Assembly (NCBI RefSeq): GCF_963676685.1 | Contig: NC_092357.1 | Location: 28,458,001 to 28,522,000 of the forward strand | Source of the DNA: Mytilus edulis | Taxonomy: Eukaryota | DNA: 64,000 nucleotides | Direction: 5' to 3' | Shown here: piece by piece, positions 1 to 64,000 of the stretch | How the letters are laid out: each line of letters opens with the position of its first letter | Numbering within the stretch: position 1 is the stretch's first letter | Made by a program: the position numbers and the translations under genes | The notes under the pieces: model-generated | The model's database searches: none | The model's input: the letters and a program-made list of their open reading frames with translations, nothing else | Told to the model about the DNA's origin: nothing

Positions 1-813
1 CGACAAGAAAAACTTAACGTATGCATAATCTGAATTATAGACTTATATAGCATAACAATTATATTATTTTTTATAACGATTTGCAAAATTTAGCTTCCTA
101 TTTTACAGACCACACTAAAGTGGGATGTTCCTTTTCTTAGTGTTCAAGTCTCAATACGTCATACGGCTCATTTAGAATGTGAAATAAAACTCACCAATTA
201 ATCTAAATATGAACATAAGAAATTATTAACCATACAGAATAAAAAAAAATATTACTGTTACTGAAGAAAGAAACAAATGATTCGTTGCCATTCGATAACG
301 AAGTATGACTGATACATTGTAAGGTATTCATTGTACAAGTTAGTTTATTGTAAAGGGGGGGGGGGGTATGTTTTTTTTTCTATTAGTAATGAAATTTCTA
401 CCGCGGAAAAGACGTTATTTTTCTACAATTTTGATTGAATCGAATAAAGTATTCAGAAAGATTGTCTTTTGAATAGCAATACATTTTTAACAGATATATT
501 TGAAATATTTATATAGCATCCCCACCCACCTCTTTTATGACTTACGTGAATGTTACTCTTTTATTAGCTGATCATTTGATAGGTCACAGTATAATTTCGT
601 ATTCAGTGTTTATCGACCTAAACTTGCAAGAACTATTTGCCAATAGGCGTTAAGCAACCAACAACCAACCAACCTGTTTAGTGTGACTCAGTGAGATTTT
701 TAAAATCTTACACACGAATATGTTAAATATTGCTTTATTTTATGAATGTCAACATTTAATTAAATAAATTTTTGTATTGTACATGTTGTAGTGATAAATT
801 AACAAACCTTATA

Positions 814-1020
814 CTGTGGATTCATTTATTTTCGTGGGTTCCAATTTTCGTGGATTAATAAAATCTTGCTTGTTCGTGGATATTTAAATTCGTGGTTATG
901 CCGAATTTATATATAAAGCTATTTAAAAGTTTGTAATCGATGAATATTTAATTTGGTGGTTCTGTTGTACCCACGAAATCCACGAAAATTGGTATCCAAC
1001 GAATAATATTGAATCCACAG
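814..1020. mobile_element. MITE with TA target-site duplication (Tc1/mariner-type)
   Basis: TA|CTGTGGATTCA ... TGAATCCACAG|TA, with the inverted match continuing inward (ttttcgtggat / atccacgaaaa). Confidence 0.85.
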
Positions 1021-1391
1021 TATTTGTTTATAAAAATTAAAATGCAGGCAATGATTTTTTTACACCATTGATTGAACTTTTAGAAACACTTTCCCAAATG
1101 GGTAACAAAAAACTATCAGACAAATATAACTTTGAAATTAATAATAGATTGCATTTTTATCAATAAAAATAATGACCACGCACAGGTCATTATGTTATGC
1201 CTGGGATCGCCGGGGTGATTTGGAGAATAAATGACCAATGGTTCTGAAAGAAAATAACTCCATATAGGTATATAAGCTATACGCATCCAATCCCGAAGAA
1301 GGAGGGTTGCTGACTATCCTTTCGGGCATAACTGTTCCGACATCACTTGCCAAATTATTCCCTGTTCTTACCAGAAAACATTAAAAAAACA

Positions 1392-1522
1392 TGTTATAAA
1401 CAGAAATATTCAAAAACATACCCTGTTATAAACAGAAATATTCAAAAACATACCCTGTTATAAACAGAAATATTCAAAAACATACCCTGTTATAAACAGA
1501 AATATTCAAAAACATACCCTGT
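1392..1522 (+). repeat. 32-bp tandem repeat x4 (tgttataaacagaaatattcaaaaacataccc), inside a probable non-autonomous element of about 1210-1809
   Basis: Near-perfect units, followed by degenerate cctgttcta-containing units to about 1765; region bounded by ccgggg...ccccggg. Confidence 0.9.
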
Positions 1523-1862
1523 TCTAGACACGCTTGGAAAATGTATTTCCTGTTCTAGACCGTAACAAATAGATGCTTTTCTAGACCCGAGTTCTAGACT
1601 GTAACTTAAACAGTTGAATAAGCAAGTCTGTACTAGACAAAGACTTTGTTTGAGAAAAGACCATGTTTTCACCAGTAGGGCATGGAAAACGACCCTGTTC
1701 TAACAGCAAGGCAGAAAAAAGAGACTCTTTTCTAACCAGCAGGGCATGCAAAAAGGACCCTGTTTTGCGGCACACTCATACCACTTAAATATAGGACGTA
1801 ACCCCCGGGACATTTACTATACATCATAACTACAGTTTATGTCTACAAACATGGTTATTGGA

Positions 1863-1894
<32 letters not shown>

Positions 1895-2205
1895 AGAAAA
1901 TTTGTGTAAAAGCTGATACACTCACGATGCAATTTACATGAGTTACTTTAGACTGTTTTTTATGTATGGTTTTAAATGCATGACTCACACATAATTTTAT
2001 GGTTGGATAATTATTATTTATTTGTTTCTGCATATGTTTCACATCCCAGTAAAATGTTCCAAACACATGCATATGCGTGGCCTAAGTCACGGTATCCTTC
2101 AGTCATTATCGAAAAGTAATATAATTACCACATTAATAACCAGGTACAATGACATACATGTTTGTCGTGTCAGACATTTTTGAAGGTGATTAATCATTCG
2201 GTTAC

Positions 2206-2304
2206 CTTGTCTTTCAAATTGAGATCAATACCACCGTGGATTAATAACTCGACGATATCTGTTTTATGGTTTGATGTTGAGTGGTGAAGTGCAGAGCTAC
2301 CATC
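2206..2304 (-). CDS. Ankyrin exon 11 (99 nt): DGSSALHHSTSNHKTDIVELLIHGGIDLNLKDK
   Basis: Canonical ankyrin motif; acceptor ...tctcaacag, donor gtaacc. Confidence 0.92.
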
Positions 2305-5300
2305 CTGTTGAGATAATAAATATCAGTTATGACATGAACAAGAACAAGGAAGTAAATAGACAAAACAGTTCTAAAATAAATGTGCATGAGTTTATCAAAC
2401 ATAATAAGATACTATTTTACAGACGAATTACAGGAATTGTGTTTTGATAAATTGTAATGTATACCATATCATAAAATGCAGTATACATCTCAAATATATG
2501 TAATAAATACAAATATAATTACAAAAACACCAAACTCTGAAAAGTTCGTATTCAAATGGCAAATTGTAAAGCTCAAGCAAATGGATAATAACTGTCATAT
2601 TCCTAACTTGGTACATGCATGTTCTTATATAGCAAATGGTGGAGTAAACCTTGTTTTGAAGTAACTTAGCTTTCACTGAAATGACTGTCGTACACAATTC
2701 CATCATATAGACAACAATCATTGAATTCAAACCTAAACTTCCAAAGAATGTTTAACACTCCAACAATATGTAATATCATTATTTTCACGAGATACCTGTA
2801 CCTGTTTATACAAGTTCTTTGAAAGTAGTAAGGGAGGTAGTGAAAGGCACTGATGAATTAGTAGTAGAACACTTACTATATGCGGAGATGAGACGGAATT
2901 TAAATAATTTTTTTGTGGAATTTCGATAACCAGTATATAGTTTAATGCTCTTCAACTTCGTACTTTATTTGGCCTTGTTAACTTTTTTGGATTCGAGCGT
3001 CACTGATGAGTCTTTTGTAGACGAAAGACGCGTCTTGCGTATTTACAATATACAATATAGTCCTGGTATCGATGATGAGTTTATGTACACTGGTTTCACA
3101 TTAACTGTGTTCACATCTTTACAAATTGTTTAATTACCTGTACACAAGGTTTGTTTACAATTGTAATTTATTTGTCATTTAAATGTTCATTACGTAGAAC
3201 CAATTTCTGACAACTTTTCTCGCATTTAGGGAACGACCTTCTGATTTTAAAAAGAAGGAGGGGGATTTCCTTTATAAAAAAACCCATATTCATTACATTC
3301 TGGCCATAAAGATGATGAAAGAAAATATTCTGAATCCAAAGTTTCCCCATACATTATAGGTCCTTAATCGGGACTCCGGGATCGGATGTTTTTAAGCTTG
3401 GGATTTCGGGATTGGTCCTTTCGGGATCCGGGAATTATTTTTTTTGAATTGCGGGATGTAGGGATTTAAATTTCTTGAAGTTCGGGATTTCATGTTTTAT
3501 GCCCGGATTTTGGGATTACGACCCCTCATTATGATTTTATATCTTTAAAAAAATAATTTGATTGATTATATCGAAAAAAATCTGACTTAGAAAAAAACAC
3601 ATACTCCTCCCCCTCTCTTTAAGTTGAAGTTAAGACGGTCCTTGCTGAAAGCCATGTTGATGGTTTGCAGTAGTTTAAAGATACTGAAGATGTCTCGATT
3701 ACGTATTAGAAAACGTAGGTTGCAGCAGATCGCTTACAGACGAAAAAAAGGATTGAGATGTTAAGGATCTCTATTTTTCTTTCTTATCTGTTTATTTCAA
3801 ATGGTATTTGCAAAAAGGAGGGGATAATGATTTTGTCTAATTTCTAAGTGTATTTTAACGGATCTGATATACAGACAAACAGTACAATTTACCCCACACT
3901 TTTTTTTAGTAATGCATACATGAGTGAATCGTTTGAGAAACGAAAGACCAGTGGCAAATATGTTTGTGTACGTCCAGTCGATTCGGGAAGACCTTTTTTA
4001 AATTAATTATGTGTTCTGCAATGATGATGCTTTGAGTCTTGATAAGTAGTTAATAAAGCTACGTAAAGTTTGTTTTATAACAAATAAATATATCAAGTTT
4101 AGACAAATATTTCTGTAAAGAACTTTATTAATAATTGTTATAGATATAAATTTTATTTAAAAATCGTTTCTTGCTTAAGAGGCCATGCCAATACGCATAG
4201 ATGATAGAGCTTCATACTGTACAAACATGGAATGTGCAAAAATTTAGATTTAGTTTAAAGTGCTCGTAATTGATTTGTTATACCATACACAACATGTTAG
4301 AGACCGAAGAATGTTTTTCGATCACATCTCGTATCTTAGGAAAATGTTTGTTTAGTCACGAGTCCAAATAATGTACCAAACTTAGAAAACAATCAACTCA
4401 TTTGTAGGCTACCTAGAGCAAAAGTGTAACTAGGAGTGTTTTTGTTGTTACAAGTACAAAGTAGGGTTACCACTGCAAATCATATTAAACATTTTTATCA
4501 GTGATGATGTTTTTGTAATACGTTGCTCTAACAACGGGAAAATGCAAAGGAATTTAAATTAGAAATATCAAAGAATACGACCCTATTTGTATCATAACAA
4601 TACAAAAATCCGGAATAACAGTGATATGATGTATTATGTAAATCCCAATATTAAATATTTATACTGTTAATCAAAAAAATAAAATTGTGTAGACTCTTAA
4701 GAGAGTTACTTTGCTGACGGTTTAAAAAATGCCTTTTTCCAATTTATTCTAAGTTTTTCTGAAGTGAGCCAGATAACATTAATGTTCTAATGCCTAGTTT
4801 TGTGTACACTTAACCTACACAAGGCCTACATTGTATATCGACTGCATGTAGACAAAACATGATTTAAACTACATGTAAACATTGACTTTTATCAATAGAA
4901 ACTTAATTGTGTATAGTTTGCGTGTGAGTTACATAAACACAACACCGAGTTTATATTTCACTATGAAGTTCTGTTCATGACAATATTTGACTATGCAATT
5001 CTGTTCATGACAATACATCACTATAAAATACTGGTTTTGAAAATATTAAATATTTTTTAATCATTTTATTACACAATTTGAAATAATAAACAAGCATGCA
5101 GCATGTACATTTTTAGATTTATAACTGAGAATAACAATCATGTGTATAGTAAGGAATTTATATCATTACAAATAGCGGGTTCAAATTTGCATAAATTCTT
5201 TACAAACGGTTAAATATATAGTGAGAATTGTCTAGCATCTGTTTTATTATATTACATTATACTGTACAAATATAAGTCAAGCACTTATTTTGTAAATCTA

Positions 5301-8300
5301 TATTAAAAAACTGAACAAATAGAATTTATAAATATAAATACTAAATTGACAAAATATATTTTTCAATATAGTTTAAGAGGTGCATGAGTACAGAATAACT
5401 GTAATATCAATTTGTATTCATTTTTTGTTATAAGTCAAACAACATCATGAATATATCAATATCTAACATGAATATGTTATAGTAATGTGTTAAATTTTGA
5501 TAACCTCTCCTTCATGAGAGACAAAATCCATGATAATCTGTTTATGAAATGTTTTCTCAATACTCGCAAAATATAACCAAAAGACATATCCTCCCTTTAA
5601 TAGGACAACATTTCATAGTATTCATCTGTGGAATATTGTCTTAGGGGACAACCATTTGATATTCTGGGGGGGGGGGTGGGGGGGGGGGGGGGGTGGGTGG
5701 AGGACTGCTTTTGATCGGTTATTTATTTTTGTAAACTGAGAGGACAGATGATTCATTTTCTGCCCTATTAAAGCATTTTTTTTCATTTGCATTAAGGCAA
5801 GGGACTGATTATTCATTTTTACAACTATACTTATGATATTCGAAAACATACAATTTTTAAAATATTTGTTAATTATGAATAATACATGAATAGTCAAGTT
5901 ATTATGTACAATTTAATCAAAATCAATCATAATCCCATGCAGAAATTTCAAGATTCAAGTTTTTATTCATAACCTCAGACACATACTTGTGTACTATAGG
6001 ACAATATATACAAACATTTAAAGAGAATACATAGCAAGACATGAAAAACTAAACACAAATACATAGTATATTATAAAAGACATCTATTGGTATAATAAGA
6101 TTAAGTATTTTATACTTTTCTTCACGAAATGAATCATTTATATTCTCAACCAATATACTTGTATTGCATACATACATAGTATTGAAGTATGGTTTTACCT
6201 AGCCTCTTTTAAAAGTATAAGTTGTCAAATTTTTGAACCACTGAAGGCCCAAGAAGCTGTAGACCTGCTGAGTTATTCATTTTCAATACATTGCAAGTCA
6301 GGTAATTTATTTTCAAACTACCAAAGAACAAACCATTTATTTTGGTGATTATCAAGGCTGAGTTATTTATTTTCAAAACCCTCCTGCCCCCCCCCCCCCC
6401 CCCACAAGAATATCAAATGGTCGTCCCCTTAAATCACACAAAATATAACCTCCCTTTGTCAAGACAAAATGCCATAGTATTCATCTGTGAAATATTGTTT
6501 ATATTTCATAGGACAATATTTTACTTTACATGTTTGGTTTCTCAATTTCATAGTTTTAATGCTTTTTCAAACTTATGTTCCCAAATTTAGTTTTGTACAT
6601 TCTGCTTTATTTGTACCGAAATTCATGCCGAACACTTTAACGGGTTTATCTTTGAACTATATATCATCTTCTTACATATTTTTTTAGTTTTCCTATCCAA
6701 ATGCCTTCCGTTTAGTTTTTATTTAATTAAAGACCAGAAAATGTGCAAAATATTTCAACAACGTTTAATGCTACTATAATTTCATTTTTTTATTTTAGAA
6801 ATAAAGCGGTGTCATCTGCTAACTAAAACAAATTATAATGATGTTAAAAATGGTCATTTTTTAATTCAAAACTTTCAATGTTTTTATGGATCCTTAATTT
6901 ACATATTATGATGTCAACAGCGATCATATAGATCTTTGGAGAACAGGTGCATCCTTGAAGTACTCTCCTTTTAGACTAATATCGGTGCTAAGATCCATCC
7001 ATTGTTGAACACCCAGCTATGCATATCGAAATATTACGCCTTTATACAATTTATAGATGAATTATGGAAGCGAAAATGATCGAGACTTTGGTACATAAAG
7101 GATCATTTTAAAGTATCAAATGCTAGTTAGGTTAAACTATGGAATATATTTTTCAATCGACGAACATGCTCCAATTGCCTTAGCCACAATCCCTTCTTCA
7201 AATGTGATCTTTAGAATAAGTTACCGGATATGAACTTGCAGGAATAAAACAACGAGTGTCAAACCAGAAGCATAGTATAATCAAACTTCCGAGGGCACCA
7301 GTGATTACTTCAAGGTTACTGTTCACCTTTCTTTTTTGTGTTTCGAGTACTGTTTGTCTTTTCCTGACACGGCATTTTCAGTTTGTTTTTGACTTATAAG
7401 CTTGAATATCTTTACGTGTCTTTTTAAATATCAATCGGGGATTTTTTTTTTAAAGAACAATAATAAGGTCTCAAATAATACATAAAAATACCACATTGCC
7501 TTAGTCAAAACTAATAATTATCATGTTGTTTCATTTGATACAATTTGTTCCATCCAGTGCAACATCGTATCAAAAGCATGGATTTTTTTCGTTATTTTCT
7601 TCATATTTTGCTATTACTATATTCATTTTTTGTTGTTGAAAATCCGTAAAAATTGAGCAGTAACATAATAAAGTTTCTTATACGACTTATGCATATGATT
7701 TTGTAAAGGCGATTCGCCATATGTTTACCTTGTCCTGATCATTGAGATAACATCCACGTTGAATAAGCATACGGACCATTTGTGTGTGCTCACTTCTTGT
7801 AGCAGTATGCAGTGCTGTCAAGTCATTCTAAAATGAGACACACTTTGTATTTAAAAGTATTACAATTTTTTCTATTGTCCAATCAAAGAAACAAGAGTAA
7901 CATGCATATGGTACTCATTTTGAGCTCGTCATCATGTTCTTTGAATGTAAAACACCATTTTTATTAAAGAAATTTTTTTTTGGACTATAAAGTCATTTCT
8001 TATTGACAACTTTATGTCGAGTTCTATATACAGGTGTAATGAACTAAATCATAGTGCATCCGGTCGCGTTCGAAAAATCACGTATATTGAATTGAAGTAT
8101 AGTGTTTTGTTTGTATTATGAGATTCAAGATTTTGGATTAAAATCAATAGACCAAAACATACCTGTACTTCTAATCTATTTGTACACCAATATCAGTATT
8201 GTTACAACCTTTAACACAGAAGAAGGCTATTTGTCAACACGATTTAATAACAACATTTTTGTATAATAACATCGTATATCAGTACCGTTGTGCAAATGTT

Positions 8301-8394
8301 TAGACTGATATATTTTTTTCCTTATCTGCATAGCATCGTCTTTTCTAGACGGTCCTTTGCATAGTGTTTTAGCTCGTTGGTCCTTTTTTTAGAC

Positions 8395-8456
<62 letters not shown>

Positions 8457-11400
8457 GAGTCTAAATTGAAAACTACGTTCAAACCTATGACTGCGTTGGA
8501 TAAAAACCGCAGTTTTTATACGTGTGCATGTCAAACAAAATTCGTTGTAGAAGGGTCTAAAAACAGCACAAACAACATTTTCCAAAAGACCAAAAGAGTG
8601 AAAAAGTATATATATATATATATATATATAACTCATCTAAACATCAAGCCAAACATTTTACATCATTCTGTAAATTTGCTTTTGCAAATTTCTTGTTCTT
8701 ACCTCGCCTGGATTCGAACCCATGCTACTGACATATCGTGACCCCAAATCTCCTGAACTGTAGTCGTACCGCTAGACCACATGACCACCTGCGCTTCATA
8801 AAAATGAAGCTCTCGGAGGCCGGGTGTTACCTTTGTACGTCATTTTTAATCTAGCGTCAAACTACAGTACATGATATATAAGGCATAGAGAGGTTTTTTT
8901 TAAAGATAAGCTTAATTATCTAGTGTAAAGGATCCTACAAATTAATGTAAAATACAGTCACAGAAAAAAATTACATTTATAAGTACGTCTGCGTTATCTG
9001 CGTCAGTGATAACTCTACAACAGATTTATCAATCGGATCACCAGCAGTGATGGTGATACAATGCTGTGTACATTATGTATATACAACTCGTTTAAACATC
9101 ACTCCAACTATGTTAGATCTGTAAATTTGCTTTTGGAATTGTTTTGTTTTTCCCTCGCCTGGATCCGAACCCATGCTACTGAGATATCTTGACACCAAAT
9201 CGCCTGCACTGTAGCCGTTCCTCTAGACCACCCGACCTCCTAGGCTTCATCAAAATGAAGCTTTCGATGGCCGGGTGTTTCATTGTACGTCATTTACAGA
9301 TCTAACATTGTTGGGTTGATGTTTAGACGAGTTGCATATATATATTATATAGATATATTATTTTAGCGTTTCTATAGACTATTTTGCAAATTTGAGGTTA
9401 CATGCATATGGTTACTGAAGATTATACACAGTAAAATAATAGGTGAATTTTTGAATGAATTGACGTATATTACACTTGAAAGGATAAGGCCGTGTTCACA
9501 TTGACCTAAATTCGGTGTTGTGTTAGTGTAACTCACACGTAAACTAAACACAATTGCGTTCCCATTGATAGAACTCAATGTTTACATGTAGTTTAAATCA
9601 TGTTTTACCTACACACAGTCGATAGTCAATGTAGGCCTTGTGTAGGTTAAGTGTACACAAAACTAGGCATTTAGTTTTATCGTGTATATATTTAAGGAGA
9701 AAACTATTTTTGAGTAAAATTGATATTTTTGATAATTATTAGTTGTCTAAATTTTACAGATTTTTTTTTGGTAAAAAAAATTAACGTACTTTATTAACCC
9801 TAATCAAGACTCAAAGCAGCATCATTGCCGAACCCATAACGCAGCAACCAATTGATTTTCGGGGGGGGGGGGGTATTATAGTGGAGTACAAAACATAAAG
9901 GCAAGGGGGTGGGGGTGGTGAGCTATGGATTTTGTTTTGGAAACAAAACAAGTTTCCAGTTTTTGGCCCTGACAAAATTTTTGTTTGTTTCACCCTCAGC
10001 TGCCGCTATATATAATGCTAAAATTAATTTCGACTTGTCACCAAAATTTGTCCTGAAAAAAATCAATAGCTCACGCCCCCTCCCCCTCCACAAAAAACGA
10101 AGTAAATAGTTGCTGCCTAATTCATTTGAAAAGGTCTTCCCGAATCGACTTGACGTACACAGAAATATTCGCCACTGGTCTTTACTCAAAAAACGATTCA
10201 CGCATAAATGCATGACTAAAAAAAGTGTGAGGTAAATGATATGCTTGTCTAGTATCTCAGATCCGTTAAATAACTCGTAAAAAAAATTGGAGAAGAAATA
10301 CCATTTGAAACGAACAGAAGATAAAAATGTAGTGATCCCTAATATTTCAATCCTTTTTTTTCGGCTGTAAGCACGCTGTTGTAGCTAACATTTCCTAATG
10401 CGTTATCGAGACTTCTCTAGTATATTCAAACTACTGCAAATTATAAAAATGGCTTTCATAAAGTAGCAACCACTTAACTTAAAAAAAGGGGGGGGTTATT
10501 TTTTTTATCTGAGTTAGATTTTTTTCGCGCGTACGTTTTTATTCCTTTTTCTTCGATGCTGGTGATCAAATACTTTTTTTTCAAAATTTAACACCTTAAT
10601 GTATGGGGAAACTCTTGATTCAGAATATTTTTTTTTATCATCTGTATGACCATTTTTTTTGGATCAAATTGGCCAGGGGATCGGAATATTTCCATTCCCA
10701 TCCCCCACCCCCTTTTGAAGTCAAATGGTTGTTCCCTTACCGCTAGAAAAATTTTCCAAAAATTTTGAATTCAGTTCTACGTAATAAACTTTTTAATGAC
10801 ATATAGTTTACAAGTGGAAACAAACCTTATGTACAGGTAGCTAAACAAGGTGTATAAATGTGAACAAATGTAATGTGAAACCAGTGTACACTACACTAAA
10901 CTAATTATAAACATGTTTACTCTACACGGCGTTTGGTGTGAACACAGCCTAAGACATTACTCACGCATAGTATGTCTTTGTTTTAAACTAGGATAAATTC
11001 TACACAATGTTTTGAAAGTGCAAAAAAAATAAAACAATAACATGTTACAGTTACGTAGTAATCGTCAAGCCCCAGTCGCATTAGACCACGATCGCACTAC
11101 GCTCACCACGATCAAAAATAAAATCAGATTGTGGTAAGGTCGCGGTATAAGCGGCATGAAAACGTACATTTCCGTTGCTTTCACGTCCTCATTACGCTTC
11201 TTCAACGATCCCGCTACGATTATGCCACGTTCTCACCACGCTCATTCTGCAACCTCATTACACTCATTCAATACCTTTCTACGCTCTTCACGTTCTTACT
11301 ACGACCATACCACGATTTATGCGATTGCAACACGATCTTACCACGTTTCTACTCCGATTATAGCACGCTCGTCCCACGACCTTATTACGACCATACCACG

Positions 11401-14400
11401 CTCACACCGCGATCTTACTACGCTCTTAAGAAGTTCAACGAACATCACTAGAGGCATTCTTGAAAAATTGAAGAAGGAAGGTTCATCCTCAATTCATAAC
11501 TCGGTCATCAACTGATCATAATGACAAAACAAGAGTCTCCTTTCCGCTGCTAACCACGGAAGAATTCAAAAGGACCTATGCCGTCTAAATGTTCTTCGAA
11601 TCCTTCTTCTTTCCTCCTTCAATAACAACAGTATGGCTTGGTTGTTAAGATTTTGTATCTGAGTTATTGATTGAAGAAGCATTACTACATGTCCATGGTC
11701 TTGTGTTTCCATGGTTCAATTGAAATTGATGCTTTAAACAAAAACTGGAGAGCTTTTATACATTTATGTGACAATGAGCCTCAGTATGACAAGAACTCGA
11801 AATAGTCGTAGTACGAACGTAAACAGGTCGTAGGAAGAGCGTGATGAGGACGGCATGAGCGTGCTAGAATCGTTCTGTGGTCTTGAACAGCGTGGTGTAA
11901 ACGTGGTATTGTCGTAGTGGGAGCGTAGTTGGGTCGCGGTGAGAACGTGATAATCGTACAGAGGTGATGATAATGTCCCTGTGAGATCATAGCGTAGTAT
12001 CCCTGAATAGAATCACGCTCTCTCTACGCTCTCGCTACGATGGTACAGCGACCTTTGCGATCGTACCACGATCTTACTACGCGCTCACTGCGTTTCTTCT
12101 ACGATCAGATTTCGCCACGACCGCAAAACGCTTGTTTTGAACATGTTCAAAATTGACCACGCTCATTACGATATACAAGACCTTACCACGACCGTATTAC
12201 GACCTCACTGTGATCTACACGATCTCACTACGCTTGTCAAATTTTCTTTTTATTCACAGATCGTAGTGCGATTGTGGCCTAGTGGGACTGGGGTATTAAA
12301 CAATGTTTCCTCACTATATTTGGTATTTAAATGACCTAGCGGACACACACTGGCATATATAGTTGGGTACAAACCAAGCATTACATGTAGACGGGCCGAA
12401 AACTAGACGGCGTCGTTAAATTGCATGGAATTCATGTTAGCGCCGCATTCACTGTGCGTTAACTTTTCAGTGGATATTAAAAGTAAACGGGCGTTTACTT
12501 TCGCGTTCAACTCCGCGTTAACGCAAAAGTTCCGTCTTCTAATTTTTTAAAGACTGAACGGGCATTTTAATTTTTTTTAACCTGTTAGTTCCACGTCAAC
12601 GTGAAAAAATACGAGTCTTCTTTTTCCATCAAAAGTAAATGCATGTTTATTGTTTGTAGTAAACATAGCGTTTTCTAAGATTGTCATTGTATCCTAGATA
12701 TACAGACCTAAAATATCAAATGATAAAGTCCATCACAATTTATTGACTAATTACTAGTCATTTTCGATTGAAATATTGATGATTACAGTATATTAAAAAT
12801 GTTATCAGAAGGAAGTTGAGTAGAACCGTTATCGTTCAGAATGCATCGACAGCCATTACCAAACAAGACACAACAAGCTGTTCATCTAGCTAATTTGTTA
12901 GACGCCAGTCTGAATATCACCATGCACAGCTCGTTCCACCGTTGGACGACCATGACGAGTGCTGGTATTTACCATTGTTCGGTGTTTATCAATCTAAGAA
13001 ACCCGATCAGATTAGGGGTGTGTTTGATGTAACGGTCCATACTTGATTAACGATCTCTCTGGAGTACTGCTGCCTTTCTGAAAAACAATGTTCGCAGTAT
13101 GTGCTTGCGTTCAATACATGTTTCACTGCTCTGTAGAAAGAAAATATCATCAAAATTAACTGAGATTTTTATAGCATGAACATAACGACCTACAAGAACA
13201 CTGTGTTGAATATAGCATGAGAGTTAATGTTTTTGAAAAGTCTGTCATCTGGCGTAACTATGCTTTGACCCAGAAAAAGGTCCAGACATCATAACATCAG
13301 ATACTGATATGTCGACGACGGTTTTTTAAGTCATGTCCTACAAAAGAGGAAGCTGTTAATTTTATGAAGTTCACCTCTAATTGTGCGGAAGTCATATCAG
13401 CGTTTGATGACAATGGTTTTGCTACGATTCTGAAAATAGAAGACCGGACAATTGTTTAACGTAAAACACGTCGTAGATAAACCTACTTAAAACAATTGTG
13501 CAATTGTATTCAAATGCTTAGTGACAAGAGCTTATCACATTGAACTTATCGAGGAAATAAGTTCTTCAGACTTAGAAAACGCCGTCAGAAGATTCGCCGA
13601 TTTAAGAGGCCATTTTATGATTTTCCAATCTAACCGTGGAACGCACTTTATTGGTGCAATCGACGATTTAAAGATTGGATCAATCAACGTTGAAGATACA
13701 GCCTTAAATTCTACTACAACTTGGACTTTGAATCTGCTGCACTTGACCCACATGGATGAAGCCTAGGAGAGAATGTTTGGTATCACTGGGAGAATTCTTG
13801 ATTTTATGCTTCTTTATGCACCCGAAAAAAAAGCCTAACTCTTGACGAACTCACCACCGTTCTGACAGAATTTGTGAACTTAAGTGAACTCCTGTATTAA
13901 CAGATCCAGAAAATCCGTTAATATCAACTCCGGCTATTTTATGGACACAAAAAAACCGACTGCATTTTTACTTCAGGTCATCTCGAAGAACTCGACCAAC
14001 GATAAATAGAGGTTGCCGAATGGAGACGAGTACAGTGTTTTCTAGTCCCGTTGAAGGAAAGAGTACCTGCCGTTTTTGCAACAACGACGAAAATTGACCG
14101 AAGATCGCCATGATCCCATCGAAGGAGACGTAATTCTTTTAAAGGACAAACAGATTTACCATACACAATGCCTGTTGGTATTATAGTGAAGTCATATAAA
14201 AGTTACGACGGACATATCCGAAAAGCAGAAGTGCTAGAAATCGTTTATGAAAAAGCTTCAACCTATAGTTGACGTGATTAATACACACTCTGTATTGACT
14301 CTTTTATCCCTTCTGGTTGAATAACAATCTCACAATCTTCCCACACAAATTTTCATTTTTATAAATTGTCGAGATTGCGAATCATTCACATAGTTTTACT

Positions 14401-17400
14401 AGCTGAGTAAGGCTTAGCATACTGATACTCTTAATTGAAGTGAAAAAATTGTGTAGTCATTCTGTTCCTGAATTGCTGTCATTTATATAAAACAGTTCAC
14501 CCTGACATAAAAAAATCATTTACTGTGCAGCTTTATAAACTTGCATGGTAAAGTGCAAATATGGTATATTTTTGTTGATGTGGACAAACATGGTCAGGTA
14601 AGGTTTATGCATCAAATACGTATGTTCTACGAGTCAGTCTGAGGTATCAAAACTACTGAAATGTGTCTACAAATCAATATGTTACATAAAAGAAGGACAT
14701 GCTGGTACTCCATATTTATCAAGATATTTTTGTAGTCATTTTGTTTCAATATTGCTGTTCTTTGTAATATCCATCCCTCTTGACATCCACAAAATAACAA
14801 CGATTTACTATGCGGCAATAAAGAGTAACATAATAAAGACCAAATGTGGTCAGGTTTAGTTGGTGCGGTTATATAATTCTGTTATTCGAGGTATATAAAC
14901 TACTTAAACTTGTTTATGATATAATATTTCGAATAAAAAGAGGACACGCGGGAAATTTTTAGTAGTCATTGTAATCCAATATTGCTGTCATCTATATTAT
15001 AATATTTGTCCTTGCATAAAAAAAATAATGCTTTAGTATGCGGCTATATAGATTAACATAATCAAGAGCAAATATGGTCAGGTTTGGTTAAAGCGAACGA
15101 ATAATTTTGGTTTACCTGTCAGTGTGATGAATAAAAACTACAGATTTGATATGTGACTATAAGACTTACAAAAAAAAAGTGCAAATATGGTCTGTTCTGT
15201 TTGATGCAGATACATAATTTTGTTAAAGAAGTCAGTCTAGCGTATGAAAACTAATGAAATTGTTAAAGATTAAAAATTTTGAATAAAAAGAGGTCCTGTC
15301 CTGTAGGCACTCTAAAAAGATGCAAGCACAATTTTGTAATTATTTTGTACCAATATTGCTGTCATTTGTATAATAAAATATATATAGACATTAAAAAAAG
15401 CAGTTATATAGATTTACATGATAAAGTGCAAATACGGTCAGTTTTGGTTAATGCTGTTAAATAATTTTGATTTACGAGTTATCCTTAGTCAGCCAGTTGG
15501 ATTTTGGTGTAGATTAATTGATTTATATTAAATATGAACGTGACTCTGATTAAGCTTCAATTAACTGAAGAGGTGTAATAACATTATTAATTAACTGTTA
15601 TTATCAATATGTCCATCGAAAATGACCAGTTGGTCATTTTATTTTGATGAACCTTATTATTTGATATTTAAGGTCAGTCTATCCAGGATAAGATGAAAAG
15701 CTTTGTTAATACTCGTTCACTACACACATAGAAACAAACGATTACTACCAAGCATAGAAAAAATGTCTACTACAAACATATCATGTGCCTTTATCACGTT
15801 CACTCGGAAATACACGTGCAAGTAACAGCCCGTTTACTCTAAACAAAATTAGAAGACGCGCCGTTTTTTGTATTTACGTGGAAGTTAACGCAAAGGAAAC
15901 ATTTACTTTTTCTGTATACTGAAATTTCGGAGGAAACGCACAGGTAGCGCGGTGTTTACATGAAGTGCAGGCGGATGAAAGCCGCGTTCACTTGTTTCCG
16001 CCCGTCTACATGTAATGCTTGGTCTGCACAGAAATAATTATATTTATGATTGACAACTCTACAACCGATTTATCCATATTTGGCTGGTGGTTGGTAACTT
16101 AACTTTCAGACCTACAGTAGTTAAAAATGAAATAAATGTATCAAGTTAACTACTTTTCAAATGAGTCACAACAAAAGTGTAGGGGTGTTCGCATAATATA
16201 TTTATTTAATTAAAAGTACAATTGACGACAAACTTTTTTGATTGGTCTTAAAAATGCATCTCTTACAAAAACTTTCTTTTTGTGTGTTTTATCTTGCATA
16301 ATAATTCTTTACTCTCTGAAAGTTTTTAGTGTGCCCTTTCACGAAACATGAAATAAGACTTTTAAAAATATTTTTCAACTTTCGAAAATCCCGGACAACC
16401 AATTATACAAATAATGCTAAAACACTTGAAGATACATATAAAAATTAAAAATGCATACGATGATCGTCATGGTAATATGTGGATAAATTTATCAGTTTTT
16501 CGAGAGCTAAACTGAGAGCGCATCATCATTATAATGACTTCCAATTTGACGATTATAAATATGAGGTGGCGTAATGGGGAAACAATTTTGACGAAGTAAA
16601 ATCCATACTGTAAAATGACACAAAAGATATCGATACCAATGCATATAAAGAAGCGGTCAAATTCAGTTTGGGTGAATACCAAACCACTAAACGGACAAGT
16701 AGTGAATGAAATTAGTCATTAGTCCGGCTGCTACAAGCATATTTCAGATGAAATATGCACATCCTGCTACAAGCATGAAATTTAGCATATACCTTTCTCA
16801 ACTATTACTCTTTTATTTCAGATAGGGAGGCATTTGAAAAAACATGTCTCACTTCCGGTAAAATTCAAGATGGCGGACATCATACTTGAATCAGCCTAAT
16901 ATCGAAGGCTAGTATGTGAAAAGGTGTTATTATCATACTACTAGCATACTATTTGGTACAAACGTTTGTTATGTACTACTTTTGGATATATTATATAGAT
17001 TAGATGTCTTCAAAAACATTTTTTCCGGTAAAATCCAACATGGCGGACATTGTACTAAAATAAGCTTATTTTTCAGGTGGGTAATTGAAATGTTTTTAAC
17101 GTATTGCTACTATCATAACATAGTGCAGGAACCTTTCTTTGGTGCTTCTGATGGATACAATGTATAAGATTTTAGTCTTCAAAACCCTTACTTCCGGTTT
17201 TATCTAAAATGGTGAACATAGAAATATTAATTTATTATTCAAATATTCAATGGTCATTACACTTTTGGATTTAAGTTATCCCCAAAACCACTAATTCTAT
17301 CATGGTGTAAATGTTTAAATGTTGACATATCCGGTAAAAATATGGCGTAAATTTCAAATAGGAGTTCTCAATCCATTTCTTCGATGTAAAGTTTTGGATA

Positions 17401-20400
17401 GATTGATTTAAACAAAATAAAATCACCATAGTACTGAAACATTTTCGAAATTGCTACTATTTGGCCAGGGATACATGTTTATTAACAGTAACCACCACAT
17501 GCACACAAGGCAATGCACGGAAGACCCGATTTTTCACTTTAACAATGACCGCGGCATTCTTTCTTACATCCACAATTTACAAGCCTCTGACAAAATAAAG
17601 TGGCCACGGAAAGAGTTTTTTTTAAAAGGGATCATCTTTGTCCCTTCGCCGTATCCATTACCGCCTGGACTGGGTAGCATAAGAGCCAATCCAAAGCTCC
17701 TGCAATAGTATATTACACGTTTTACTTTGCTTGAAAAGACTATAGACCAAGTTGAGGGAATAGCCTCGATTATAATTAAAGTCATCTATAACGACTGTTC
17801 GAATCATTACTCGTTTAAGTTCGTGTGTCACTGCACCAGACACCTGCACTATGATTCTAGAATATATCTCTTAATGTGAACATGCTACTACACTTGAAAC
17901 ACATCACTTGGTGGATAAGATAGAATATCCTGAGCATTTGTTGCTACAACTACCATGCTCATCAAAGACTTCATCAATTGTTGATACAGTTTCGAGGTAT
18001 TTTATTGAGGTAAGGTCAAACTACCAAATTAGTATACTCGTTAGGAAACAAATTGAAACTGTAACAACAGTGGATGTTGTCTCGGGTGCGAACATCGACA
18101 ATACTGGTAGTTTGAAAGCTGCTACAAGATGCAAGAGCTACATTTGGGAAAAGGGAATCCACAAACATATCCAGAATGAAAAAAATCCTCGAAATTGGCA
18201 AAATTTTCTGAAAGATGACGACAATAATAAAGAACTTTCAAGTTTTCATTCACAGCAGCTTGCTCAATACAATTTTGAGGATGCAGTTAAACACAGACTC
18301 AACTGAGTCATGACTCGAACAGTTGATACTGATGTCGTTGATGTTTCGCTTTTCCGTGACATACAGACAGACAAACTTTGGTTTGCATTTGGAATTGGAA
18401 AAAACTTTAGATATTTATCTATCCATGACCTTTCAAATTCATTAGGCATTAAGAGATAACACGTTTGCTGGAAAATGAATTGTGTTGGTGACATTAATGG
18501 CGTTTGAAGATGTGATTTATGCATTTAGAATGATTATTGATTAGCCAACATCACCAGATATGGATTTGATAATGTCAATAAAATCGATACGTGGCTTTGT
18601 TGTAAGATCGAAAAAAAACACTTATCAGATGGGATTAACAAAGCAAGAAAACATGTGTTTTTGGAAGAGGAAAGACTTATTGAGGCTATTCCCACGATTA
18701 GGTCTAGTCTTTTTTAGCATGTAAGGCGCACACTATACAATGGCGGGTGTGAATGAGTAACAAGCTTGGAATTAGTTCCTATGCTAACAATTCCTTCAAA
18801 CGTGTATGAATGGCAAAGGAACAAATGTGAGTTATCTTCATCTTATCAGGAGCATTATCATTGTACATTATGGATGTGAGAAACAATACCATAGTCTTTG
18901 TAAATGTGGAAAATCAGCACACTTATTGTTATCCATGCCTTTACCGATTTTAATATGGTTCTCTGTTTGCTTTAAAGGAAAAAAAGACATTGCTGGTATT
19001 GGAAGATGTGACTTTAACATAAAGAATGATGATTGATCAGCCTAAATCACCGGGGTTTTACTGTAAGATCGCACATACTTAACAGATGGGTATAACATGG
19101 TTAACAAAGCAAGAAAATAACTATTTGCACAAAAGGAAAGACTTTTTGAGGCTATTTCTTCAACTTTGTTAATGTTTTAAAGTATGTAAATCATGCAATA
19201 TACTAAGGCAGGTGTTTAGGGAGACGAGCTTGGGATTGGTTCGTATGCTATCTAGTCCAAGCGCAAATGAATGGCGAAGGGACAAAGAGGCTCCCTTTAA
19301 CAAAAACTCTTTTTGAGGTCTCATCTTTTCATCAGAAGCTTGTATATTGAGTATGTAAGAAATGATGCCGCTGTTGTTGTTAATGTGGAAAATCGTGTCT
19401 CCCGTGCACTGCGATTTTGCATTTGGTGGTGACCGTTATTTTTGGCCGAACATTTATGTAATTTTAAAAAGGATTTTATTTTGTTTTCATCAATCTAACC
19501 AACACTCTACATCGAAGATATAGACTGAGGACTCATTTTTGGAATATTAGATTTTTTTTTACCGGAAATGTCAACTTTGTATTTAAACATGTACAGCAGA
19601 ACAAAATTTGTGGTTTTTAGAAGTTGAGCGAACAGAAAAAAAACCCCAACAGTTTCTTTACATTTAGAAAAAAGGTTGAATATAACAATAATAAATAGAT
19701 AATTCTATGTCCGCAATTTTGAATATTACCGGAAGTAAGGATTTTAAACATATGTATTGTATCAATGTGAGAAACACCACAATAACGTTCCTGCACAATG
19801 TAATGATAGTAGCAATTTAAAAAAAAACACATTTATTACCCTCCCTAAAATTTAAGCTTATTTTAATACAGTGTCCGCCATGTTGGATATTACAGAATGT
19901 AGGGTTAATAAAGACATTTTCTCTATTTAATTTATCAAAAGTAGTACAAAACAAATGTTTGTACCAAATAATATGATAGTACCATGATAATAACGCCTTT
20001 CTACACACTAGCCTTCGATATTGGGCTGAATGTATGATGTCTGACATTTTAGATTTTACCGGAAGTAAAACATTTTTTCGAATGCATTCCTATCTGAAAT
20101 AAAAATGTAATAGTTGAGAAAGGTCTATGCAAAATTTCCTGCTTGTAACAGGATGTGCACAATTTTTAAAAAACCGTAGAACTTTATTAGAAGTCTATCT
20201 AAATGACAAAGAAAAGCCGAAGAGCAATATAAAATAGTTTTTCATTTGAACTTCTAGGATATAATTTTCAAAGATAACTATTGTTTAATTATAATTTGAA
20301 CTGTAGAATATGAAGAGGGGATTTATATTGGTAATTAGATATAGGAAGATGTGGTGTGAGTGCCAATGAGACAACTCTCCATCCAAATAACAATTTAGAA

Positions 20401-23400
20401 ATTAAAGCATTATAGGTTAAAGTACGGCCTTCAACACGGAGCCTTGGCTCACACCGAACAACAAGCTATAAAGGGCCCCAAAATTACTAGTGTAAAACCA
20501 TTCAAACGGGAAATCCAACGGTCTAATCTATATAAACAAAACGAGAAACGAGAAACACGTATATATTACATAAACAAACGACAACTACTGTACATCAGAT
20601 TCCTGACGTATTTGTTCTATATTTACAGAAGTGCAACATGACGAGACATTCATTTCAAAATTCACAGTTTATGCAGTTTATCTGAATTAATCATATTAAT
20701 CATGAAATGTCAGAGATTAATATATGATTACACATTCTTTACTGTGAATTATCATTCACTTACCCTATCTTTAATGTTGAGTTTTATTCCACCCACAATT
20801 AGCAAATTGGCGAATTCTGTAAGTTTTTTAAATGCAGCTTGGTGAAGTGCAGTACTACCATTCTGCAAAGATAAAACATAAAAAAGTTAACATAGTATTT
20901 AGGAATAATAGAAATGCGAAAGATAACGTAAATCACTCTGATGCATCGAAAACTAACGGAGAGTTGTCTCATTGAAAATCTTACCAAATCTTCTGATTTC
21001 TATTGTTAGTGACACGGCAATAAAACTAGAGACTCTTAAGAGCCTGTGTCGCTCACCTTGGTCTATGTGCATATTTATTGGTAACGGTAATGTTATTACT
21101 ACCACTGGGTTGATGCCTCTACTGGTAGACTGTTTGTTCCCGATGGTATCACCAGCGCAGTAGCCAGTACTTCAGTACTGGCATGGAAATACCATTTTTT
21201 TGTATTTATTAAAATAAGCTGTTACAAAATGTTAGAAATTATTATAAATAAAGGAATATATATCCCTCATTCAAAGCTTTGATTCCTTTCACGGATTTGG
21301 CTATACTTTTTTGACCTTATGGATTATAGCTCTTCATCTTTCATATAAGCTTTGGATTTCTTATATTTTGGCCACGAGCATCACCAAAGAGACATGTACA
21401 AAATGTTTTGTCGAAATTGCCATCTGGTGAAGTAAAATTGGTAACGTTAATGTTATTAAACAAATGGCACAGATGGATTCATGTCAAAATTGAGTTTTGG
21501 TGATAGTGATGAGTGTTTGTAGATATAACATTTTTTCTGAGCACTCTTGCTGTGAACAATATATATATCTACAATGCAATTTGCCCAGTAGTCAGAGAGA
21601 AAAACATGTTGTAAAAATTTACCAAAATTTACATTTATGAAAATTGTTAAAATTGGCTATCAAGGACAATAACTCCTTAAGGGGTCAATTGACCATTTTG
21701 CTCATCTTGACTTATTTGTAGATCTCAATTTGCTGAACATTATTGCTGCTTTAAGTTTATCTCTATCAATAATATTCAAAATAATAACAAACTAGAGGCT
21801 CTAAAGAGCCTGTGTCGCTCACCTTGGTATATGTGAATTAAACAAAGGAAGCAGACAGTTCATGACAAAATGGTGTTTAGGTGCTTGTGATGTGTTTGTA
21901 CATCTTACTTTACTGAACATTCTTGCTGCTTACAATTATCTCTATCTATAATGTACTTGTCCGTATAGTTTCATTGGAAAATGTTAGTAAAAATTTACAA
22001 ATTTTATGAAAATTGTTAAAAATTGATTATAAAGGACAATAACTTCTTAGGGGGTCAATTGAACATTTTGGTCATTTTGATTTATTTTTGAGTCTTAAAT
22101 TGCTGTACATTATTGCTGTTTACAGTTTATCTCTATCTATAATAATATTCAAGATAATAACCCAAAACAGCAAAATTTCAAATTTAGGGGCAGCAACCCA
22201 ACAATGGGTTGTCTGATTCATCTGAAAATTTCAGGGCAGATAGATTTTCACCTGATAAACAATTATACCCCATGTCAGATTTGCTCTAAATGCTTTGGTT
22301 TTTGAGTTATAAGCCAAAAACTGCATTTTACCCCTTTGTTCTATTTTTAGCCATGGCGGCCATCTTGGATGGTTCGCCGGGTCAAAAAACACAAACTTTA
22401 AACTAGATACATCAATGATGATTGTGGCCAAGTTTGGATTAATTTGGCCCGGTAGTTTCAGAGGAGAAGATTTTTGTAAAAGTTAACGCCGGACGACGGA
22501 CGACGACGGACGACACCGGACGACGGACGCCAAGTGATGAGAAAAGCTCACTTGGCCCTTCGGGCCCGGTGAGCTAAAAACGGTTAAATTTCATTAAAAT
22601 TACCTATTCAGGAGCAGTAACCCAACAACCGGTTGTCCTATTCATCTGAAAATTTCAGGGCAGATAGATCTTTACTTGATAAACAATATTACCTCATTCA
22701 GAGTTTTAAGCCAAAATCTTTATTTTACCCCTATGTTCAATTTTAGCCATTGCGACCATCTTGGTTGGCTGGTTGGGACATCGGATACATTTTTGAACTA
22801 GATACATCAATGATGGTTGTGGCCAAGTTTGGTTAAATTTGGCTCAGCCAGTAGATACAGAGGAGGAGATTTTTGTAAAAGTTAACAGACGACGACGGAC
22901 GACGGACGACAAGTAATGAGAACAGCTCATTTAGCCCTTTGGGCCAGGTGAGCTTAAAAGCAAATGACAACGAAGAAAGAAACGGGGAACTAAACACAAA
23001 ATTAAACGATGACTATAGTATGAGCATCACGATTTGCGTAACGTTGCACGATGTAGTCTCGACATTTCAGAAGGAATATAATTTTCAGAGGAATATGAAA
23101 AAATGACACTAGGGATAGTCTTAACAAATCAAATGTTGATTAAACTAACAATGTGTGTAAACGTTAAAATAATGAAAAGTAATCCGTGCTTAAAAGAGAT
23201 ATGAAGATTTATTCATCCAAGAAAAGTCATCTATAATACTAAAATTGCGAGATCCAATTTGTCAGCCGTCATCGCGTAAAAACGATGAATCAAAGAATTC
23301 AACTTTATATATAAATAATATAGTACTATGCTGTTGATTTAAATTACACCACTCCAGGCCCTTTTGTTTTCCACGTACAGGCGCACCCCCTAAACGGTGT

Positions 23401-26400
23401 ATTTAGAATTTTGCTGTTTACTGTTGAGTAAAAAATACTTCATTCCCGACCCTTTTGTTTTTCAAATTATTCATATTACCAATAATTAATAGGTTCCAGG
23501 TCGACGGGTTCAAACAGAGAGATTTTGAAAGCAGAGAAAACTACTGTGCATCTTATAATCGGCATGACTCTATCAGATGACAATACCAATACTAAAATAA
23601 GGCATACGCATAGTTATATATACTTTAATTCAGTCCCGGACCCGCGATATCACGAGTATGTTCTAGTATTGTATATATTCTACGGGCGACCTTTACATCG
23701 GCCGTAACCGAGAGCTGAAATCATTCATTTGTAAAGGTTGCATTTTTGTAAATATTGACAATTCAATTTCCCATTGAAACTCCTTTTACGGCTAAAACTG
23801 TACCACTTTTATTATGAAAATTCATATGCACCATAATTTTTTTCAAAGGTCAAAATATAGGGTTATGCGGCATATTTTCAACGTTTATATACCCTGAACT
23901 TCTCAGAGTGTAAACTTACACTAATTTTCTTAACTACCCCTCCCTCGAATGTAAGGTTACCACATATGTTAATGTAAACAATATGTTATGTTTATTTACT
24001 GGTAACATTCCTAAGTTCGGTCTCTGCGATATGGAACACAAAGAGCATAACTGGGAACTAGTATGTCAACACAATTTATTTTCTATGAATATTCAATTTC
24101 TCCCCAAAAGAGGCGTGTTTTGAGAAACAGCTGTATTTACAAAGTGCAACATATAGCACCTATACATCGTTCGTCAAAAATTGATTGAAATGAGTGATAG
24201 AACATCATACTTCGTGATTAATTACTGTTCAAAATGGATAAAACGAGAAACAGCAGTCAACATAAGATCAGTTTCTTTTTTTTGATTCGGTTGATATACG
24301 AATTCAAAATTCTAAACAACAAAAGAACTTGCTTTGATTCTATAAATAAATGCCCTTAAATGATTGCTAGAAAAAAAAAGTTCGATATTGAGAATTCGTA
24401 TATGGTCAAGTTATCAGAATTCCCACAGGAACAAACGGTGCACCGCTTATTGTAGGAATAGAACCACTGATTCAGGCCCGGTCAAAAAGAACATAAAAGA
24501 AAGTTGTGCATTTTTGCCTTGAATTTTAATGTTTGCATTATCTACCACTGAAACCAATGAAACTTGTATATTATGACTAGTTTATAGTATAAGTATTGAT
24601 TGTGATCAAATTATTTAATGAGTGTACTTGTTTTATTGGGTTTGTTAGTGAATTATTTTTGGTATTTACTTATATAGAAATTTCAAAATGTCACTAGAGG
24701 TGCATTTAATAACCATTTTAACAAGTTGTCTAGCTTGGAGATATATGAATTGTTAATCTATGTTTAAACATAAAAATGTGCTCTTAACCAAATCACGCCC
24801 CTTTATCATTATGTAGAAAAAAGGGGATCAAAATTATCAATCATATTTATGTTTGGACCACTGCATTTATATTCAAGAAAGAATCTCTGATAAAGATAAG
24901 ACATATAGGTAAGAACACTGTTATTTGAGTAGATATTAACAAATTAGAACTGGTAAGCATTGAAAAAAAATGTCATATCTGTCACTATAAGTATCCTAAT
25001 GACGTTTTCTTTGTTTAATGCATATGTTACTACCTGTCCAATTTGAGCTTGAATTGAGTGATATAGTGTTTTGAAAAAAGCTTTATGTGTTTTTATATGC
25101 TAGAAATAGACCATAGGAGGAAATTAAGACAAGCAGAGGTCATTATTACAAGTTTGGTGATGCTATAGGTACAAAACCACTCACTTAGGCCCGGTCGGAA
25201 AGAACATACAAGAAAGAAGAACATAGTTTAAACAAAATAGTTCATATGCATAGCTGTATGCAATTAAGGTATGTTGATATTTTCAGCACAAGTCAGGATA
25301 AGGTACAGTTTCAACATGAAATAATTGCCACCTTATTTGAACTTAAGACAAATTAGCCATTAATGCTTGAAATTGCAGAATTTAACATAAAAAGCAATGG
25401 GGCTTTGAATTAGTGGTTTTATTCCTGTAGACCAGTTTATGTTTTGTTAAATAAGTTCCAATTTATGACTAAAATCAGTAAAGACCATTTTTTAGGATAT
25501 TTAGATGAAAAATTGGCTCTCTATAATTACGACTTCAAAATATACACTAAAAAATTATTCTTCCAGACTATCTTTAGATAAAGCCACTGCCCTTTACTAT
25601 AGTTGTCTATTTATATGTTTTTTATTATGATACTAAACTTCTAACGGGAATTTTTATGCTTGATTTTCATTTGAAGAACACATGACCATCATCCTTTTAA
25701 CTGAAATCTGGAGATGGCATGAAAAGGAATGTTATTTCCTTCTAGTACAGTAAAACCTGTATAAACCGGGCGGAAACGGGACTATGAAAAAGGACAGGTT
25801 CGGACAACGAGTCTGTTTAATCAGGTTTGTTTAAACAGGTTTCCGTTTTTGACTGGAAGTAAATGACTTGTGACGTCCAATAAAATGCATGTAAAGGTTT
25901 TGTCAGATTGTAAATCACAAACAATGTATAGACTGATAAATCAAAATACAAAACGCAAATACGTATGATCGTTGTGTTGAATCCTCGTATTAATTGGCCT
26001 TAAAGATTTTGGAAACTTTTTGTGCTGATAAGAATTGTACAAAAATAATAGTTTGACCTTGTTTTTGCATATCCTCGTATGTCAAATAGACCTTGGTAGC
26101 ATCAGTCTCCGACTCGTAAATTTCACTTTCACTTTTTTAACATTTGCATCATAATTCACGCGTTGTTCGGATTGTAACACGAAAGTTTCGTTTTACTTCC
26201 ATAATCGTTAATTTCCAACGTTGGAATGGTCAATATGAACAAAAGAAAACCACAAAAATACTTTGCCATGTGATTATGGACTTTCCGATTATAGAGTTCT
26301 GACAGTATGTTTTTGTTTTTGCGTGTTTCTATATGTTCACTATAATATATATTTCATTACACAATACCACGCTAATACGGGAAATTTACAAACCGTTATG

Positions 26401-29400
26401 AGAAATGATTGGCATTTCATTCAAGACAACCCCCAGTTCACAAATCTCTTTGATAAAAAAAAACTTACAATAGCATTCAAAAGAAACAGGAACTAGGGTA
26501 TATCGTTAAAGACACTTGAAAAAAATCATAGTCACCAAATAGAAATTAATTAGACAGTTACACGACAACTACAGGAAGGTGCGCTGACAATGAAAAATGC
26601 ATATCGCCTCCGGGTGCGGGAATTTCTCGCTACATCGAAGACCTGTTGGTGACCTTCTGCTGTTTTGTTTTTTTCTTTAGTTGGGTTGTTGTCTCTTTGA
26701 CACATTCCTTATTTCCATTCTCAATTTTATATTGAAACGTATCTAAAACTTAATCTAATAACTCAAACCAGTGACCCAAATAAAATGTACAAAATAATAA
26801 ACATTAAGAGAATAAAGATAAAAAAAATTGGACGACCTCTAAAGAGAGTGACCTGGAATATAACTCTGAAAGAATTCAAAAAAATGTACACGTAGCACGT
26901 AACCAATGAGAAGTGGGATATGTGATCCACGGATGAATATTTGATCAATATACCTATAATCTATGCATATATCTTAGTAATATATTGATCTTACTGAATT
27001 CGAGGTCATTATGTAGTTTGGTGTATTGCTGTCAAAATTTAGAAATATAATTATCTAGGTCAAAAAAGCTAAAATTTGCAGTTCAGACTTTATTCAAATA
27101 GCACACTTTAATTCTTATTATTACTTTTTTCAAATCAACTTGGATTTACATTTATCTATGCAGCTATCTTTGCAATATATTGATTTTACTGAATCCAAGG
27201 TCTGTATGTAGTTTGGTGTATTTCTGTCAAATTTAAGAATTTAATCAATCTAGGTGAAAAAAGGTAAAATATGCTGTTCGTGCTATATTCAGATAGTACA
27301 CTTTAATTCCTTTTAAAACTTTTCAACTCAACTCGGATTTTTATCTATTTACTTATCTCAGTAATAAAATGATCTTCTTGAATCATAGGTCATTTTGTAG
27401 TTTGGTTTATTGCTGTCAAATTTGAAAATAAAATTATAATTAATCACGGTTAAAAAAGGCAGGATCTTGCAATTTTGCACAAAATTCATAAAGTACATTT
27501 TAATATTTTAATAACTATTTTAAATTTACTTGTTTCTTCATCAAAGTATACATCTATCTTTAAGTTATTAATATATTGATCTTACTCAATCCCAGGTCAT
27601 TATCTAGTTTGTTATTGCGGGAAAATGTGAGAAAAGAATAATTTAGGTAAAAAAAAGCTAATATTTGCAGTTTGGACTGTAAAAAGATAGTACACTTTAA
27701 TTTTTTTTATATATTTTTCGAATCAACTTGAATTTTCATCAAAGTATGCAGCTATCTAAGTTGTATGTTGATCTTACTGAATCCTAGATTGTTATGAAGT
27801 TTGTTGTATTGCTGTCAAATTTAAGAATTAAATAAATCTAGGTAGCTGACTAGATATATAAAAATTCAAGTTGATTTGAAAAGAGCCCGAACAGCAAATT
27901 CTAGTTTTTTTGACCGAGATTGATTTAATTCTTGAATTTGACAGTACTACACCAAACTACAAAATGACCTACGATTCTGTAAGATCAATGTATTACTAAG
28001 ATAGCTGTATGGTTTTTTTGAAAATTCAAGTTGATTTGAAAAATGTGTAAACATAATTTAATTTAGTGAGGCGGACTGATTTACACCAGTCAAGATTTAA
28101 TTTGAAGGTCGAGACTTGTCGCGTCTGGTTAAGACTGAGTCGAGACTGGTCGAGACAGGTCAAGACTGGTCGAGCATTGCTCGAGACCATTTCAGACTAA
28201 ATCAACATCATAAAGTACTGACTCAGACTTAAGTAAAGTCGAGATCTAGTCGAGAAAGATTAAGTACAGTTTAGTACTGTCAAGACGTAGTCGAGACAAG
28301 TCATGTAAAATGTGTGCTCGACTTTAGGGTCGAGCACAAAAACTGGTCTTTTCAGACTCTGAGTAGTTTGTAGTGTTCGTGTGTCTGACCTAAGATTTGT
28401 TTTTCCATCACATGTTTATACAAACAATTTATAAATTTCACATGGGCAATGTTCGCCTACAGGGTAAAAAAACCAAAAGTATGTAAGGCCACAACAATTT
28501 GATTCCTTCCGCCCGTAACTATTTTTTTCAAAACAGATTTTATTTTTTATTTTTTATATTCTCGCTTCCCGCATCCAGAAATGTTATCATGTCCATTTCC
28601 CGTACCGTTATTTTTGTAAATATTATAAAAAGATATCAACATTTGTTTTTAAAACCACAGTCTAACCTGTATATTACGATTTTCAACATAAAAGCACCCT
28701 TCCACACTGTGTGAATATCTCTGAGAATATTTGTTTCGACATGAAACCTATTTATTAAAAGTGGGAGTGCTCCGATATAAATTTAGAACAGCGGAAATAC
28801 CTGTTAAGAACAAAAATGTGGTTTCTTTTCCCCTTACTTATATTCCATATCACAAAATGTTCGTTGTTAGAATAAAATACAAAGAACTTCTGAAGGATTT
28901 GCCTTCAACTGCAATTATATTGTATGCTGGCGAAACAAAACTATCTATAGCCGCTGCATTTTTAGAAACTTGTCCTGATTGATTGAGGAGCCTGTCGTTC
29001 AGCAGTTATTGTTTGTTGATGTTGTTCATTAGTATTTTCCCGTTTGGATATGCATGTATAAATTATATCGTTGGTTTTCCTGTTCGAATTGTGTACACTA
29101 ATAATTTTGGGGTCCTTTATAGCTTGCTGTTTGGTCTGTATCAAAGCCCTGTGTAAAAAGCCGTACTTTGACCTGTGGTTTTTATTATCAGGTTTAAAAC
29201 AAGCCTCCCTCAGACAAGATGTCATTTTACTGCTGTAGAAAAAAATAGAAATACCAAGGATTTGTAAAGTTCTTCTATACAAAATCTTTGAAAACTTAGA
29301 ATTTTGTATTTAAAAAGAGGAGAGTTACATCATATTTTAAACAACATTTTCTCAAAGAGTTGTCCACTTATTTTGAATAATGTGTTAATTTAAGATGGTT

Positions 29401-32400
29401 AAAGTCCAGGAATATTGCCAAATTCTTGGACATGTTCTGACCATTTAATACCAGATTGATATATAGTTCTTTGAGAAATTTGAGCCCTTTTGTACATACA
29501 AATATATTATAACTTGTATTGATCCCTCATAAAACATGTAAAAGGGATATTAATAACATTAAGGCGTTGCCCCAAACTTATTATGACTTGGATGGAGAAT
29601 TGTCTCAATGTCAGTCACACATACATAGGCCAGATTTAATTATTTCTTGGTGAACAGGGAAAAATTACTTCAGAAATTAAAGAAATGTCAAACCACAAGT
29701 GATAAATAAAGTTTTAATATTGTCAAAACCTACTATTTATGTTTTATAAAAATATATAATCGGTCATCTTTACTTTTCACGCTTCGCCTCAAAAATTTGC
29801 AAATTATATATTTTTTTATTAAAATGTTCAAATCGCTTGCTTGCCCAAAATCCGTAGAACAAGAAATTAAATTGGTGTGGCCCAAGAATTAATTTTGGAA
29901 ATAGACACAGATTTAAAATAGTTCAAAAGTTCTATAGAATTTATAAGCCATAACATTAATATATATTATCGAACAAAATTTTATCACGGTCGAAACATTA
30001 TCGTACAATGCACAATGAACATTGAATGTTGTCATCCGGGTGTCTTCATTATTGGGGAGGTTCGTCACAGGGAAACTAGGAAATCGAAGTCAGGATGTAA
30101 ATATCTTACTACGCGATTTGTATAATACCATTCGAGTTACAAAGTAAGTTCAAAGCGATATATATTCGGCGTGTCCTTAAGATTAGTTAACATGTTTATA
30201 AAGTGTTTTAGGAAATAAAATAGCTCATTACTGTCCGATTGTACAATTTAACATCTGGCTAATTAATTATCCTGAAAAGCCATATTGTATGAACAAATAT
30301 AGTTTGATTGCATATCGATCAGCTAAAATTAATTAGGCAAACCGGTTTTGACAGTTTTAATGTTATGGCTTATAAATTCTATAGAACTTTTGAACTATTT
30401 TAACTATGCCATTGTTTACTATTCTAACCAATACGGAAATATTGACGCTTATTTAAACGATTTCAAATTATGTTGTTTAAAACTATTTCTTCACGTTTAT
30501 GTATACTATGTAGTTAGGGTCAAACTACTCATTATTTAACATACTTGAAATAAAGCTATAAGCACTTTAATTTGGTCCTTTTATTGTTAATGGTGATGAA
30601 GTCATTACCAACGTTGCTAATTTTACGTTTTTGTTCTCTTCGAAAATACTTTTTATGTTTTATTTGGTGTTGTCATAGTTGAGTATTAAATGATCAATTC
30701 CAAATTTTAGATAAATCCCATGATAAATAAACAAAGCTATCAGTATTTACATGATAATCCTGTCATTTGTTTAGTCATTTAGTTACTTACCATGCAGTAG
30801 TATCGTACTTATTATTAAAACATAGAGGGCGTGCATAGTTTGACGTTGATGAATGGCACATGTAAGAGATAAAACCAATGTTATTGGATTTCTCAACTGA
30901 CAATTTTAGGCAGACATTTGTATATCAGTAATGGATAGTTTGACGATAGGTGAATGGAACTTTATTAAGGCGTAATTACTAGAAGAATAGGTTACATGTG
31001 TAGTATGCTAGAATTTCCTAATATTTGTTATCAGAAAGTTTGAAAACACTGATATACATTTCTTAGCACATAGGGTAAGATGACTTTAATATAAGTCCTC
31101 TATTCAAATTCGTTAAAAATACAATGTATAAACATGGAAAATGGCCATGGGACTAAATTTAGTATATACGCAGTAATGGATAGTTTGACGACGATAGGTG
31201 AATGGAACTTTATTAAGGCGTAATTACTAGAAGAATAAGTTACATGTGTAGTATGCTAGAAATTCCTAATATTTGTTTTCAGAAAGGTTGAAAACACTGA
31301 TATACATTTCTTAGCACATAGGGTAAGATGACTTTAATATAAGTCCTCTATTCAAATTCGTTAAAACTACAATGTATAAACATGGAAAATGGCCATGTGA
31401 CTAAATTTAGTATATACGCTATAAAAGACTCATCAGTGACGCTCGAATCCAAAAAAGTTTAAAAAGCCAATAAAAGTACGAAGAGCATTGAGGACCAAAA
31501 TTCCTAAAAGATTTTGCAAATACAGCTAGGGTAATCTATGCCTGAGGTAGAAAAAAGCCTTAGTTTTTCAAAAAATTAAAAAAATTGATAACAGTAAATT
31601 AATAAATATAACCATACCAATGACAATTCATGTCAGCACAAAAAGTGCTGACTACTAGGCTTGTGATACCCTCGAGGAAAAAAATCTCAACAAACAGTTG
31701 CATCGACCCAGTGGTTGTAAATAAACTCATCATAGATACCAGGACTAATATAGTGTAAAAGAAATTTAGGGTATATGCAGTAATTTCTTTTGTAATAATA
31801 TTCTGATAAATAAGTATAAAATTGAGAATGGAAATGGGGAATGTGTCAAAGAGACAACAACCCGACCATAGAAAAAACAACAGCAGGAGGTCACCAACAG
31901 GTCTTCCTTGCAACGAAAAATTCCCACACCTGGGGAATGACTGTTAATTTTCTATTTTTCAATACTTGTCTGTTTTAATAAATGCTAACATAGGTTTAAA
32001 AATGCAGCTTTTTCCATAACTCGTCTCTTTTGGTCAGACAGATGTTGATCATAGATATATTATCTAGGTTACGTACTGCTTTAAGGAAATGACCTCTATA
32101 TTTCATATCATAGATTTAATAGAAAATTTCACCAGTAATAATACCTATGGACAGCTGTTCAATTGAATTCTGAGAAAGACCTAAACTGAAAAACGGGATA
32201 CGTAGTAATACAAAATATTAGTGAAGGTTTAAACTCTTTGAAGTCTGCGGCATATACAAGTTGAATATGTGACACACAGCCATAATTTGACCAATGAAAT
32301 ATTAGTAGCGCATATTAATTTTCCATTATAGGATTTGATTTTTAGAGACACTTTGAAGTAAAATTTGCATAGTTTTAGCCGTAGAATGAGTTCATATGGA

Positions 32401-35400
32401 AACTGAAATGCCTGTATTCACATAGTTATTTAGCATGAAATGTCATAGATTGACATGTGATTGAACAGTCTTAATTGTGATATTACCCACTTACCCTATC
32501 TTGAATGTTGAGATCAATACCACCCTTAATAAGCAGCATAGCGAATTCTTTAAGCTCTTTCAATGCAGCGTAATGAATAGCAGTATTACCATTCTGTATA
32601 GATAAAACATACGTATTGTTCAGAAAGATTTTGATAATGAAAGAAAGTTGAAAAAGATGAAAGATATATAAAAACTCATATTTTGAAAATAAACATAGAA
32701 TGCCATGACAAAAACAAAAACAAAAATGAAATCAGTGCTCAAAACACATTATACATGTAGAAGACTACAAATAGAGCAAAATGAGTCATACTAAAATCAG
32801 TGGTGACTTGATGTGCTCCTGAAGGGTAGGCCGATCCTGTTCTATTTGTGGCACCTGTCATTTTGATAATGTAAGTATGATAAACTCCTAAAACCACGCT
32901 TAGCATTTTTTGGAATTGATTCCAGTTTCGACCACAGAAGACTCATCATTGATATTCAAGACGAAGTTGAAGAGCATGTGAAAAATATTGAAAGGAACAC
33001 AAACAGGCGTTGATTTTTTTTTTAAATCGCTAGCTCGTTATTGAGGAGAGGAGGAAATAAATGTGATTAAAACAATCAAACAAAACTAATCAGCTATTGT
33101 TCAAATAAAAAAAACCTTTTCTAGATTGAATATTAAAGACTAGAGAATGGGAGAGAGGAATGTGTTAGAGAGACAACAACCCGACCAAAGAACAGAACAT
33201 TAACAGGAACACAAGTTAGACTTTACTACAGGGAAATACTTTGCATCCAGAGTTGAATATAATAAGCACCGCTCTAAGTGTTGACATTTGAAAATAAATA
33301 GCAGTGCTAATGAAATAGGATACAATTTATATGAGACTTCATAGTATACATAACGCAGTTTTAGCCGTTAAAGGAATTCATAAAAGAACGTGCATTGTCT
33401 TCATTTACAGAAGTGCAATCAAGATGGAATGAAAAAGAGATTATATAGAATGGCACAAAAACTGGTTTATCTTCAAAGATTTCTATGGAAAAAAAAATGC
33501 ATGGTTTATCCGATAGGCATGTACACAAAGAAAATTCAAAGCATATGCACATGTGTAACTTAGATTGATAAAATGTGCCTATATTTTCTCCTTTCTGTCA
33601 TGAAAATCTATAAGTTCTAAATGATTACTCTTGGGTGTTTTTGTCCTGTTGAAAACCCATAAGAAAACCAAACTGCATTTTAATTTGACCGTGGCATAAA
33701 GATATAAGCTGCAGAAACCAATACAAATAAAAATAGAGCATTCCTTCTAAAAAAATTACTTAGTATTTCACTCTCATGAACAAATAATTTTTCAGCAAAT
33801 TTGAGACATCAGTGAGATATATAAGATTCATAAATATTTTGTTCAGAGACGTTCTGGTATCCATATACATCATATATGTTCTACGGTGTATTCATTATGA
33901 TTCGTTGAATATTACTACGAACGCGTGTGCAGGGATTTGGAAAAAAAGGAAACCAAATACCATCGACTGCAAGTTTTCCTTCATCCCTGAAAAATACCCA
34001 CGAACATAAATGAATCCACAGTATATATTCATGTCATATAGACATAGTTGAGGAATGTTATCAGTATAGAACACATGCAAATTTTCAAATTTGAAGAAGG
34101 GGTAGTGCAGAAATTTAGTGTATGTCTCAACACTTAAACTTTTAAAACATTAAACATGATTAAATATAAGAAAAAGATTGCTATGTGTGTTACATTTTAG
34201 TGTTATGTCGTTGTTATATTTAATTCCCTCGGTTTGAGTTTGTTACCCCGATTTAGTTTTTTGTGAGTTTTGAACAACGGTTTACTACTGTTGCCTTTAT
34301 TTATTCAGCACCTATTTACATTTTGACAATTGATAAAATAGTAGTGCGTGTAACTTTCCATTCCAGCATATTATTTTCTACAAAATTTCATTGTCAAAGT
34401 AAAACAGTAAACTTATGAGTTTGAATGTCCCTCTTGTACCTTTCCCTTCTCTATTTTAGCCGTAAGAGGAGTGATAAAGGAAACTTGCATTGTCTATATT
34501 CAAATGTGTGCAATATTCACAGTTGACGCAGTGATAATGAAGAGTGTCATGTCCTGTCAATATGGACAAATGCTTTGTCATTTTCAATTTTAGTTTATCA
34601 TCCACTTACGCGATCTTGAATGTTGAGATTAATTCCACCGTCAACAAGCAATTTGGCGAATTCTGTAAATTCTTTAGGTGCAACTTCGTGAAGTGAAAAT
34701 TTTTCTTTCTGTACAGATAAACCATTACAATGTGTACATATTATTGGATAATAATAAAAAATCAAAGATAGCAAATGTATATCATTTATATTGAAACTTT
34801 AATGTCGAAAACTAACTGACAACTTAAAGCCATTTAAAAAAAATTAAACACGAAGACAACAAAAACAGTGCAAAACCAAATGTAAAAGACACAAATAAAG
34901 CAATACAAACCTCGCAACAACAGTGCTACTCATATAAAAAAGCATATTCATTAGATCTTACTCCAAATGTGGCGCACGTTATTTTGCTTGTGTTAGTACC
35001 ATATACTTTATATATTCTAGGATTCGTGTTTTTTAGGCAAGAAAAGAAAACGAAAGAATCGATCATCAGTGATACCCAGATAAAAAAAAAAGAATTGCAA
35101 AACGTACGAAAAGAAAGAGCATTGATGACACAAAAATGAAATAGCTACATTTGTTTTTAATTTGGTATGTAATTTTACAAGAAAAGAGGTCGGGACTGTG
35201 AATACACGTTTCGAACATATATGTTTTTGTCAGATGGATATTCGATAACGGTCAACAAACTCTTGGTGTTGTCTGTGAAATATTCTAAAGGGAAGATAAA
35301 GGCAAATAAATTCAAATTATGAATAACAAATCAATACGGTAGCCTATCAAAGTATACAACCTTTTAGTCTGTAATTGCAACAGCAATTGCAATGTATGTA

Positions 35401-38400
35401 AGCATTAATTTTTGGCGTCTAGCATCACTGAAGGTTGCATATCAATAGCGGCCTAATCAAATTATGGTAAAGATGTAAAATATAGTTTGGTGTAGATATT
35501 TTGTCATTGTTTGTTCAGTTTACGTATTGATTTCAAGATGTAATCTTTATGTTCATCGCAAAGCTATAAGGGTAAATATTTCAAATAATAATACAAATTT
35601 ACAGATGTCCAAATGAATTCGATTCTAGGTTTTTTTTACGAAACACATTGCGAAATGGCAAAGTTTCAACTCTAAAGCAATTCCTATGAAAATTGAACTG
35701 TCTATATTTGCGGATGTTCAACCTATAGAAATATCAAATTTGAAACGATTCCATTTGATGCAATGATTGTTGTTTGTTTCATGTCATGAAACAGATTGAT
35801 CAACTATAATTAAGCATCCACTTACCTGTTCTTCTATATTGAAATCAGTAAGTAAATAGAAGAATTCAGATGCAGCATGGACAAGTGCAGTACTTCCTTT
35901 CTGTACATATACAAAATAATAATGTTAACACTGTTTCTAACATTTGTCTAATGATAAAAGAATAGTGAAATACATAAAAGGTTCTACAAAGGGATATACA
36001 AACTCATTTTACAAAACGACATACGATTAAAATATAGTGAACAAAACAACATAGAAGACTGTGTAATAAGAACCTCACCAAATTGCACATGTTTTTTTGG
36101 TCATGTTATTACTATTAACTCATCTTATAAACCACGGTTCACTCCAGATGCAAGCTTGGTTAACAACATACTCATCACTTATGATCCGTTATTTAAAAGT
36201 ACGAAGATAAAAGTATTGATGAAATAAAATTCAACAACACATAAAAACAAAACAAACCCCGTGATACCCAAAATTGAGTAGATCATATAACACTGCACTG
36301 TTTATTATCATCACATAGTACAGTTTTGCTGGTATGAGATATTTAGAATCTTAATCCTGTAAACGATTGTATATCAATTACGACTACAAGACAAAACATT
36401 CAGTACTTAAGATGATTTGACATGTATAAATACTGTAATATGCCAAAAAAGAAATAACCCGAAATTATGACATAGTTTTAAAAGAAATTGAAGTATATAC
36501 AAACCTTCCATACACTATGTAACTTTTTAAAAGTTTCACAGTTTTAATCATAAAACCATTTCTACCTCTAACTGTCTTTATTAACAGCAATGCGGTCTGA
36601 TGAAATAGTCATTTTCAAAATTTACAGTTGAATCAGATTCAGTAATATTAGTATATATCATGTCATGTTATGTCAAAGGCCGCGGACATATGGTTTAATA
36701 TTCTTAATTGTGATTTATCTTTCACTTACCGTATCTTGGATGTTGAGATCAATACCACCCTTAATTAGCAACTTAGTGAATTCTTTAAGCTCGTTCAATA
36801 GAGTTTTGGAAGGTACAGATCTGTCTTTCTGATAAAAGATAACAATGTTAACATAGTTTTTAACAATAAAAGAAATATGAAAAATAGAAAAGGAATATTT
36901 ATGTCGAAAACAAAATAAAACAAACAAAAATAGCTGCTGATCTGATAACACTTTGAAAGGTTAGCTTCGAATTTTTGTAATACTTTTAGCAATTTAAAAG
37001 TTTAAAATTAATTAATTTTATGGCCAAGAGGAAGATTGTGAAGTGATGCATTCATTTCCGTGAGATAAATTTCAATAATATATGACATACTAGACATTTT
37101 CTAGCATTTTATTGTGTATACTTAAATGATTTGATTTATCTACAATATACTTATATAATTATAATGTGTGAAATATGCCTGGAGGTAGTATCCTTCAATT
37201 ACACTTTCAAGTTAATTAACCGATCAAAAGAAACAGGCAAAAACTGTTCAGTCTTTATTAACAGCTAAGAAATATAAAGGTAAAAGTAAAAAAAAACCAA
37301 AGAGAACTCTCTCGGATATGTCAACAGATTATAATACTAGTATGGATTCATCAGGGATAATAAATTTAAAAAAAGACCAAGATGAAAGGAGTAATGGCTG
37401 ATTTTGGCCTCAAATTTCTAGCCTCACGGTCATAAAACCTTCGAGCATGATTTTTGTACTCAGACTCGAAAATCAACCAATCAAATTGCTGGATTTCATG
37501 TTTCGAGCATGATTTTTGTGCTTCGAGCACTGAGCAAAGTTTTATACCTTCAAGACCAGGTTCATCGAATGAAATATTCTGGAAACTTTTTCAACACTTT
37601 AGTGTCTATTTCAATTGATTCATTTCGTTTATGTGAAAGTTTTTAACTGATAAAGTCAATAAAAACGCCCTGAATCAAGCTTAACTATGAAAAATCTATC
37701 AAATATGCAAAAAAATCGTTACTTTTCAGATGTTTTCTGTCAAAAATAAAAGTGGCCGAAACCATGTTCATCCTCAACCTTTATATATGGTATGTTTTAT
37801 CATCAAATACAACTTACATTTAAATATTATGAATAACCACGAATGCGGCCACTTTCATTTAAGAGGAACACCGTCTAAAATTTAACTAAAATGCAAAAAT
37901 TGTGAAGATGTCAGTAATTTATCATGACTTAATGATAATAGTACACGATATATGTGCATTATATTGTCAAAAACAGCCAATATTCTTGAAGCAGAAGCAT
38001 TATATTTTCACAATTTTGTAAAACAGCTATATTTTGGAGCCGAAAAATGGCCCTACTGAACCTATTACTTTAGCCTCAGGGATGTTACAACAAAATATGA
38101 TCTGAATGAAGTAACAAAAGACCTTTTCAAAGCAGCTGACCTATAGAATATGGTTACTGGTATTGTGGGAAATTTTTAAGTTAATTTGAATCTATTTTAG
38201 ATAAAAAAGATGAACGAAAAATTGAATAAAATCCAAACAGAAATGCAAGAAAAGGTGGAGCCTTATCAATTGAAAATGAACATTTGAGAGAAAAGATAGA
38301 TCAAAATGAAGTCAAAACAATATCAATATATCAAATAGAAAAAAAATGTCTGAAACAACCGAAATTGCTAAAGTAACAAATATATGAAGTGATTACAATG

Positions 38401-41400
38401 AACAATACTCCAAAGAAAATATCATTAAGGTATTTAATTTTCTATGGAATGAGCAACACGATCTCCGTCAAAATTGTATACAAATGTTAAAATCTAGAAT
38501 CAAGACCATTAATCGTATGATGTTTTAATACTGGCGTAAGGAGGAGTATAATGAGAAAAAGTAAAGAACTAAGAAATAAAGTAAAATTTGTAGATAATGT
38601 TAAAAAAGACTAGAAGATGGTGGAAGCTTTGATCAAGCGTGGTATTAAAACTGGGGCATTTATGGCAGAACTGATAATGGTCTCGAAATGAAATATGGGT
38701 TGTATGATGACATCAACAAAAGACTGAGAAAAGGGAAGTAACTCTGACTTTTTAGAGTTTACGAAATAAACATCTGCTTTGTATATTTTGAAACTGCATC
38801 ATTTAAATCATTGTGTGCAGAAAACAGGAAGAATGCCTTTTGTCTTGATACTGTCTATAATTTTTTATCTTATAGTTTTATCACTTTTTCAAATTATTTT
38901 TTTTTCCCTTCATGTTTTTTTTTGTTGTTGGTTAAAAACAAGATACTTTCTCAGTACAATTAAACTATTTGATGAATATTGCTATTAATTTATTGTATTC
39001 TTCTGGACTTCACAAAAAAAAACTTTACTCATAATTGAATGGGTTCTGTAAAGATATTATCAGTTAACTGTCAAGGTCTAGGTGACATTGAAAAGATAAG
39101 CGATGTATTTAATTTTATTAAGTCTAAAAAATGCAACATCTATTGTATTCAAGATACACATTTCACGAATGAAAGTTAATTTTCATTTTTCTCCTCAAAC
39201 TTTAGAGGAGTTGCTGTAATGTTCAATAATAAATTTGAGTTAAGAGTATTAAACGAGAAGAACGATTTCAATGGTAATTATGTAGCATTATATATTGTTA
39301 CAGACAAGGATATAGTACTTCTATCATTGTACATATACGTATGGTCCTAATGCAGAGAATCCTAATTTTAACCATCTCATTATGTGTATTATAAAAGATT
39401 TTGAAAATGAAAATTTTATAATATGTGGTGATTTTAATCTTGTATTGTATCCCCCAATAGACTATTGTAATTATCTACATTTGATACATTGTAATGCTAG
39501 GGATAAAATTTTATAAAGCATAGGTTAGGAGCCTGACTGATCCTTTTAGTGAACTTTTTCCAGACTTTCGTAGATATACATGAAGGAAAAAGAAGCATTC
39601 TAAACAAGTTATGTTGGATTTATTTTTATTTTTACAGATAACATGTTAACAAATTTAGTAAATTGTACAATTGAACCTAGCTATTGCTCGGATCATTCTT
39701 TTGTGATTTTAGAGCTACAATTTAACCCATGTATAAACAATAAAGGACAGTAGAAATTCAATCATTCCTTATTAATTTTCAAAAGAAAATTGATTCATTA
39801 GAAACAAATTTAAAGAAAGAATCAATAAATCAATTAAAACATAAAAAAAAAATAGAAGTGGAGGATATAAGGAAAGACTTTATACTTCTGAGTTCTTTAA
39901 TAAAACAAAAATACAAGTAAACATATACCAAAAGTTGAAATAGAAGATGGAAGGATGAAAAACATAATCTAGAAGAGGAAATAATTATTATAGATGAGGC
40001 AGTTTCGGAGGACGCGTTTTTGAACAGACTATCGGCATTCCAATTTGAACAAATTGTGCCCCTCCCTTGCCGACTTGTTTCTTTAATATTATGAGGCTCA
40101 GTGCATACAGGAACCTCTTACGAAGAAAGATAAGAACTAAGCAATATCCTTTTACTCTATTTTCCGCTATATAGATGATGTTCTTTGACTAAATAATTCA
40201 AAATTTGGTGACTCTATCGAACGCACATATCCCATTGATCAAGAGATAAAGGATACAACAGATACAGTTAAGTCGGCCTCGTATCTTGATAAAGTAAGAA
40301 TCGATTGTACTATGACCACCTCGTGCCTCATATCCTTACTTACATCTAGAAATTTACAATGAGAGTCGATTAAAACCAAAACTTTACGACAAAAGAGAGG
40401 ATTTCAGCTTTTCAATTGTGAACTTTCCATTTCGAAGTAGCAACATTTAACAGCACCTGCATTTTATGTATACATCTCCCAATTGATACGATATTCCAGT
40501 GCTTGCATGTCCTATCATGATTTCTTGATAGAGGGTTGTTGCTCACAAGGAAGCTATTAAATTAAGAGTTCCAAATGGTGAAGTTGAAATCATCTCTTTG
40601 TAAATTTTATGGACGCCATACGCATTAGTTGACCGTTATGAAATAATCGTTTCACAAATGATATCGGATATGTGCCTTACGTCGTAACTACAATCCCCCT
40701 CCGTTTCATAAATGTAATCTACCGAATTAGACTATTTACCGGATTTGTTATCTCATAAGCAACACGACGGGTGCCACATGAAGAGCAGAATCTGCTTACC
40801 CTTCCGGAGCACCTGAGATCACCCCTAGTTTTTGGTGAGGTTCGTGTGGTTTATTCTTTAGTTTTCTTTGTTGTGTCATGTGTACTATTGTTTGCCTGTT
40901 TGTCCTATTCATTTTTAGCTTTGACGTTGTCAGTTTGTTTTCGATTTATGAGTTTGACTGTCCCTCTGGCATCTTGGGGATCCAATTCTCTTAGGCTGTT
41001 AGGAGTAAACATTGATATTGATCTTGATAAGATTTAAGACTTAAATTATACTGACAGGTATCTTCAGATAAAATCTTGAATTTAAGTGTCTTAAAGAAAC
41101 TTAACAGTTGTTGATAAAATATATGTGGCTAAAAATCTTATTCTTCCCGTACTGAATCGTTTCTTCTTTTCAACATTAAAAGACCCAAATGCTGATCATG
41201 TGTTAATGAGGAAAATTAGTGATGCTATGTGTCATTTTTTGTGGAACTCATCAGTTCATATGATTAAAAAAGAAGTGTTACTCATGGATTAAACGAATGG
41301 TGGTTTAAAGATGATTAATGTTAATCTATGTATGATAGCTTAAAAGTGTACATGGATAAAACAATTCTTTAGTTCTAACTTTAAATGGTTAAATATTTCA

Positions 41401-44400
41401 TTTACAGATATGGATAAATAAAAATTGTTCAAACTAGGTAAAAGTTACACAACAAACACTATTTAAAATGTCAAAAACCAATTTTGGATTTAAAGCATGA
41501 CAATGTTTTGCTATTAAAGATACAAATTCTACATGGAAACATTTTTTGCTAGTCCATTTTGGATGAATAAGAATATAAATAGCAACAAAAACATATAATT
41601 TATAAAAGTTGGTATTTGTATTGTTTTTGTAAATGGTGTGATTAGTAATAGTGGAAAGTTTCTCTCATATGGGGAAATAAAAGACATTTCTGGGAATATA
41701 ATGATGTATAAGAGTATCATTTCAGCATTAAATCAGACAAAAAAATCTGTTTTCAAGGGGAGCTACCTTGAATTGAGATCACAGAATATTTTATTCCCTC
41801 TTTTGTTCAAACCATTTCAAAAAGAAACTAGAGGCTCTAAAGAGCCTGTGTCGCTCACCTTGGTATATGTGAATTAAACAAAGGAAGCAGACAGTTCATG
41901 ACAAAATTGTGTTTAGGTGATTGTGATGTGTTTGTACATCTTACTTTACTGAATATTCTTGCTGCTTACAATTATCTCTATCTATAATGAGCTTGTCCGT
42001 GTAGTTTCAGTGGAAAATGTTAGTTAAAATTTACAAATTTTATGAAAATTGTTAAAAATTGATTATAAAGGACAATAACTTCTTAGGGGGTCAATTGACC
42101 ATTTTGGTCATTTTGAATTATTTTTTAGTCTTATATTGCTGTACATTATTGCTGTTTACAGTTTATCTTCTATCTATAATAATATTCAAGATAATAACCA
42201 AAAACAGCAAAATTTCCTTAAAATTACCAATTTAGGGGCAGCAACCTAACAACGAGTTGTCAGATTCATCTACAAATTTCAGGGCAGATAGATCTTGACC
42301 AGATGAACAATTTTACCCGTTGTCAGATTTGCTCTAAATGCTTTGGTTTTTGAGTTGTAACCAAAAACTGCATTTAACCTCCATGTTCTATTTTTAGCCA
42401 TGGCAGCCATCTTGGTTGGTTGGTCGGGTAAAAAAACACAATTTTTAAACTAGATACATCAATGATGATTGTGGCCAAGTTTGGATTAATTTGGCCCGGT
42501 AGTTTCAGAGAAGTAGATTTTTTGTAAAAGATCATGGAGATTTTCGAAAAAAGGTTAAAAATTGACTATAAAGTGCAATATCTTCTTGGGGGGTCAATTG
42601 ACCATTTTGGTCCTGTTGACTTATTTGTAAATCTTAGTTTGCTGAACATTATTGCTGTTTACAGTTTATCTCCATCTATAATAATATTCAAGATAATAAC
42701 CAAAAACAGTAGAATTTCCTTAAAGTTACCAATTTAGGGGCAGCAACCCAACAATGGGTTGTCTGATTGATCTAAAAATTTCAGGGCAGATAGATCTTGA
42801 CCAGATAAACAATTTAACCCCCATGTCAGATTTGCTCTAAATGCTTTGGTTTTTGAGTTAGAAGCCAAAAACTGCATTTTACCCCTATGTTCTATTTTTA
42901 GCCATGGCGGCCATCTTGGTTGGTTGGCCAGGTAACGAAACACAAATTTTAAACTAGATACATCAATGATGATTGTGGCCAAGTTTGGTTTAATTTGGTC
43001 AAGTAGTTTCAGAGGAGAAGATTTTTGTAAAAGTTAACGACGACGGACGCAGGACGACGGACGACGGACGCCGGACGCCAAGTGATGAGAAAAGCTAACT
43101 TGGCCTTTTGGCCAGGTGAGCTTAAAAGGACATAAAAGATATACATATTTGATGTTAACGGGAAGAATAAGTGTAATGTTTCTTAACACAAATATTTCTC
43201 AAGTGAGTCTATGTTCCCTATGAATATCAATATTCCAATCTTACAATTGAAATGATCAACATGTTCTGTCCTATGATAATTCATTAGTATACAAATTTCA
43301 TATGTTTCATGTACTTTTCAGTTGAAAAATGTCGACAACTGGTTTTTATTATGCGAAAAAAAAGTTTTTGAATGTGTCAAAGTAAGATGTTTATGAATTT
43401 TTGACATTGGCGCTACTGGCTTTATTTATTACTCTGAGATAAAAAACAAAATCTTCGTTTTTTTAAAATGACATATGTAAAGTATCATTCCTTCGAACAT
43501 CTAACTGGCAACAACACGGGTGTGTTGACCGTAATGGAATATTTAGTTGACATATTCAGTGGATCTTTCGAAATTGCTGTAATAACAATCCCGTCTCTTT
43601 TTCGGTATCGTGAACTATAAATTAATATATGTTCTACAAAAGTAAAGACATTAATAAAATATTCTCTAGTGCTAGCAACATCAGCTGACATGAATGTTTA
43701 TGATAATAAGAACAAAATGTTATTCGTACTGGTTTCCGTAGACACAAAAGCCTTAAAAACTAGCTGGTAAGAGCCGATTAATCATTTCAATTGTAAGATT
43801 GATATTCATAGGGAACATAGACTCACTTGAGAAATATTTGTGTTAAGAAACATTACACTTATTCTTCCCATTAACATCAAATATGTATATCTTTTATGTC
43901 CTTTTTAGCTCACCTGGCCAAAAGGCCAAGTTAGCTTTTCTCATCACTTGGCGTCCGGCGTCCGTCGTCATACCTAATGCCCAAAATTTTTAAGATCTTC
44001 ATGACTTATCTATAAACTTTATTTTCAAACTTATTTTCGTAAAAATCACTCAATATAGACCAGTTTTGCTCAAAATGTATAAGTTTTGTTTTTATCAATA
44101 GAACTTGCATTTCTTTTCTTTATTAGCTGTATTTGGCAATATTTTTGGAATTTTGGTCCTCAATGCTCTTCAATTTCGTACTTTATTTGGCCTTTTTATC
44201 TTTTTTGGATACGAGCGTCACTGAGGAGTCTTTTGTAGACAAAATGCGCGTCTGGCGAAACTGGCGAAACTAACGGAGCCACTGTTAGTTACAAGTCTCG
44301 TAAACATTATTCCGTAATATGGAAAGCTCATGTGTACTTCATTTAAAGTCAAAATACAAGGCTGAGTTTCACATTTTTAACATGAATCTGGCTCAAACTT

Positions 44401-47400
44401 CTCAGAATCTCAATTCATTCTTTCACTTTTACTACCCCAACCTTTACTTCAGATTTTCTTGATATATTTCAAAAAAGTCTTGAATTGTGAAACAGTTGTT
44501 TTAAGAATGTGGAAACTTCAGCTATGCGAGACATCACATTGATTACTGAAATATACTGAACTTAATGTGCGTTATTGGATAGTATGACAATTAGGATGTA
44601 ACAAAACCAGTTCAATCCTGGCTGCATTTTGCTCCCTTAAGATATAATATGTGTGTTTATTAGTATAGTCGGTGTTCAATTTGACGTCCTGTTTTTTTAA
44701 CTAGTAGTATACATTTTTGGGAGCCAGTCAGTTCATGTAATTGTCTCTTTGACTGGTTAAACTTATACATTTTGAGCAAAACTGGTCTATATTGAGTGAT
44801 TTTTACGAAAATAAGTTTGAAAATAAAGTTAATAGATAAGTCATGAAGATCTTAAAAATTTTGGGCATTAGGTATGATGACTCATATAAAAAATAGATGT
44901 GATATGATTGCAAAATGATATAAAAAAGAAGATGCGGTATGATTGCCAATGAGACAACTATCCACAAAACACCAAAATGACACAAACATTAACAATTATA
45001 GGTCACCATACGGCCTTCAACAATGAGCAAAGCCCATACTGCATATAGTCAGCTTTAAAAGGCCCAGATAAGACCATGCAAAACAATTCAAGCGAGAAAA
45101 CCAACGGCCTTATCTATGTAAAACAATGAACAAAAAACAAATATGTAACACATAAACAAACGACAACCACTGAATTACACGTTCCTGACTTGGGACAGGC
45201 AAATGCATAAATAATGTGGCAGGTTAAACATGTTAGCGGGATCCCAACCCTCCCCCTAACCGAGGACAGTGGTATAACAGTACAACATAAGAACGAACTA
45301 TAAAAATCAATTGAAAAAGGCTTAACTCATCAGATAGACAAAAAATAAAAGTGGACGTGGCTGGGTACTTATACATCCCGACACAAAAAGACAAAATAAA
45401 CAGATCTGAGAGTACTCGCAGTTATCTGACTGCTAGTTCAACTAATAAAAAAACATGCCTCTAAGACAAAGCAATCAATCCGTACACATCCAACATACAA
45501 TGGATTAAGTGTAAAGACGTCATAAACAGCCAGAGAAAAACATGACCTGGTGCAATGCCAAGTTACAGGTATCGACAGATTGTAGATCCATGAAAATGTA
45601 TATGTATATAACATACTAGTAATATTTAGTTAGCCTTTAGTCTACTGATAACAAAGTCAATATTTATACCAATAAAAACAATATTGAATGATCTTATCAC
45701 AGTGTTGAATAGGTAACCTTTAAGAATAAGTTTATTTTAAGGAGCAACAAGTTTACATGGATCATTTCTTAATTTCCGGGCACGGTTAACAACATTTCCG
45801 TAAAAATGAGGATGTGCTATCCCGTTTGAAATAAGTTTTCGACAGGTACAACCAAACTTCAATACCAAATCTTTATAGACTACTCTTCACAAGTGACAAA
45901 TGCCACAAGAATTAACAGCTAAAGATCACATTGCCCATACTGCATAGTCAGCTATAAAGTCCATAAAATAATTTAAACAATAAAAATAAATATAATTTCA
46001 GTCGGTTGATTTTATGAATTAAAATGAAATTATTTTCTTCTGAATTGTCTACCCATATAGGTGGCGTTTAGGTTAAGTGGTTTGTGTGATTTGGCGGTTA
46101 AATCATTCGGCACGACAGGGTCTACTCGATAGGTCATGTTAATTTTTACATTCATGCTATTTGATATTTTGTATCATGCATTAAGAGATTGATTGATTTA
46201 CAAATGATTGTGTGTATTGAAATACTAGTATATATAATGTATATATATCTAGCGGGACGGCTACAGTGCAGGCGAATTGGTGTCACGATATCTTAGTTGC
46301 ATGAGTTTGTATCCCGGCGAGGGAAGAACAAAAAATTTGCGAAAGCAAATTTACAGATCTAACATTGTTGGATTGATGTATATTGATGGATATAAATAAA
46401 TATATATATATACATATCTCCATGCCTTATATTAGCAATTTTATCTGACCATATCGAGATATAGGTATTCAGTCGAATCTTAACACGTACTTGTGATTTG
46501 GTTAAAACCGGTTTTGTTATAAATATACGAAGAAATGTCGAAATGTTCAGGACTTAATTTAATCCGTATTTCGGTAGGAAGGTGCAAGCATACGATTTTT
46601 ATTGCGTCTTAAACTTTGAGAAGCGAATAATCTTTAACTACTTTATTCAAATATTGTGTAAAAACGTTAATTTTGAGCTTTGAAAGTCAAGTGGCTCGAG
46701 CATTTTTCTGAGGAAGTTTTAAAAAATTGAAAAAAATATTTTTACAGTGGGTTAGCTTTCATAAGTCTTCACTATCTATAGATTAACAACTTTTGGTTAT
46801 ATTTATAATTTAGAATCATCATTGAAGGTGGCAGACGATTGCGCAGTTAAAATATTCTATTGATGTGCCATTCGTATGCAAGAGTGACAATTCGTTGTAT
46901 TATGTGTCAATTCGAAAAAGTTATGCGATTATTCTCTCCCCTTGACAGGTTCATTATTTTATAATTAAGTTTACGTTTCTGATATAATTTTGAATAATTA
47001 CAAAGTGTATCAATTCAATATATTTCAGTTTTTGTTATTGGTGTATCAAAAACATTGATGTACGAATATAATTTCCTAAATTTGAAACGTTTAAAATGAT
47101 TACATACCAATCATTTTTGAAAAAGACTATGAATGTAAATCGAATTAATTATCTCCTCTTTGATGTTAGATTGATTGAGAAATGAACCAGCGTTTTCTTA
47201 TGGTAATCACAGAGAGGGACCGGCAAGTAATTTTTAAATGTAGCTGAATCAACGTTAAAACTACTTTCCACTATAAACGAATGTTACTTTAAACAAATAT
47301 TAGGACTTAGTTAGCTAAATCTACAAATTTTATTAGATATTATGATTTTTTATTGCAATAGATTAATATGCTACTTATATATCATGTACTGTAGTACGCC

Positions 47401-50400
47401 GCTAGATTAAAACTGACGTAGAAAGGTAACACATGGCCACCGAAAGCTTTACTTTTGAAGCCCATGTGGTCGTGTGGTCTAGCGGGACGACTGCAGTGCA
47501 GGCGATTTGGTGTCACGATATCACAGTAGCATGGGTTCGAATCCCGCCGAGGGAAGAACCAAAAATTTGCGAAAGCAAATTTACAGATCTAACATTGTTG
47601 GGTTGATGTTTAGAAGAGTTATATATACATCTATATATATGACTTTTCGTTCTGATTCGAAATTTGTATTGCACTTTACCCTTTTTTGTTTTTTATTAGT
47701 ATGATTATTATCACTGGTTGTGATATATGGGTGTTTACGGAAGAAGAATGGCCTTATAAATGACAAACAAAGTATATAAAATAGAAACATGAGAAACAAA
47801 CGACAACTACTGGATTTCAGGCTCCTGGCTTACAACAGGCACACACATACATAATGTGGCAAATTTAAACATGTTATCAGGATCACAATCCTCTCCTTAA
47901 CCTAGGACAGTAGTTTTACATAACAACAAAATAAAAAAATACTGAGACCAGTTGAAAAATGCTTAAGATATATACGAAAATAAATACATCTTCAAAATCA
48001 CAGGTTGCACTGTCCGGGTACTTGGACACCCTTACAACAAAGCGACACTTAATACAGATCTGGTATTTGAAAGCTAAAACAAATATAAAATATCAATTAG
48101 TACATTTTACTATCAAATGAATTTAGAGTAAAAACGTCATAAACAGTCAGAGAAGAACATGACCTTGGGTAATGTCAAGACACATATTACAGATCAATGA
48201 CAGTGCAACACTTTCTGTATATGATTCCTCTTAATAAGAGCCCAATAATGTGAGGCTTGTAAATTTGAGTAATATTATTTTTTGTTCTTTCCTGATCCCG
48301 GATTCGACCTAATGCTACTGAGATATCATGGCACCAAATCACCTTGCACTGTGCCTGATGCACTAGACCATTTAACCACCAAACCTCTACAATAATAAAA
48401 CTTTCGGGATAACTGTCCTCGTCAGTTTTAATATAGCCTCATATCACAGCACATGATATATCAGACATGAAAATGGAATTGTTATAGATCAGCTGAAATA
48501 TCTATTATACAGTATCGTACAAACTAATGAAAGATGCGGTTTAAGAAATAGTTATATTATAAATATGTCTGAAGCAGTCACGGCTCTACAAAACATATTA
48601 TCAACTAATGGGGAAAAAAATCATAACAGTGTGTTTTGTTAAATTTATATATCAAATCACATTCTGCATCGGTTATTAAAAGCACTTTTTTAATATATCT
48701 ATATGTGTATTCAAGATTATTGGGAATATTTTTTTTCTCTTTATAGTCACTAAACCCAATAGTATATTGTTGTTGGGTGTTTTTATCAAGTCAAAACCCC
48801 ATAAGTAGAATGTAACACTTGAATGTGCTTTTTGTGACAGCAGCATAGCAAATAACAAGCTAAAGATACAATATACAAATGTAAAAAAAAGCAGATTTGA
48901 GAAACAGAAGATTAAAAAAAACAAACTGAGAAAAATCTGAAACTGAAAAATTAATCTGTAAGGGTATGCTTTTATTTTTACAACGGCCTTTAAAATTTGT
49001 AAAATAACATATACTCTGCTTTAAAGATATTCAAAAACAAAGATTTTAGCAGACATTTCTATAAAACTTTAAGTGAATTTATATATCAAACTGATTCTTC
49101 ATGCATATAAATTTTGCATATCTGACTTTTTGTTAGCCTTCTAGGTCATATATTAGCCAAAGTGTGTTAGATATATACTTAAATATTATATTAATGTAAC
49201 AAAACTTCCAAACTAACAATTTAAAGAAAACATTGTGAACTTGTATAGATAAACAGTATTACAGTAGTAGGGTGTGACCTGGAAACTATGGAGGCATTTA
49301 ATTCGTGAATGTTGGAATGATTGACTACTCCACATTAATAGTATTCTGTAATGTTTCACATTGTTACCAGCATGGTTTCTAGAGACTTCATGTAAAAAAA
49401 ACATTCACGAATTGATAGTCGACAATAAATAAAGACTTCTGATTTAATAATACTGCTATGAGTTAAAAGTGTTTTTTACACATTTACCTTTAAAAAATAT
49501 GTATATATCGGTTTCACTTTTTACACTTTTCAAAAACTACGCCTCTTTCATTGGATATGTTAAATTTGTAGACATTGTGTTTCGTTGACGTATTGGTTTC
49601 CTGATATCACCTCTATCTTTTACCTCATAGAGACATAAAATTAGACTATAAATGCATTTGAAAAACGGTAAAGTTGAATCTTTATGAATATCCAGAACGA
49701 TCCGAGTAGTACAATGTAGTTAAAAAATAAAGTAAGTCTATAAACTCTTCTAAAAAATTAAAATCACAAAAGACAGAACTAAGTTTGAGGCACTAAAATG
49801 TTTAAATTATGAGGCACTAAAATGTTCAAATTATGAGGCACTAAAATGTTCAAATCATGAGGCACTAAAATGTTCAAATTATGAGGCACAGTCCTATACC
49901 TTGACTTTTGAAAAACATTATATTGTAGATGAAATGTCCATTTTCTCAGTTCAACGAAACTTCATAGTAATATATAGTTGACATAGTAAAAATACTTCCC
50001 GTGACAATTGTCTACATTTAAAAAAGTGCGATCTAAAGAAATATTCATTGTCAAAATTTGAAATTCAAACTTAACCACGAAAAAGGATAATTGTACATAT
50101 GAACTCTCAATCATAAGCTTTTTAAATATAAAACCGGTTAAAATAGCATTGCCAATAATTAAAAAGGTACAAAATGGAGAGAAATTTCAAAATTCACATT
50201 AAATTCAGTTATATTGATATTTTTTGTGTCATATTGAAGCTTGAATTTTGAAGTTAGATTTATTATCCACTTACCTTGTTTTTTTCATTGATATCAAAAA
50301 CCAACTTCGCAAATTCAAATGCAGCGTGGTGAAGCGAAGTACAACCTTTCTGTACAGATAAAATATTACAATTTCAACATGATTCAGTAATTAATGAAAA

Positions 50401-53400
50401 GAATATGTAAGATTAGTTAGTGATATTCAAAGCAATTTGTCGAAAATAAACTGTCGAAAATGTCATGGCAAAAATGAAAAAAAAAAACGACGACGCCGCA
50501 GAACCCTGATTTAACCTTAGAACATATGTAATTTCATGAGTTATCGCATAACGGTCAACAAAATATCTGAATTGTGCATGAACTTTTTGAATGGATGATA
50601 ACTGAATGTGACACATATTCTTTTCCTCATGGTAGTACTATTAACTTATCAATCTATATTTTACTCCAGATGCAAGCTTGGTTCACAATCGACTCATCAC
50701 TGATGATCACTTTAATCAAAAGTACGAAGTTAAATGGTACGGAAGAGTCAATATTCAAAAAGGTCCAAACTCACTGATATATTGAAAATAAAGATGTCAT
50801 CTTTGAGAGAATGTAACTGAGAATACAACCATTGCAACTAATCTGTTGTCACTCTGTCCACAACGTACAAAACAACTCGTGATTTCGTGTGTAAAATGTT
50901 CGAAGAGATTTCAAAGGAATTCATATATGTTATCATAGGAGAAAAACAATAACGAATACTACAATGAGTAACAAATCAACCCGGTAGCCAATATCAAAGT
51001 TTATTAACAGCTTCGTATTAGCACATACTACAATTTTGTGAGTGGGTATATTTCGAATTATAATTTTGTTATTTGTATCTTACAATCTATAAAGGTTTTT
51101 TTGGGAGAGGGAGTGCATAATTTTAGTATATTTATGAACGTTCAGAAGTTTGGGGCATATGACACATACAAATACAAATTATTCTTACTAATCCCATTGC
51201 CCGTAAAAGAGCAGAATAATGACAAATCAATTACGACTACCATACAAAACATACAATACTGAACTTGATTTGATATGAATAATTATAATAAGCTTTAATG
51301 TTAGACCAAGCTTTGAAAAAAGAGGCACATTACACATTTTCTATACAATATGTAACATTGTGCACAAATCATTGTAAAATGTCACACAGTGTTAATCCTT
51401 CTAAAATCTCTAATTACAGCAATGCGATCTGAACATATATTCATTTTCTAAACTTATAGTTTATTTAGTTAAGGAAGTTTGCTTGTCATGTTATGGGATT
51501 TTGGTCAGATTTACGGAATTCTCTGTTTTTTTTCCATTTGAAAGCCTTAAAAAAATGCCCTTTGACCCTACTTATCATTTTACAAATCTTTTACATGTAT
51601 TATGATAAGTTATCTGATAAAGCTTTGAAAAGACAAAAGAGAGTATTTTCCCGCCAAAATTGAAATATGCACATTGACCTATATATATATATATATATAT
51701 ATATTTTGTTGCTCATTTTGGTTCCTTTATTAATCCCCTATCAACATAAACTAGTGATTTAAAAAAATAATTATTTGGAAACTGAGAAGCGAACTCCCTC
51801 AAACAAGATTATGTACCGTCATGTCAGAGACTGACATAGGATTAAACTTACCCTATCTTGAATGTTGAGATCAATACCACCCTCAATAAGCAACTTGGTG
51901 AATTCTCTAAGCTCTTTCAATGCAGTGGTATATGGTGCAGTACTATCTTTCTGTATATATACACAATAACAATGTTTAAATAGTTTTCATTTATAAACGA
52001 AATTTGAAAGATAACAAATGGATATGTATGTCGAAATAAATTAACAAAAAAAAATACAAAGTGCAGATCACACAACATGGAAATAAAGGACTAAAAAACA
52101 AGTATCCCGCTAATTCCCGGTGATGTCACATGTTTCTGAGTAGATCCATCTCCACATGTAGAACATGTAAGTAAAATAAAATAATTACATATCACATGAT
52201 TCAATTTTAGTATGCCAGACGCGAATTTCACACACAAAAGACTCTTTATAAATGATCCAATCAAAAATATATACAAAGGTCAAAGAAATAAATATATAAA
52301 ATGCAAGAAAGACTTAAAAAGTTATAAAATATGTGATTGAACATGAGTATACACTTGTATGGTGTTATCATACACGCATGATACGACCGTATGTGTATGT
52401 TCATGGTAATTGACACGTTTACTTTGAATACGTAACTCTTTATAAGGTATGACCCTGTTAGTTGTCACATCATTTAAAAGACGCTACTTAAGAAATAACT
52501 AGATTAACTAAATTCACGCTGTTAATTTTACTCACTAGTCAAAGCTGTAGTAAATACATTTGATAACAATGGTCATTACCAATTTGTTATCACGAGTAAA
52601 TGGTTACATATGAACCTCGAAAAACATCTTCCAAAATATTTAAATGAACTTTTACACAACAAATCAACTCGTTTACTATCTGATGAAAAAGCGTTCAATT
52701 TGAGAGCAAAGGGTGTTTATACAAAAGATCGTGCACAACCAAAACGCTTAAGTCACTTGTGAAAGTAAATGTCACCCTAAGAATACAATCAACAATACAA
52801 CTAGGGATACAACCAACCCGTGGCACCAACAGTCAATGTTTTTGTATCATTTAAATTGTAAATTGTACATTTTGCTTAACCATCATTAGGTGTTTTTTTT
52901 AGATACAGTTTATTGTTATACATGTAGTAATGCAAAGTTTACATACTGAATATCTAGAAAAATACCTGTATGTTCGAAATACTTATATGGCCTAGTATAT
53001 CTGGAAAATATTATCAACTAACAAAACAAAAATACAGTCCTTGGTCGGTGTAAACTTCTCACTAACACACCATTACACCATTTACCATACACCCTTTCAT
53101 CATAAACCTTGTGCCATTACACCATACACGTTACACCTTTGCACCATACACTTTACACATTAAACCATACACCATTCCCCTTCTTTCTACACGATCCAAA
53201 ATTACCGATTATGCAAATAAATTTAGAAGAAAGCGTGCGACTACAAAAATACGTTTATTTTTTTGTTTTAAAAAACGAATTTTGATCACAATATTGTAAA
53301 TTCATGAATAAAATTCAGACCTTCATGAGCATGGTTATATAAACAATACAGATAAAACATATACACATATATTTGTAAATAAAAATAAGTCCATGATCTG

Positions 53401-56400
53401 CCTTTTTGAAAAAACGATATATTAAGTACTGATCATGTTTAAAGTGTAGCGTAAATCTTTCGAACTTTGTTTTCAGATAAATCGATTAACAATGCAAAAA
53501 ACTAATGGTTGTTGATTATATAAAATAACAACAACAGTACCAAGCTATTGAATGTAATACTGGTGTACATGGTGTACAGTTAACCAGTCAAGTCGAACTC
53601 GGAAACTCGAGTACAAGTATACTCGGTTTTGCGAGATAACGATCCCGTCATGCAATAATTTGTCATGTTTATGGCCAGTGTAGTATAATTAATATTTCTT
53701 TTTTCCTGCCCAAGTCAACAGTGCAAACATGAATGTCCTTTTTTTCAAACAACTGAGTCATCAACAGAAATCAGTTGTTTGCATATCTCAGACTGGCTCC
53801 AATATAACATGTTTTATTGTCTCAGGAAAAAATTATCTAAACGCAACAACCAAATCTGAGCATATTTTAATATGTAAATAGGAGTTTTTTACAATCCGAA
53901 AGATTAAAATAAAATGAACTTCGGTTTCATCCAGTGCAATATCGTACACCATTCATTCATATAATTCGTTACACTATCACACAATTCCTCATACACCAAT
54001 ATATCATTTCTTTTACCCCACACACCATATCAACATACACATGATACACATTCTACCATTGCATTATACACCATACACCATTACACCATACACTTTAGTT
54101 TTGAAAGTTTACACCACCAAAGGGCTGTAACAGTAAGTTTCGTTGTATTTAGCTATCAAATCAGCATATATTCACATTATGAATAGGTCATGAAAAACAA
54201 AGTTTTTTTTTTAATATCGACATTTGCCGTCACGACTAATGAAAAGTGCATACAAATGTATGTTTACTCTTTCCAGTAATCGAAACCAATAGATTCTTGA
54301 TTGAAAGTGTTTTTTTTTTATTATAGAAAACCCAGCAGCAAAAAGTTACACATTAATCATATGGCAAAAATCAAGGGTATATTTTCAGATGATTTGAACC
54401 ACGTGACTTTAGCCCTTTTGAATAAATTACTTCCCTTAGTGTAGAAATGAATATACTATTAACTTCCTCTAGCGGATAAATCCAAAAATGTTGTGTAATT
54501 CTAAGCGAAAATGCTGAAAAAATGGCTTTTCACGAAATGGTGAGGTTGAATACGTCATGTTTAAAAAAAACTTGGCAGAAAACGAAGAAATGCATGTACA
54601 TTTGTGTAAGTTGAAAAATATTTTAAATTTAGAATTCAACCTACAAGGTGTTTCCCTGTATGCGAACAAATCATGTACAATATCTTGAAGATATCATGAT
54701 TTCTATTTTGAACCTTGCTTTTCCACGATTCTGTACGATCGTTCGCTATTGAACATAGCAATAAAACAACGGTTTCACTTTCTTCACTTTCTAAAAACTA
54801 CGCCTCTTTTATTGAATACTAGTATTCATAGATAATTCGTTTCGTTTACGTACTGGTTTCTTAAAAGTTTCCTGTCTTTTCCCACACAGAGACTTAAATT
54901 TATCATATAAAGGCATATAAAAAGCAGTAAAAATGTATTCCAATGAATATCAAAAATAAATGGAGAGGCTACAATGTGGATCAACATTAAAGTGAGTTTT
55001 TAAAATCAAATTAGTTTGAGGTACTTAAATGTTTAACTTATGACGCACATTCCTACTTATAGACAAATCATGCATCTAAGACTAAATTATCAATCCGGAC
55101 ACATCCAACAGGCAATGGATTTAGTGTAAAGAATTCATAAACAGACAGAGAAAAAAATAACCTAGTGCAATGCCAAGATACAGGTATCGACATATTGTAG
55201 ATACATGAATGTGTATAAATGTATATAACATACAAGAAATATTTAGTTTGCTTTAAATTTACTGATAAAAAAATCAATGTTTATACCCAAAAAATCAACG
55301 ATATCATTACAGTCTAATGAGAAACATTTGTGGCATTTTTTAGGGATAATAAATTGCCAATAATTACAGAAGAGCAAACTGTTAAGATGGGCAATTTCAA
55401 AATTCATATTTAATACAGTTATATTGGAATTTGTTGTGTCACGTTAAAGCTTGATTGATTATTATTTTAAGTTTGCATTTTGATTTATTATCCACTTACC
55501 TTGTCTTTTATATTGATTTCAAAAAGCAACTTTGTAAATTCAAATGCAGCGTGGTGAAGTGCAGTACAACCTTTCTGTACAGATAAAATATTACAATGTT
55601 TATATGATACAGTAACTAATTGAAAAAAAGGTGCAAGATTTAACAGAAATGTCTTATTAGTGGAGTGACCAAGCAAACAATTTTTTCAACTTTAATGGAA
55701 CACCCTACCTGCAAGCTAAACTATGACTTTTTGGAAAGAAAAAAAGTTTATTCTTTAAATTTTGCGTGGTCGTAGAATTGAAATATGGTGCAAGTCTTTT
55801 TAAAATGAATCAAAGGTTAGTGATTGAGTTTTTTTCACTATTGTCAATTTATTTCATCAGAGGTTATAAAAAGTCTCGAAAAAATATTAATAAAATGTTA
55901 CTAAACAAGAAATTCATAATGAAATAAACTGTGACATTTCATTTTCAAATTAAATTTGAAAATAATGAAACCACCAAATGCATATTTCATAAAATTCAGA
56001 CTAGCAACAAAATAGGAGATGGACCATTCGAATCTCAATTAATTTTTTACATCGCATGTACTTGTAAAGGTATATTTCTGAATTTTACGGCATTTATAAA
56101 AAGAAACGAAGTCAATTTGGTTTTTGTGATGTATATGTATTACCAGTCACAAACATTTCACAAGGCAATTAAATAAAATGAGTTTAATGATGGACTAAAG
56201 TTTCAGCGCATATTCTAACTCTAGGATTTTTTAGGTATGGTTTTATGTGCCTTTTCCTTACAAAATCACATATGGATCGCTTAGACAGATTGGTGGCATG
56301 GGGTATTTTAACAAATAAAGGGCATGACAACTTTCGAAAACCTGACATCAGTTATCGTTTTCATCGTCGTATACTTCCGATATTGCTCGGTGAGTTAAAT

Positions 56401-59400
56401 GATTTCTAAAACCATCAGACCCTTCGCATGAACAAATATTGCTATACGCGGATTGCTGTTGGTTGCATACACAGTTGTTGTTGCAAGCTATTTTCCCTTG
56501 ACGTATACGTACAAACAACAAGGTCTTGAAGAAAATCTACTGACATAGGTCCTTCAAAGAAAACCGAGAGCAAACGTGTTTACCCTCTTACCAACACGAG
56601 TCTTTGGAAAGTATGAGTTTATCGAAATTGCGTTTGAAGCATTGCACATGGGATGTGCTGTAAAAATGTGTTTTCACATGGAGGAATTTTCACAAGACTG
56701 GCATCCATTGTGGCGACAAACTCTATCCTTAGTTTGTTTGGATCATCATAATCATACCTGAACTTTCCCTACGGATCATACAATGAGGCGATAGATGCAC
56801 ATGCAATGTTTACTGCTATTCTTTATCACCCGTTTAAAAACTTATCGGATTTGGCACAACGTTTTCGAATTTATGTCCTTAATGCTGTTCAACTTTATAC
56901 TTGTTTGGCTTTATAACTAATATGATCTGAGTGTCCCTGATGAATGAGTCTTATGAAGACGTACGCGCGTCTGGCGTATCAAGTTATAAGCCTGACACTT
57001 TTGTTAGATATCATCATTACTTGGAAGACTGAAAAGAGAGCAAATTGTCATTCAAGGAGATGAATTATATCATATTTTTCAACATTTTCACATTGTACCA
57101 TCATCATGAAACAGAGCGGAAGGTATTGGACCAAAGGATATGCCAATATCCTGACTACAGTCTCATTCTCATGAACATTTGTAAGAACTAAAGCATGACG
57201 AACTATTTTTACTGGGTTTATATGTGCCTAACCACAGTCACCTGATTAACCCTTGGGTTTGGAGGTCTTGGTTTCATCGAAAGTATTGAGAGTAGACCTG
57301 GACATAGGACTGTAGAAAACATGCGTTTCAGACTCATTAGTGCAGCCTTCCACAAAAGATTTAACCATCTGGTTGCGATGTTCAAGAGATTTAAGAAAGC
57401 ACGCATGAACATTTATTGAGGCTTTAATTTGCGAGAAATACTAGAATTTATCAATGGCTAAGGATGATCGGCAACGTTGAATTTGTAGGTTATATTTGAA
57501 TGCATATACCCTATCAAATCAGAGACATTCTTCCTGTCACGTGTTATTGTCATTGTCGTTGGCTAGTTTTCTTTGTGTTCAATATCTGCATCTGTGACTA
57601 ATCTCGATCTTGATCTCATTTCAGAACTATAATCCGCAAGGATGTGTCTTGAAAGCATCTATCGAAGTACAGTGTTTGTTCCCTTGTCAGTCATATGATG
57701 CCTCTACAACCTTTAGAATCTTTAATAATAGTTTTCTCTGTAGCCATATAACTTCAGATCCTATTTAAGGGTTCATGTTTATGAAAACTCACATGACATA
57801 AAGACAGATTTTACTGTTTCAGACAGATTCAACATATTTAAATATGTAGGCTGGTATCCACCTAGCATAGTTCGTCCGATTGGCAACAATATTTCAAATG
57901 CACGAAGAAACATATCCCAAAATGCGAAGGTTGGTGATAGTTTACAAGAGTGTATTTTGAATTCTTCAAACAATGGCAACATATGTTCTACGGGTGCCAC
58001 ATGTAGAGCAGGATCTGCTCACTCTTCCGGACCACATGAGATCACCCCTATTTTTTGGTGGGGTTCGTGTTGTTAAACTATTAGTTTTCTATGTTGTGTC
58101 ATTTGTACTATTGTTTGTCTGTTTTTCTTTTTCATTTTTAGCCATGGCGTTGTCAGTTTGTTTTTGATTTATGAGTTTGACTGTCCCTTTGGTATCTTTC
58201 TTCTCTCTTCTAATTATCATAAAAAAAACTGTGCAATACCTTCAGCGCTTTTGTGTGTTTTAGCTAATGAACTGTGATATACATTTGGTTCAATATTAAT
58301 TAACGATGTTCGTCTTAACACCAATAGAAAAATTAAACAAAAGAGCCATGAGATATAGCCTCATATGCCAATGTTCATCATCGAAGACGTCTAGAATAGA
58401 CCATTTTACACCATACAATTAGTTGTCAAATGTTTTCACATCATATTGTTGACCAGCACGTTTTGACATATCTAAACATCGTTTCACAGTTGTAAATACT
58501 ATTGCAATGTCGAGGCATGGCATCTATAACCGGAGCATAGGCTACAAACGAAATTTCTGATTTTGCCTTTTGTAAAAACCGGGCCAAAATGGAACAATAT
58601 GTTCAGTGCTTTCTGCAGGAAATGAAATCGAATCAAAGTTATGTCTCGAAAGAAGTCGCAGAATTACCAAGGACAGGACAGATAAATCTCGATTTTCGAT
58701 GAAAAAGACAGAATCTTCCCATCAACATTAGAATAACAAGGCGGTCCATACCGTTCTGTTGGATTGTCGAAATGTAACATGCTATACGATTGGTATTCGA
58801 ATCATTCAGCTTCAGAAATCTTTCTAGTCCCCGTTTAACATTTATGGAACTTATGTGGGCGTTTGATGATTCGTTTTGATATAGAATTTCAACTCTAGCA
58901 AGTAAGTGAAATGCATTTGTACCATCGGCATTTTTGTTAATATTTTCTGCTCCCTCATGTAAAGTACGACCACCTATTATAAATACAGCAATAACATTAG
59001 GTACATAGGACATGTCTTAGATTCTGTCTATTTTAAAATTTGATGAAGTTGTTTGATATCTACGTACTTCAGAAAAGAATGCACAAAAACCATGAAAACA
59101 ATTAGAGCCTAACTGATGGTGTAATTGTAATACCAAAGCAAGATGAATGGAGTTATCAGGTTTATGTTAAAAGCTAGTATGAATTCTGTTATTGCCGGGA
59201 CTTTTTGCATTTTGTCGACAGGAAGTTTAGAAACGTAACTTCAATCTTTCAATGAGCATCAGAATAACGAGGAGGTCCTGTCCTTTTCATTGAACTCTAA
59301 TGCAAGTTAAAAATCCTCATCATTGATAATTTGTAAAAATACTGATTTGGAATGGCTTCGAAACTTTACAAAGAGAAGTTTAAATCATTTTGTTTTCGGA

Positions 59401-59799
59401 AAATCATGAGATTATCAAAGTTATCTAAATTACAAATGTTGTATCCACTTAGTTAAAAACTTAGTTAAAATTTCGCTAAACTAAATGAAAATTGACAAAA
59501 ATTGGAAAAAAATAAAAAAAATCCTTGTTTTACATTATGAATAAACAATTAAACTGTGTATAAATGCAAATTCGTATGTCAAAAGACACATGTAACTTTT
59601 TTCGCAACTTCATAGTTTTAACCATTAAAGTCATTTTACCAGTTCGTTAGAATAATTGTCTTTATTTGAATCATACCGCAATTATCTATCATCAACTTAC
59701 CCTATCTTGAATGTTGAGATCAATACCACCCTTAATTAGCATCGTGGTGAATTCTCTAAGCTCTTTAAATTTGATGCTTGGATGTACAGCTCCATCTTT
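2206..59799 (-). CDS. Partial multi-exon ankyrin-repeat protein gene: join of 59701-59799, 55500-55574, 51852-51950, 50275-50349, 36730-36828, 35826-35900, 34610-34708, 32495-32593, 20764-20862, 7729-7827, 2206-2304 (1017 nt, 339 aa); 5' and 3' ends not seen
   Basis: Eleven mutually homologous minus-strand segments, each bounded by an AG acceptor and a GTAA donor, all multiples of 3, open in phase 0. They translate to ankyrin-like units (GxTALHxAA...LL..GG.DLN..D). Joining them into one transcript is inference. Confidence 0.85.
2944..3083 (+). ncRNA. Retrozyme fragment with type I hammerhead ribozyme motif (2995-3040), mutated in stems III and I
   Basis: GCGTCA-CTGATGA-GTC-TTTTGTA-GAC-GAAA-GACGCGTC-TTGCGT: intact CUGAUGA and GAAA core plus stem II. 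The other copies read GCGCGTC-TGGCG after the GAAA position. Confidence 0.85.
3085..4953 (-). mobile_element. Diverged inverted copy of the composite element at 9488-10949
   Basis: 3085-3997 is reverse-complementary to about 10127-10890, and 4790-4953 to about 9505-9672, with blocks in the same order. Confidence 0.8.
5644..6428. mobile_element. MITE with G/C-run subterminal repeats and TTA TSD (PIF/Harbinger-type), with an internal insertion
   Basis: TTA|GGGGACAACCATTTGATATTCT-G(n) ... C(n)-AGAATATCAAATGGTCGTCCCC|TTA. Confidence 0.8.
7729..7827 (-). CDS. Ankyrin exon 10 (99 nt): NDLTALHTATRSEHTQMVRMLIQRGCYLNDQDK
   Basis: Canonical ankyrin motif; acceptor ...ctcattttag, donor gtaaac. Confidence 0.92.
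8396..8452. repeat. (TA)n microsatellite; others at about 1868-1894, 8607-8629 and 51680-51703
   Basis: Directly visible. Confidence 0.98.
8628..9345 (-). mobile_element. tRNA-derived (SINE-like) repeat, about 1.5 tandem units of about 455 bp plus a short inverted terminal piece
   Basis: Reverse complement has A-box TGGTCRTGTGG-TCTAG and B-box GGTTCGAATCC. Units start at about 8628 and 9084; inverted piece at 9293-9345; flanked by (TA)n. Confidence 0.75.
9488..10949. mobile_element. PIF/Harbinger-type non-autonomous element with TAA TSD, carrying nested MITEs (about 9840-10118 and 10465-10737)
   Basis: TAA|GGCCGTGTTCACA ... TGTGAACACAGCC|TAA. Confidence 0.8.
11070..12293 (-). mobile_element. 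Harbinger-derived non-autonomous DNA transposon with an N-terminal transposase remnant
   Basis: TIR CCCCAGTCGCATTAGACCACGATCGCACTACG / CGTAGTGCGATTGTGGCCTAGTGGGACTGGGG. Minus strand about 11453-11560 reads PWLAAERRLLFCHYDQLMTEL*IEDEPSFFNFSRMP, resembling Harbinger transposase N-termini (family call from recall). Confidence 0.7.
12367..16029. mobile_element. TIR-bounded DNA element of about 3.7 kb containing a BEL/Pao fragment and degenerate internal repeats
   Basis: Perfect 23-bp inverted termini ACCAAGCATTACATGTAGACGGG (12373) / CCCGTCTACATGTAATGCTTGGT (ends 16023), with weaker inverted similarity extending about 200 bp inward. Confidence 0.8.
12780..14270 (+). mobile_element. Degenerate, internally deleted BEL/Pao LTR retrotransposon pol (RT and integrase fragments)
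   Basis: WYLPLFGVYQSKKPDQIRGVFD at about 12964-13029; integrase core TRAYHIELIEEISSS...RRFADLRG...SNRGTHFIGA in ORF 13521..13766; many stops and frameshifts. Confidence 0.85.
16720..20185 (+). mobile_element. Degenerate Academ-like DNA transposon with long (several hundred bp) TIRs
   Basis: About 16755-17250 is inverted relative to about 19690-20160. Interior encodes PRNWQNFLKDDDNNKELSSF, RTVDTDVV...LWFAFGIGKNFRYLSIH (XPG-like region) and a C-terminal Cys-rich finger at about 19340-19435. Starts with TAG. Superfamily call from recall. Confidence 0.65.
20345..20607 (+). repeat. Abundant interspersed repeat (aagatgtggt...gccaatgagacaact...); related copies at 44925-45750, 47750-48200, 55050-55300 and 28980-29180 (-)
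   Basis: Mutually alignable copies within the window; family not assigned. Confidence 0.75.
20764..20862 (-). CDS. Ankyrin exon 9 (99 nt): NGSTALHQAAFKKLTEFANLLIVGGIKLNIKDR
   Basis: Canonical ankyrin motif; acceptor ...tctttgcag, donor gtaagt. Confidence 0.92.
21077..21458 (+). ncRNA. Second-family retrozyme monomer (360-bp period) with a degenerate hammerhead (about 21376-21429)
   Basis: 22-nt terminal direct repeat attggtaacg(g/t)taatgttatta at 21077 and 21437. Hammerhead-like GCATCA-CCAAAGA-GAC...GTC-GAAA-TTGCATC-TGGTG with the CUGA core mutated. Confidence 0.7.
21789..22580. mobile_element. Helentron/HINE-like element (inner copy)
   Basis: aaactagaggctctaaagagcctgtgtcgctcacc ... agctcacttggcccttcgggcccggtgagctaaaaa; inserted in an A-run of the outer copy. 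Confidence 0.8.
23230..23666 (+). mobile_element. Non-autonomous Helitron
   Basis: A|TC 5' end; imperfect subterminal hairpin cccgcgatatcacgag then CTAG|T 3' end; no TSD. Confidence 0.7.
26348..26510 (+). mobile_element. Penelope-like element fragment (RT to GIY-YIG linker)
   Basis: FITQYHANTGNLQTVMRNDWHFIQDNPQFTNLF...TIAFKRNRN in ORF 26263..26496 resembles the PLE linker (TYHP...W..L...IAFRR.KNL). Confidence 0.65.
26960..28040. repeat. Satellite-like array of about 195-bp units (about 5 copies) followed by an inverted unit
   Basis: Motif tattgatcttactgaatcc..ggtc..tgtagtttggtgtattgctgtcaaa at about 26983, 27178, 27368, 27574 and 27766; reverse-complement copy at about 27858-28040. Confidence 0.85.
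28085..28362. repeat. Degenerate array of about 10-bp units (ggtcgagact)
   Basis: Repeated gtcgagac / gtcaagac / ttaagac units. Confidence 0.75.
28487..29882. mobile_element. MITE-like element with GGCCACA(C/A)CAATTT termini and nested insertions
   Basis: taa|GGCCACAACAATTTGATTCCTT ... AAGAAATTAAATTGGTGTGGCC|caa. Confidence 0.6.
30926..31418. repeat. Recent tandem duplication of about 245 bp (30926-31170 and 31171-31418)
   Basis: Near-identical adjacent copies with a few substitutions and one 3-nt indel. Confidence 0.95.
31398..31757 (-). ncRNA. Near full-length retrozyme monomer with the hammerhead 3' half deleted
   Basis: Reverse complement matches the 2944-3083 and 44120-44257 family (gagcgtcactgatgagtctttt), but the GAC-GAAA...GTC segment is missing. 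Short terminal redundancy (gactaa..tagt.ta) at both ends. Confidence 0.8.
32495..32593 (-). CDS. Ankyrin exon 8 (99 nt): NGNTAIHYAALKELKEFAMLLIKGGIDLNIQDR
   Basis: Near-canonical 33-aa ankyrin repeat; acceptor ...ctatacag, donor gtaagt. Confidence 0.92.
34610..34708 (-). CDS. Ankyrin-like exon 7 (99 nt): KEKFSLHEVAPKEFTEFAKLLVDGGINLNIQDR
   Basis: Acceptor ...tctgtacag, donor gtaagt; open in phase 0. Confidence 0.85.
35826..35900 (-). CDS. Short ankyrin-like exon 6 (75 nt): KGSTALVHAASEFFYLLTDFNIEEQ
   Basis: Acceptor ...atgtacag, donor gtaagt; same 25-codon length as exons 2 and 4. Confidence 0.8.
36730..36828 (-). CDS. Ankyrin-like exon 5 (99 nt): KDRSVPSKTLLNELKEFTKLLIKGGIDLNIQDT
   Basis: Acceptor ...ttttatcag, donor gtaagt; lies inside ORF 36715..36951. 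Confidence 0.85.
37386..38070. mobile_element. Probable non-autonomous DNA element with a nested short MITE (about 37425-37560)
   Basis: Imperfect inverted ends (agtaa...attttggcctcaaa / ttggagccgaaaaat...ttact); inner piece ggtcataaaac ... gttttatacc. Confidence 0.45.
39039..39950 (+). mobile_element. Degenerate L1/Tx1-clade LINE ORF2, APE endonuclease domain (possible ORF1 remnants upstream from about 38100)
   Basis: MGSVKILSVNCQGLGD...IYCIQDTHF, RGVAVMFNN, YGPN, ICGDFNLVL and SDHS motifs in order, with stops and frameshifts. Confidence 0.85.
40001..40975 (+). mobile_element. 5'-truncated Penelope-like retroelement: RT C-terminal half plus 3' tail
   Basis: FGGRVFEQTIGIP, TNCAP, FRYIDDVL (40162-40185), YPI...KDTT, KLYDKR, ISQLIRYS; tail gggtgccacatg...cttacccttccggagcacctgagatcaccc. 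Confidence 0.85.
40985..41824 (+). mobile_element. Continuation of the L1/Tx1-like ORF2 (post-RT region); may resume after 43127
   Basis: RLLGVNI, FLWN and GGLKMIN...KVTWIK motifs, degenerate. Confidence 0.7.
41825..43127. mobile_element. Helentron/HINE-like element with two internal tandem units of about 500 bp
   Basis: Same ends as 21789-22580; internal units start at about 42055 and 42558. Confidence 0.85.
43060..44877. repeat. Two abutting inverted-repeat pairs: A 43060-43256 / A' 43781-43969 and B 43968-44086 / B' 44759-44877
   Basis: Near-perfect reverse-complement matches read directly. Confidence 0.92.
44120..44257 (+). ncRNA. Retrozyme fragment with hammerhead motif (44213-44257) carrying a G12A core mutation
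   Basis: GCGTCA-CTGAGGA-GTC-TTTTGTA-GAC-AAAA-TGCGCGTC-TGGCG. Confidence 0.8.
47377..47640 (+). mobile_element. tRNA(Leu)-like SINE-type repeat; other copies at 46248-46380 (+) and 48255-48600 (-)
   Basis: GCCCATG-TGGTCGTGTGG-TCTAGCG...GGGTTCGAATCCC (47460-47545); acceptor stem does not pair as in a real tRNA. Confidence 0.75.
49787..49889 (+). repeat. 24-bp tandem repeat, about 4.3 copies (gaggcactaaaatgttcaaattat)
   Basis: Directly visible; single-copy in the paralogous module at about 55018-55048. Confidence 0.93.
50275..50349 (-). CDS. Short ankyrin-like exon 4 (75 nt): KGCTSLHHAAFEFAKLVFDINEKNK
   Basis: Acceptor ...tctgtacag, donor gtaagt; paralog of 55500-55574. Confidence 0.85.
51852..51950 (-). 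CDS. Ankyrin-like exon 3 (99 nt): KDSTAPYTTALKELREFTKLLIEGGIDLNIQDR
   Basis: Acceptor ...tatacag, donor gtaagt; open in phase 0. Confidence 0.85.
53035..54127. mobile_element. TIR element with TA TSD and (ACACCAT)n-like subterminal repeats
   Basis: TA|CAGTCCTTGGTCGGTGTAAACTT ... AAGTTTACACCACCAAAGGGCTG|TA. Confidence 0.75.
55500..55574 (-). CDS. Short ankyrin-like exon 2 (75 nt): KGCTALHHAAFEFTKLLFEINIKDK
   Basis: Acceptor ...tctgtacag, donor gtaagt; lies inside ORF 55488..55676; GxTALHxAA motif. Confidence 0.85.
56850..57004 (+). ncRNA. Degenerate retrozyme/hammerhead fragment
   Basis: GTGTCC-CTGATGAATGA-GTC-TTATGAA-GAC-GTA-CGCGCGTC-TGGCGT; core has an insertion and GAAA is lost. Confidence 0.7.
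57990..58203 (+). mobile_element. Solo Penelope-like 3' tail (same family as 40765-40975); related pieces at about 7180-7425 (+), 32700-32875 (-) and 62690-62935 (-)
   Basis: Aligns directly to 40765-40975. Confidence 0.85.
59701..59799 (-). CDS. Ankyrin-like exon 1 (99 nt): KDGAVHPSIKFKELREFTTMLIKGGIDLNIQDR
   Basis: Acceptor ...tgcacag, donor gtaagt; open; C-half nearly identical to the other 99-nt exons. Confidence 0.8.
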
Positions 59800-60508
59800 C
59801 TGTGCAGATTAAAGTTTACAATGTTTTAATAGTTGAAAAAAATGAAAGATAACGAAGGGATATCTATGTCAAAATCACATGACTGTGATATACTCACAAG
59901 AGCTCGAAATGTTATGCGTTTATGAGTTAACAGGTGAGATAATTCCAGAATTCATATTTCGTACGCCAGACGCAAACTTCGCACACAAAAGATTCTGCAG
60001 TAATACTCATGTAAAATTAAGATATATTCAAAAAGGCCAAAGAAAGTCGAAAATCAAAGAGATTATGAATTCAGAACAAATACGAAACCATTGACTATGT
60101 CTGAATAAAATAAATTAAAAAAAAACAACAACACACCAATAACAAAAAAATCGAAACGTTTCACTGTAATTACACATGTATCAATAAATAATGATGATTC
60201 TAGATAACCTTAATCAATTTGATAATGATGTACTAGTAACTCAATCATATCAATCTAATCTGATTAAACTATTACAATCTTTAAATTTATACAATTAAAC
60301 AACTGTTGAAATTGAACACAAATACTCTTGTTTAATTCTAAATTTAAAATATAACGTAGGTCAGTTTGCTATTTACAACATATTCAGCAAAGATTATACT
60401 TTAGATAAAAATAGTAATTTGCGAAATAATCTGGTACAATTCCAAAATTTTTAAGCTGATGACAGTTAAGATGTTACATCAGCAATGTAATGGGAAAACA
60501 AATCTCAC

Positions 60509-60692
60509 NNNNNNNNNNNNNNNNNNNNNNNNNNNNNNNNNNNNNNNNNNNNNNNNNNNNNNNNNNNNNNNNNNNNNNNNNNNNNNNNNNNNNNNNNNNN
60601 NNNNNNNNNNNNNNNNNNNNNNNNNNNNNNNNNNNNNNNNNNNNNNNNNNNNNNNNNNNNNNNNNNNNNNNNNNNNNNNNNNNNNNNNNNNN
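60509..60692. other. Assembly gap (184 N)
   Basis: Run of N. Confidence 1.
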
Positions 60693-61160
60693 TCCTTTCC
60701 CTTTCCCGAGGCCATCCTCCCTAGACCAATCAGTGTTATTTCCTTTGATTGAAATGGTCGATTGATTGGGATATGTCCGTGTGTTGTCAGTGGATCTCAA
60801 ATGTCGATTGAGAGGAAGGTCTGGCTTGAATTCATAGTCGCCGTTCATTCATTTGTGAAATGGCGGTTCTGCATCGCCAACATATTGTTTACCAAATTGA
60901 CACTGTTGAAGATGAACATCATTGTTAGTCTTTCAATTAACATTGCAAAATATGGTGTTTCCCGTACCAATGGAGGGACTTTCGGAAGTCTGGGCACCCT
61001 TTTAGTATTCGGTATTAGTTCACAAGTCAGACAGCAGTTGTATTCTTGCAAGAGTACAGAGACAAAGAGCTGCTGTTGATGTTAAATCAGCTCTCACCAA
61101 TAAAGTTATATCTTGCATTGCTGTATATATATCGACAATGCAATTTACCATTGGAACTCC
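60693..61160 (-). mobile_element. Degenerate Penelope-like GIY-YIG endonuclease fragment; a further PLE linker piece (LTYHP) at about 61430-61600
   Basis: CCLTCELI...N*KTNNDVHLQQCQFGKQYVGDAEPPFHK*MNG...PLNRHL matches the PLE pattern C.T.NVVY...C.C.KQYVGET...RMN.H. Confidence 0.7.
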
Positions 61161-64000
61161 TTTTACTGCTGAAACTGTACCACTGTATTTAGAACGTCAA
61201 AATATAGGAAATATCTTCTAAAAAGGCGTGGTTTGAAAAACAACTGGTTGGGCGAAATATATCAAAAGGACAGTCAAATTCATTAAATAAAAAAAAAAAT
61301 GAAAAAGCTGACACTCACTGTCATTTTCGAGTCAAGATATGAGGCCAACTTATTCTATCTTTTGTATACTTTATTTCTAGTTTGATGGAATAGATGCATT
61401 CAACATAATAACCAACTTTTTAATTATCAAGTTGAAAACACTTCTATATAGCGAACCTTTGAAGGAATGTTGATCTACGAAAAGCTTGTGTCGATCCCTT
61501 TCCAATTTCATCGGATTGTTTGTGATAACTTGTAAAATATTGGGATGGTAAGTCAACATGTAGCATGAGAAACATCTGTGTCTATGTCTTTTGTTTAATA
61601 TGTACATGCTATCCGGTTATTGATATGTAGATATAGAAAAATGTCATACCCCGAGCTATTTAGCTTCATATTCTGCCCAGCGGGCTGATATCTTTCAATA
61701 TCTATACAATCCACATTCAGATAACATTTTTATCATCTTTCAAAGCAATGTTTTTGATCAAAATTTCCTTTTTAATCATTTCGCGGGAATTGTTATTACT
61801 GGATGTCTCTGTTATTACTAGGCATCAGACGTCTTTGACATATTGAACCGCTGAAAACCAAAATACGATGGGTAAAATATTTCCAATAACCACACGAAGA
61901 AAAATATGTTGTGTACATGATAATGCATATATTGATGTATAATATTAAAAGATGATACAAGAAAAAGAAAAAAAAAGGCTGAATGATAGATGAAAAGATC
62001 GAAGTATTTCATATCACCAGAAGAAGAAATTTCTTCTCGCTGACTACTGAACAATTTCAAAGCATACGCGGCACTCAAAAACATCCAGAAATCTCGCATC
62101 AAAATGTTGTTTGTATGAAGTCTGAGAGTGCATAAATATTTAGTAGTTGCTATTCGTTAGAAGAGACAGGTATTTGTAAAATTGTCTTTTTTGTAATTAT
62201 ACCTCGACATATCACACCTTGTACCCGCTATTTATACGTGAGAGGAAATGGAAGAAGGTAGGTGTTATTTTTGTAAAGACTTCCCCACCAAATTGCATTG
62301 GGACGGTATTTGGTTCAAATTATTTGGTACCATTTCCTTTCAGTGCTTTGCCTTATATATAATTATAATTGAGGAAACATATTTCCCGGGGGTGTTTTTT
62401 TCCTTGAAAAAATGTAAAGGAACATTAACAGAACCAGATTACCTGAATTATTGAAATGTTTTTCAATATTGCTTCGCAGCATACTGTTGGTCCATGTACG
62501 TTAATATTAATGTATCATTCTTTTGGCAACTTTGAGTTAAATGGATAAGGTATACCACGTTTATGATTCTTAGAGAAATGTATATGCTTTCAGTGCATTG
62601 AACTACGTAGCTCAGGGGTCAGAGCATCTCTTTATGAGAAGGTCTTAGATTCAAATTCCAATTTAGTTACACTGAAATAGGAAGACCATAACAATCAAAA
62701 CAATGGATTAAACAAAGACTCACAAAACCAAAGGACATTATCATCAACAGTAAGTAATAAATATAAGAAACAACACGAACTCCACTAAAAACCGGGATTA
62801 AAACCAGGTGCTCCGGAAGGGTAAAAATTACCTGCACCGTATACGGCACCCGTCGTATTATTTCTTTGTTCAATTCGGTAATGATGAAAGGTTATTATGA
62901 CTGTGGAAGAATATCAGAAATGATTTCTGACACACTAACTACTATGAATGGAATCTTAACATATTGAACATGTATTAGTCATTTTATATTTTGTCTACTT
63001 GAATCACTCTCATGTGAATGATTAATGTACATATAGCCATGGATTTTCCCCTGATATAGCCAATATCATTATGATTGATACCAGTGTTCACATTGTAACT
63101 TGCAACTGATATTGATATCAATATATGTAGAAAGCAAGACCGAATTATCAGTCGTCAAAAGCTTTTTGTTTTTGGTGCTTTTGTTGAAAGCTTGTTACAC
63201 AGTATGTATTTTGATCATTGTTAAAGGAAATATACATGATGGACAGGTACATTTGCTTTCATCTCAAGTTGATAATCTTTTTATTGGTGTTTTTATATTG
63301 CATCTTCTTAGTTTTTTTGTTTGTTTTTTGGCAGACTGGTTTCAGGTTACATGAAAAAAATTGAAGTTTTAAACAGTACTAGTAATAATAGGTTGATATG
63401 CAAGATGACTTTTTTGCTTAATTTGCTCGCTTTATTTTGCAAATACATTAAATCATAATTTCTTAAAACAAAAATGTGTTTTCCCATTTTCAGTATACTT
63501 TTAGTATATTACTAAAACAGTGAGTCTTATTATTTGTAGAGCATCTGGAGAAATTCTTATTATTTTTGCAATGCATTTAGATTTGTTAAATAAAATACAT
63601 GTGTTGGTCAGATATTTATTGCGTTTATTTTTTAAAAGTTGTTAAAGCATACTGAGTAATGAAAATATTGGATAATCCCACAAATACTGGTTAATCTGAA
63701 AATGATTTAAAATGAATTGAATGATTATTATATTTTAGAAATTACTATCACTGTTACTGTCAATTTCGCTTTATTTCTCTTTTTTTTTTTTTGTCATCTG
63801 AGGGTTGTTGATCTGATGACGATGATGTCGCATTGTTAAAGGTAAAATTGAAATTTCCACCATTAAATCATGTAAATGTTGCATTGGTGAAAAGACCACT
63901 TATTGCGGTAGAAAATTACTGTTATTACTAACAGTTGATTGAGACTGTGTTGATTTTATTGTCTCTAATACTGGTGAGGTATGTCCTTTATTATCTGATT

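What the first reader, a model, noticed from the sequence alone, without database searches (positions are those of the whole stretch)
2206..59799. Hidden 57-kb ankyrin gene built from one-repeat-per-exon, phase-0 cassettes
Seen: 11 tiny exons, largely missed by the ORF track, all with AG/GTAA borders, lengths of 99 or 75 nt, phase 0-0, no stops and near-identical splice contexts (KD/KG/NG start; xDR/xDK end). Known: 99-nt one-repeat exons are typical of ankyrin genes, and symmetric exons can be skipped or duplicated without frameshift. Inference: any subset of exons gives an in-frame protein, so this array could be a combinatorially spliced or copy-number-variable recognition protein that is still expanding by tandem exon duplication.
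Basis: partly seen in the sequence, partly recalled or inferred. Interest (0 to 1): 0.75.

Follow-up and report, generated by a model that had tools for sequence, protein, structure and literature searches.

The report
Mussel ankyrin-cassette gene, probably ROCO sensor
Eleven tiny exons, each coding one ankyrin repeat, form the locally duplicated and partly degenerate binding end of a mussel gene that most likely belongs to an expanded family of sensor-GTPase (ROCO) proteins; mix-and-match splicing is possible but not shown.

Summary
In detail: exactly 11 homologous minus-strand exons (8 of 99 nt, 3 of 75 nt), all AG/GTAA, phase 0-0 and stop-free. They are under selection: neutral simulations never kept all nine related copies intact (0 of 5000 in each of three runs).

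This is not a classical ankyrin. The closest proteins are Mytilus ankyrin-Roc-COR (ROCO) proteins, but no Roc, COR or N-cap exon lies in the window, so membership is inferred.

E1-E9 appear to descend from one cassette and include a two-exon unit present three times. Only 4 of 11 exons pass the Pfam cut-off. Three lack 8 residues, and four have lost part of the TALH motif while keeping codons 12-33 conserved.

Positive selection is not established. 'Still expanding' is unsupported: the closest pair is 88% identical. Combinatorial splicing is untested, and no docking-site signal was found. Two M. edulis models of a relative differ by whole repeats.

Closest system: brown-algal LRR-ROCO genes with one repeat per exon. 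Verdict: new variant of a known kind.

The parts
59701..59799 (-). E1, 99-nt ankyrin-repeat exon; TALH motif lost, codons 12-33 conserved; possible compensated frameshift in codons 6-10
   Evidence: frameshift inconclusive: gapped alignment gains 16 against E9 and 12 against E8, but 4 against E5 and 0 against E3; ten control pairs gain 0-8
55500..55574 (-). E2, 75-nt shortened repeat (two 12-nt deletions, on either side of helix 2)
   Evidence: Pfam Ank E 0.015, below cut-off
51852..51950 (-). E3, 99-nt repeat, TALH degenerate (Pro at the Leu position that is invariant in 45 of 45 family repeats)
50275..50349 (-). E4, 75-nt shortened repeat, 88% identical to E2 (closest pair)
   Evidence: E2+E4 support 98/96 in the exon-plus-flank tree
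36730..36828 (-). E5, 99-nt repeat, TALH lost
35826..35900 (-). E6, 75-nt shortened repeat, most diverged of the three
34610..34708 (-). E7, 99-nt repeat, first third partly degenerate
   Evidence: Pfam Ank E 0.065, below cut-off
32495..32593 (-). E8, canonical 99-nt ankyrin repeat
   Evidence: Pfam Ank 30 bits, cut-off 21.1
20764..20862 (-). E9, canonical 99-nt ankyrin repeat
   Evidence: Pfam Ank 24.7 bits
7729..7827 (-). E10, canonical repeat of a different, older type
   Evidence: Pfam Ank 32.1 bits; long branch outside E1-E9
2206..2304 (-). E11, canonical repeat; 24 of 33 residues identical to repeat 3 of XP_071148783.1 and XP_052080672.1
50275..52056 (-). Two-exon unit E3-intron-E4, collinear with E5-intron-E6 (35826-36932); E1-E2 is the probable third copy
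   Evidence: three collinear blocks between introns 3 and 5 at 79-83%; a two-copy block downstream of E2 and E4 at 72%, and one upstream of E1 and E3 at 83%
32672..32858 (-). Decayed copy of a dispersed ~208-bp repeat ending 79 nt before the E8 acceptor; same-orientation remnants before E3 (52060-52163) and weakly before E4, E7, E6, E9
   Evidence: E 1.2e-15 (E8), 8e-7 (E3), 0.029, 0.13, 0.85, 6.9; no hit in that position for E1, E2, E5, E10, E11
60509..60692 (.). Run of 184 N, about 0.7 kb upstream of E1; could hide an exon

Best explanation
The 11 exons are the repeat-coding part of one mussel ankyrin-Roc-COR (ROCO) gene whose N-cap lies upstream of the window and whose remaining repeats, Roc GTPase, COR and death-like tail lie downstream of position 1. 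Shown: the exons, their symmetry, local duplication of E1-E9 including a two-exon unit, and selection for intact frame and splice sites. Inferred: family membership. Inferred from architecture: an intracellular sensor in which the ankyrin stack binds a ligand, the Roc-COR switch responds and a death-like tail recruits signalling partners, probably in immunity or cell death. Diversity comes mainly from germline exon duplication, loss and divergence over evolutionary time. E8-E11 are ordinary folded repeats; E1-E7 are a remodelled extension, still spliced at least some of the time.
For: Top 4 of 150 hits to the exon profile are Mytilus proteins, 3 of them with Roc. Summed exon scores are 594-782 for 8 family proteins against 447-578 for 20 named unrelated ankyrin proteins. 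E9 then E11 match family repeats 1 then 2/3 in the same order, and E1-E9 group weakly (86/78) beside repeat 1. Four irregular junctions in family gene models fall at the same repeat register as the window's exon borders. 70 of 77 Roc-COR hits are Mytilus, 12 of them listed with the same 71.3-Mb M. edulis contig; repeat number runs from 1 to 13 in the 13 of 71 proteins with this repeat type. Neutral simulation: P(no stop) 0.007-0.017, P(all AG/GT intact) 0.002-0.003, both 0 of 5000 in each of three runs. Flank alignments show 20 gaps, only 4 of them multiples of three. Codons 12-33 have omega 0.46 (p 0.008 against 1). Family profile matches LRRK2 and Chlorobium-type Roco structures at E 1e-21 to 1e-12. 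Ank, Roc, COR and death-like domains are enriched in dispensable mussel genes (PMC7653742 Table S52).
Against: No Roc, COR or N-cap sequence in the window: tblastn with 4 and with 71 proteins, an N-cap profile and 49 block profiles gave no credible non-exon hit. One of the best relatives (XP_052080672.1) is modelled without Roc-COR. No database protein matches any exon above 24 of 33 residues, and the searches scored only about 8000 candidates each. Tree support is weak. Overall omega of E1-E9 (0.68) does not differ from 1 (p 0.13). The death-like tail is a lead only: atlas score 0.87, and one profile hit at E 2.6e-4 among 18 proteins that overlaps a Pfam Death domain. No transcript data.
Confidence: 0.65

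Rival explanations
1. Combinatorial repertoire: E1-E9 are alternatively included cassettes (skipped, or chosen one at a time), so one gene yields many binding surfaces, as reported for brown-algal LRR-ROCO genes.
For: All exons are phase 0-0. Four long exons have a very fast first third on a conserved remainder: omega about 3 against 0.34-0.41, p 0.005 or 0.014 with E1 codons 6-10 masked. M. edulis models XP_071150151.1 and CAG2205353.1 share an identical first 109 residues and three further identical repeats, yet one lacks 7 whole repeats in three blocks and has 1 that the other lacks. Precedent: PMC11378527 section 11.
Against: The branch test was chosen after seeing the data and is fitted as well by omega 1 with a 3-4 times faster clock in that third (p 0.38-0.45). 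Site models are not significant (p 0.52 and 0.25). Donors are full consensus GTAAGT in 9 of 9. No docking/selector complementarity: longest match 12 nt against a control 95th percentile of 11 and maximum of 17. No spare, broken or opposite-strand exons. The two M. edulis proteins are predictions and differ by 6-9% in the post-ankyrin part, so annotation or allelic difference can explain them.
Confidence: 0.2
2. E1-E7 are tolerated, slowly decaying duplicates kept only in frame (or mostly skipped); function rests on E8-E11.
For: Codons 1-11 have omega 1.0 overall. Changes hit positions 2, 6, 7 and 9, which are 88-100% conserved in 45 family repeats. The 75-nt exons lose both turns around helix 2 (structural reading from recalled ankyrin anatomy), with pairwise omega about 0.83. 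5 of these 7 exons have no Pfam hit.
Against: No stop, net frameshift or splice loss in 9 of 9 copies. Codons 12-33 stay below neutral overall, though for the TALH-lost branches alone this is not significant (p 0.06 and 0.13). This reading is compatible with ROCO membership and overlaps the best explanation.
Confidence: 0.25
3. The exons belong to an ankyrin-only gene, to another domain architecture, or to more than one gene.
For: No Roc-COR in 64 kb. Three introns of 11.6-13.4 kb. XP_052080672.1 has no Roc-COR in its model.
Against: No cap or terminal exon was found inside those introns. Repeat order matches the start of the family's array. In relatives up to 10 more repeats precede Roc, which would place Roc well outside the window.
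Confidence: 0.25

Closest known systems
Mytilus ankyrin-Roc-COR proteins (XP_071148783.1, XP_071150137.1, XP_071150151.1, CAG2205353.1; ankyrin-only model XP_052080672.1)
   Same: Repeat signature, repeat register, order at the start of the array, and internal duplication of one or two repeats.
   Different: These are automated models with no described function. None of those examined has 25-residue repeats or a ninefold expansion of the first repeat type. Roc-COR is not visible for the window's gene.
Brown-algal LRR-ROCO genes with shuffled exons (PMC3341825, passages; PMC11378527, abstract and sections 9 part 1 and 11)
   Same: N-terminal repeat domain built of one repeat per symmetric exon, probably ahead of Roc-COR; tandem exon duplication; proposed immune sensing.
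   Different: Algal exons are 72-nt LRR exons in phase 2 with reported alternative splicing, positive selection and spare exons on the opposite strand. Here they are 99/75-nt ankyrin exons in phase 0, with no spare exons, selection unresolved and splicing untested.
Classical ankyrins ANK1-3 and other ankyrin-repeat genes
   Same: 33-residue repeat. One-repeat, 99-nt exons are common in such genes (recalled; searches gave no paper stating it).
   Different: Lower exon similarity. Classical ankyrins carry ZU5, UPA and Death domains, which the nearest relatives of this gene lack in Pfam scans.
DAPK1 and LRRK1/2 (metazoan ROCO proteins with ankyrin repeats)
   Same: Ankyrin repeats plus Roc-COR; the family profile matches LRRK2 structures.
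   Different: The Mytilus proteins scanned have no kinase or LRR domain and are a large lineage-specific expansion.
Dscam-type mutually exclusive exon arrays (recalled)
   Same: Tandem array of homologous exons.
   Different: No docking/selector signal, two exon lengths, and relatives carry many repeats in tandem in one predicted protein.

Membership tests
Ankyrin repeat (PF00023) | 33-residue repeat above the curated cut-off | tested here: met
   E8-E11 score 24.7-32.1 bits against 21.1
Ankyrin repeat (PF00023) | Same test for E1-E7 | tested here: not met
   0 of 7 reach the cut-off. The 4 long ones hit a Mytilus-family profile at E 5.5e-9 to 4.5e-6; the short ones score E 0.36, 0.44 and no hit. 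They are ankyrin-derived by DNA homology.
ROCO proteins | Roc and COR domains in the same polypeptide | tested here: inconclusive
   Absent from the window; expected outside it; present in the nearest relatives
Mytilus ankyrin-Roc-COR subfamily | Repeats closer to this subfamily than to other ankyrin proteins | tested here: met
   594-782 for 8 members against 447-578 for 20 others; top 4 of 150 hits
Mytilus ankyrin-Roc-COR subfamily | N-terminal capping segment before the first repeat | tested here: inconclusive
   Best hit in the window E 0.9; may lie upstream or in the N run
Classical ankyrins (ANK1-3) | Conserved repeat series followed by ZU5-UPA-Death | tested here: inconclusive
   Exons score 447-524 against ten named proteins with Ank, ZU5 and UPA domains, lower than against any of 8 Mytilus ROCO-family proteins; ZU5 and UPA exons were not searched for directly
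Algal-type exon-shuffling ROCO system | One repeat per symmetric exon | tested here: met
   11 of 11
Algal-type exon-shuffling ROCO system | Inactivated or opposite-strand spare exons in introns | tested here: not met
   No twelfth copy on either strand
Algal-type exon-shuffling ROCO system | Positive selection on repeat exons | tested here: inconclusive
   Site tests p 0.52 and 0.25; post hoc branch test p 0.005-0.014, lost when the first third has its own rate
Algal-type exon-shuffling ROCO system | Alternative splicing of repeat exons | not testable with these tools
   No RNA data available
Dscam-type mutually exclusive arrays | Docking and selector complementary elements | tested here: not met
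   Exact-match scan within 400 nt of each exon, no excess over control; a simple test that would miss imperfect pairing

The most novel reading that the evidence does not exclude
Mussels have independently evolved an animal counterpart of the brown-algal ROCO repertoire: a clustered family of ankyrin-Roc-COR-death-like receptors whose binding end is assembled from interchangeable 99- and 75-nt exons. Each cassette has a hypervariable first third on a constant scaffold and is included in different combinations between cells or individuals; a dispersed repeat beside the acceptors seeds the duplications. Many annotated 'Roc-COR only' mussel genes would then be models that missed such arrays.
Probability: 0.2. 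Interest if true: 0.75.

Novelty: new variant of a known kind. Interest (0 to 1): 0.42.

Why it matters
Mussels carry hundreds of Roc and COR genes (226 and 273 in PMC7653742 Table S52), enriched in the dispensable genome, and my searches found no description of their function. This locus shows how the probable sensor end of one of them is built and changed, gives exact junctions for a direct splicing test, and suggests that automated annotation under-calls these arrays. One-repeat exons alone are ordinary; the interest lies in the ROCO link, the shortened repeats and the fast first third.

Tried and rejected
Further or broken exon copies: none. Roc, COR or N-cap exons in the window: none credible. 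Other genes: 19 of the 30 longest open frames were scanned and none reached a Pfam cut-off; no Rfam match. The open frame running into the N run gave no usable atlas hit. Site-level positive selection: not significant. Docking/selector pairing: none above control. Recent expansion: rejected, highest exon identity 88%. An internal AG at codon 13 giving 60-nt sub-exons was set aside because it is a GAG acceptor without a pyrimidine tract (inference). Compensated frameshift in E1: inconclusive. The search with residues 1-640 of XP_071148783.1 was swamped by generic ankyrins. The representative-library search gave generic repeat proteins and one extra family member. No structure model was obtained, so the fold of the C-terminal region and of the 25-residue repeats is unmodelled. 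The spliced 339-residue product was not searched as a whole; exons were searched singly or as a profile. No eukaryotic genome or RNA collection was on hand. Paper searches (listings only) showed no study of Mytilus ankyrin-Roc-COR genes or their exon structure; subscription papers and bioRxiv supplements were outside reach.
Full report
Observation. The window is AT-rich DNA (about 32% G+C) with one run of 184 N at 60509-60692. Scans for AG..GT-bounded open segments and tblastn found 11 homologous exons on the minus strand. In transcript order they are E1 59701-59799, E2 55500-55574, E3 51852-51950, E4 50275-50349, E5 36730-36828, E6 35826-35900, E7 34610-34708, E8 32495-32593, E9 20764-20862, E10 7729-7827 and E11 2206-2304. 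The order is (99, 75) three times, then 99 five times. All are phase 0-0 and stop-free; donors are GTAAGT in E1-E9 and GTAAAC/GTAACC in E10/E11. Profiles built from them find no twelfth copy on either strand. Introns are 0.8-13.4 kb. Border and length criteria alone also fit 7 plus-strand and 2 other minus-strand segments, so the case rests on homology.

What the repeats look like. Only E8-E11 pass the Pfam Ank cut-off; E2 and E7 score below it and five exons get no hit. E1, E3, E5 and E7 have changed positions 2, 6, 7 or 9, which are 88-100% conserved among 45 repeats of Mytilus relatives, while their codons 12-33 stay nearly constant. E2, E4 and E6 share two 12-nt deletions, one after codon 11 and one around codons 23-27. 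By recalled ankyrin anatomy these remove both turns that flank helix 2, so a canonical fold is doubtful. No model was obtained.

History. Flanking intron is homologous among E1-E9. E3-E4 and E5-E6 share collinear blocks through the whole intervening intron, and two-copy blocks link E2 with E4 and E1 with E3: a two-exon unit present three times. A decayed dispersed repeat sits in the same orientation 70-145 nt before the acceptors of E8 and E3 (strong) and of E4, E7, E6 and E9 (weak), with no such hit at the other five exons. It was probably copied with the ancestral cassette; a role in unequal crossing-over is conjecture. The closest pair is 88% identical, so there is no sign of recent expansion.

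Selection. If E1-E9 had diverged as non-coding copies, keeping all frames open has P 0.007-0.017 and keeping all AG/GT has P 0.002-0.003; both were kept in 0 of 5000 simulations in each of three runs. The model has substitutions only, and broken copies could have been deleted outright. Of 20 gaps in flank alignments 4 are multiples of three. A codon model gives omega 1.01 for codons 1-11 and 0.46 for codons 12-33 (p 0.008 against 1), and 0.68 overall, which is not different from 1. Site models find no positive selection. The fastest sites are 3, 7, 8, 11, 18, 19, 23 and 33; by recalled DARPin numbering 3, 8, 11 and 33 are on the binding face. On branches leading to E1, E3, E5 and E7 the first third has omega about 3 (p 0.005; 0.014 with five E1 codons masked). 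These branches were chosen after seeing the data, and omega 1 with a 3-4 times faster clock in that third fits as well (p 0.38-0.45). Diversifying selection and patchy gene conversion cannot be told apart here.

Identity. The exon profile's top 4 of 150 hits are Mytilus proteins: XP_071150137.1 (Ank, Roc), XP_071148783.1 and CAG2205353.1 (Ank, Roc, COR) and XP_052080672.1 (Ank only). A fifth, XP_071150151.1, came. Summed exon scores separate 8 family members (594-782) from 20 named unrelated ankyrin proteins (447-578). In a tree of 61 repeats, E1-E9 form one weakly supported group beside the family's first repeat and E11 joins repeats 2/3. A Roc-COR search returned 77 proteins, 70 from Mytilus; 13 of 71 named Mytilus proteins examined carry this repeat type, 1 to 13 copies. 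No Roc, COR or N-cap sequence is in the window, so membership is inferred. The genus is inferred from these hits. The family profile matches LRRK2 and bacterial Roco structures. A death-like C-terminus is a lead only.

Hints of modular use. XP_071150151.1 and CAG2205353.1 are identical over the first 109 residues and three more repeats, yet differ by whole repeats: 7 missing in three blocks and 1 extra. They are 91-94% identical after the repeats. Both are predictions, so skipping, allelic copy number and annotation error all remain possible. Against regulated choice in the window: strong donors, no docking/selector excess and no spare exons.

Mechanism. Most likely (0.65) this is the sensor end of an ankyrin-Roc-COR protein: the repeat stack binds a ligand, Roc-COR acts as a nucleotide switch and a death-like tail signals onward. 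Only the gene anatomy is shown; the signalling steps are inferred from architecture. Supporting context comes from passages of PMC8195603 on AP-GTPase/COR systems and from the enrichment of Ank, Roc, COR and death-like domains in dispensable mussel genes (PMC7653742, passages and Table S52 rows). Rivals are combinatorial splicing (0.2), slow decay of E1-E7 (0.25) and another architecture (0.25); the first two can coexist with ROCO membership, so these figures do not sum to one.

Comparison. It is built like the brown-algal LRR-ROCO genes with one repeat per exon (PMC3341825, passages; PMC11378527, abstract and two results sections). It is not a member of that system: the repeat and phase differ, there are no spare exons and splicing is untested. 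ROCO proteins with immune domains are noted in Aplysia (PMC9334734, passages). PMC8229355 and PMC8683736 (passages) gave general ankyrin anatomy only. Searches listed no study of this mussel subfamily. That 99-nt one-repeat exons are common in ankyrin genes is recalled; searches did not return a source.

Verdict. A real, well-supported hidden gene segment and a new variant of a known kind; interest 0.42. The repertoire reading has probability about 0.2 and would merit about 0.75.

Noticed in passing
window 16751-20164: Nested inverted repeats (five arm pairs, 77-88% complementary) framing about 3.4 kb in intron 9; looks like a decayed foldback or terminal-inverted-repeat transposon. The inner 143-codon frame has no Pfam match above cut-off.
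   Followed up: partly
window 13491-13766: 91-codon frame that reads like a decayed Pao/BEL retrotransposon integrase (recalled resemblance; no Pfam support).
   Followed up: partly
window 43060-44881: Two young inverted-repeat pairs, 180 nt and 123 nt at 98% complementarity, in intron 4.
   Followed up: no
window 21455-22960 and 41819-43128: A composite repeat family present in introns 8 and 4 at up to 92% identity over 713 nt; independent insertions or a newer exchange between introns.
   Followed up: partly
window 26958-28026: 195-nt tandem array (4.5 copies) with an inverted copy beside it.
   Followed up: no
window 60503-60508, minus strand: The bases right after the N run read like a splice donor (GTGAG), and an open frame of 52 codons runs into the run from upstream; an exon may be hidden there. 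The atlas gave no usable hit.
   Followed up: partly
P0384-P0447: Most Mytilus Roc-COR models close to this family have no ankyrin repeats, and many share one contig length per species, suggesting a gene cluster. Some models may have missed arrays of tiny exons.
   Followed up: partly
P0002 residues 141-308: A relative shows its own internal duplication of a two-repeat unit (34 plus 33 residues), so unit duplication recurs in the family.
   Followed up: partly

Follow-up and report, generated by a model that had tools for sequence, protein, structure and literature searches.

Why should the same decayed ribozyme lie in the intron ahead of one ankyrin exon after another? The question arises in a 64-kb window of mussel DNA (the whole stretch analyzed, 64,000 nucleotides), in which a sequence-only reading had described six ankyrin exon modules, each with a hammerhead-retrozyme relic upstream. 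The relic might be a passenger that dates the expansion of the array, or it might have taken part in it.

The exon array and its hammerhead relics

Six modules do bear relics, as that reading held, although the modules number nine and three of them have no hammerhead relic. The nine exons are related, ankyrin-type, in phase 0 and on the minus strand, spanning 20764-59799 (six of 99 nt, three of 75 nt), and two further ankyrin exons lie downstream:

59701..59799, minus strand: exon A1, ankyrin-type, 99 nt, phase 0
55500..55574, minus strand: exon B1, 75 nt; no upstream relic or tail detected
51852..51950, minus strand: exon A2, 99 nt
50275..50349, minus strand: exon B2, 75 nt
36730..36828, minus strand: exon A3, 99 nt
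35826..35900, minus strand: exon B3, 75 nt
34610..34708, minus strand: exon A4, 99 nt
32495..32593, minus strand: exon A5, 99 nt; Pfam Ank 30 bits, exceeding the curated cut-off
20764..20862, minus strand: exon A6, last module, 99 nt; no sense relic
7729..7827, minus strand: exon C1, a more distant ankyrin; no relic or tail in the 600 nt upstream
2206..2304, minus strand: exon C2, ankyrin; no relic or tail in the 600 nt upstream

Besides these 11 (nine modules plus C1 and C2), no further decayed exons were found within the window. Homology at the DNA level joins all nine module exons, of which two (A5 and A6) pass the Pfam PF00023 cut-off, two more match weakly and five have no match. AG/GT splice sites and an open frame are intact in every one of the nine detected module exons, an outcome with a neutral probability of about 5e-4 at 0.15 changes per site, copies being taken as independent; their dN/dS is about 0.85. 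The repeats are degenerate, and three exons are short by 8 residues. A protein search with exon A5 plus nine in-frame upstream codons, a weak test, gave 15 candidates, none at E ≤ 0.01, and only two open stretches of at least 130 codons occur in the window. Two RNA runs chosen by species label (about 19% and 13% read), with depth judged in bins over four exons and three relics, gave zero depth and no splice joints on the four exons, and no reads on the three relics except a depth of 0.22 in one bin. The ends of the array are hidden, one by an N gap in the assembly (60509-60692) that begins about 450 nt upstream of the first relic, the other by younger insertions starting 150 nt past the last donor (A6). 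The flanks of A6 are homologous to those of other modules for about 90 nt upstream and about 150 nt downstream.

The relics were all recovered on the minus strand at the places reported. They are decayed sense-strand fragments of a type I hammerhead retrozyme, present upstream of A1, A2, B2, B3, A4 and A5 and absent before the exons at 55500 (B1), 36730 (A3) and 20764 (A6). They stand 160-355 nt from the exon start (163-355 nt when measured from the relic ends of that reading, against its stated 160-360 nt):

59955..60061, minus strand: relic before A1, profile HMM E 1.6e-7, cleavage-equivalent position 59969
52206..52287, minus strand: relic before A2, profile HMM E 2.6e-4, cleavage-equivalent position 52218
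50660..50769, minus strand: relic before B2, profile HMM E 1.7e-4, cleavage-equivalent position 50669
36139..36232, minus strand: relic before B3, profile HMM match 36142-36232, E 0.51, cleavage-equivalent position 36147
35033..35133, minus strand: relic before A4, profile HMM match 35060-35133, E 0.0043, core recognizable in its 5′ half only
32898..32977, minus strand: relic before A5, profile HMM E 0.047, cleavage-equivalent position 32918

The profile HMM was built from four free window copies and one outside copy (L027), the relics themselves being left out; the top match in the reversed window, which served as control, had an E of 15. The outside copy came from a metagenome scan that gave 28 outside loci, 27 of them GC-rich chance matches that were dropped, and the searched genome and viral contigs held no hammerhead-family copy. 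A covariance model made from three free copies finds three of the six relics clearly (20-23 bits, E 4e-4 to 3e-3) and one at E 0.18, the other two falling within noise (E 2.8 and 8.1). An Rfam scan returned six matches at E ≤ 5, none of a hammerhead family, and missed near-intact free copies as well. The weakest relics (36142 and 35060) are supported by alignment and position, not by score alone. Judged by homology to the hammerhead-bearing monomer family, detected by HMM in all six, the relics derive from a retrozyme.

As had been claimed, every relic core is mutated, at 2-8 of 16 positions (numbered by the hammerhead convention), and none of the six retains the conserved catalytic core of an active type I ribozyme. 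Each core position survives in at least two of the six relics, and no position has been lost through one identical change in all of them. In each of the five relics whose loop III can be aligned, the loop opens with T, so that its palindrome, a feature tied to the active dimer (PMC4209133), is gone. Identity is 63-68% to the free-copy consensus and 50-66% between relics (80% for B2/B3). Each relic is a lone, truncated fragment about 80-140 nt long, and the 5′ 260 nt of the monomer were not found above any of the six (z ≤ 2.1); the relics do not form the tandem array of at least two units, each with a whole hammerhead, by which 10.64898/2026.07.22.740005 defines a functional retrozyme.

Eleven hammerhead-family copies lie in the window, the six relics and five younger free copies, four of the latter antisense and the single sense copy without half of its core. 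A near-whole monomer of about 340-350 nt at 31419-31756, in sense after A5, shares about 90% identity with a free copy and is much younger than the relics. Another monomer, antisense and 240-600 nt upstream of A6, is an independent copy near an exon. That at least six of 11 copies should fall in sense within the 400 nt before nine exons has a chance of about 2e-7, for windows picked post hoc.

The retrozyme piece and the Naiad fragment

Most relics had been said to be followed by a Penelope-like tail, and matches were indeed obtained at A5, A2, A4, B2 and, weakly, B3; the A1 module (59701) has no tail HMM match. The module tails most plausibly derive from the reverse transcriptase C-terminus and 3′ UTR of a Naiad element:

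52060..52164, minus strand: Naiad 3′ UTR remnant before A2, HMM E 5e-7
50830..51039, minus strand: remnant of a Naiad ORF end lying above the B2 relic, E 1.4e-4; aligned with the free copy near 43400, z 10.6
50418..50614, minus strand: Naiad 3′ UTR remnant before B2, HMM match 50418-50488, E 0.02
36861..36946, minus strand: terminal Naiad tail remnant before A3, z 2.1 against the free tail (weak)
35987..36116, minus strand: shortened Naiad 3′ UTR remnant before B3, weak, HMM match 36046-36082, E 1.1
35158..35359, minus strand: Naiad ORF end and 3′ UTR start upstream of the A4 relic, z 10.4 against free Naiad 40589-40730
34795..35020, minus strand: Naiad 3′ UTR resuming past the A4 relic, HMM match 34797-34992, E 1e-4
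32672..32871, minus strand: Naiad 3′ UTR remnant before A5, the best kept, HMM E 2e-17

The B2 3′ UTR remnant holds an extra Naiad ORF-end piece (about 50501-50604), and the A3 remnant is strong against the A2 module (z 15.9). Five free Naiad pieces lie in the window. In the one near 40300-40975, the upstream broken reading frame matches the C-terminus of the Naiad consensus by eye, and the free 3′ UTR motif is, again by eye, common to two supplementary consensus 3′ ends (PMC8557442). A module contains about 450 nt of the Naiad 3′ end only, and the GIY-YIG endonuclease, CxC and DKA regions are not present in the window; 5′ truncation is usual for Naiads (PMC8557442). Because the tail is Naiad, and this clade is reported to be without canonical hammerheads (PMC8557442), the retrozyme and the tail are two separate elements.

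Their relation is clearest in A4, where free Naiad 40589-40730 aligns to 35297-35158 (z 10.4) and the match resumes from about 40728 at 35019, with the relic in between. By this alignment the retrozyme piece is nested within a Naiad 3′ fragment; Naiad continuing upstream of the relic is significant in two of the six modules only (B2 and A4). The stretch common to B2 and A4 above their relics was also considered as the rest of the retrozyme monomer, a candidate rejected since it is Naiad. Ungapped comparison of the 45 nt leading up to the Naiad marker gives a match of 0.59 among B2, B3, A4 and A5, versus 0.31 when shifted. The last 28 of these nucleotides match free Naiad at 14-16 of 28 positions and the first 17 at 3-5 of 17, while the same 17 match the retrozyme end at 8, 13, 5 and 8 positions, respectively. 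So aligned, the retrozyme/Naiad junction is the same and in register in four modules. Elsewhere the two elements are not joined in this way: no Naiad tail comes after any of six free hammerheads, and no hammerhead precedes any of four free tails.

This in-register junction, together with a relic-to-acceptor spacer that is homologous between modules, collinear introns and two shared tree splits, argues for a single origin, in which the six relics would share one ancestral insertion copied along with the exon. The comparison of relic and exon phylogenies that had been suggested gives agreement between the relic-plus-tail tree and the exon tree on two of three splits, (A1,A2) and (B2,B3), as 7 of 105 trees would; exon tree support is low (40-52), and the tail-only tree conflicts on two splits. 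Shared derived bases among the relics number 90 versus 78 expected, a weak excess (z 1.9). Those of the tails were rejected as proof of single origin, the value being 0.51 versus 0.50 with a free old copy. Such weak or subfamily-explained sharing could be left behind if members of an old retrozyme subfamily had inserted near the acceptors six times independently, and the antisense monomer before A6 shows that independent copies do land near exons. However, the common strand, the one Naiad junction in four modules, the homologous acceptor spacer, the collinear introns and the positional chance of 2e-7 all speak against separate arrivals, which the in-register junction largely refutes and which we consider extremely improbable. 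The stem of the relic clade is short (0.10) compared with its own branches (about 0.3-0.45); since, in addition, no core change is common to all six, the core was perhaps intact when duplication began. As a single insertion copied with the exon, the relic would be a usable marker, and the suggestion that it is a passenger dating the expansion holds up well.

The copied unit and its history

The relic is not the only old repeat to accompany these exons. A third, with a free copy at 23680-24170 on the plus strand, is present past five of the nine donors:

54785..55399, minus strand: third repeat after the B1 donor, in pieces
49511..50036, minus strand: third repeat after the B2 donor
35653..35733, minus strand: third repeat after the B3 donor
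34030..34527, minus strand: third repeat after the A4 donor, two pieces
31996..32424, minus strand: third repeat after the A5 donor, E 1e-19

Because this repeat travels with five of nine donors, the relic is not singled out. The point bears on whether selection has kept the relic as a co-opted splicing element. Five core positions are kept in all six relics, though the alignment was anchored on them; against this, the three modules without a relic keep their exons, the relics are only 50-66% alike (B2/B3 80%) and the third repeat is retained about equally often, so that co-option has next to no probability.

The introns also bear on what was copied. Those of A2-B2 and A3-B3 share three ordered blocks at 79-83%, two of them upstream of the relic; the B1 and B2 introns are homologous to about +730, and homology above the relic exceeds z 3 in four of 15 module pairs. 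Intron homology lies on both sides of the exon and is collinear between copies, in one intron pair along the full length. Given the Naiad sequence upstream of the relic, the third repeat in five modules and these collinear introns, the copied unit is the whole intron plus exon, with the relic internal, and later an A+B doublet of several kb. The unit proposed at the outset, retrozyme plus Penelope-like tail plus exon, proved too small, Naiad and the third repeat extending beyond it.

Copying of a whole intron and exon, then of doublets, fits tandem duplication at the DNA level, for which symmetric phase, equal orientation and splice sites are found in all nine exons. We therefore regard such duplication as the probable origin of the array, with the relic a passenger and most likely no cause. 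An intron of the ancestral ankyrin gene would have gathered three repeats: an unnamed dispersed repeat directly past the donor; a 5′-truncated Naiad fragment whose end lies about 45-60 nt short of the acceptor; and, inside the 3′ UTR of that Naiad, a piece of about 140 nt from a type I hammerhead retrozyme that had landed there. The phase-0 exon and whole intron would then have been duplicated in tandem, first singly and later as doublets, most likely through unequal crossing over between modules, and all three repeats would have been carried through the duplications before decaying. The hammerhead would do no cutting now and would have had no part in making the copies.

The start of the array could also have been seeded by a repeat: had a second copy of Naiad or of the retrozyme lain beyond the ancestral exon, an unequal crossover between the copies, with its breakpoint inside the repeat, could have produced the first duplication, whole-module homology serving later. 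Repeat-mediated rearrangement is an established process, both families are dense (five free hammerhead-family copies and five free Naiad pieces per 64 kb), and the ancestral intron was mostly repeats. The 423 nt above the first relic have no match in other modules, but 11 of the 15 module pairs also have no clear homology above the relic, which makes the absence at A1 uninformative. Moreover, the sequence downstream of A6, the last module, yielded neither a relic nor a tail in sense, the sense monomer at 31419-31756 (about 90% to a free copy) is far younger than the relics (63-68%), and Naiad on both sides makes the relic itself an unlikely breakpoint. Seeding is accordingly an unlikely beginning.

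Less likely still is the suggestion that self-cleavage and Penelope-like reverse transcription took part in exon amplification, for which no positive support emerged. After a first duplication, an exon between two still-active sense hammerheads would have been released as a circular RNA of about 1-1.6 kb and copied in tandem by a Penelope-like element. PMC7229834 does report, for retrozymes, that two hammerheads free the sequence they enclose as circles of 150 to >1000 nt, with copying thought to be by Penelope-like reverse transcriptase. The relics lie in the cleaving sense, the survival of every core position in at least two of them and the short stem of their clade are compatible with former activity, and head-to-tail copies would be compatible with homology flanking the site on both sides. 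Yet two hammerheads are required, and the start of the array is then impossible, the ancestor having had a single truncated hammerhead; as noted, the 5′ 260 nt of the monomer could be detected above none of the six relics (z ≤ 2.1), and the loop III palindrome was lost already in the ancestor. The model in PMC7229834 integrates at new loci, whereas the modules stand in place, in order and in a hierarchy of doublets. Each A+B doublet holds an internal relic that would be cut, four of the five younger free copies are antisense and the sense one is without half of its core, and in the released RNA the Naiad tail would sit close to the 5′ end, away from the end where priming takes place. Taken together, this leaves RNA-level amplification very unlikely.

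Relation to known systems

Symmetric phase-0 exons that encode repeat domains are known to duplicate in tandem and to take passenger repeats with them. The array resembles such cases in having one ankyrin repeat per exon, head-to-tail order, a co-copied intron and higher-order doublets, and differs in that its passenger is a ribozyme element and its repeats are degenerate; at this locus an ordinary process can be seen clearly. Mussel non-LTR retrozymes with a type I hammerhead measure about 350-390 bp and number about 5000 copies (PMC7229834). The free copies resemble such metazoan elements (type I, 6-bp helix I, short helix III), as does the window monomer of about 340-350 nt (31419-31756), the likeness being one of layout and length; the six relics differ as single truncated fragments with broken cores rather than tandem repeats. 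Likeness to Naiad (PMC8557442) extends, by eye, to the free-copy C-terminus, the 3′ UTR motif and 5′ truncation, whereas the modules hold only about 450 nt of the 3′ end, with the hammerhead as a nested guest. Amniote intronic hammerheads, conserved and intact according to work cited in PMC7229834, likewise lie in the sense strand of introns, while the relics described here are decayed.

Were ribozyme-driven copying true, it would constitute a new route of exon multiplication, in which a retrozyme captures and multiplies a host coding exon; no report of ribozyme-driven exon multiplication was found in the open-licence literature. A retrozyme piece nested in Naiad has a slight bearing on which Penelope-like element moves mussel-type retrozymes. 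In the array as it stands, old intronic repeats mark the order in which the exons of a repeat-domain gene were duplicated and, by branch lengths, would place the start of its expansion soon after the retrozyme landed.

An ankyrin exon array

The window is AT-rich animal DNA (GC 28-39% per 2 kb), with a single N gap at 60509-60692, and carries 11 phase-0 exons on the minus strand, bounded by AG and GT. Its repeats, their resemblance to mollusc Naiad consensus sequences, and the gill-metagenome label of datasets that contain it suggest a mytilid bivalve. Nine of these constitute the expansion, as 99-nt A-type and 75-nt B-type exons, in the following order of transcription:

from 59701, minus strand: A1, 99-nt exon
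55500-55574, minus strand: B1, 75-nt exon
from 51852, minus strand: A2, 99-nt exon
50275-50349, minus strand: B2, 75-nt exon
from 36730, minus strand: A3, 99-nt exon
35826-35900, minus strand: B3, 75-nt exon
from 34610, minus strand: A4, 99-nt exon
from 32495, minus strand: A5, 99-nt exon
from 20764, minus strand: A6, 99-nt exon
7729 and 2206, minus strand: two more distant phase-0 exons downstream of the expansion

The Pfam ankyrin cut-off is passed by two of the nine module exons; two match weakly and five not at all. Splice sites at both ends and an open frame are kept in all nine, and a DNA profile search of the window found no decayed additional exon copies. The neutral chance of finding nine of nine intact is about 5e-4 at 0.15 changes per site, assuming independent copies, and 0.006 when the copies are counted as six. 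From these intact ends and frames, together with pooled dN/dS of 0.86 (15 A pairs) and 0.83 (3 B pairs), it looks as though the reading frame is maintained while the residues drift. RNA depth was zero on the four exons tested, in two runs of which about 19% and 13% of the reads were covered. The three B exons have two in-frame 12-nt deletions in common, and B3 and B2 are more diverged in the exon (67%) than in the flanking introns (79-83%). At 35324-36302, sequencing runs X4 and X11 carry second versions, about 90% identical, alongside near-identical ones; these second versions would come from a paralogous array or from a diverged allele. In the B1-side intron after A1, long stretches of 56500-59300 resemble a decayed coding transposon, with no open stretch of 130 codons.

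Retrozyme relics inside a Naiad element

All six decayed retrozyme relics that the sequence-only reading had placed upstream of A1, A2, B2, B3, A4 and A5 were matched, in the gene's sense, by a profile whose training set was four free hammerhead-family copies of the window plus an outside one. E ran from 1.6e-7 to 0.51, and the reversed window gave nothing better than E 15. Modules B1, A3 and A6, three of the nine, yielded no relic. Every relic core is indeed mutated, lacking 2-8 of 16 positions in the numbering that we assume for the hammerhead. Searches with hammerhead models, which the same reading had proposed, gave a divided answer: Rfam matched none of the relics, nor the free copies, while a covariance model recovered three relics clearly and one marginally, leaving two in noise. 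That the relic has been co-opted is scarcely credible.

Most relics had also been described as followed toward the exon by the tail of a Penelope-like element (PLE), and this holds: the tail precedes four of the six relic-bearing exons at E<=0.02 and a fifth weakly, with no profile match before A1, where the final few dozen bases alone align. A3 and A6 retain the last 90-100 nt of the common upstream stretch (z 15.9 and 7.1 vs A2). The free tail at 40750-40975 continues upstream into a broken frame that, compared by eye, reads like the C-terminus of a Naiad consensus in the supplement of PMC8557442, where two consensus ends also carry its 3' UTR motif (likewise by eye). Because the tail reads as Naiad, and Naiads are reported in PMC8557442 to be without canonical hammerheads, tail and retrozyme are two separate elements. 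A tail follows none of six free hammerhead copies, and a hammerhead precedes none of four free tails. The free Naiad copy has a ~370-nt inverted repeat at its 5' end (40231-40604), a feature described for PLE insertions (PMC8557442).

The main new fact is that the retrozyme scrap, as judged from alignments, lies nested within Naiad. In A4, free Naiad 40589-40730 aligns to 35297-35158 (z 10.4), and the alignment restarts at about 40728, opposite 35019, with the relic sitting between both parts. About 190 nt above the relics are common to B2 and A4 (z 6.8), and in B2 this stretch aligns with another old Naiad piece (z 10.6); the other four relic modules have no significant upstream Naiad match. 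Downstream, the junction stands in ungapped register in B2, B3, A4 and A5 (identity 0.59 vs 0.31 shifted), and retrozyme gives way to Naiad some 28 nt ahead of the marker. Taken by itself, the retrozyme side scores lower, at 0.44 against a shifted maximum of 0.36. The rest of the retrozyme monomer was considered as the source of the B2/A4 stretch and ruled out: in a comparison with the monomer at 31419-31756, its first 264 nt had no match above any of the six relics (z<=2.1). Module B2 alone has a second Naiad ORF-end piece between relic and tail end (50501-50604, minus strand).

The duplicated intron and its probable single origin

The unit proposed earlier, comprising retrozyme, PLE tail and exon, gives way to a larger one, in which the whole intron was apparently copied with the exon. 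The A2-B2 and A3-B3 introns share three ordered matching blocks (79-83%), of which two lie upstream of the relic, B1 and B2 remain homologous for about 730 nt past their donors, and a third, unnamed old repeat follows the donors of B1, B2, B3, A4 and A5. Its free copies are:

23680-24170, plus strand: inverted copy
44318-44442, plus strand: free copy
61112-61192, plus strand: free copy

Another copy within the A4-A5 intron (33250-33420, minus strand), with no exon remnant before it, is perhaps a module that has lost its exon. Given the nesting, the collinear introns and the third repeat after the donors, the ancestral intron would have run from the donor through the third repeat into the Naiad ORF end, then the retrozyme piece, then the Naiad 3' UTR, and over a last 45-60 nt to the acceptor. 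This whole intron would have been duplicated together with the exon, and in later rounds A+B doublets were presumably the unit copied. Three repeats were passengers, the relic among them. Quite probably, ordinary tandem duplication of intron plus exon took along a retrozyme scrap nested in Naiad; that a repeat seeded the start of the array is unlikely.

Independent insertion of the relics near the exons is hardly tenable. The chance of their positions is about 2e-7, with position windows set post hoc. In the phylogenetic comparison that had been suggested, relic-plus-tail and exon-plus-flanks trees of the six modules agree on the splits (A1,A2) and (B2,B3), where 7 of 105 trees would have two splits in common; exon-tree support is low (40-52) and the tail-only tree conflicts at two splits. 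Shared derived bases proved uninformative as proof of common origin, with 90 observed vs 78 expected in the relic, and the tail's excess gone against a free old copy (0.51 vs 0.50). What supports a single origin is the junction, together with the spacer and the collinearity of the introns.

Free copies and a proposed ribozyme route

2993, 21374, 44211 and 56927, plus strand: younger free hammerhead copies, antisense to the ankyrin gene
31414, minus strand: younger free copy, the sole sense one, core broken
31419-31756, minus strand: near-whole younger retrozyme monomer, ~340 nt, gene's sense, A5-A6 intron
21095-21460, plus strand: whole antisense monomer, 240-600 nt upstream of A6, from a more distant hammerhead-family repeat

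The orientation bias fits selection against live sense copies, at an n of 5 too small for a test; depletion from introns is reported in Xenopus (10.64898/2026.07.22.740005). The monomer at 31419-31756 is without the 3' half of the hammerhead core, just where it borders on a 250-nt tandem duplication (30917-31419). In the monomer at 21095-21460, helix II is longer and the ends carry a 22-nt direct repeat.

Self-cleavage and reverse transcription might themselves have amplified the exon. Because every core position is retained in at least two relics, and their common stem (0.10) is short relative to their own branches, the core may have been whole at the onset of duplication. However, the ancestor carried one truncated hammerhead, and release of a monomer takes two, a criterion used in 10.64898/2026.07.22.740005. 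Loop III begins with T in all five relics where it aligns, so that the palindrome associated in PMC4209133 with the active dimer of short-helix-III hammerheads is gone. Moreover, the retrozyme model has copies arise at new loci (PMC7229834), the A+B doublets contain an internal relic, and four of the five younger free copies are antisense, the lone sense one lacking half its core. Among the papers listed in a search of open-licence literature, partly judged by title, none on ribozyme-driven exon duplication came up. The array ends that would decide are hidden in the window, and we regard this route as very improbable beside tandem duplication.

Close to their 5' ends, both monomers carry a motif (31660-31720, minus strand; 21100-21160, plus strand) that resembles, by eye, the 5' ends of two mussel Naiad consensus sequences. 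This likeness, if real, would tie these retrozymes to Naiads.

Follow-up and report, generated by a model that had tools for sequence, protein, structure and literature searches.

Four tandem pairs of exons in Mytilus edulis, each consisting of a short exon of 75 nt followed by a long exon of 99 nt on the minus strand, probably specify a single composite ankyrin repeat each, in which a variable insert of 25 residues separates the two helices. In such a repeat helix 1 would come from the short exon, helix 2 and the loop from the long exon, and the insert would project from the repeat stack. The evidence base is one gene in one genome and consists of short alignments. If this reading is correct, the array would be a clean and datable case of a repeat protein gaining a long insert. 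No foreign sequence would be involved: two repeats would have fused and released their inner halves, and the mark of selection can still be made out in each half.

A tandem array of paired exons

The exon series was read in transcription order over 264 kb, comprising the window (the 64,000-nucleotide stretch of DNA analysed here) and 100 kb on each side. It starts with an 87-nt N-cap exon and an ordinary 99-nt ankyrin exon, C0, and continues as S1-L1-S2-L2-S3-L3-S4-L4, where S and L denote short and long exons. After L4 come 14 ordinary 99-nt exons, four of them inside the window, a last repeat of 41 residues, Roc, COR and two C-terminal exons. The gene carries one ankyrin repeat per phase-0 exon. 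The features are as follows, with positions given in the window unless stated.

L005:3648-3722, 3.6 kb past the window end: S1, short exon (75 nt), partner of L1
59701..59799, minus strand: L1, long exon (99 nt) with an eroded helix-1 half, retaining helix 2 and the loop
55500..55574, minus strand: S2, short exon (75 nt), helix 1 kept, two 12-nt deletions
51852..51950, minus strand: L2, long exon (99 nt), partner of S2
50275..50349, minus strand: S3, short exon (75 nt)
36730..36828, minus strand: L3, long exon (99 nt), partner of S3
35826..35900, minus strand: S4, short exon (75 nt), the most diverged
34610..34708, minus strand: L4, eroded long exon (99 nt), partner of S4
32495..32593, minus strand: C1, ordinary ankyrin exon (99 nt), nearest intact relative of L1-L3, above the Pfam Ank cut-off
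20764..20862, minus strand: C2, ordinary ankyrin exon (99 nt), nearest intact relative of the helix-1 half of the short exons
7729..7827, minus strand: C3, ordinary ankyrin exon (99 nt)
2206..2304, minus strand: C4, ordinary ankyrin exon (99 nt)
Below the window start (L015-L020): ten more 99-nt exons, the 41-residue last repeat, Roc, COR and two C-terminal exons
55353..55640: S2 and its intron flanks, duplicated together as one block; counterparts at 50148-50414 (78%) and around S1 (76%)
54770..55007: intron patch downstream of S2, duplicated along with it; counterpart at 49509-49747, downstream of S3 (72%)
50612..51461: intron between L2 and S3, sharing three patches (79-83%) with the intron between L3 and S4 at 36086-36629

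All eight S and L exons have AG/GT ends, lie in phase 0 and contain no stop. The donor is GTAAGT in seven of the eight, and splice-site strength looks like that of the ordinary exons. The original prediction had described six of these exons, of 99/75/99/75/99/75 nt, as a triplicated unit of 33 + 25 residues. Each of the six was found where it had been placed, on the minus strand, with AG/GT ends, in phase 0 and open. The array nevertheless has four pairs rather than three, as S1 lies beyond the window and L4 (34708-34610) below the start of the interval first described, and with these two added the unit reads 25 and then 33 residues in the direction of transcription. The intron flanks had also been thought to be co-duplicated; they do match, at 72-83%, in patches and not as continuous stretches. 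The three patches shared by the L3-to-S4 and L2-to-S3 introns pair 36086-36211 with 50612-50734 (79%), 36373-36432 with 51226-51285 (83%) and 36575-36629 with 51407-51461 (80%).

An nhmmer scan of the 264 kb revealed no decayed extra exon copy. A search of the mussel's own genome for short-exon copies found none beyond the array locus, at a low sensitivity at which the S2 and S4 queries missed each other. The exon trees are poorly resolved as to the order of duplication, and L4 may have eroded independently. The introns contain further sequence of a different kind. The 13.4-kb intron between S3 and L3 holds decayed retroelement-like sequence and interspersed repeats (39020-41500 and 41800-44100), among them two tandem copies of about 500 bp (42037-43033, 89%) and two copies in inverted orientation (43060-43259 and 43778-43969, 94.5%). 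In the L1-S2 intron, coding-like sequence at 56200-59300 is broken by stops, with longest open stretches of 110-125 residues, and is probably a decayed transposon.

Complementary retention of ankyrin motifs

Ankyrin positions are numbered here after the standard consensus. DNA alignment places two 12-nt deletions, common to all four short exons, at positions 12-15 and 22-25, in agreement with the two in-frame four-codon deletions noticed originally. The motif GxT(A/S)LxxAA, also expected in the 75-nt exons, is present in 4/4. Their long partners lack TALHxAA and retain helix 2 and GGI(D/N)LNIQD, again as described before. Over five helix-1 core positions of our own choosing, the short exons keep 5, 5, 4 and 4 residues and the long partners 1, 2, 2 and 2. 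Ordinary exons, 15 from the array gene and 30 from distinct control proteins, keep 4-5 without exception. These control proteins stem from 24 loci retrieved by an L2 query, and the choice among them was made on a helix-2 motif, so that they were not selected for helix 1. Erosion of helix 1 is thus confined to exons that follow a short exon (4/4 vs 0/45), and all four long exons carry a proline inside helix 1, at positions 6, 6, 7 and 11. Across helix 2, the Gly cap and the DxN loop the long exons keep 7-8 of 8 core residues, while positions 22-25 are absent from the short exons.

A profile HMM of ordinary exons divides the pairs in the same way. The short exons match only from model position 1 or 2 to 10 or 12, and the long exons only from 13, 15 or 16 to 32 or 33, so that 4/4 pairs are parsed as complementary halves; ordinary exons match end to end. 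The model was trained on 43 ordinary exons, including C0, C3 and C4, with C1, C2 and all S and L exons left out. No single S or L exon reaches the Pfam Ank cut-off, which the ordinary exon C1 passes; S1, S2 and L4 give weak matches (E 0.015-0.065) and the other five none. Something of the ankyrin pattern persists in the second half of the short exons, where F17 and N29 are kept in 4/4 and the score on the ankyrin profile, 9-30 bits, falls within the range of ordinary exons (6-62). The hydrophobic moment of short-exon residues 11-18 has a phase of 98-175 degrees, compared with 134 for the helix-1 face. This fits an extended helix, yet it may be inherited and we do not count it as support.

The short unit was also sought in other proteins. 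A word-index protein search gave nine matches among 2253 candidates, all of them ordinary ankyrins sharing the helix-1 motif, and HMMER against 1.84 billion representatives gave 12, made up of five ankyrin proteins with ordinary or longer spacings and seven unrelated repeat proteins. The ESM Atlas returned no usable match to the short unit, and a metagenome scan yielded one locus of 325 stretches, an ordinary repeat. With the long exons as queries, 2 of 714 candidates matched, both ordinary Mytilus ankyrins. A sequence search of the PDB returned ordinary ankyrins and DARPins only, among the best 60 of 351. These searches revealed no database protein with the 25-residue unit.

Selection along the paired exons

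Using codon-model code that we wrote for the four 58-codon units, we obtained a dN/dS of 0.30-0.32 for the frame (short codons 1-11 and long codons 12-33) and of 1.55-1.64 for the 25-codon insert. Two ratios fitted better than one on all three topologies (p about 1e-9), and the frame lay below 1 (p 0.001); the insert as a whole was not significantly above 1 (p 0.11-0.16). In a scan of the 34 possible 25-codon windows the fastest begins at codon 12, which is where the insert has to start if a repeat of 33 residues is to be restored. Permuting sites reached the codon-12 window in 1/2000 cases and the best free window in 2/500. When window length was free, codons 28-36 scored 37.4, compared with 36.8 for codons 12-36 and 39.6 for the best window, codons 14-36. 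Since codons 28-36 alone score about as well as 12-36, the first half of the long exon carries most of the contrast.

We also fitted a ten-exon tree in five ways (GY-type rates on each of two trees, MG-type rates by themselves, and MG-type rates with intron flanks at a tied or a free rate), and tested four of the fits against 1. The segments are 11-22 codons long, with boundaries first suggested by the amino-acid pattern, and the codon models have no gene-conversion term. For short codons 1-11 dN/dS was 0.23-0.35 (p 0.014, 0.003, 0.003 and 2.5e-5), where the neutral rate is borrowed from other segments or from introns. The rest of the short exon gave 0.88-1.5, not different from 1 (p 0.75-0.98). 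Long codons 1-11 gave 2.0-4.2 (p 0.005, 0.005, 0.0002 and 0.006), and the rest of the long exon 0.22-0.49, a constraint that was not significant in three of the four fits (p 0.077, 0.076 and 0.175) and reached 1e-6 only with introns. The long half of the insert is under positive selection in the codon models. The short half drifts at about 1, retains a few hydrophobic residues and may extend helix 1. At helix-1 core codons pN/pS is 1.96 in the long exons vs 0.21 in control exons, whose codons 1-11 as a whole give 1.35, driven by surface positions (2.5). The composite repeat with an insert of about 25 residues, as originally proposed, gains support from the segment-wise ratios, the window scan with its permutations and the HMM parse.

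Alternative explanations

It is doubtful that each exon forms a unit of its own, with a shortened repeat of 25 residues and then one of 33 residues whose helix 1 has decayed, giving a distorted or partly unfolded stretch. Such short repeats have precedent, since solved ankyrin repeats span 24-48 residues and their deletions cluster at the end of helix 1, according to a structural survey (PMC4687027). The short exons keep 5-6 of the 6 remaining helix-2 and loop core residues, and Pfam aligns S2 residues 1-18 to profile positions 1-22 across the first deletion (E 0.015). This arrangement, however, depends on the helix 1 of the long exons, which carries proline in 4/4 and evolves at a dN/dS of 2-4, and on the second half of the short exons, which evolves at about 1, so that neither of the halves it needs shows measurable constraint.

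The short exons could also be skipped or decaying relics and the long exons plain eroded repeats, which we regard as unlikely. Here the constraint limited to codons 1-11 falls on ankyrin consensus residues, and helix 1 has eroded only after a short exon, in 4/4 cases vs 0/45. In simulated neutral drift, splice dinucleotides and open frames survived in all four short exons in 0/3000 runs, or in 19/3000 with branches shortened to 0.66, although the A+T-rich model may overstate loss; in the array both are intact in 4/4. What speaks for relics is the pooled dN/dS of whole short exons, 0.81, the lack of short exons in any protein record, and the example of Ectocarpus NB-ARC-TPR genes, in which truncated 34-residue TPR-like exons are described as evolving near neutrally (PMC3341825).

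A splicing repertoire, in which any short exon joins any downstream long exon or pairs are skipped, would give isoforms that differ in their inserts and in repeat number. All exons are in phase 0 and multiples of three, so every skip would stay in frame, and brown algal ROCO genes splice their LRR exons alternatively (PMC11378527). This scheme is compatible with the composite fold; it seems quite improbable, as the splice sites of S and L exons look as strong as ordinary ones (GTAAGT in 7/8) and no mutually exclusive arrangement was seen. Finally, gene conversion homogenising parts of neighbouring exons might mimic the half-and-half pattern, given that L1, L2, L3 and C1 show just 4-7 differences over the 66 bases of codons 12-33, against 18-36% in their acceptor flanks, but this is most improbable: an overall rate of its own for the insert adds only lnL 0.1-0.5 and leaves the frame dN/dS at 0.35, the pattern persists with introns as neutral clock, and the restriction of helix-1 core loss to exons that follow a short one would have no explanation in conversion.

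A candidate ankyrin-Roc-COR gene

On the strand of the array, the downstream exons match Pfam Roc at 32.7 bits (cut-off 27) and COR-A at 46.6 bits (cut-off 35.3), and the P-loop GEQDTGKT is intact in Roc. The ankyrin exons and Roc-COR lie on one strand and are colinear with the paralogues P0053 and P0040 over about 129 kb, with a few small linking exons placed roughly. As these two proteins share the domain order, we join the ankyrin exons to Roc and COR in what would be a single ankyrin-Roc-COR (ROCO) gene, an addition to the original prediction. The two last large exons gave no match to Pfam Death; PF00531 occurs only in distant relatives (about 32% in COR), from which these exons may be death-like.

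A search with the COR exon found 93 relatives, all under the name Mytilus except for a single Mercenaria entry, and identity is 70-78% for the best of them. The best match, P0018, is 78% identical and a possible orthologue, although its model has no ankyrins; the COR search gave no close orthologue and none was found for the ankyrin part. Genome G000 contains at least 150 COR-like exons, as 150/150 of those scored, out of 269 candidates, match the COR query, and the next-best copy is 76% identical to that of the array gene. The COR-like exons of G000 lie mainly on C14, C12, C7, C6 and C11, and about 40 of them, mostly clustered on C14, are 68-76% identical to that of the array gene.

Other Mytilus ankyrin-Roc-COR proteins (such as P0053, P0040 and P0011) have an N-cap, ankyrins, Roc, COR and C-terminal helical domains in the order seen in the array gene, and the COR of such paralogues is 70-78% identical to its own. 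In contrast to the array gene, none of the 102 proteins examined has a motif spacing of 25 or 58 residues, and the 31 distinct exons taken from other ankyrin clusters all measure 99 nt and have an intact helix 1. Clusters in which 99-nt exons have duplicated recently were found at L034-L057 (G000:C14:1.7-4.7 Mb, C8 and C1932). In these, surface positions 1, 3, 8, 10 and 11 have a pN/pS of about 2.5 vs 0.21 at the helix-1 core, which suggests diversifying selection across the family.

ROCO domains also occur among Aplysia immune candidates (PMC9334734). The literature searched, with subscription journals outside its coverage, held no title on Mytilus ankyrin-ROCO genes or on a mussel ROCO expansion. 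The data point to a large, apparently little-studied mussel ankyrin-ROCO family whose repeat exons duplicate and diversify like those of brown algal candidate immune receptors.

Comparison with known systems

The site of the putative insert is one that tolerates insertion. Inserts there occur in solved structures, and the array gene's own last ankyrin exon, which encodes 41 residues and lies in L017 some 24.1 kb below the start of the window, is also lengthened between the helices, by about 7 residues relative to its paralogues. According to PMC4687027, ankyrin insertions fall mainly at two common sites, one being the hairpin and the other the stretch from helix 1 to helix 2, and in solved complexes an excess of binding residues lies in this inter-helix stretch. 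IkBzeta carries 28 residues between helices 1 and 2 of ANK4, and IkBNS carries 20 in its ANK4 (PMC3009747), the same site as in the mussel pairs and similar to their 25 residues. The mussel architecture is therefore not new, and the original description of a non-canonical ankyrin architecture was overstated. Unlike the IkB inserts described there, which occur once per protein, the mussel insert occurs four times in tandem, spans an intron and varies fast, and it would consist of the discarded halves of two ancestral repeats. The origin by fusion of two repeats and the tandem, diversifying form appear new; our literature search, which did not extend to subscription journals, gave no report of an ankyrin repeat rebuilt from two half-repeats.

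Brown algal LRR-ROCO genes offer a second comparison. PMC11378527 and PMC3341825 describe a single LRR in each exon, along with shuffling, alternative splicing and positive selection, and the mussel gene shares with these genes the Roc-COR core, the repeat-per-exon layout, exon duplication, a large family and positive selection on the repeats. Of the features of such candidate immune receptors, one repeat per in-phase exon, tandem exon duplication and positive selection are all found here. The difference is that the algal genes, as described there, swap whole LRR repeats, whereas the mussel gene is animal, is built of ankyrins and would have a two-exon repeat with an insert.

LoopDARPins likewise combine an ankyrin scaffold with a long variable binding loop, as in our reading of the mussel pairs, but they are engineered, and their loop replaces the beta-turn between repeats and not the inter-helix turn.

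Possible origin and function of the composite repeat

The composite repeat could have begun with one ordinary exon that lost its inter-helix turn (12-15) and helix-2 cap (22-25) through two in-frame deletions. A short exon lacking both could no longer form its own hairpin, and its helix 1 would then have paired with helix 2 of the next exon. This pairing would have freed the second half of the short exon and the first half of the long exon (14 + 11 residues). The pair would then have been duplicated in tandem, and the freed stretch would have diversified, partly under positive selection.

The insert may have a role in partner recognition, as its site, the selection acting on it and the gene family would suggest. 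It would equip a candidate recognition protein with a new variable surface for binding, and the Roc-COR module of that protein would relay the signal. A bolder version, which we put forward only tentatively, is that two repeats collapse into one by complementary loss and the 25 residues left over fold into a long helical hairpin whose tip is hypervariable; four in a row would then be the positively selected recognition loops of a mussel ROCO receptor, an antibody-like surface possibly recombined by splicing.

Two smaller observations concern the 99-nt exons. In L2 (51852-51950) and C1 (32495-32593) a 6-nt direct repeat, its copies 12 nt apart, brackets the stretch at positions 22-25 that the short exons have lost, and slippage between the copies would account for this deletion. 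In the ordinary exons nearest the array, C1 (32495-32593) and C2 (20764-20862), the Gly normally found at position 13 is missing and the turn is rich in K/E and favours a helix, and a turn of this type may have eased the fusion.
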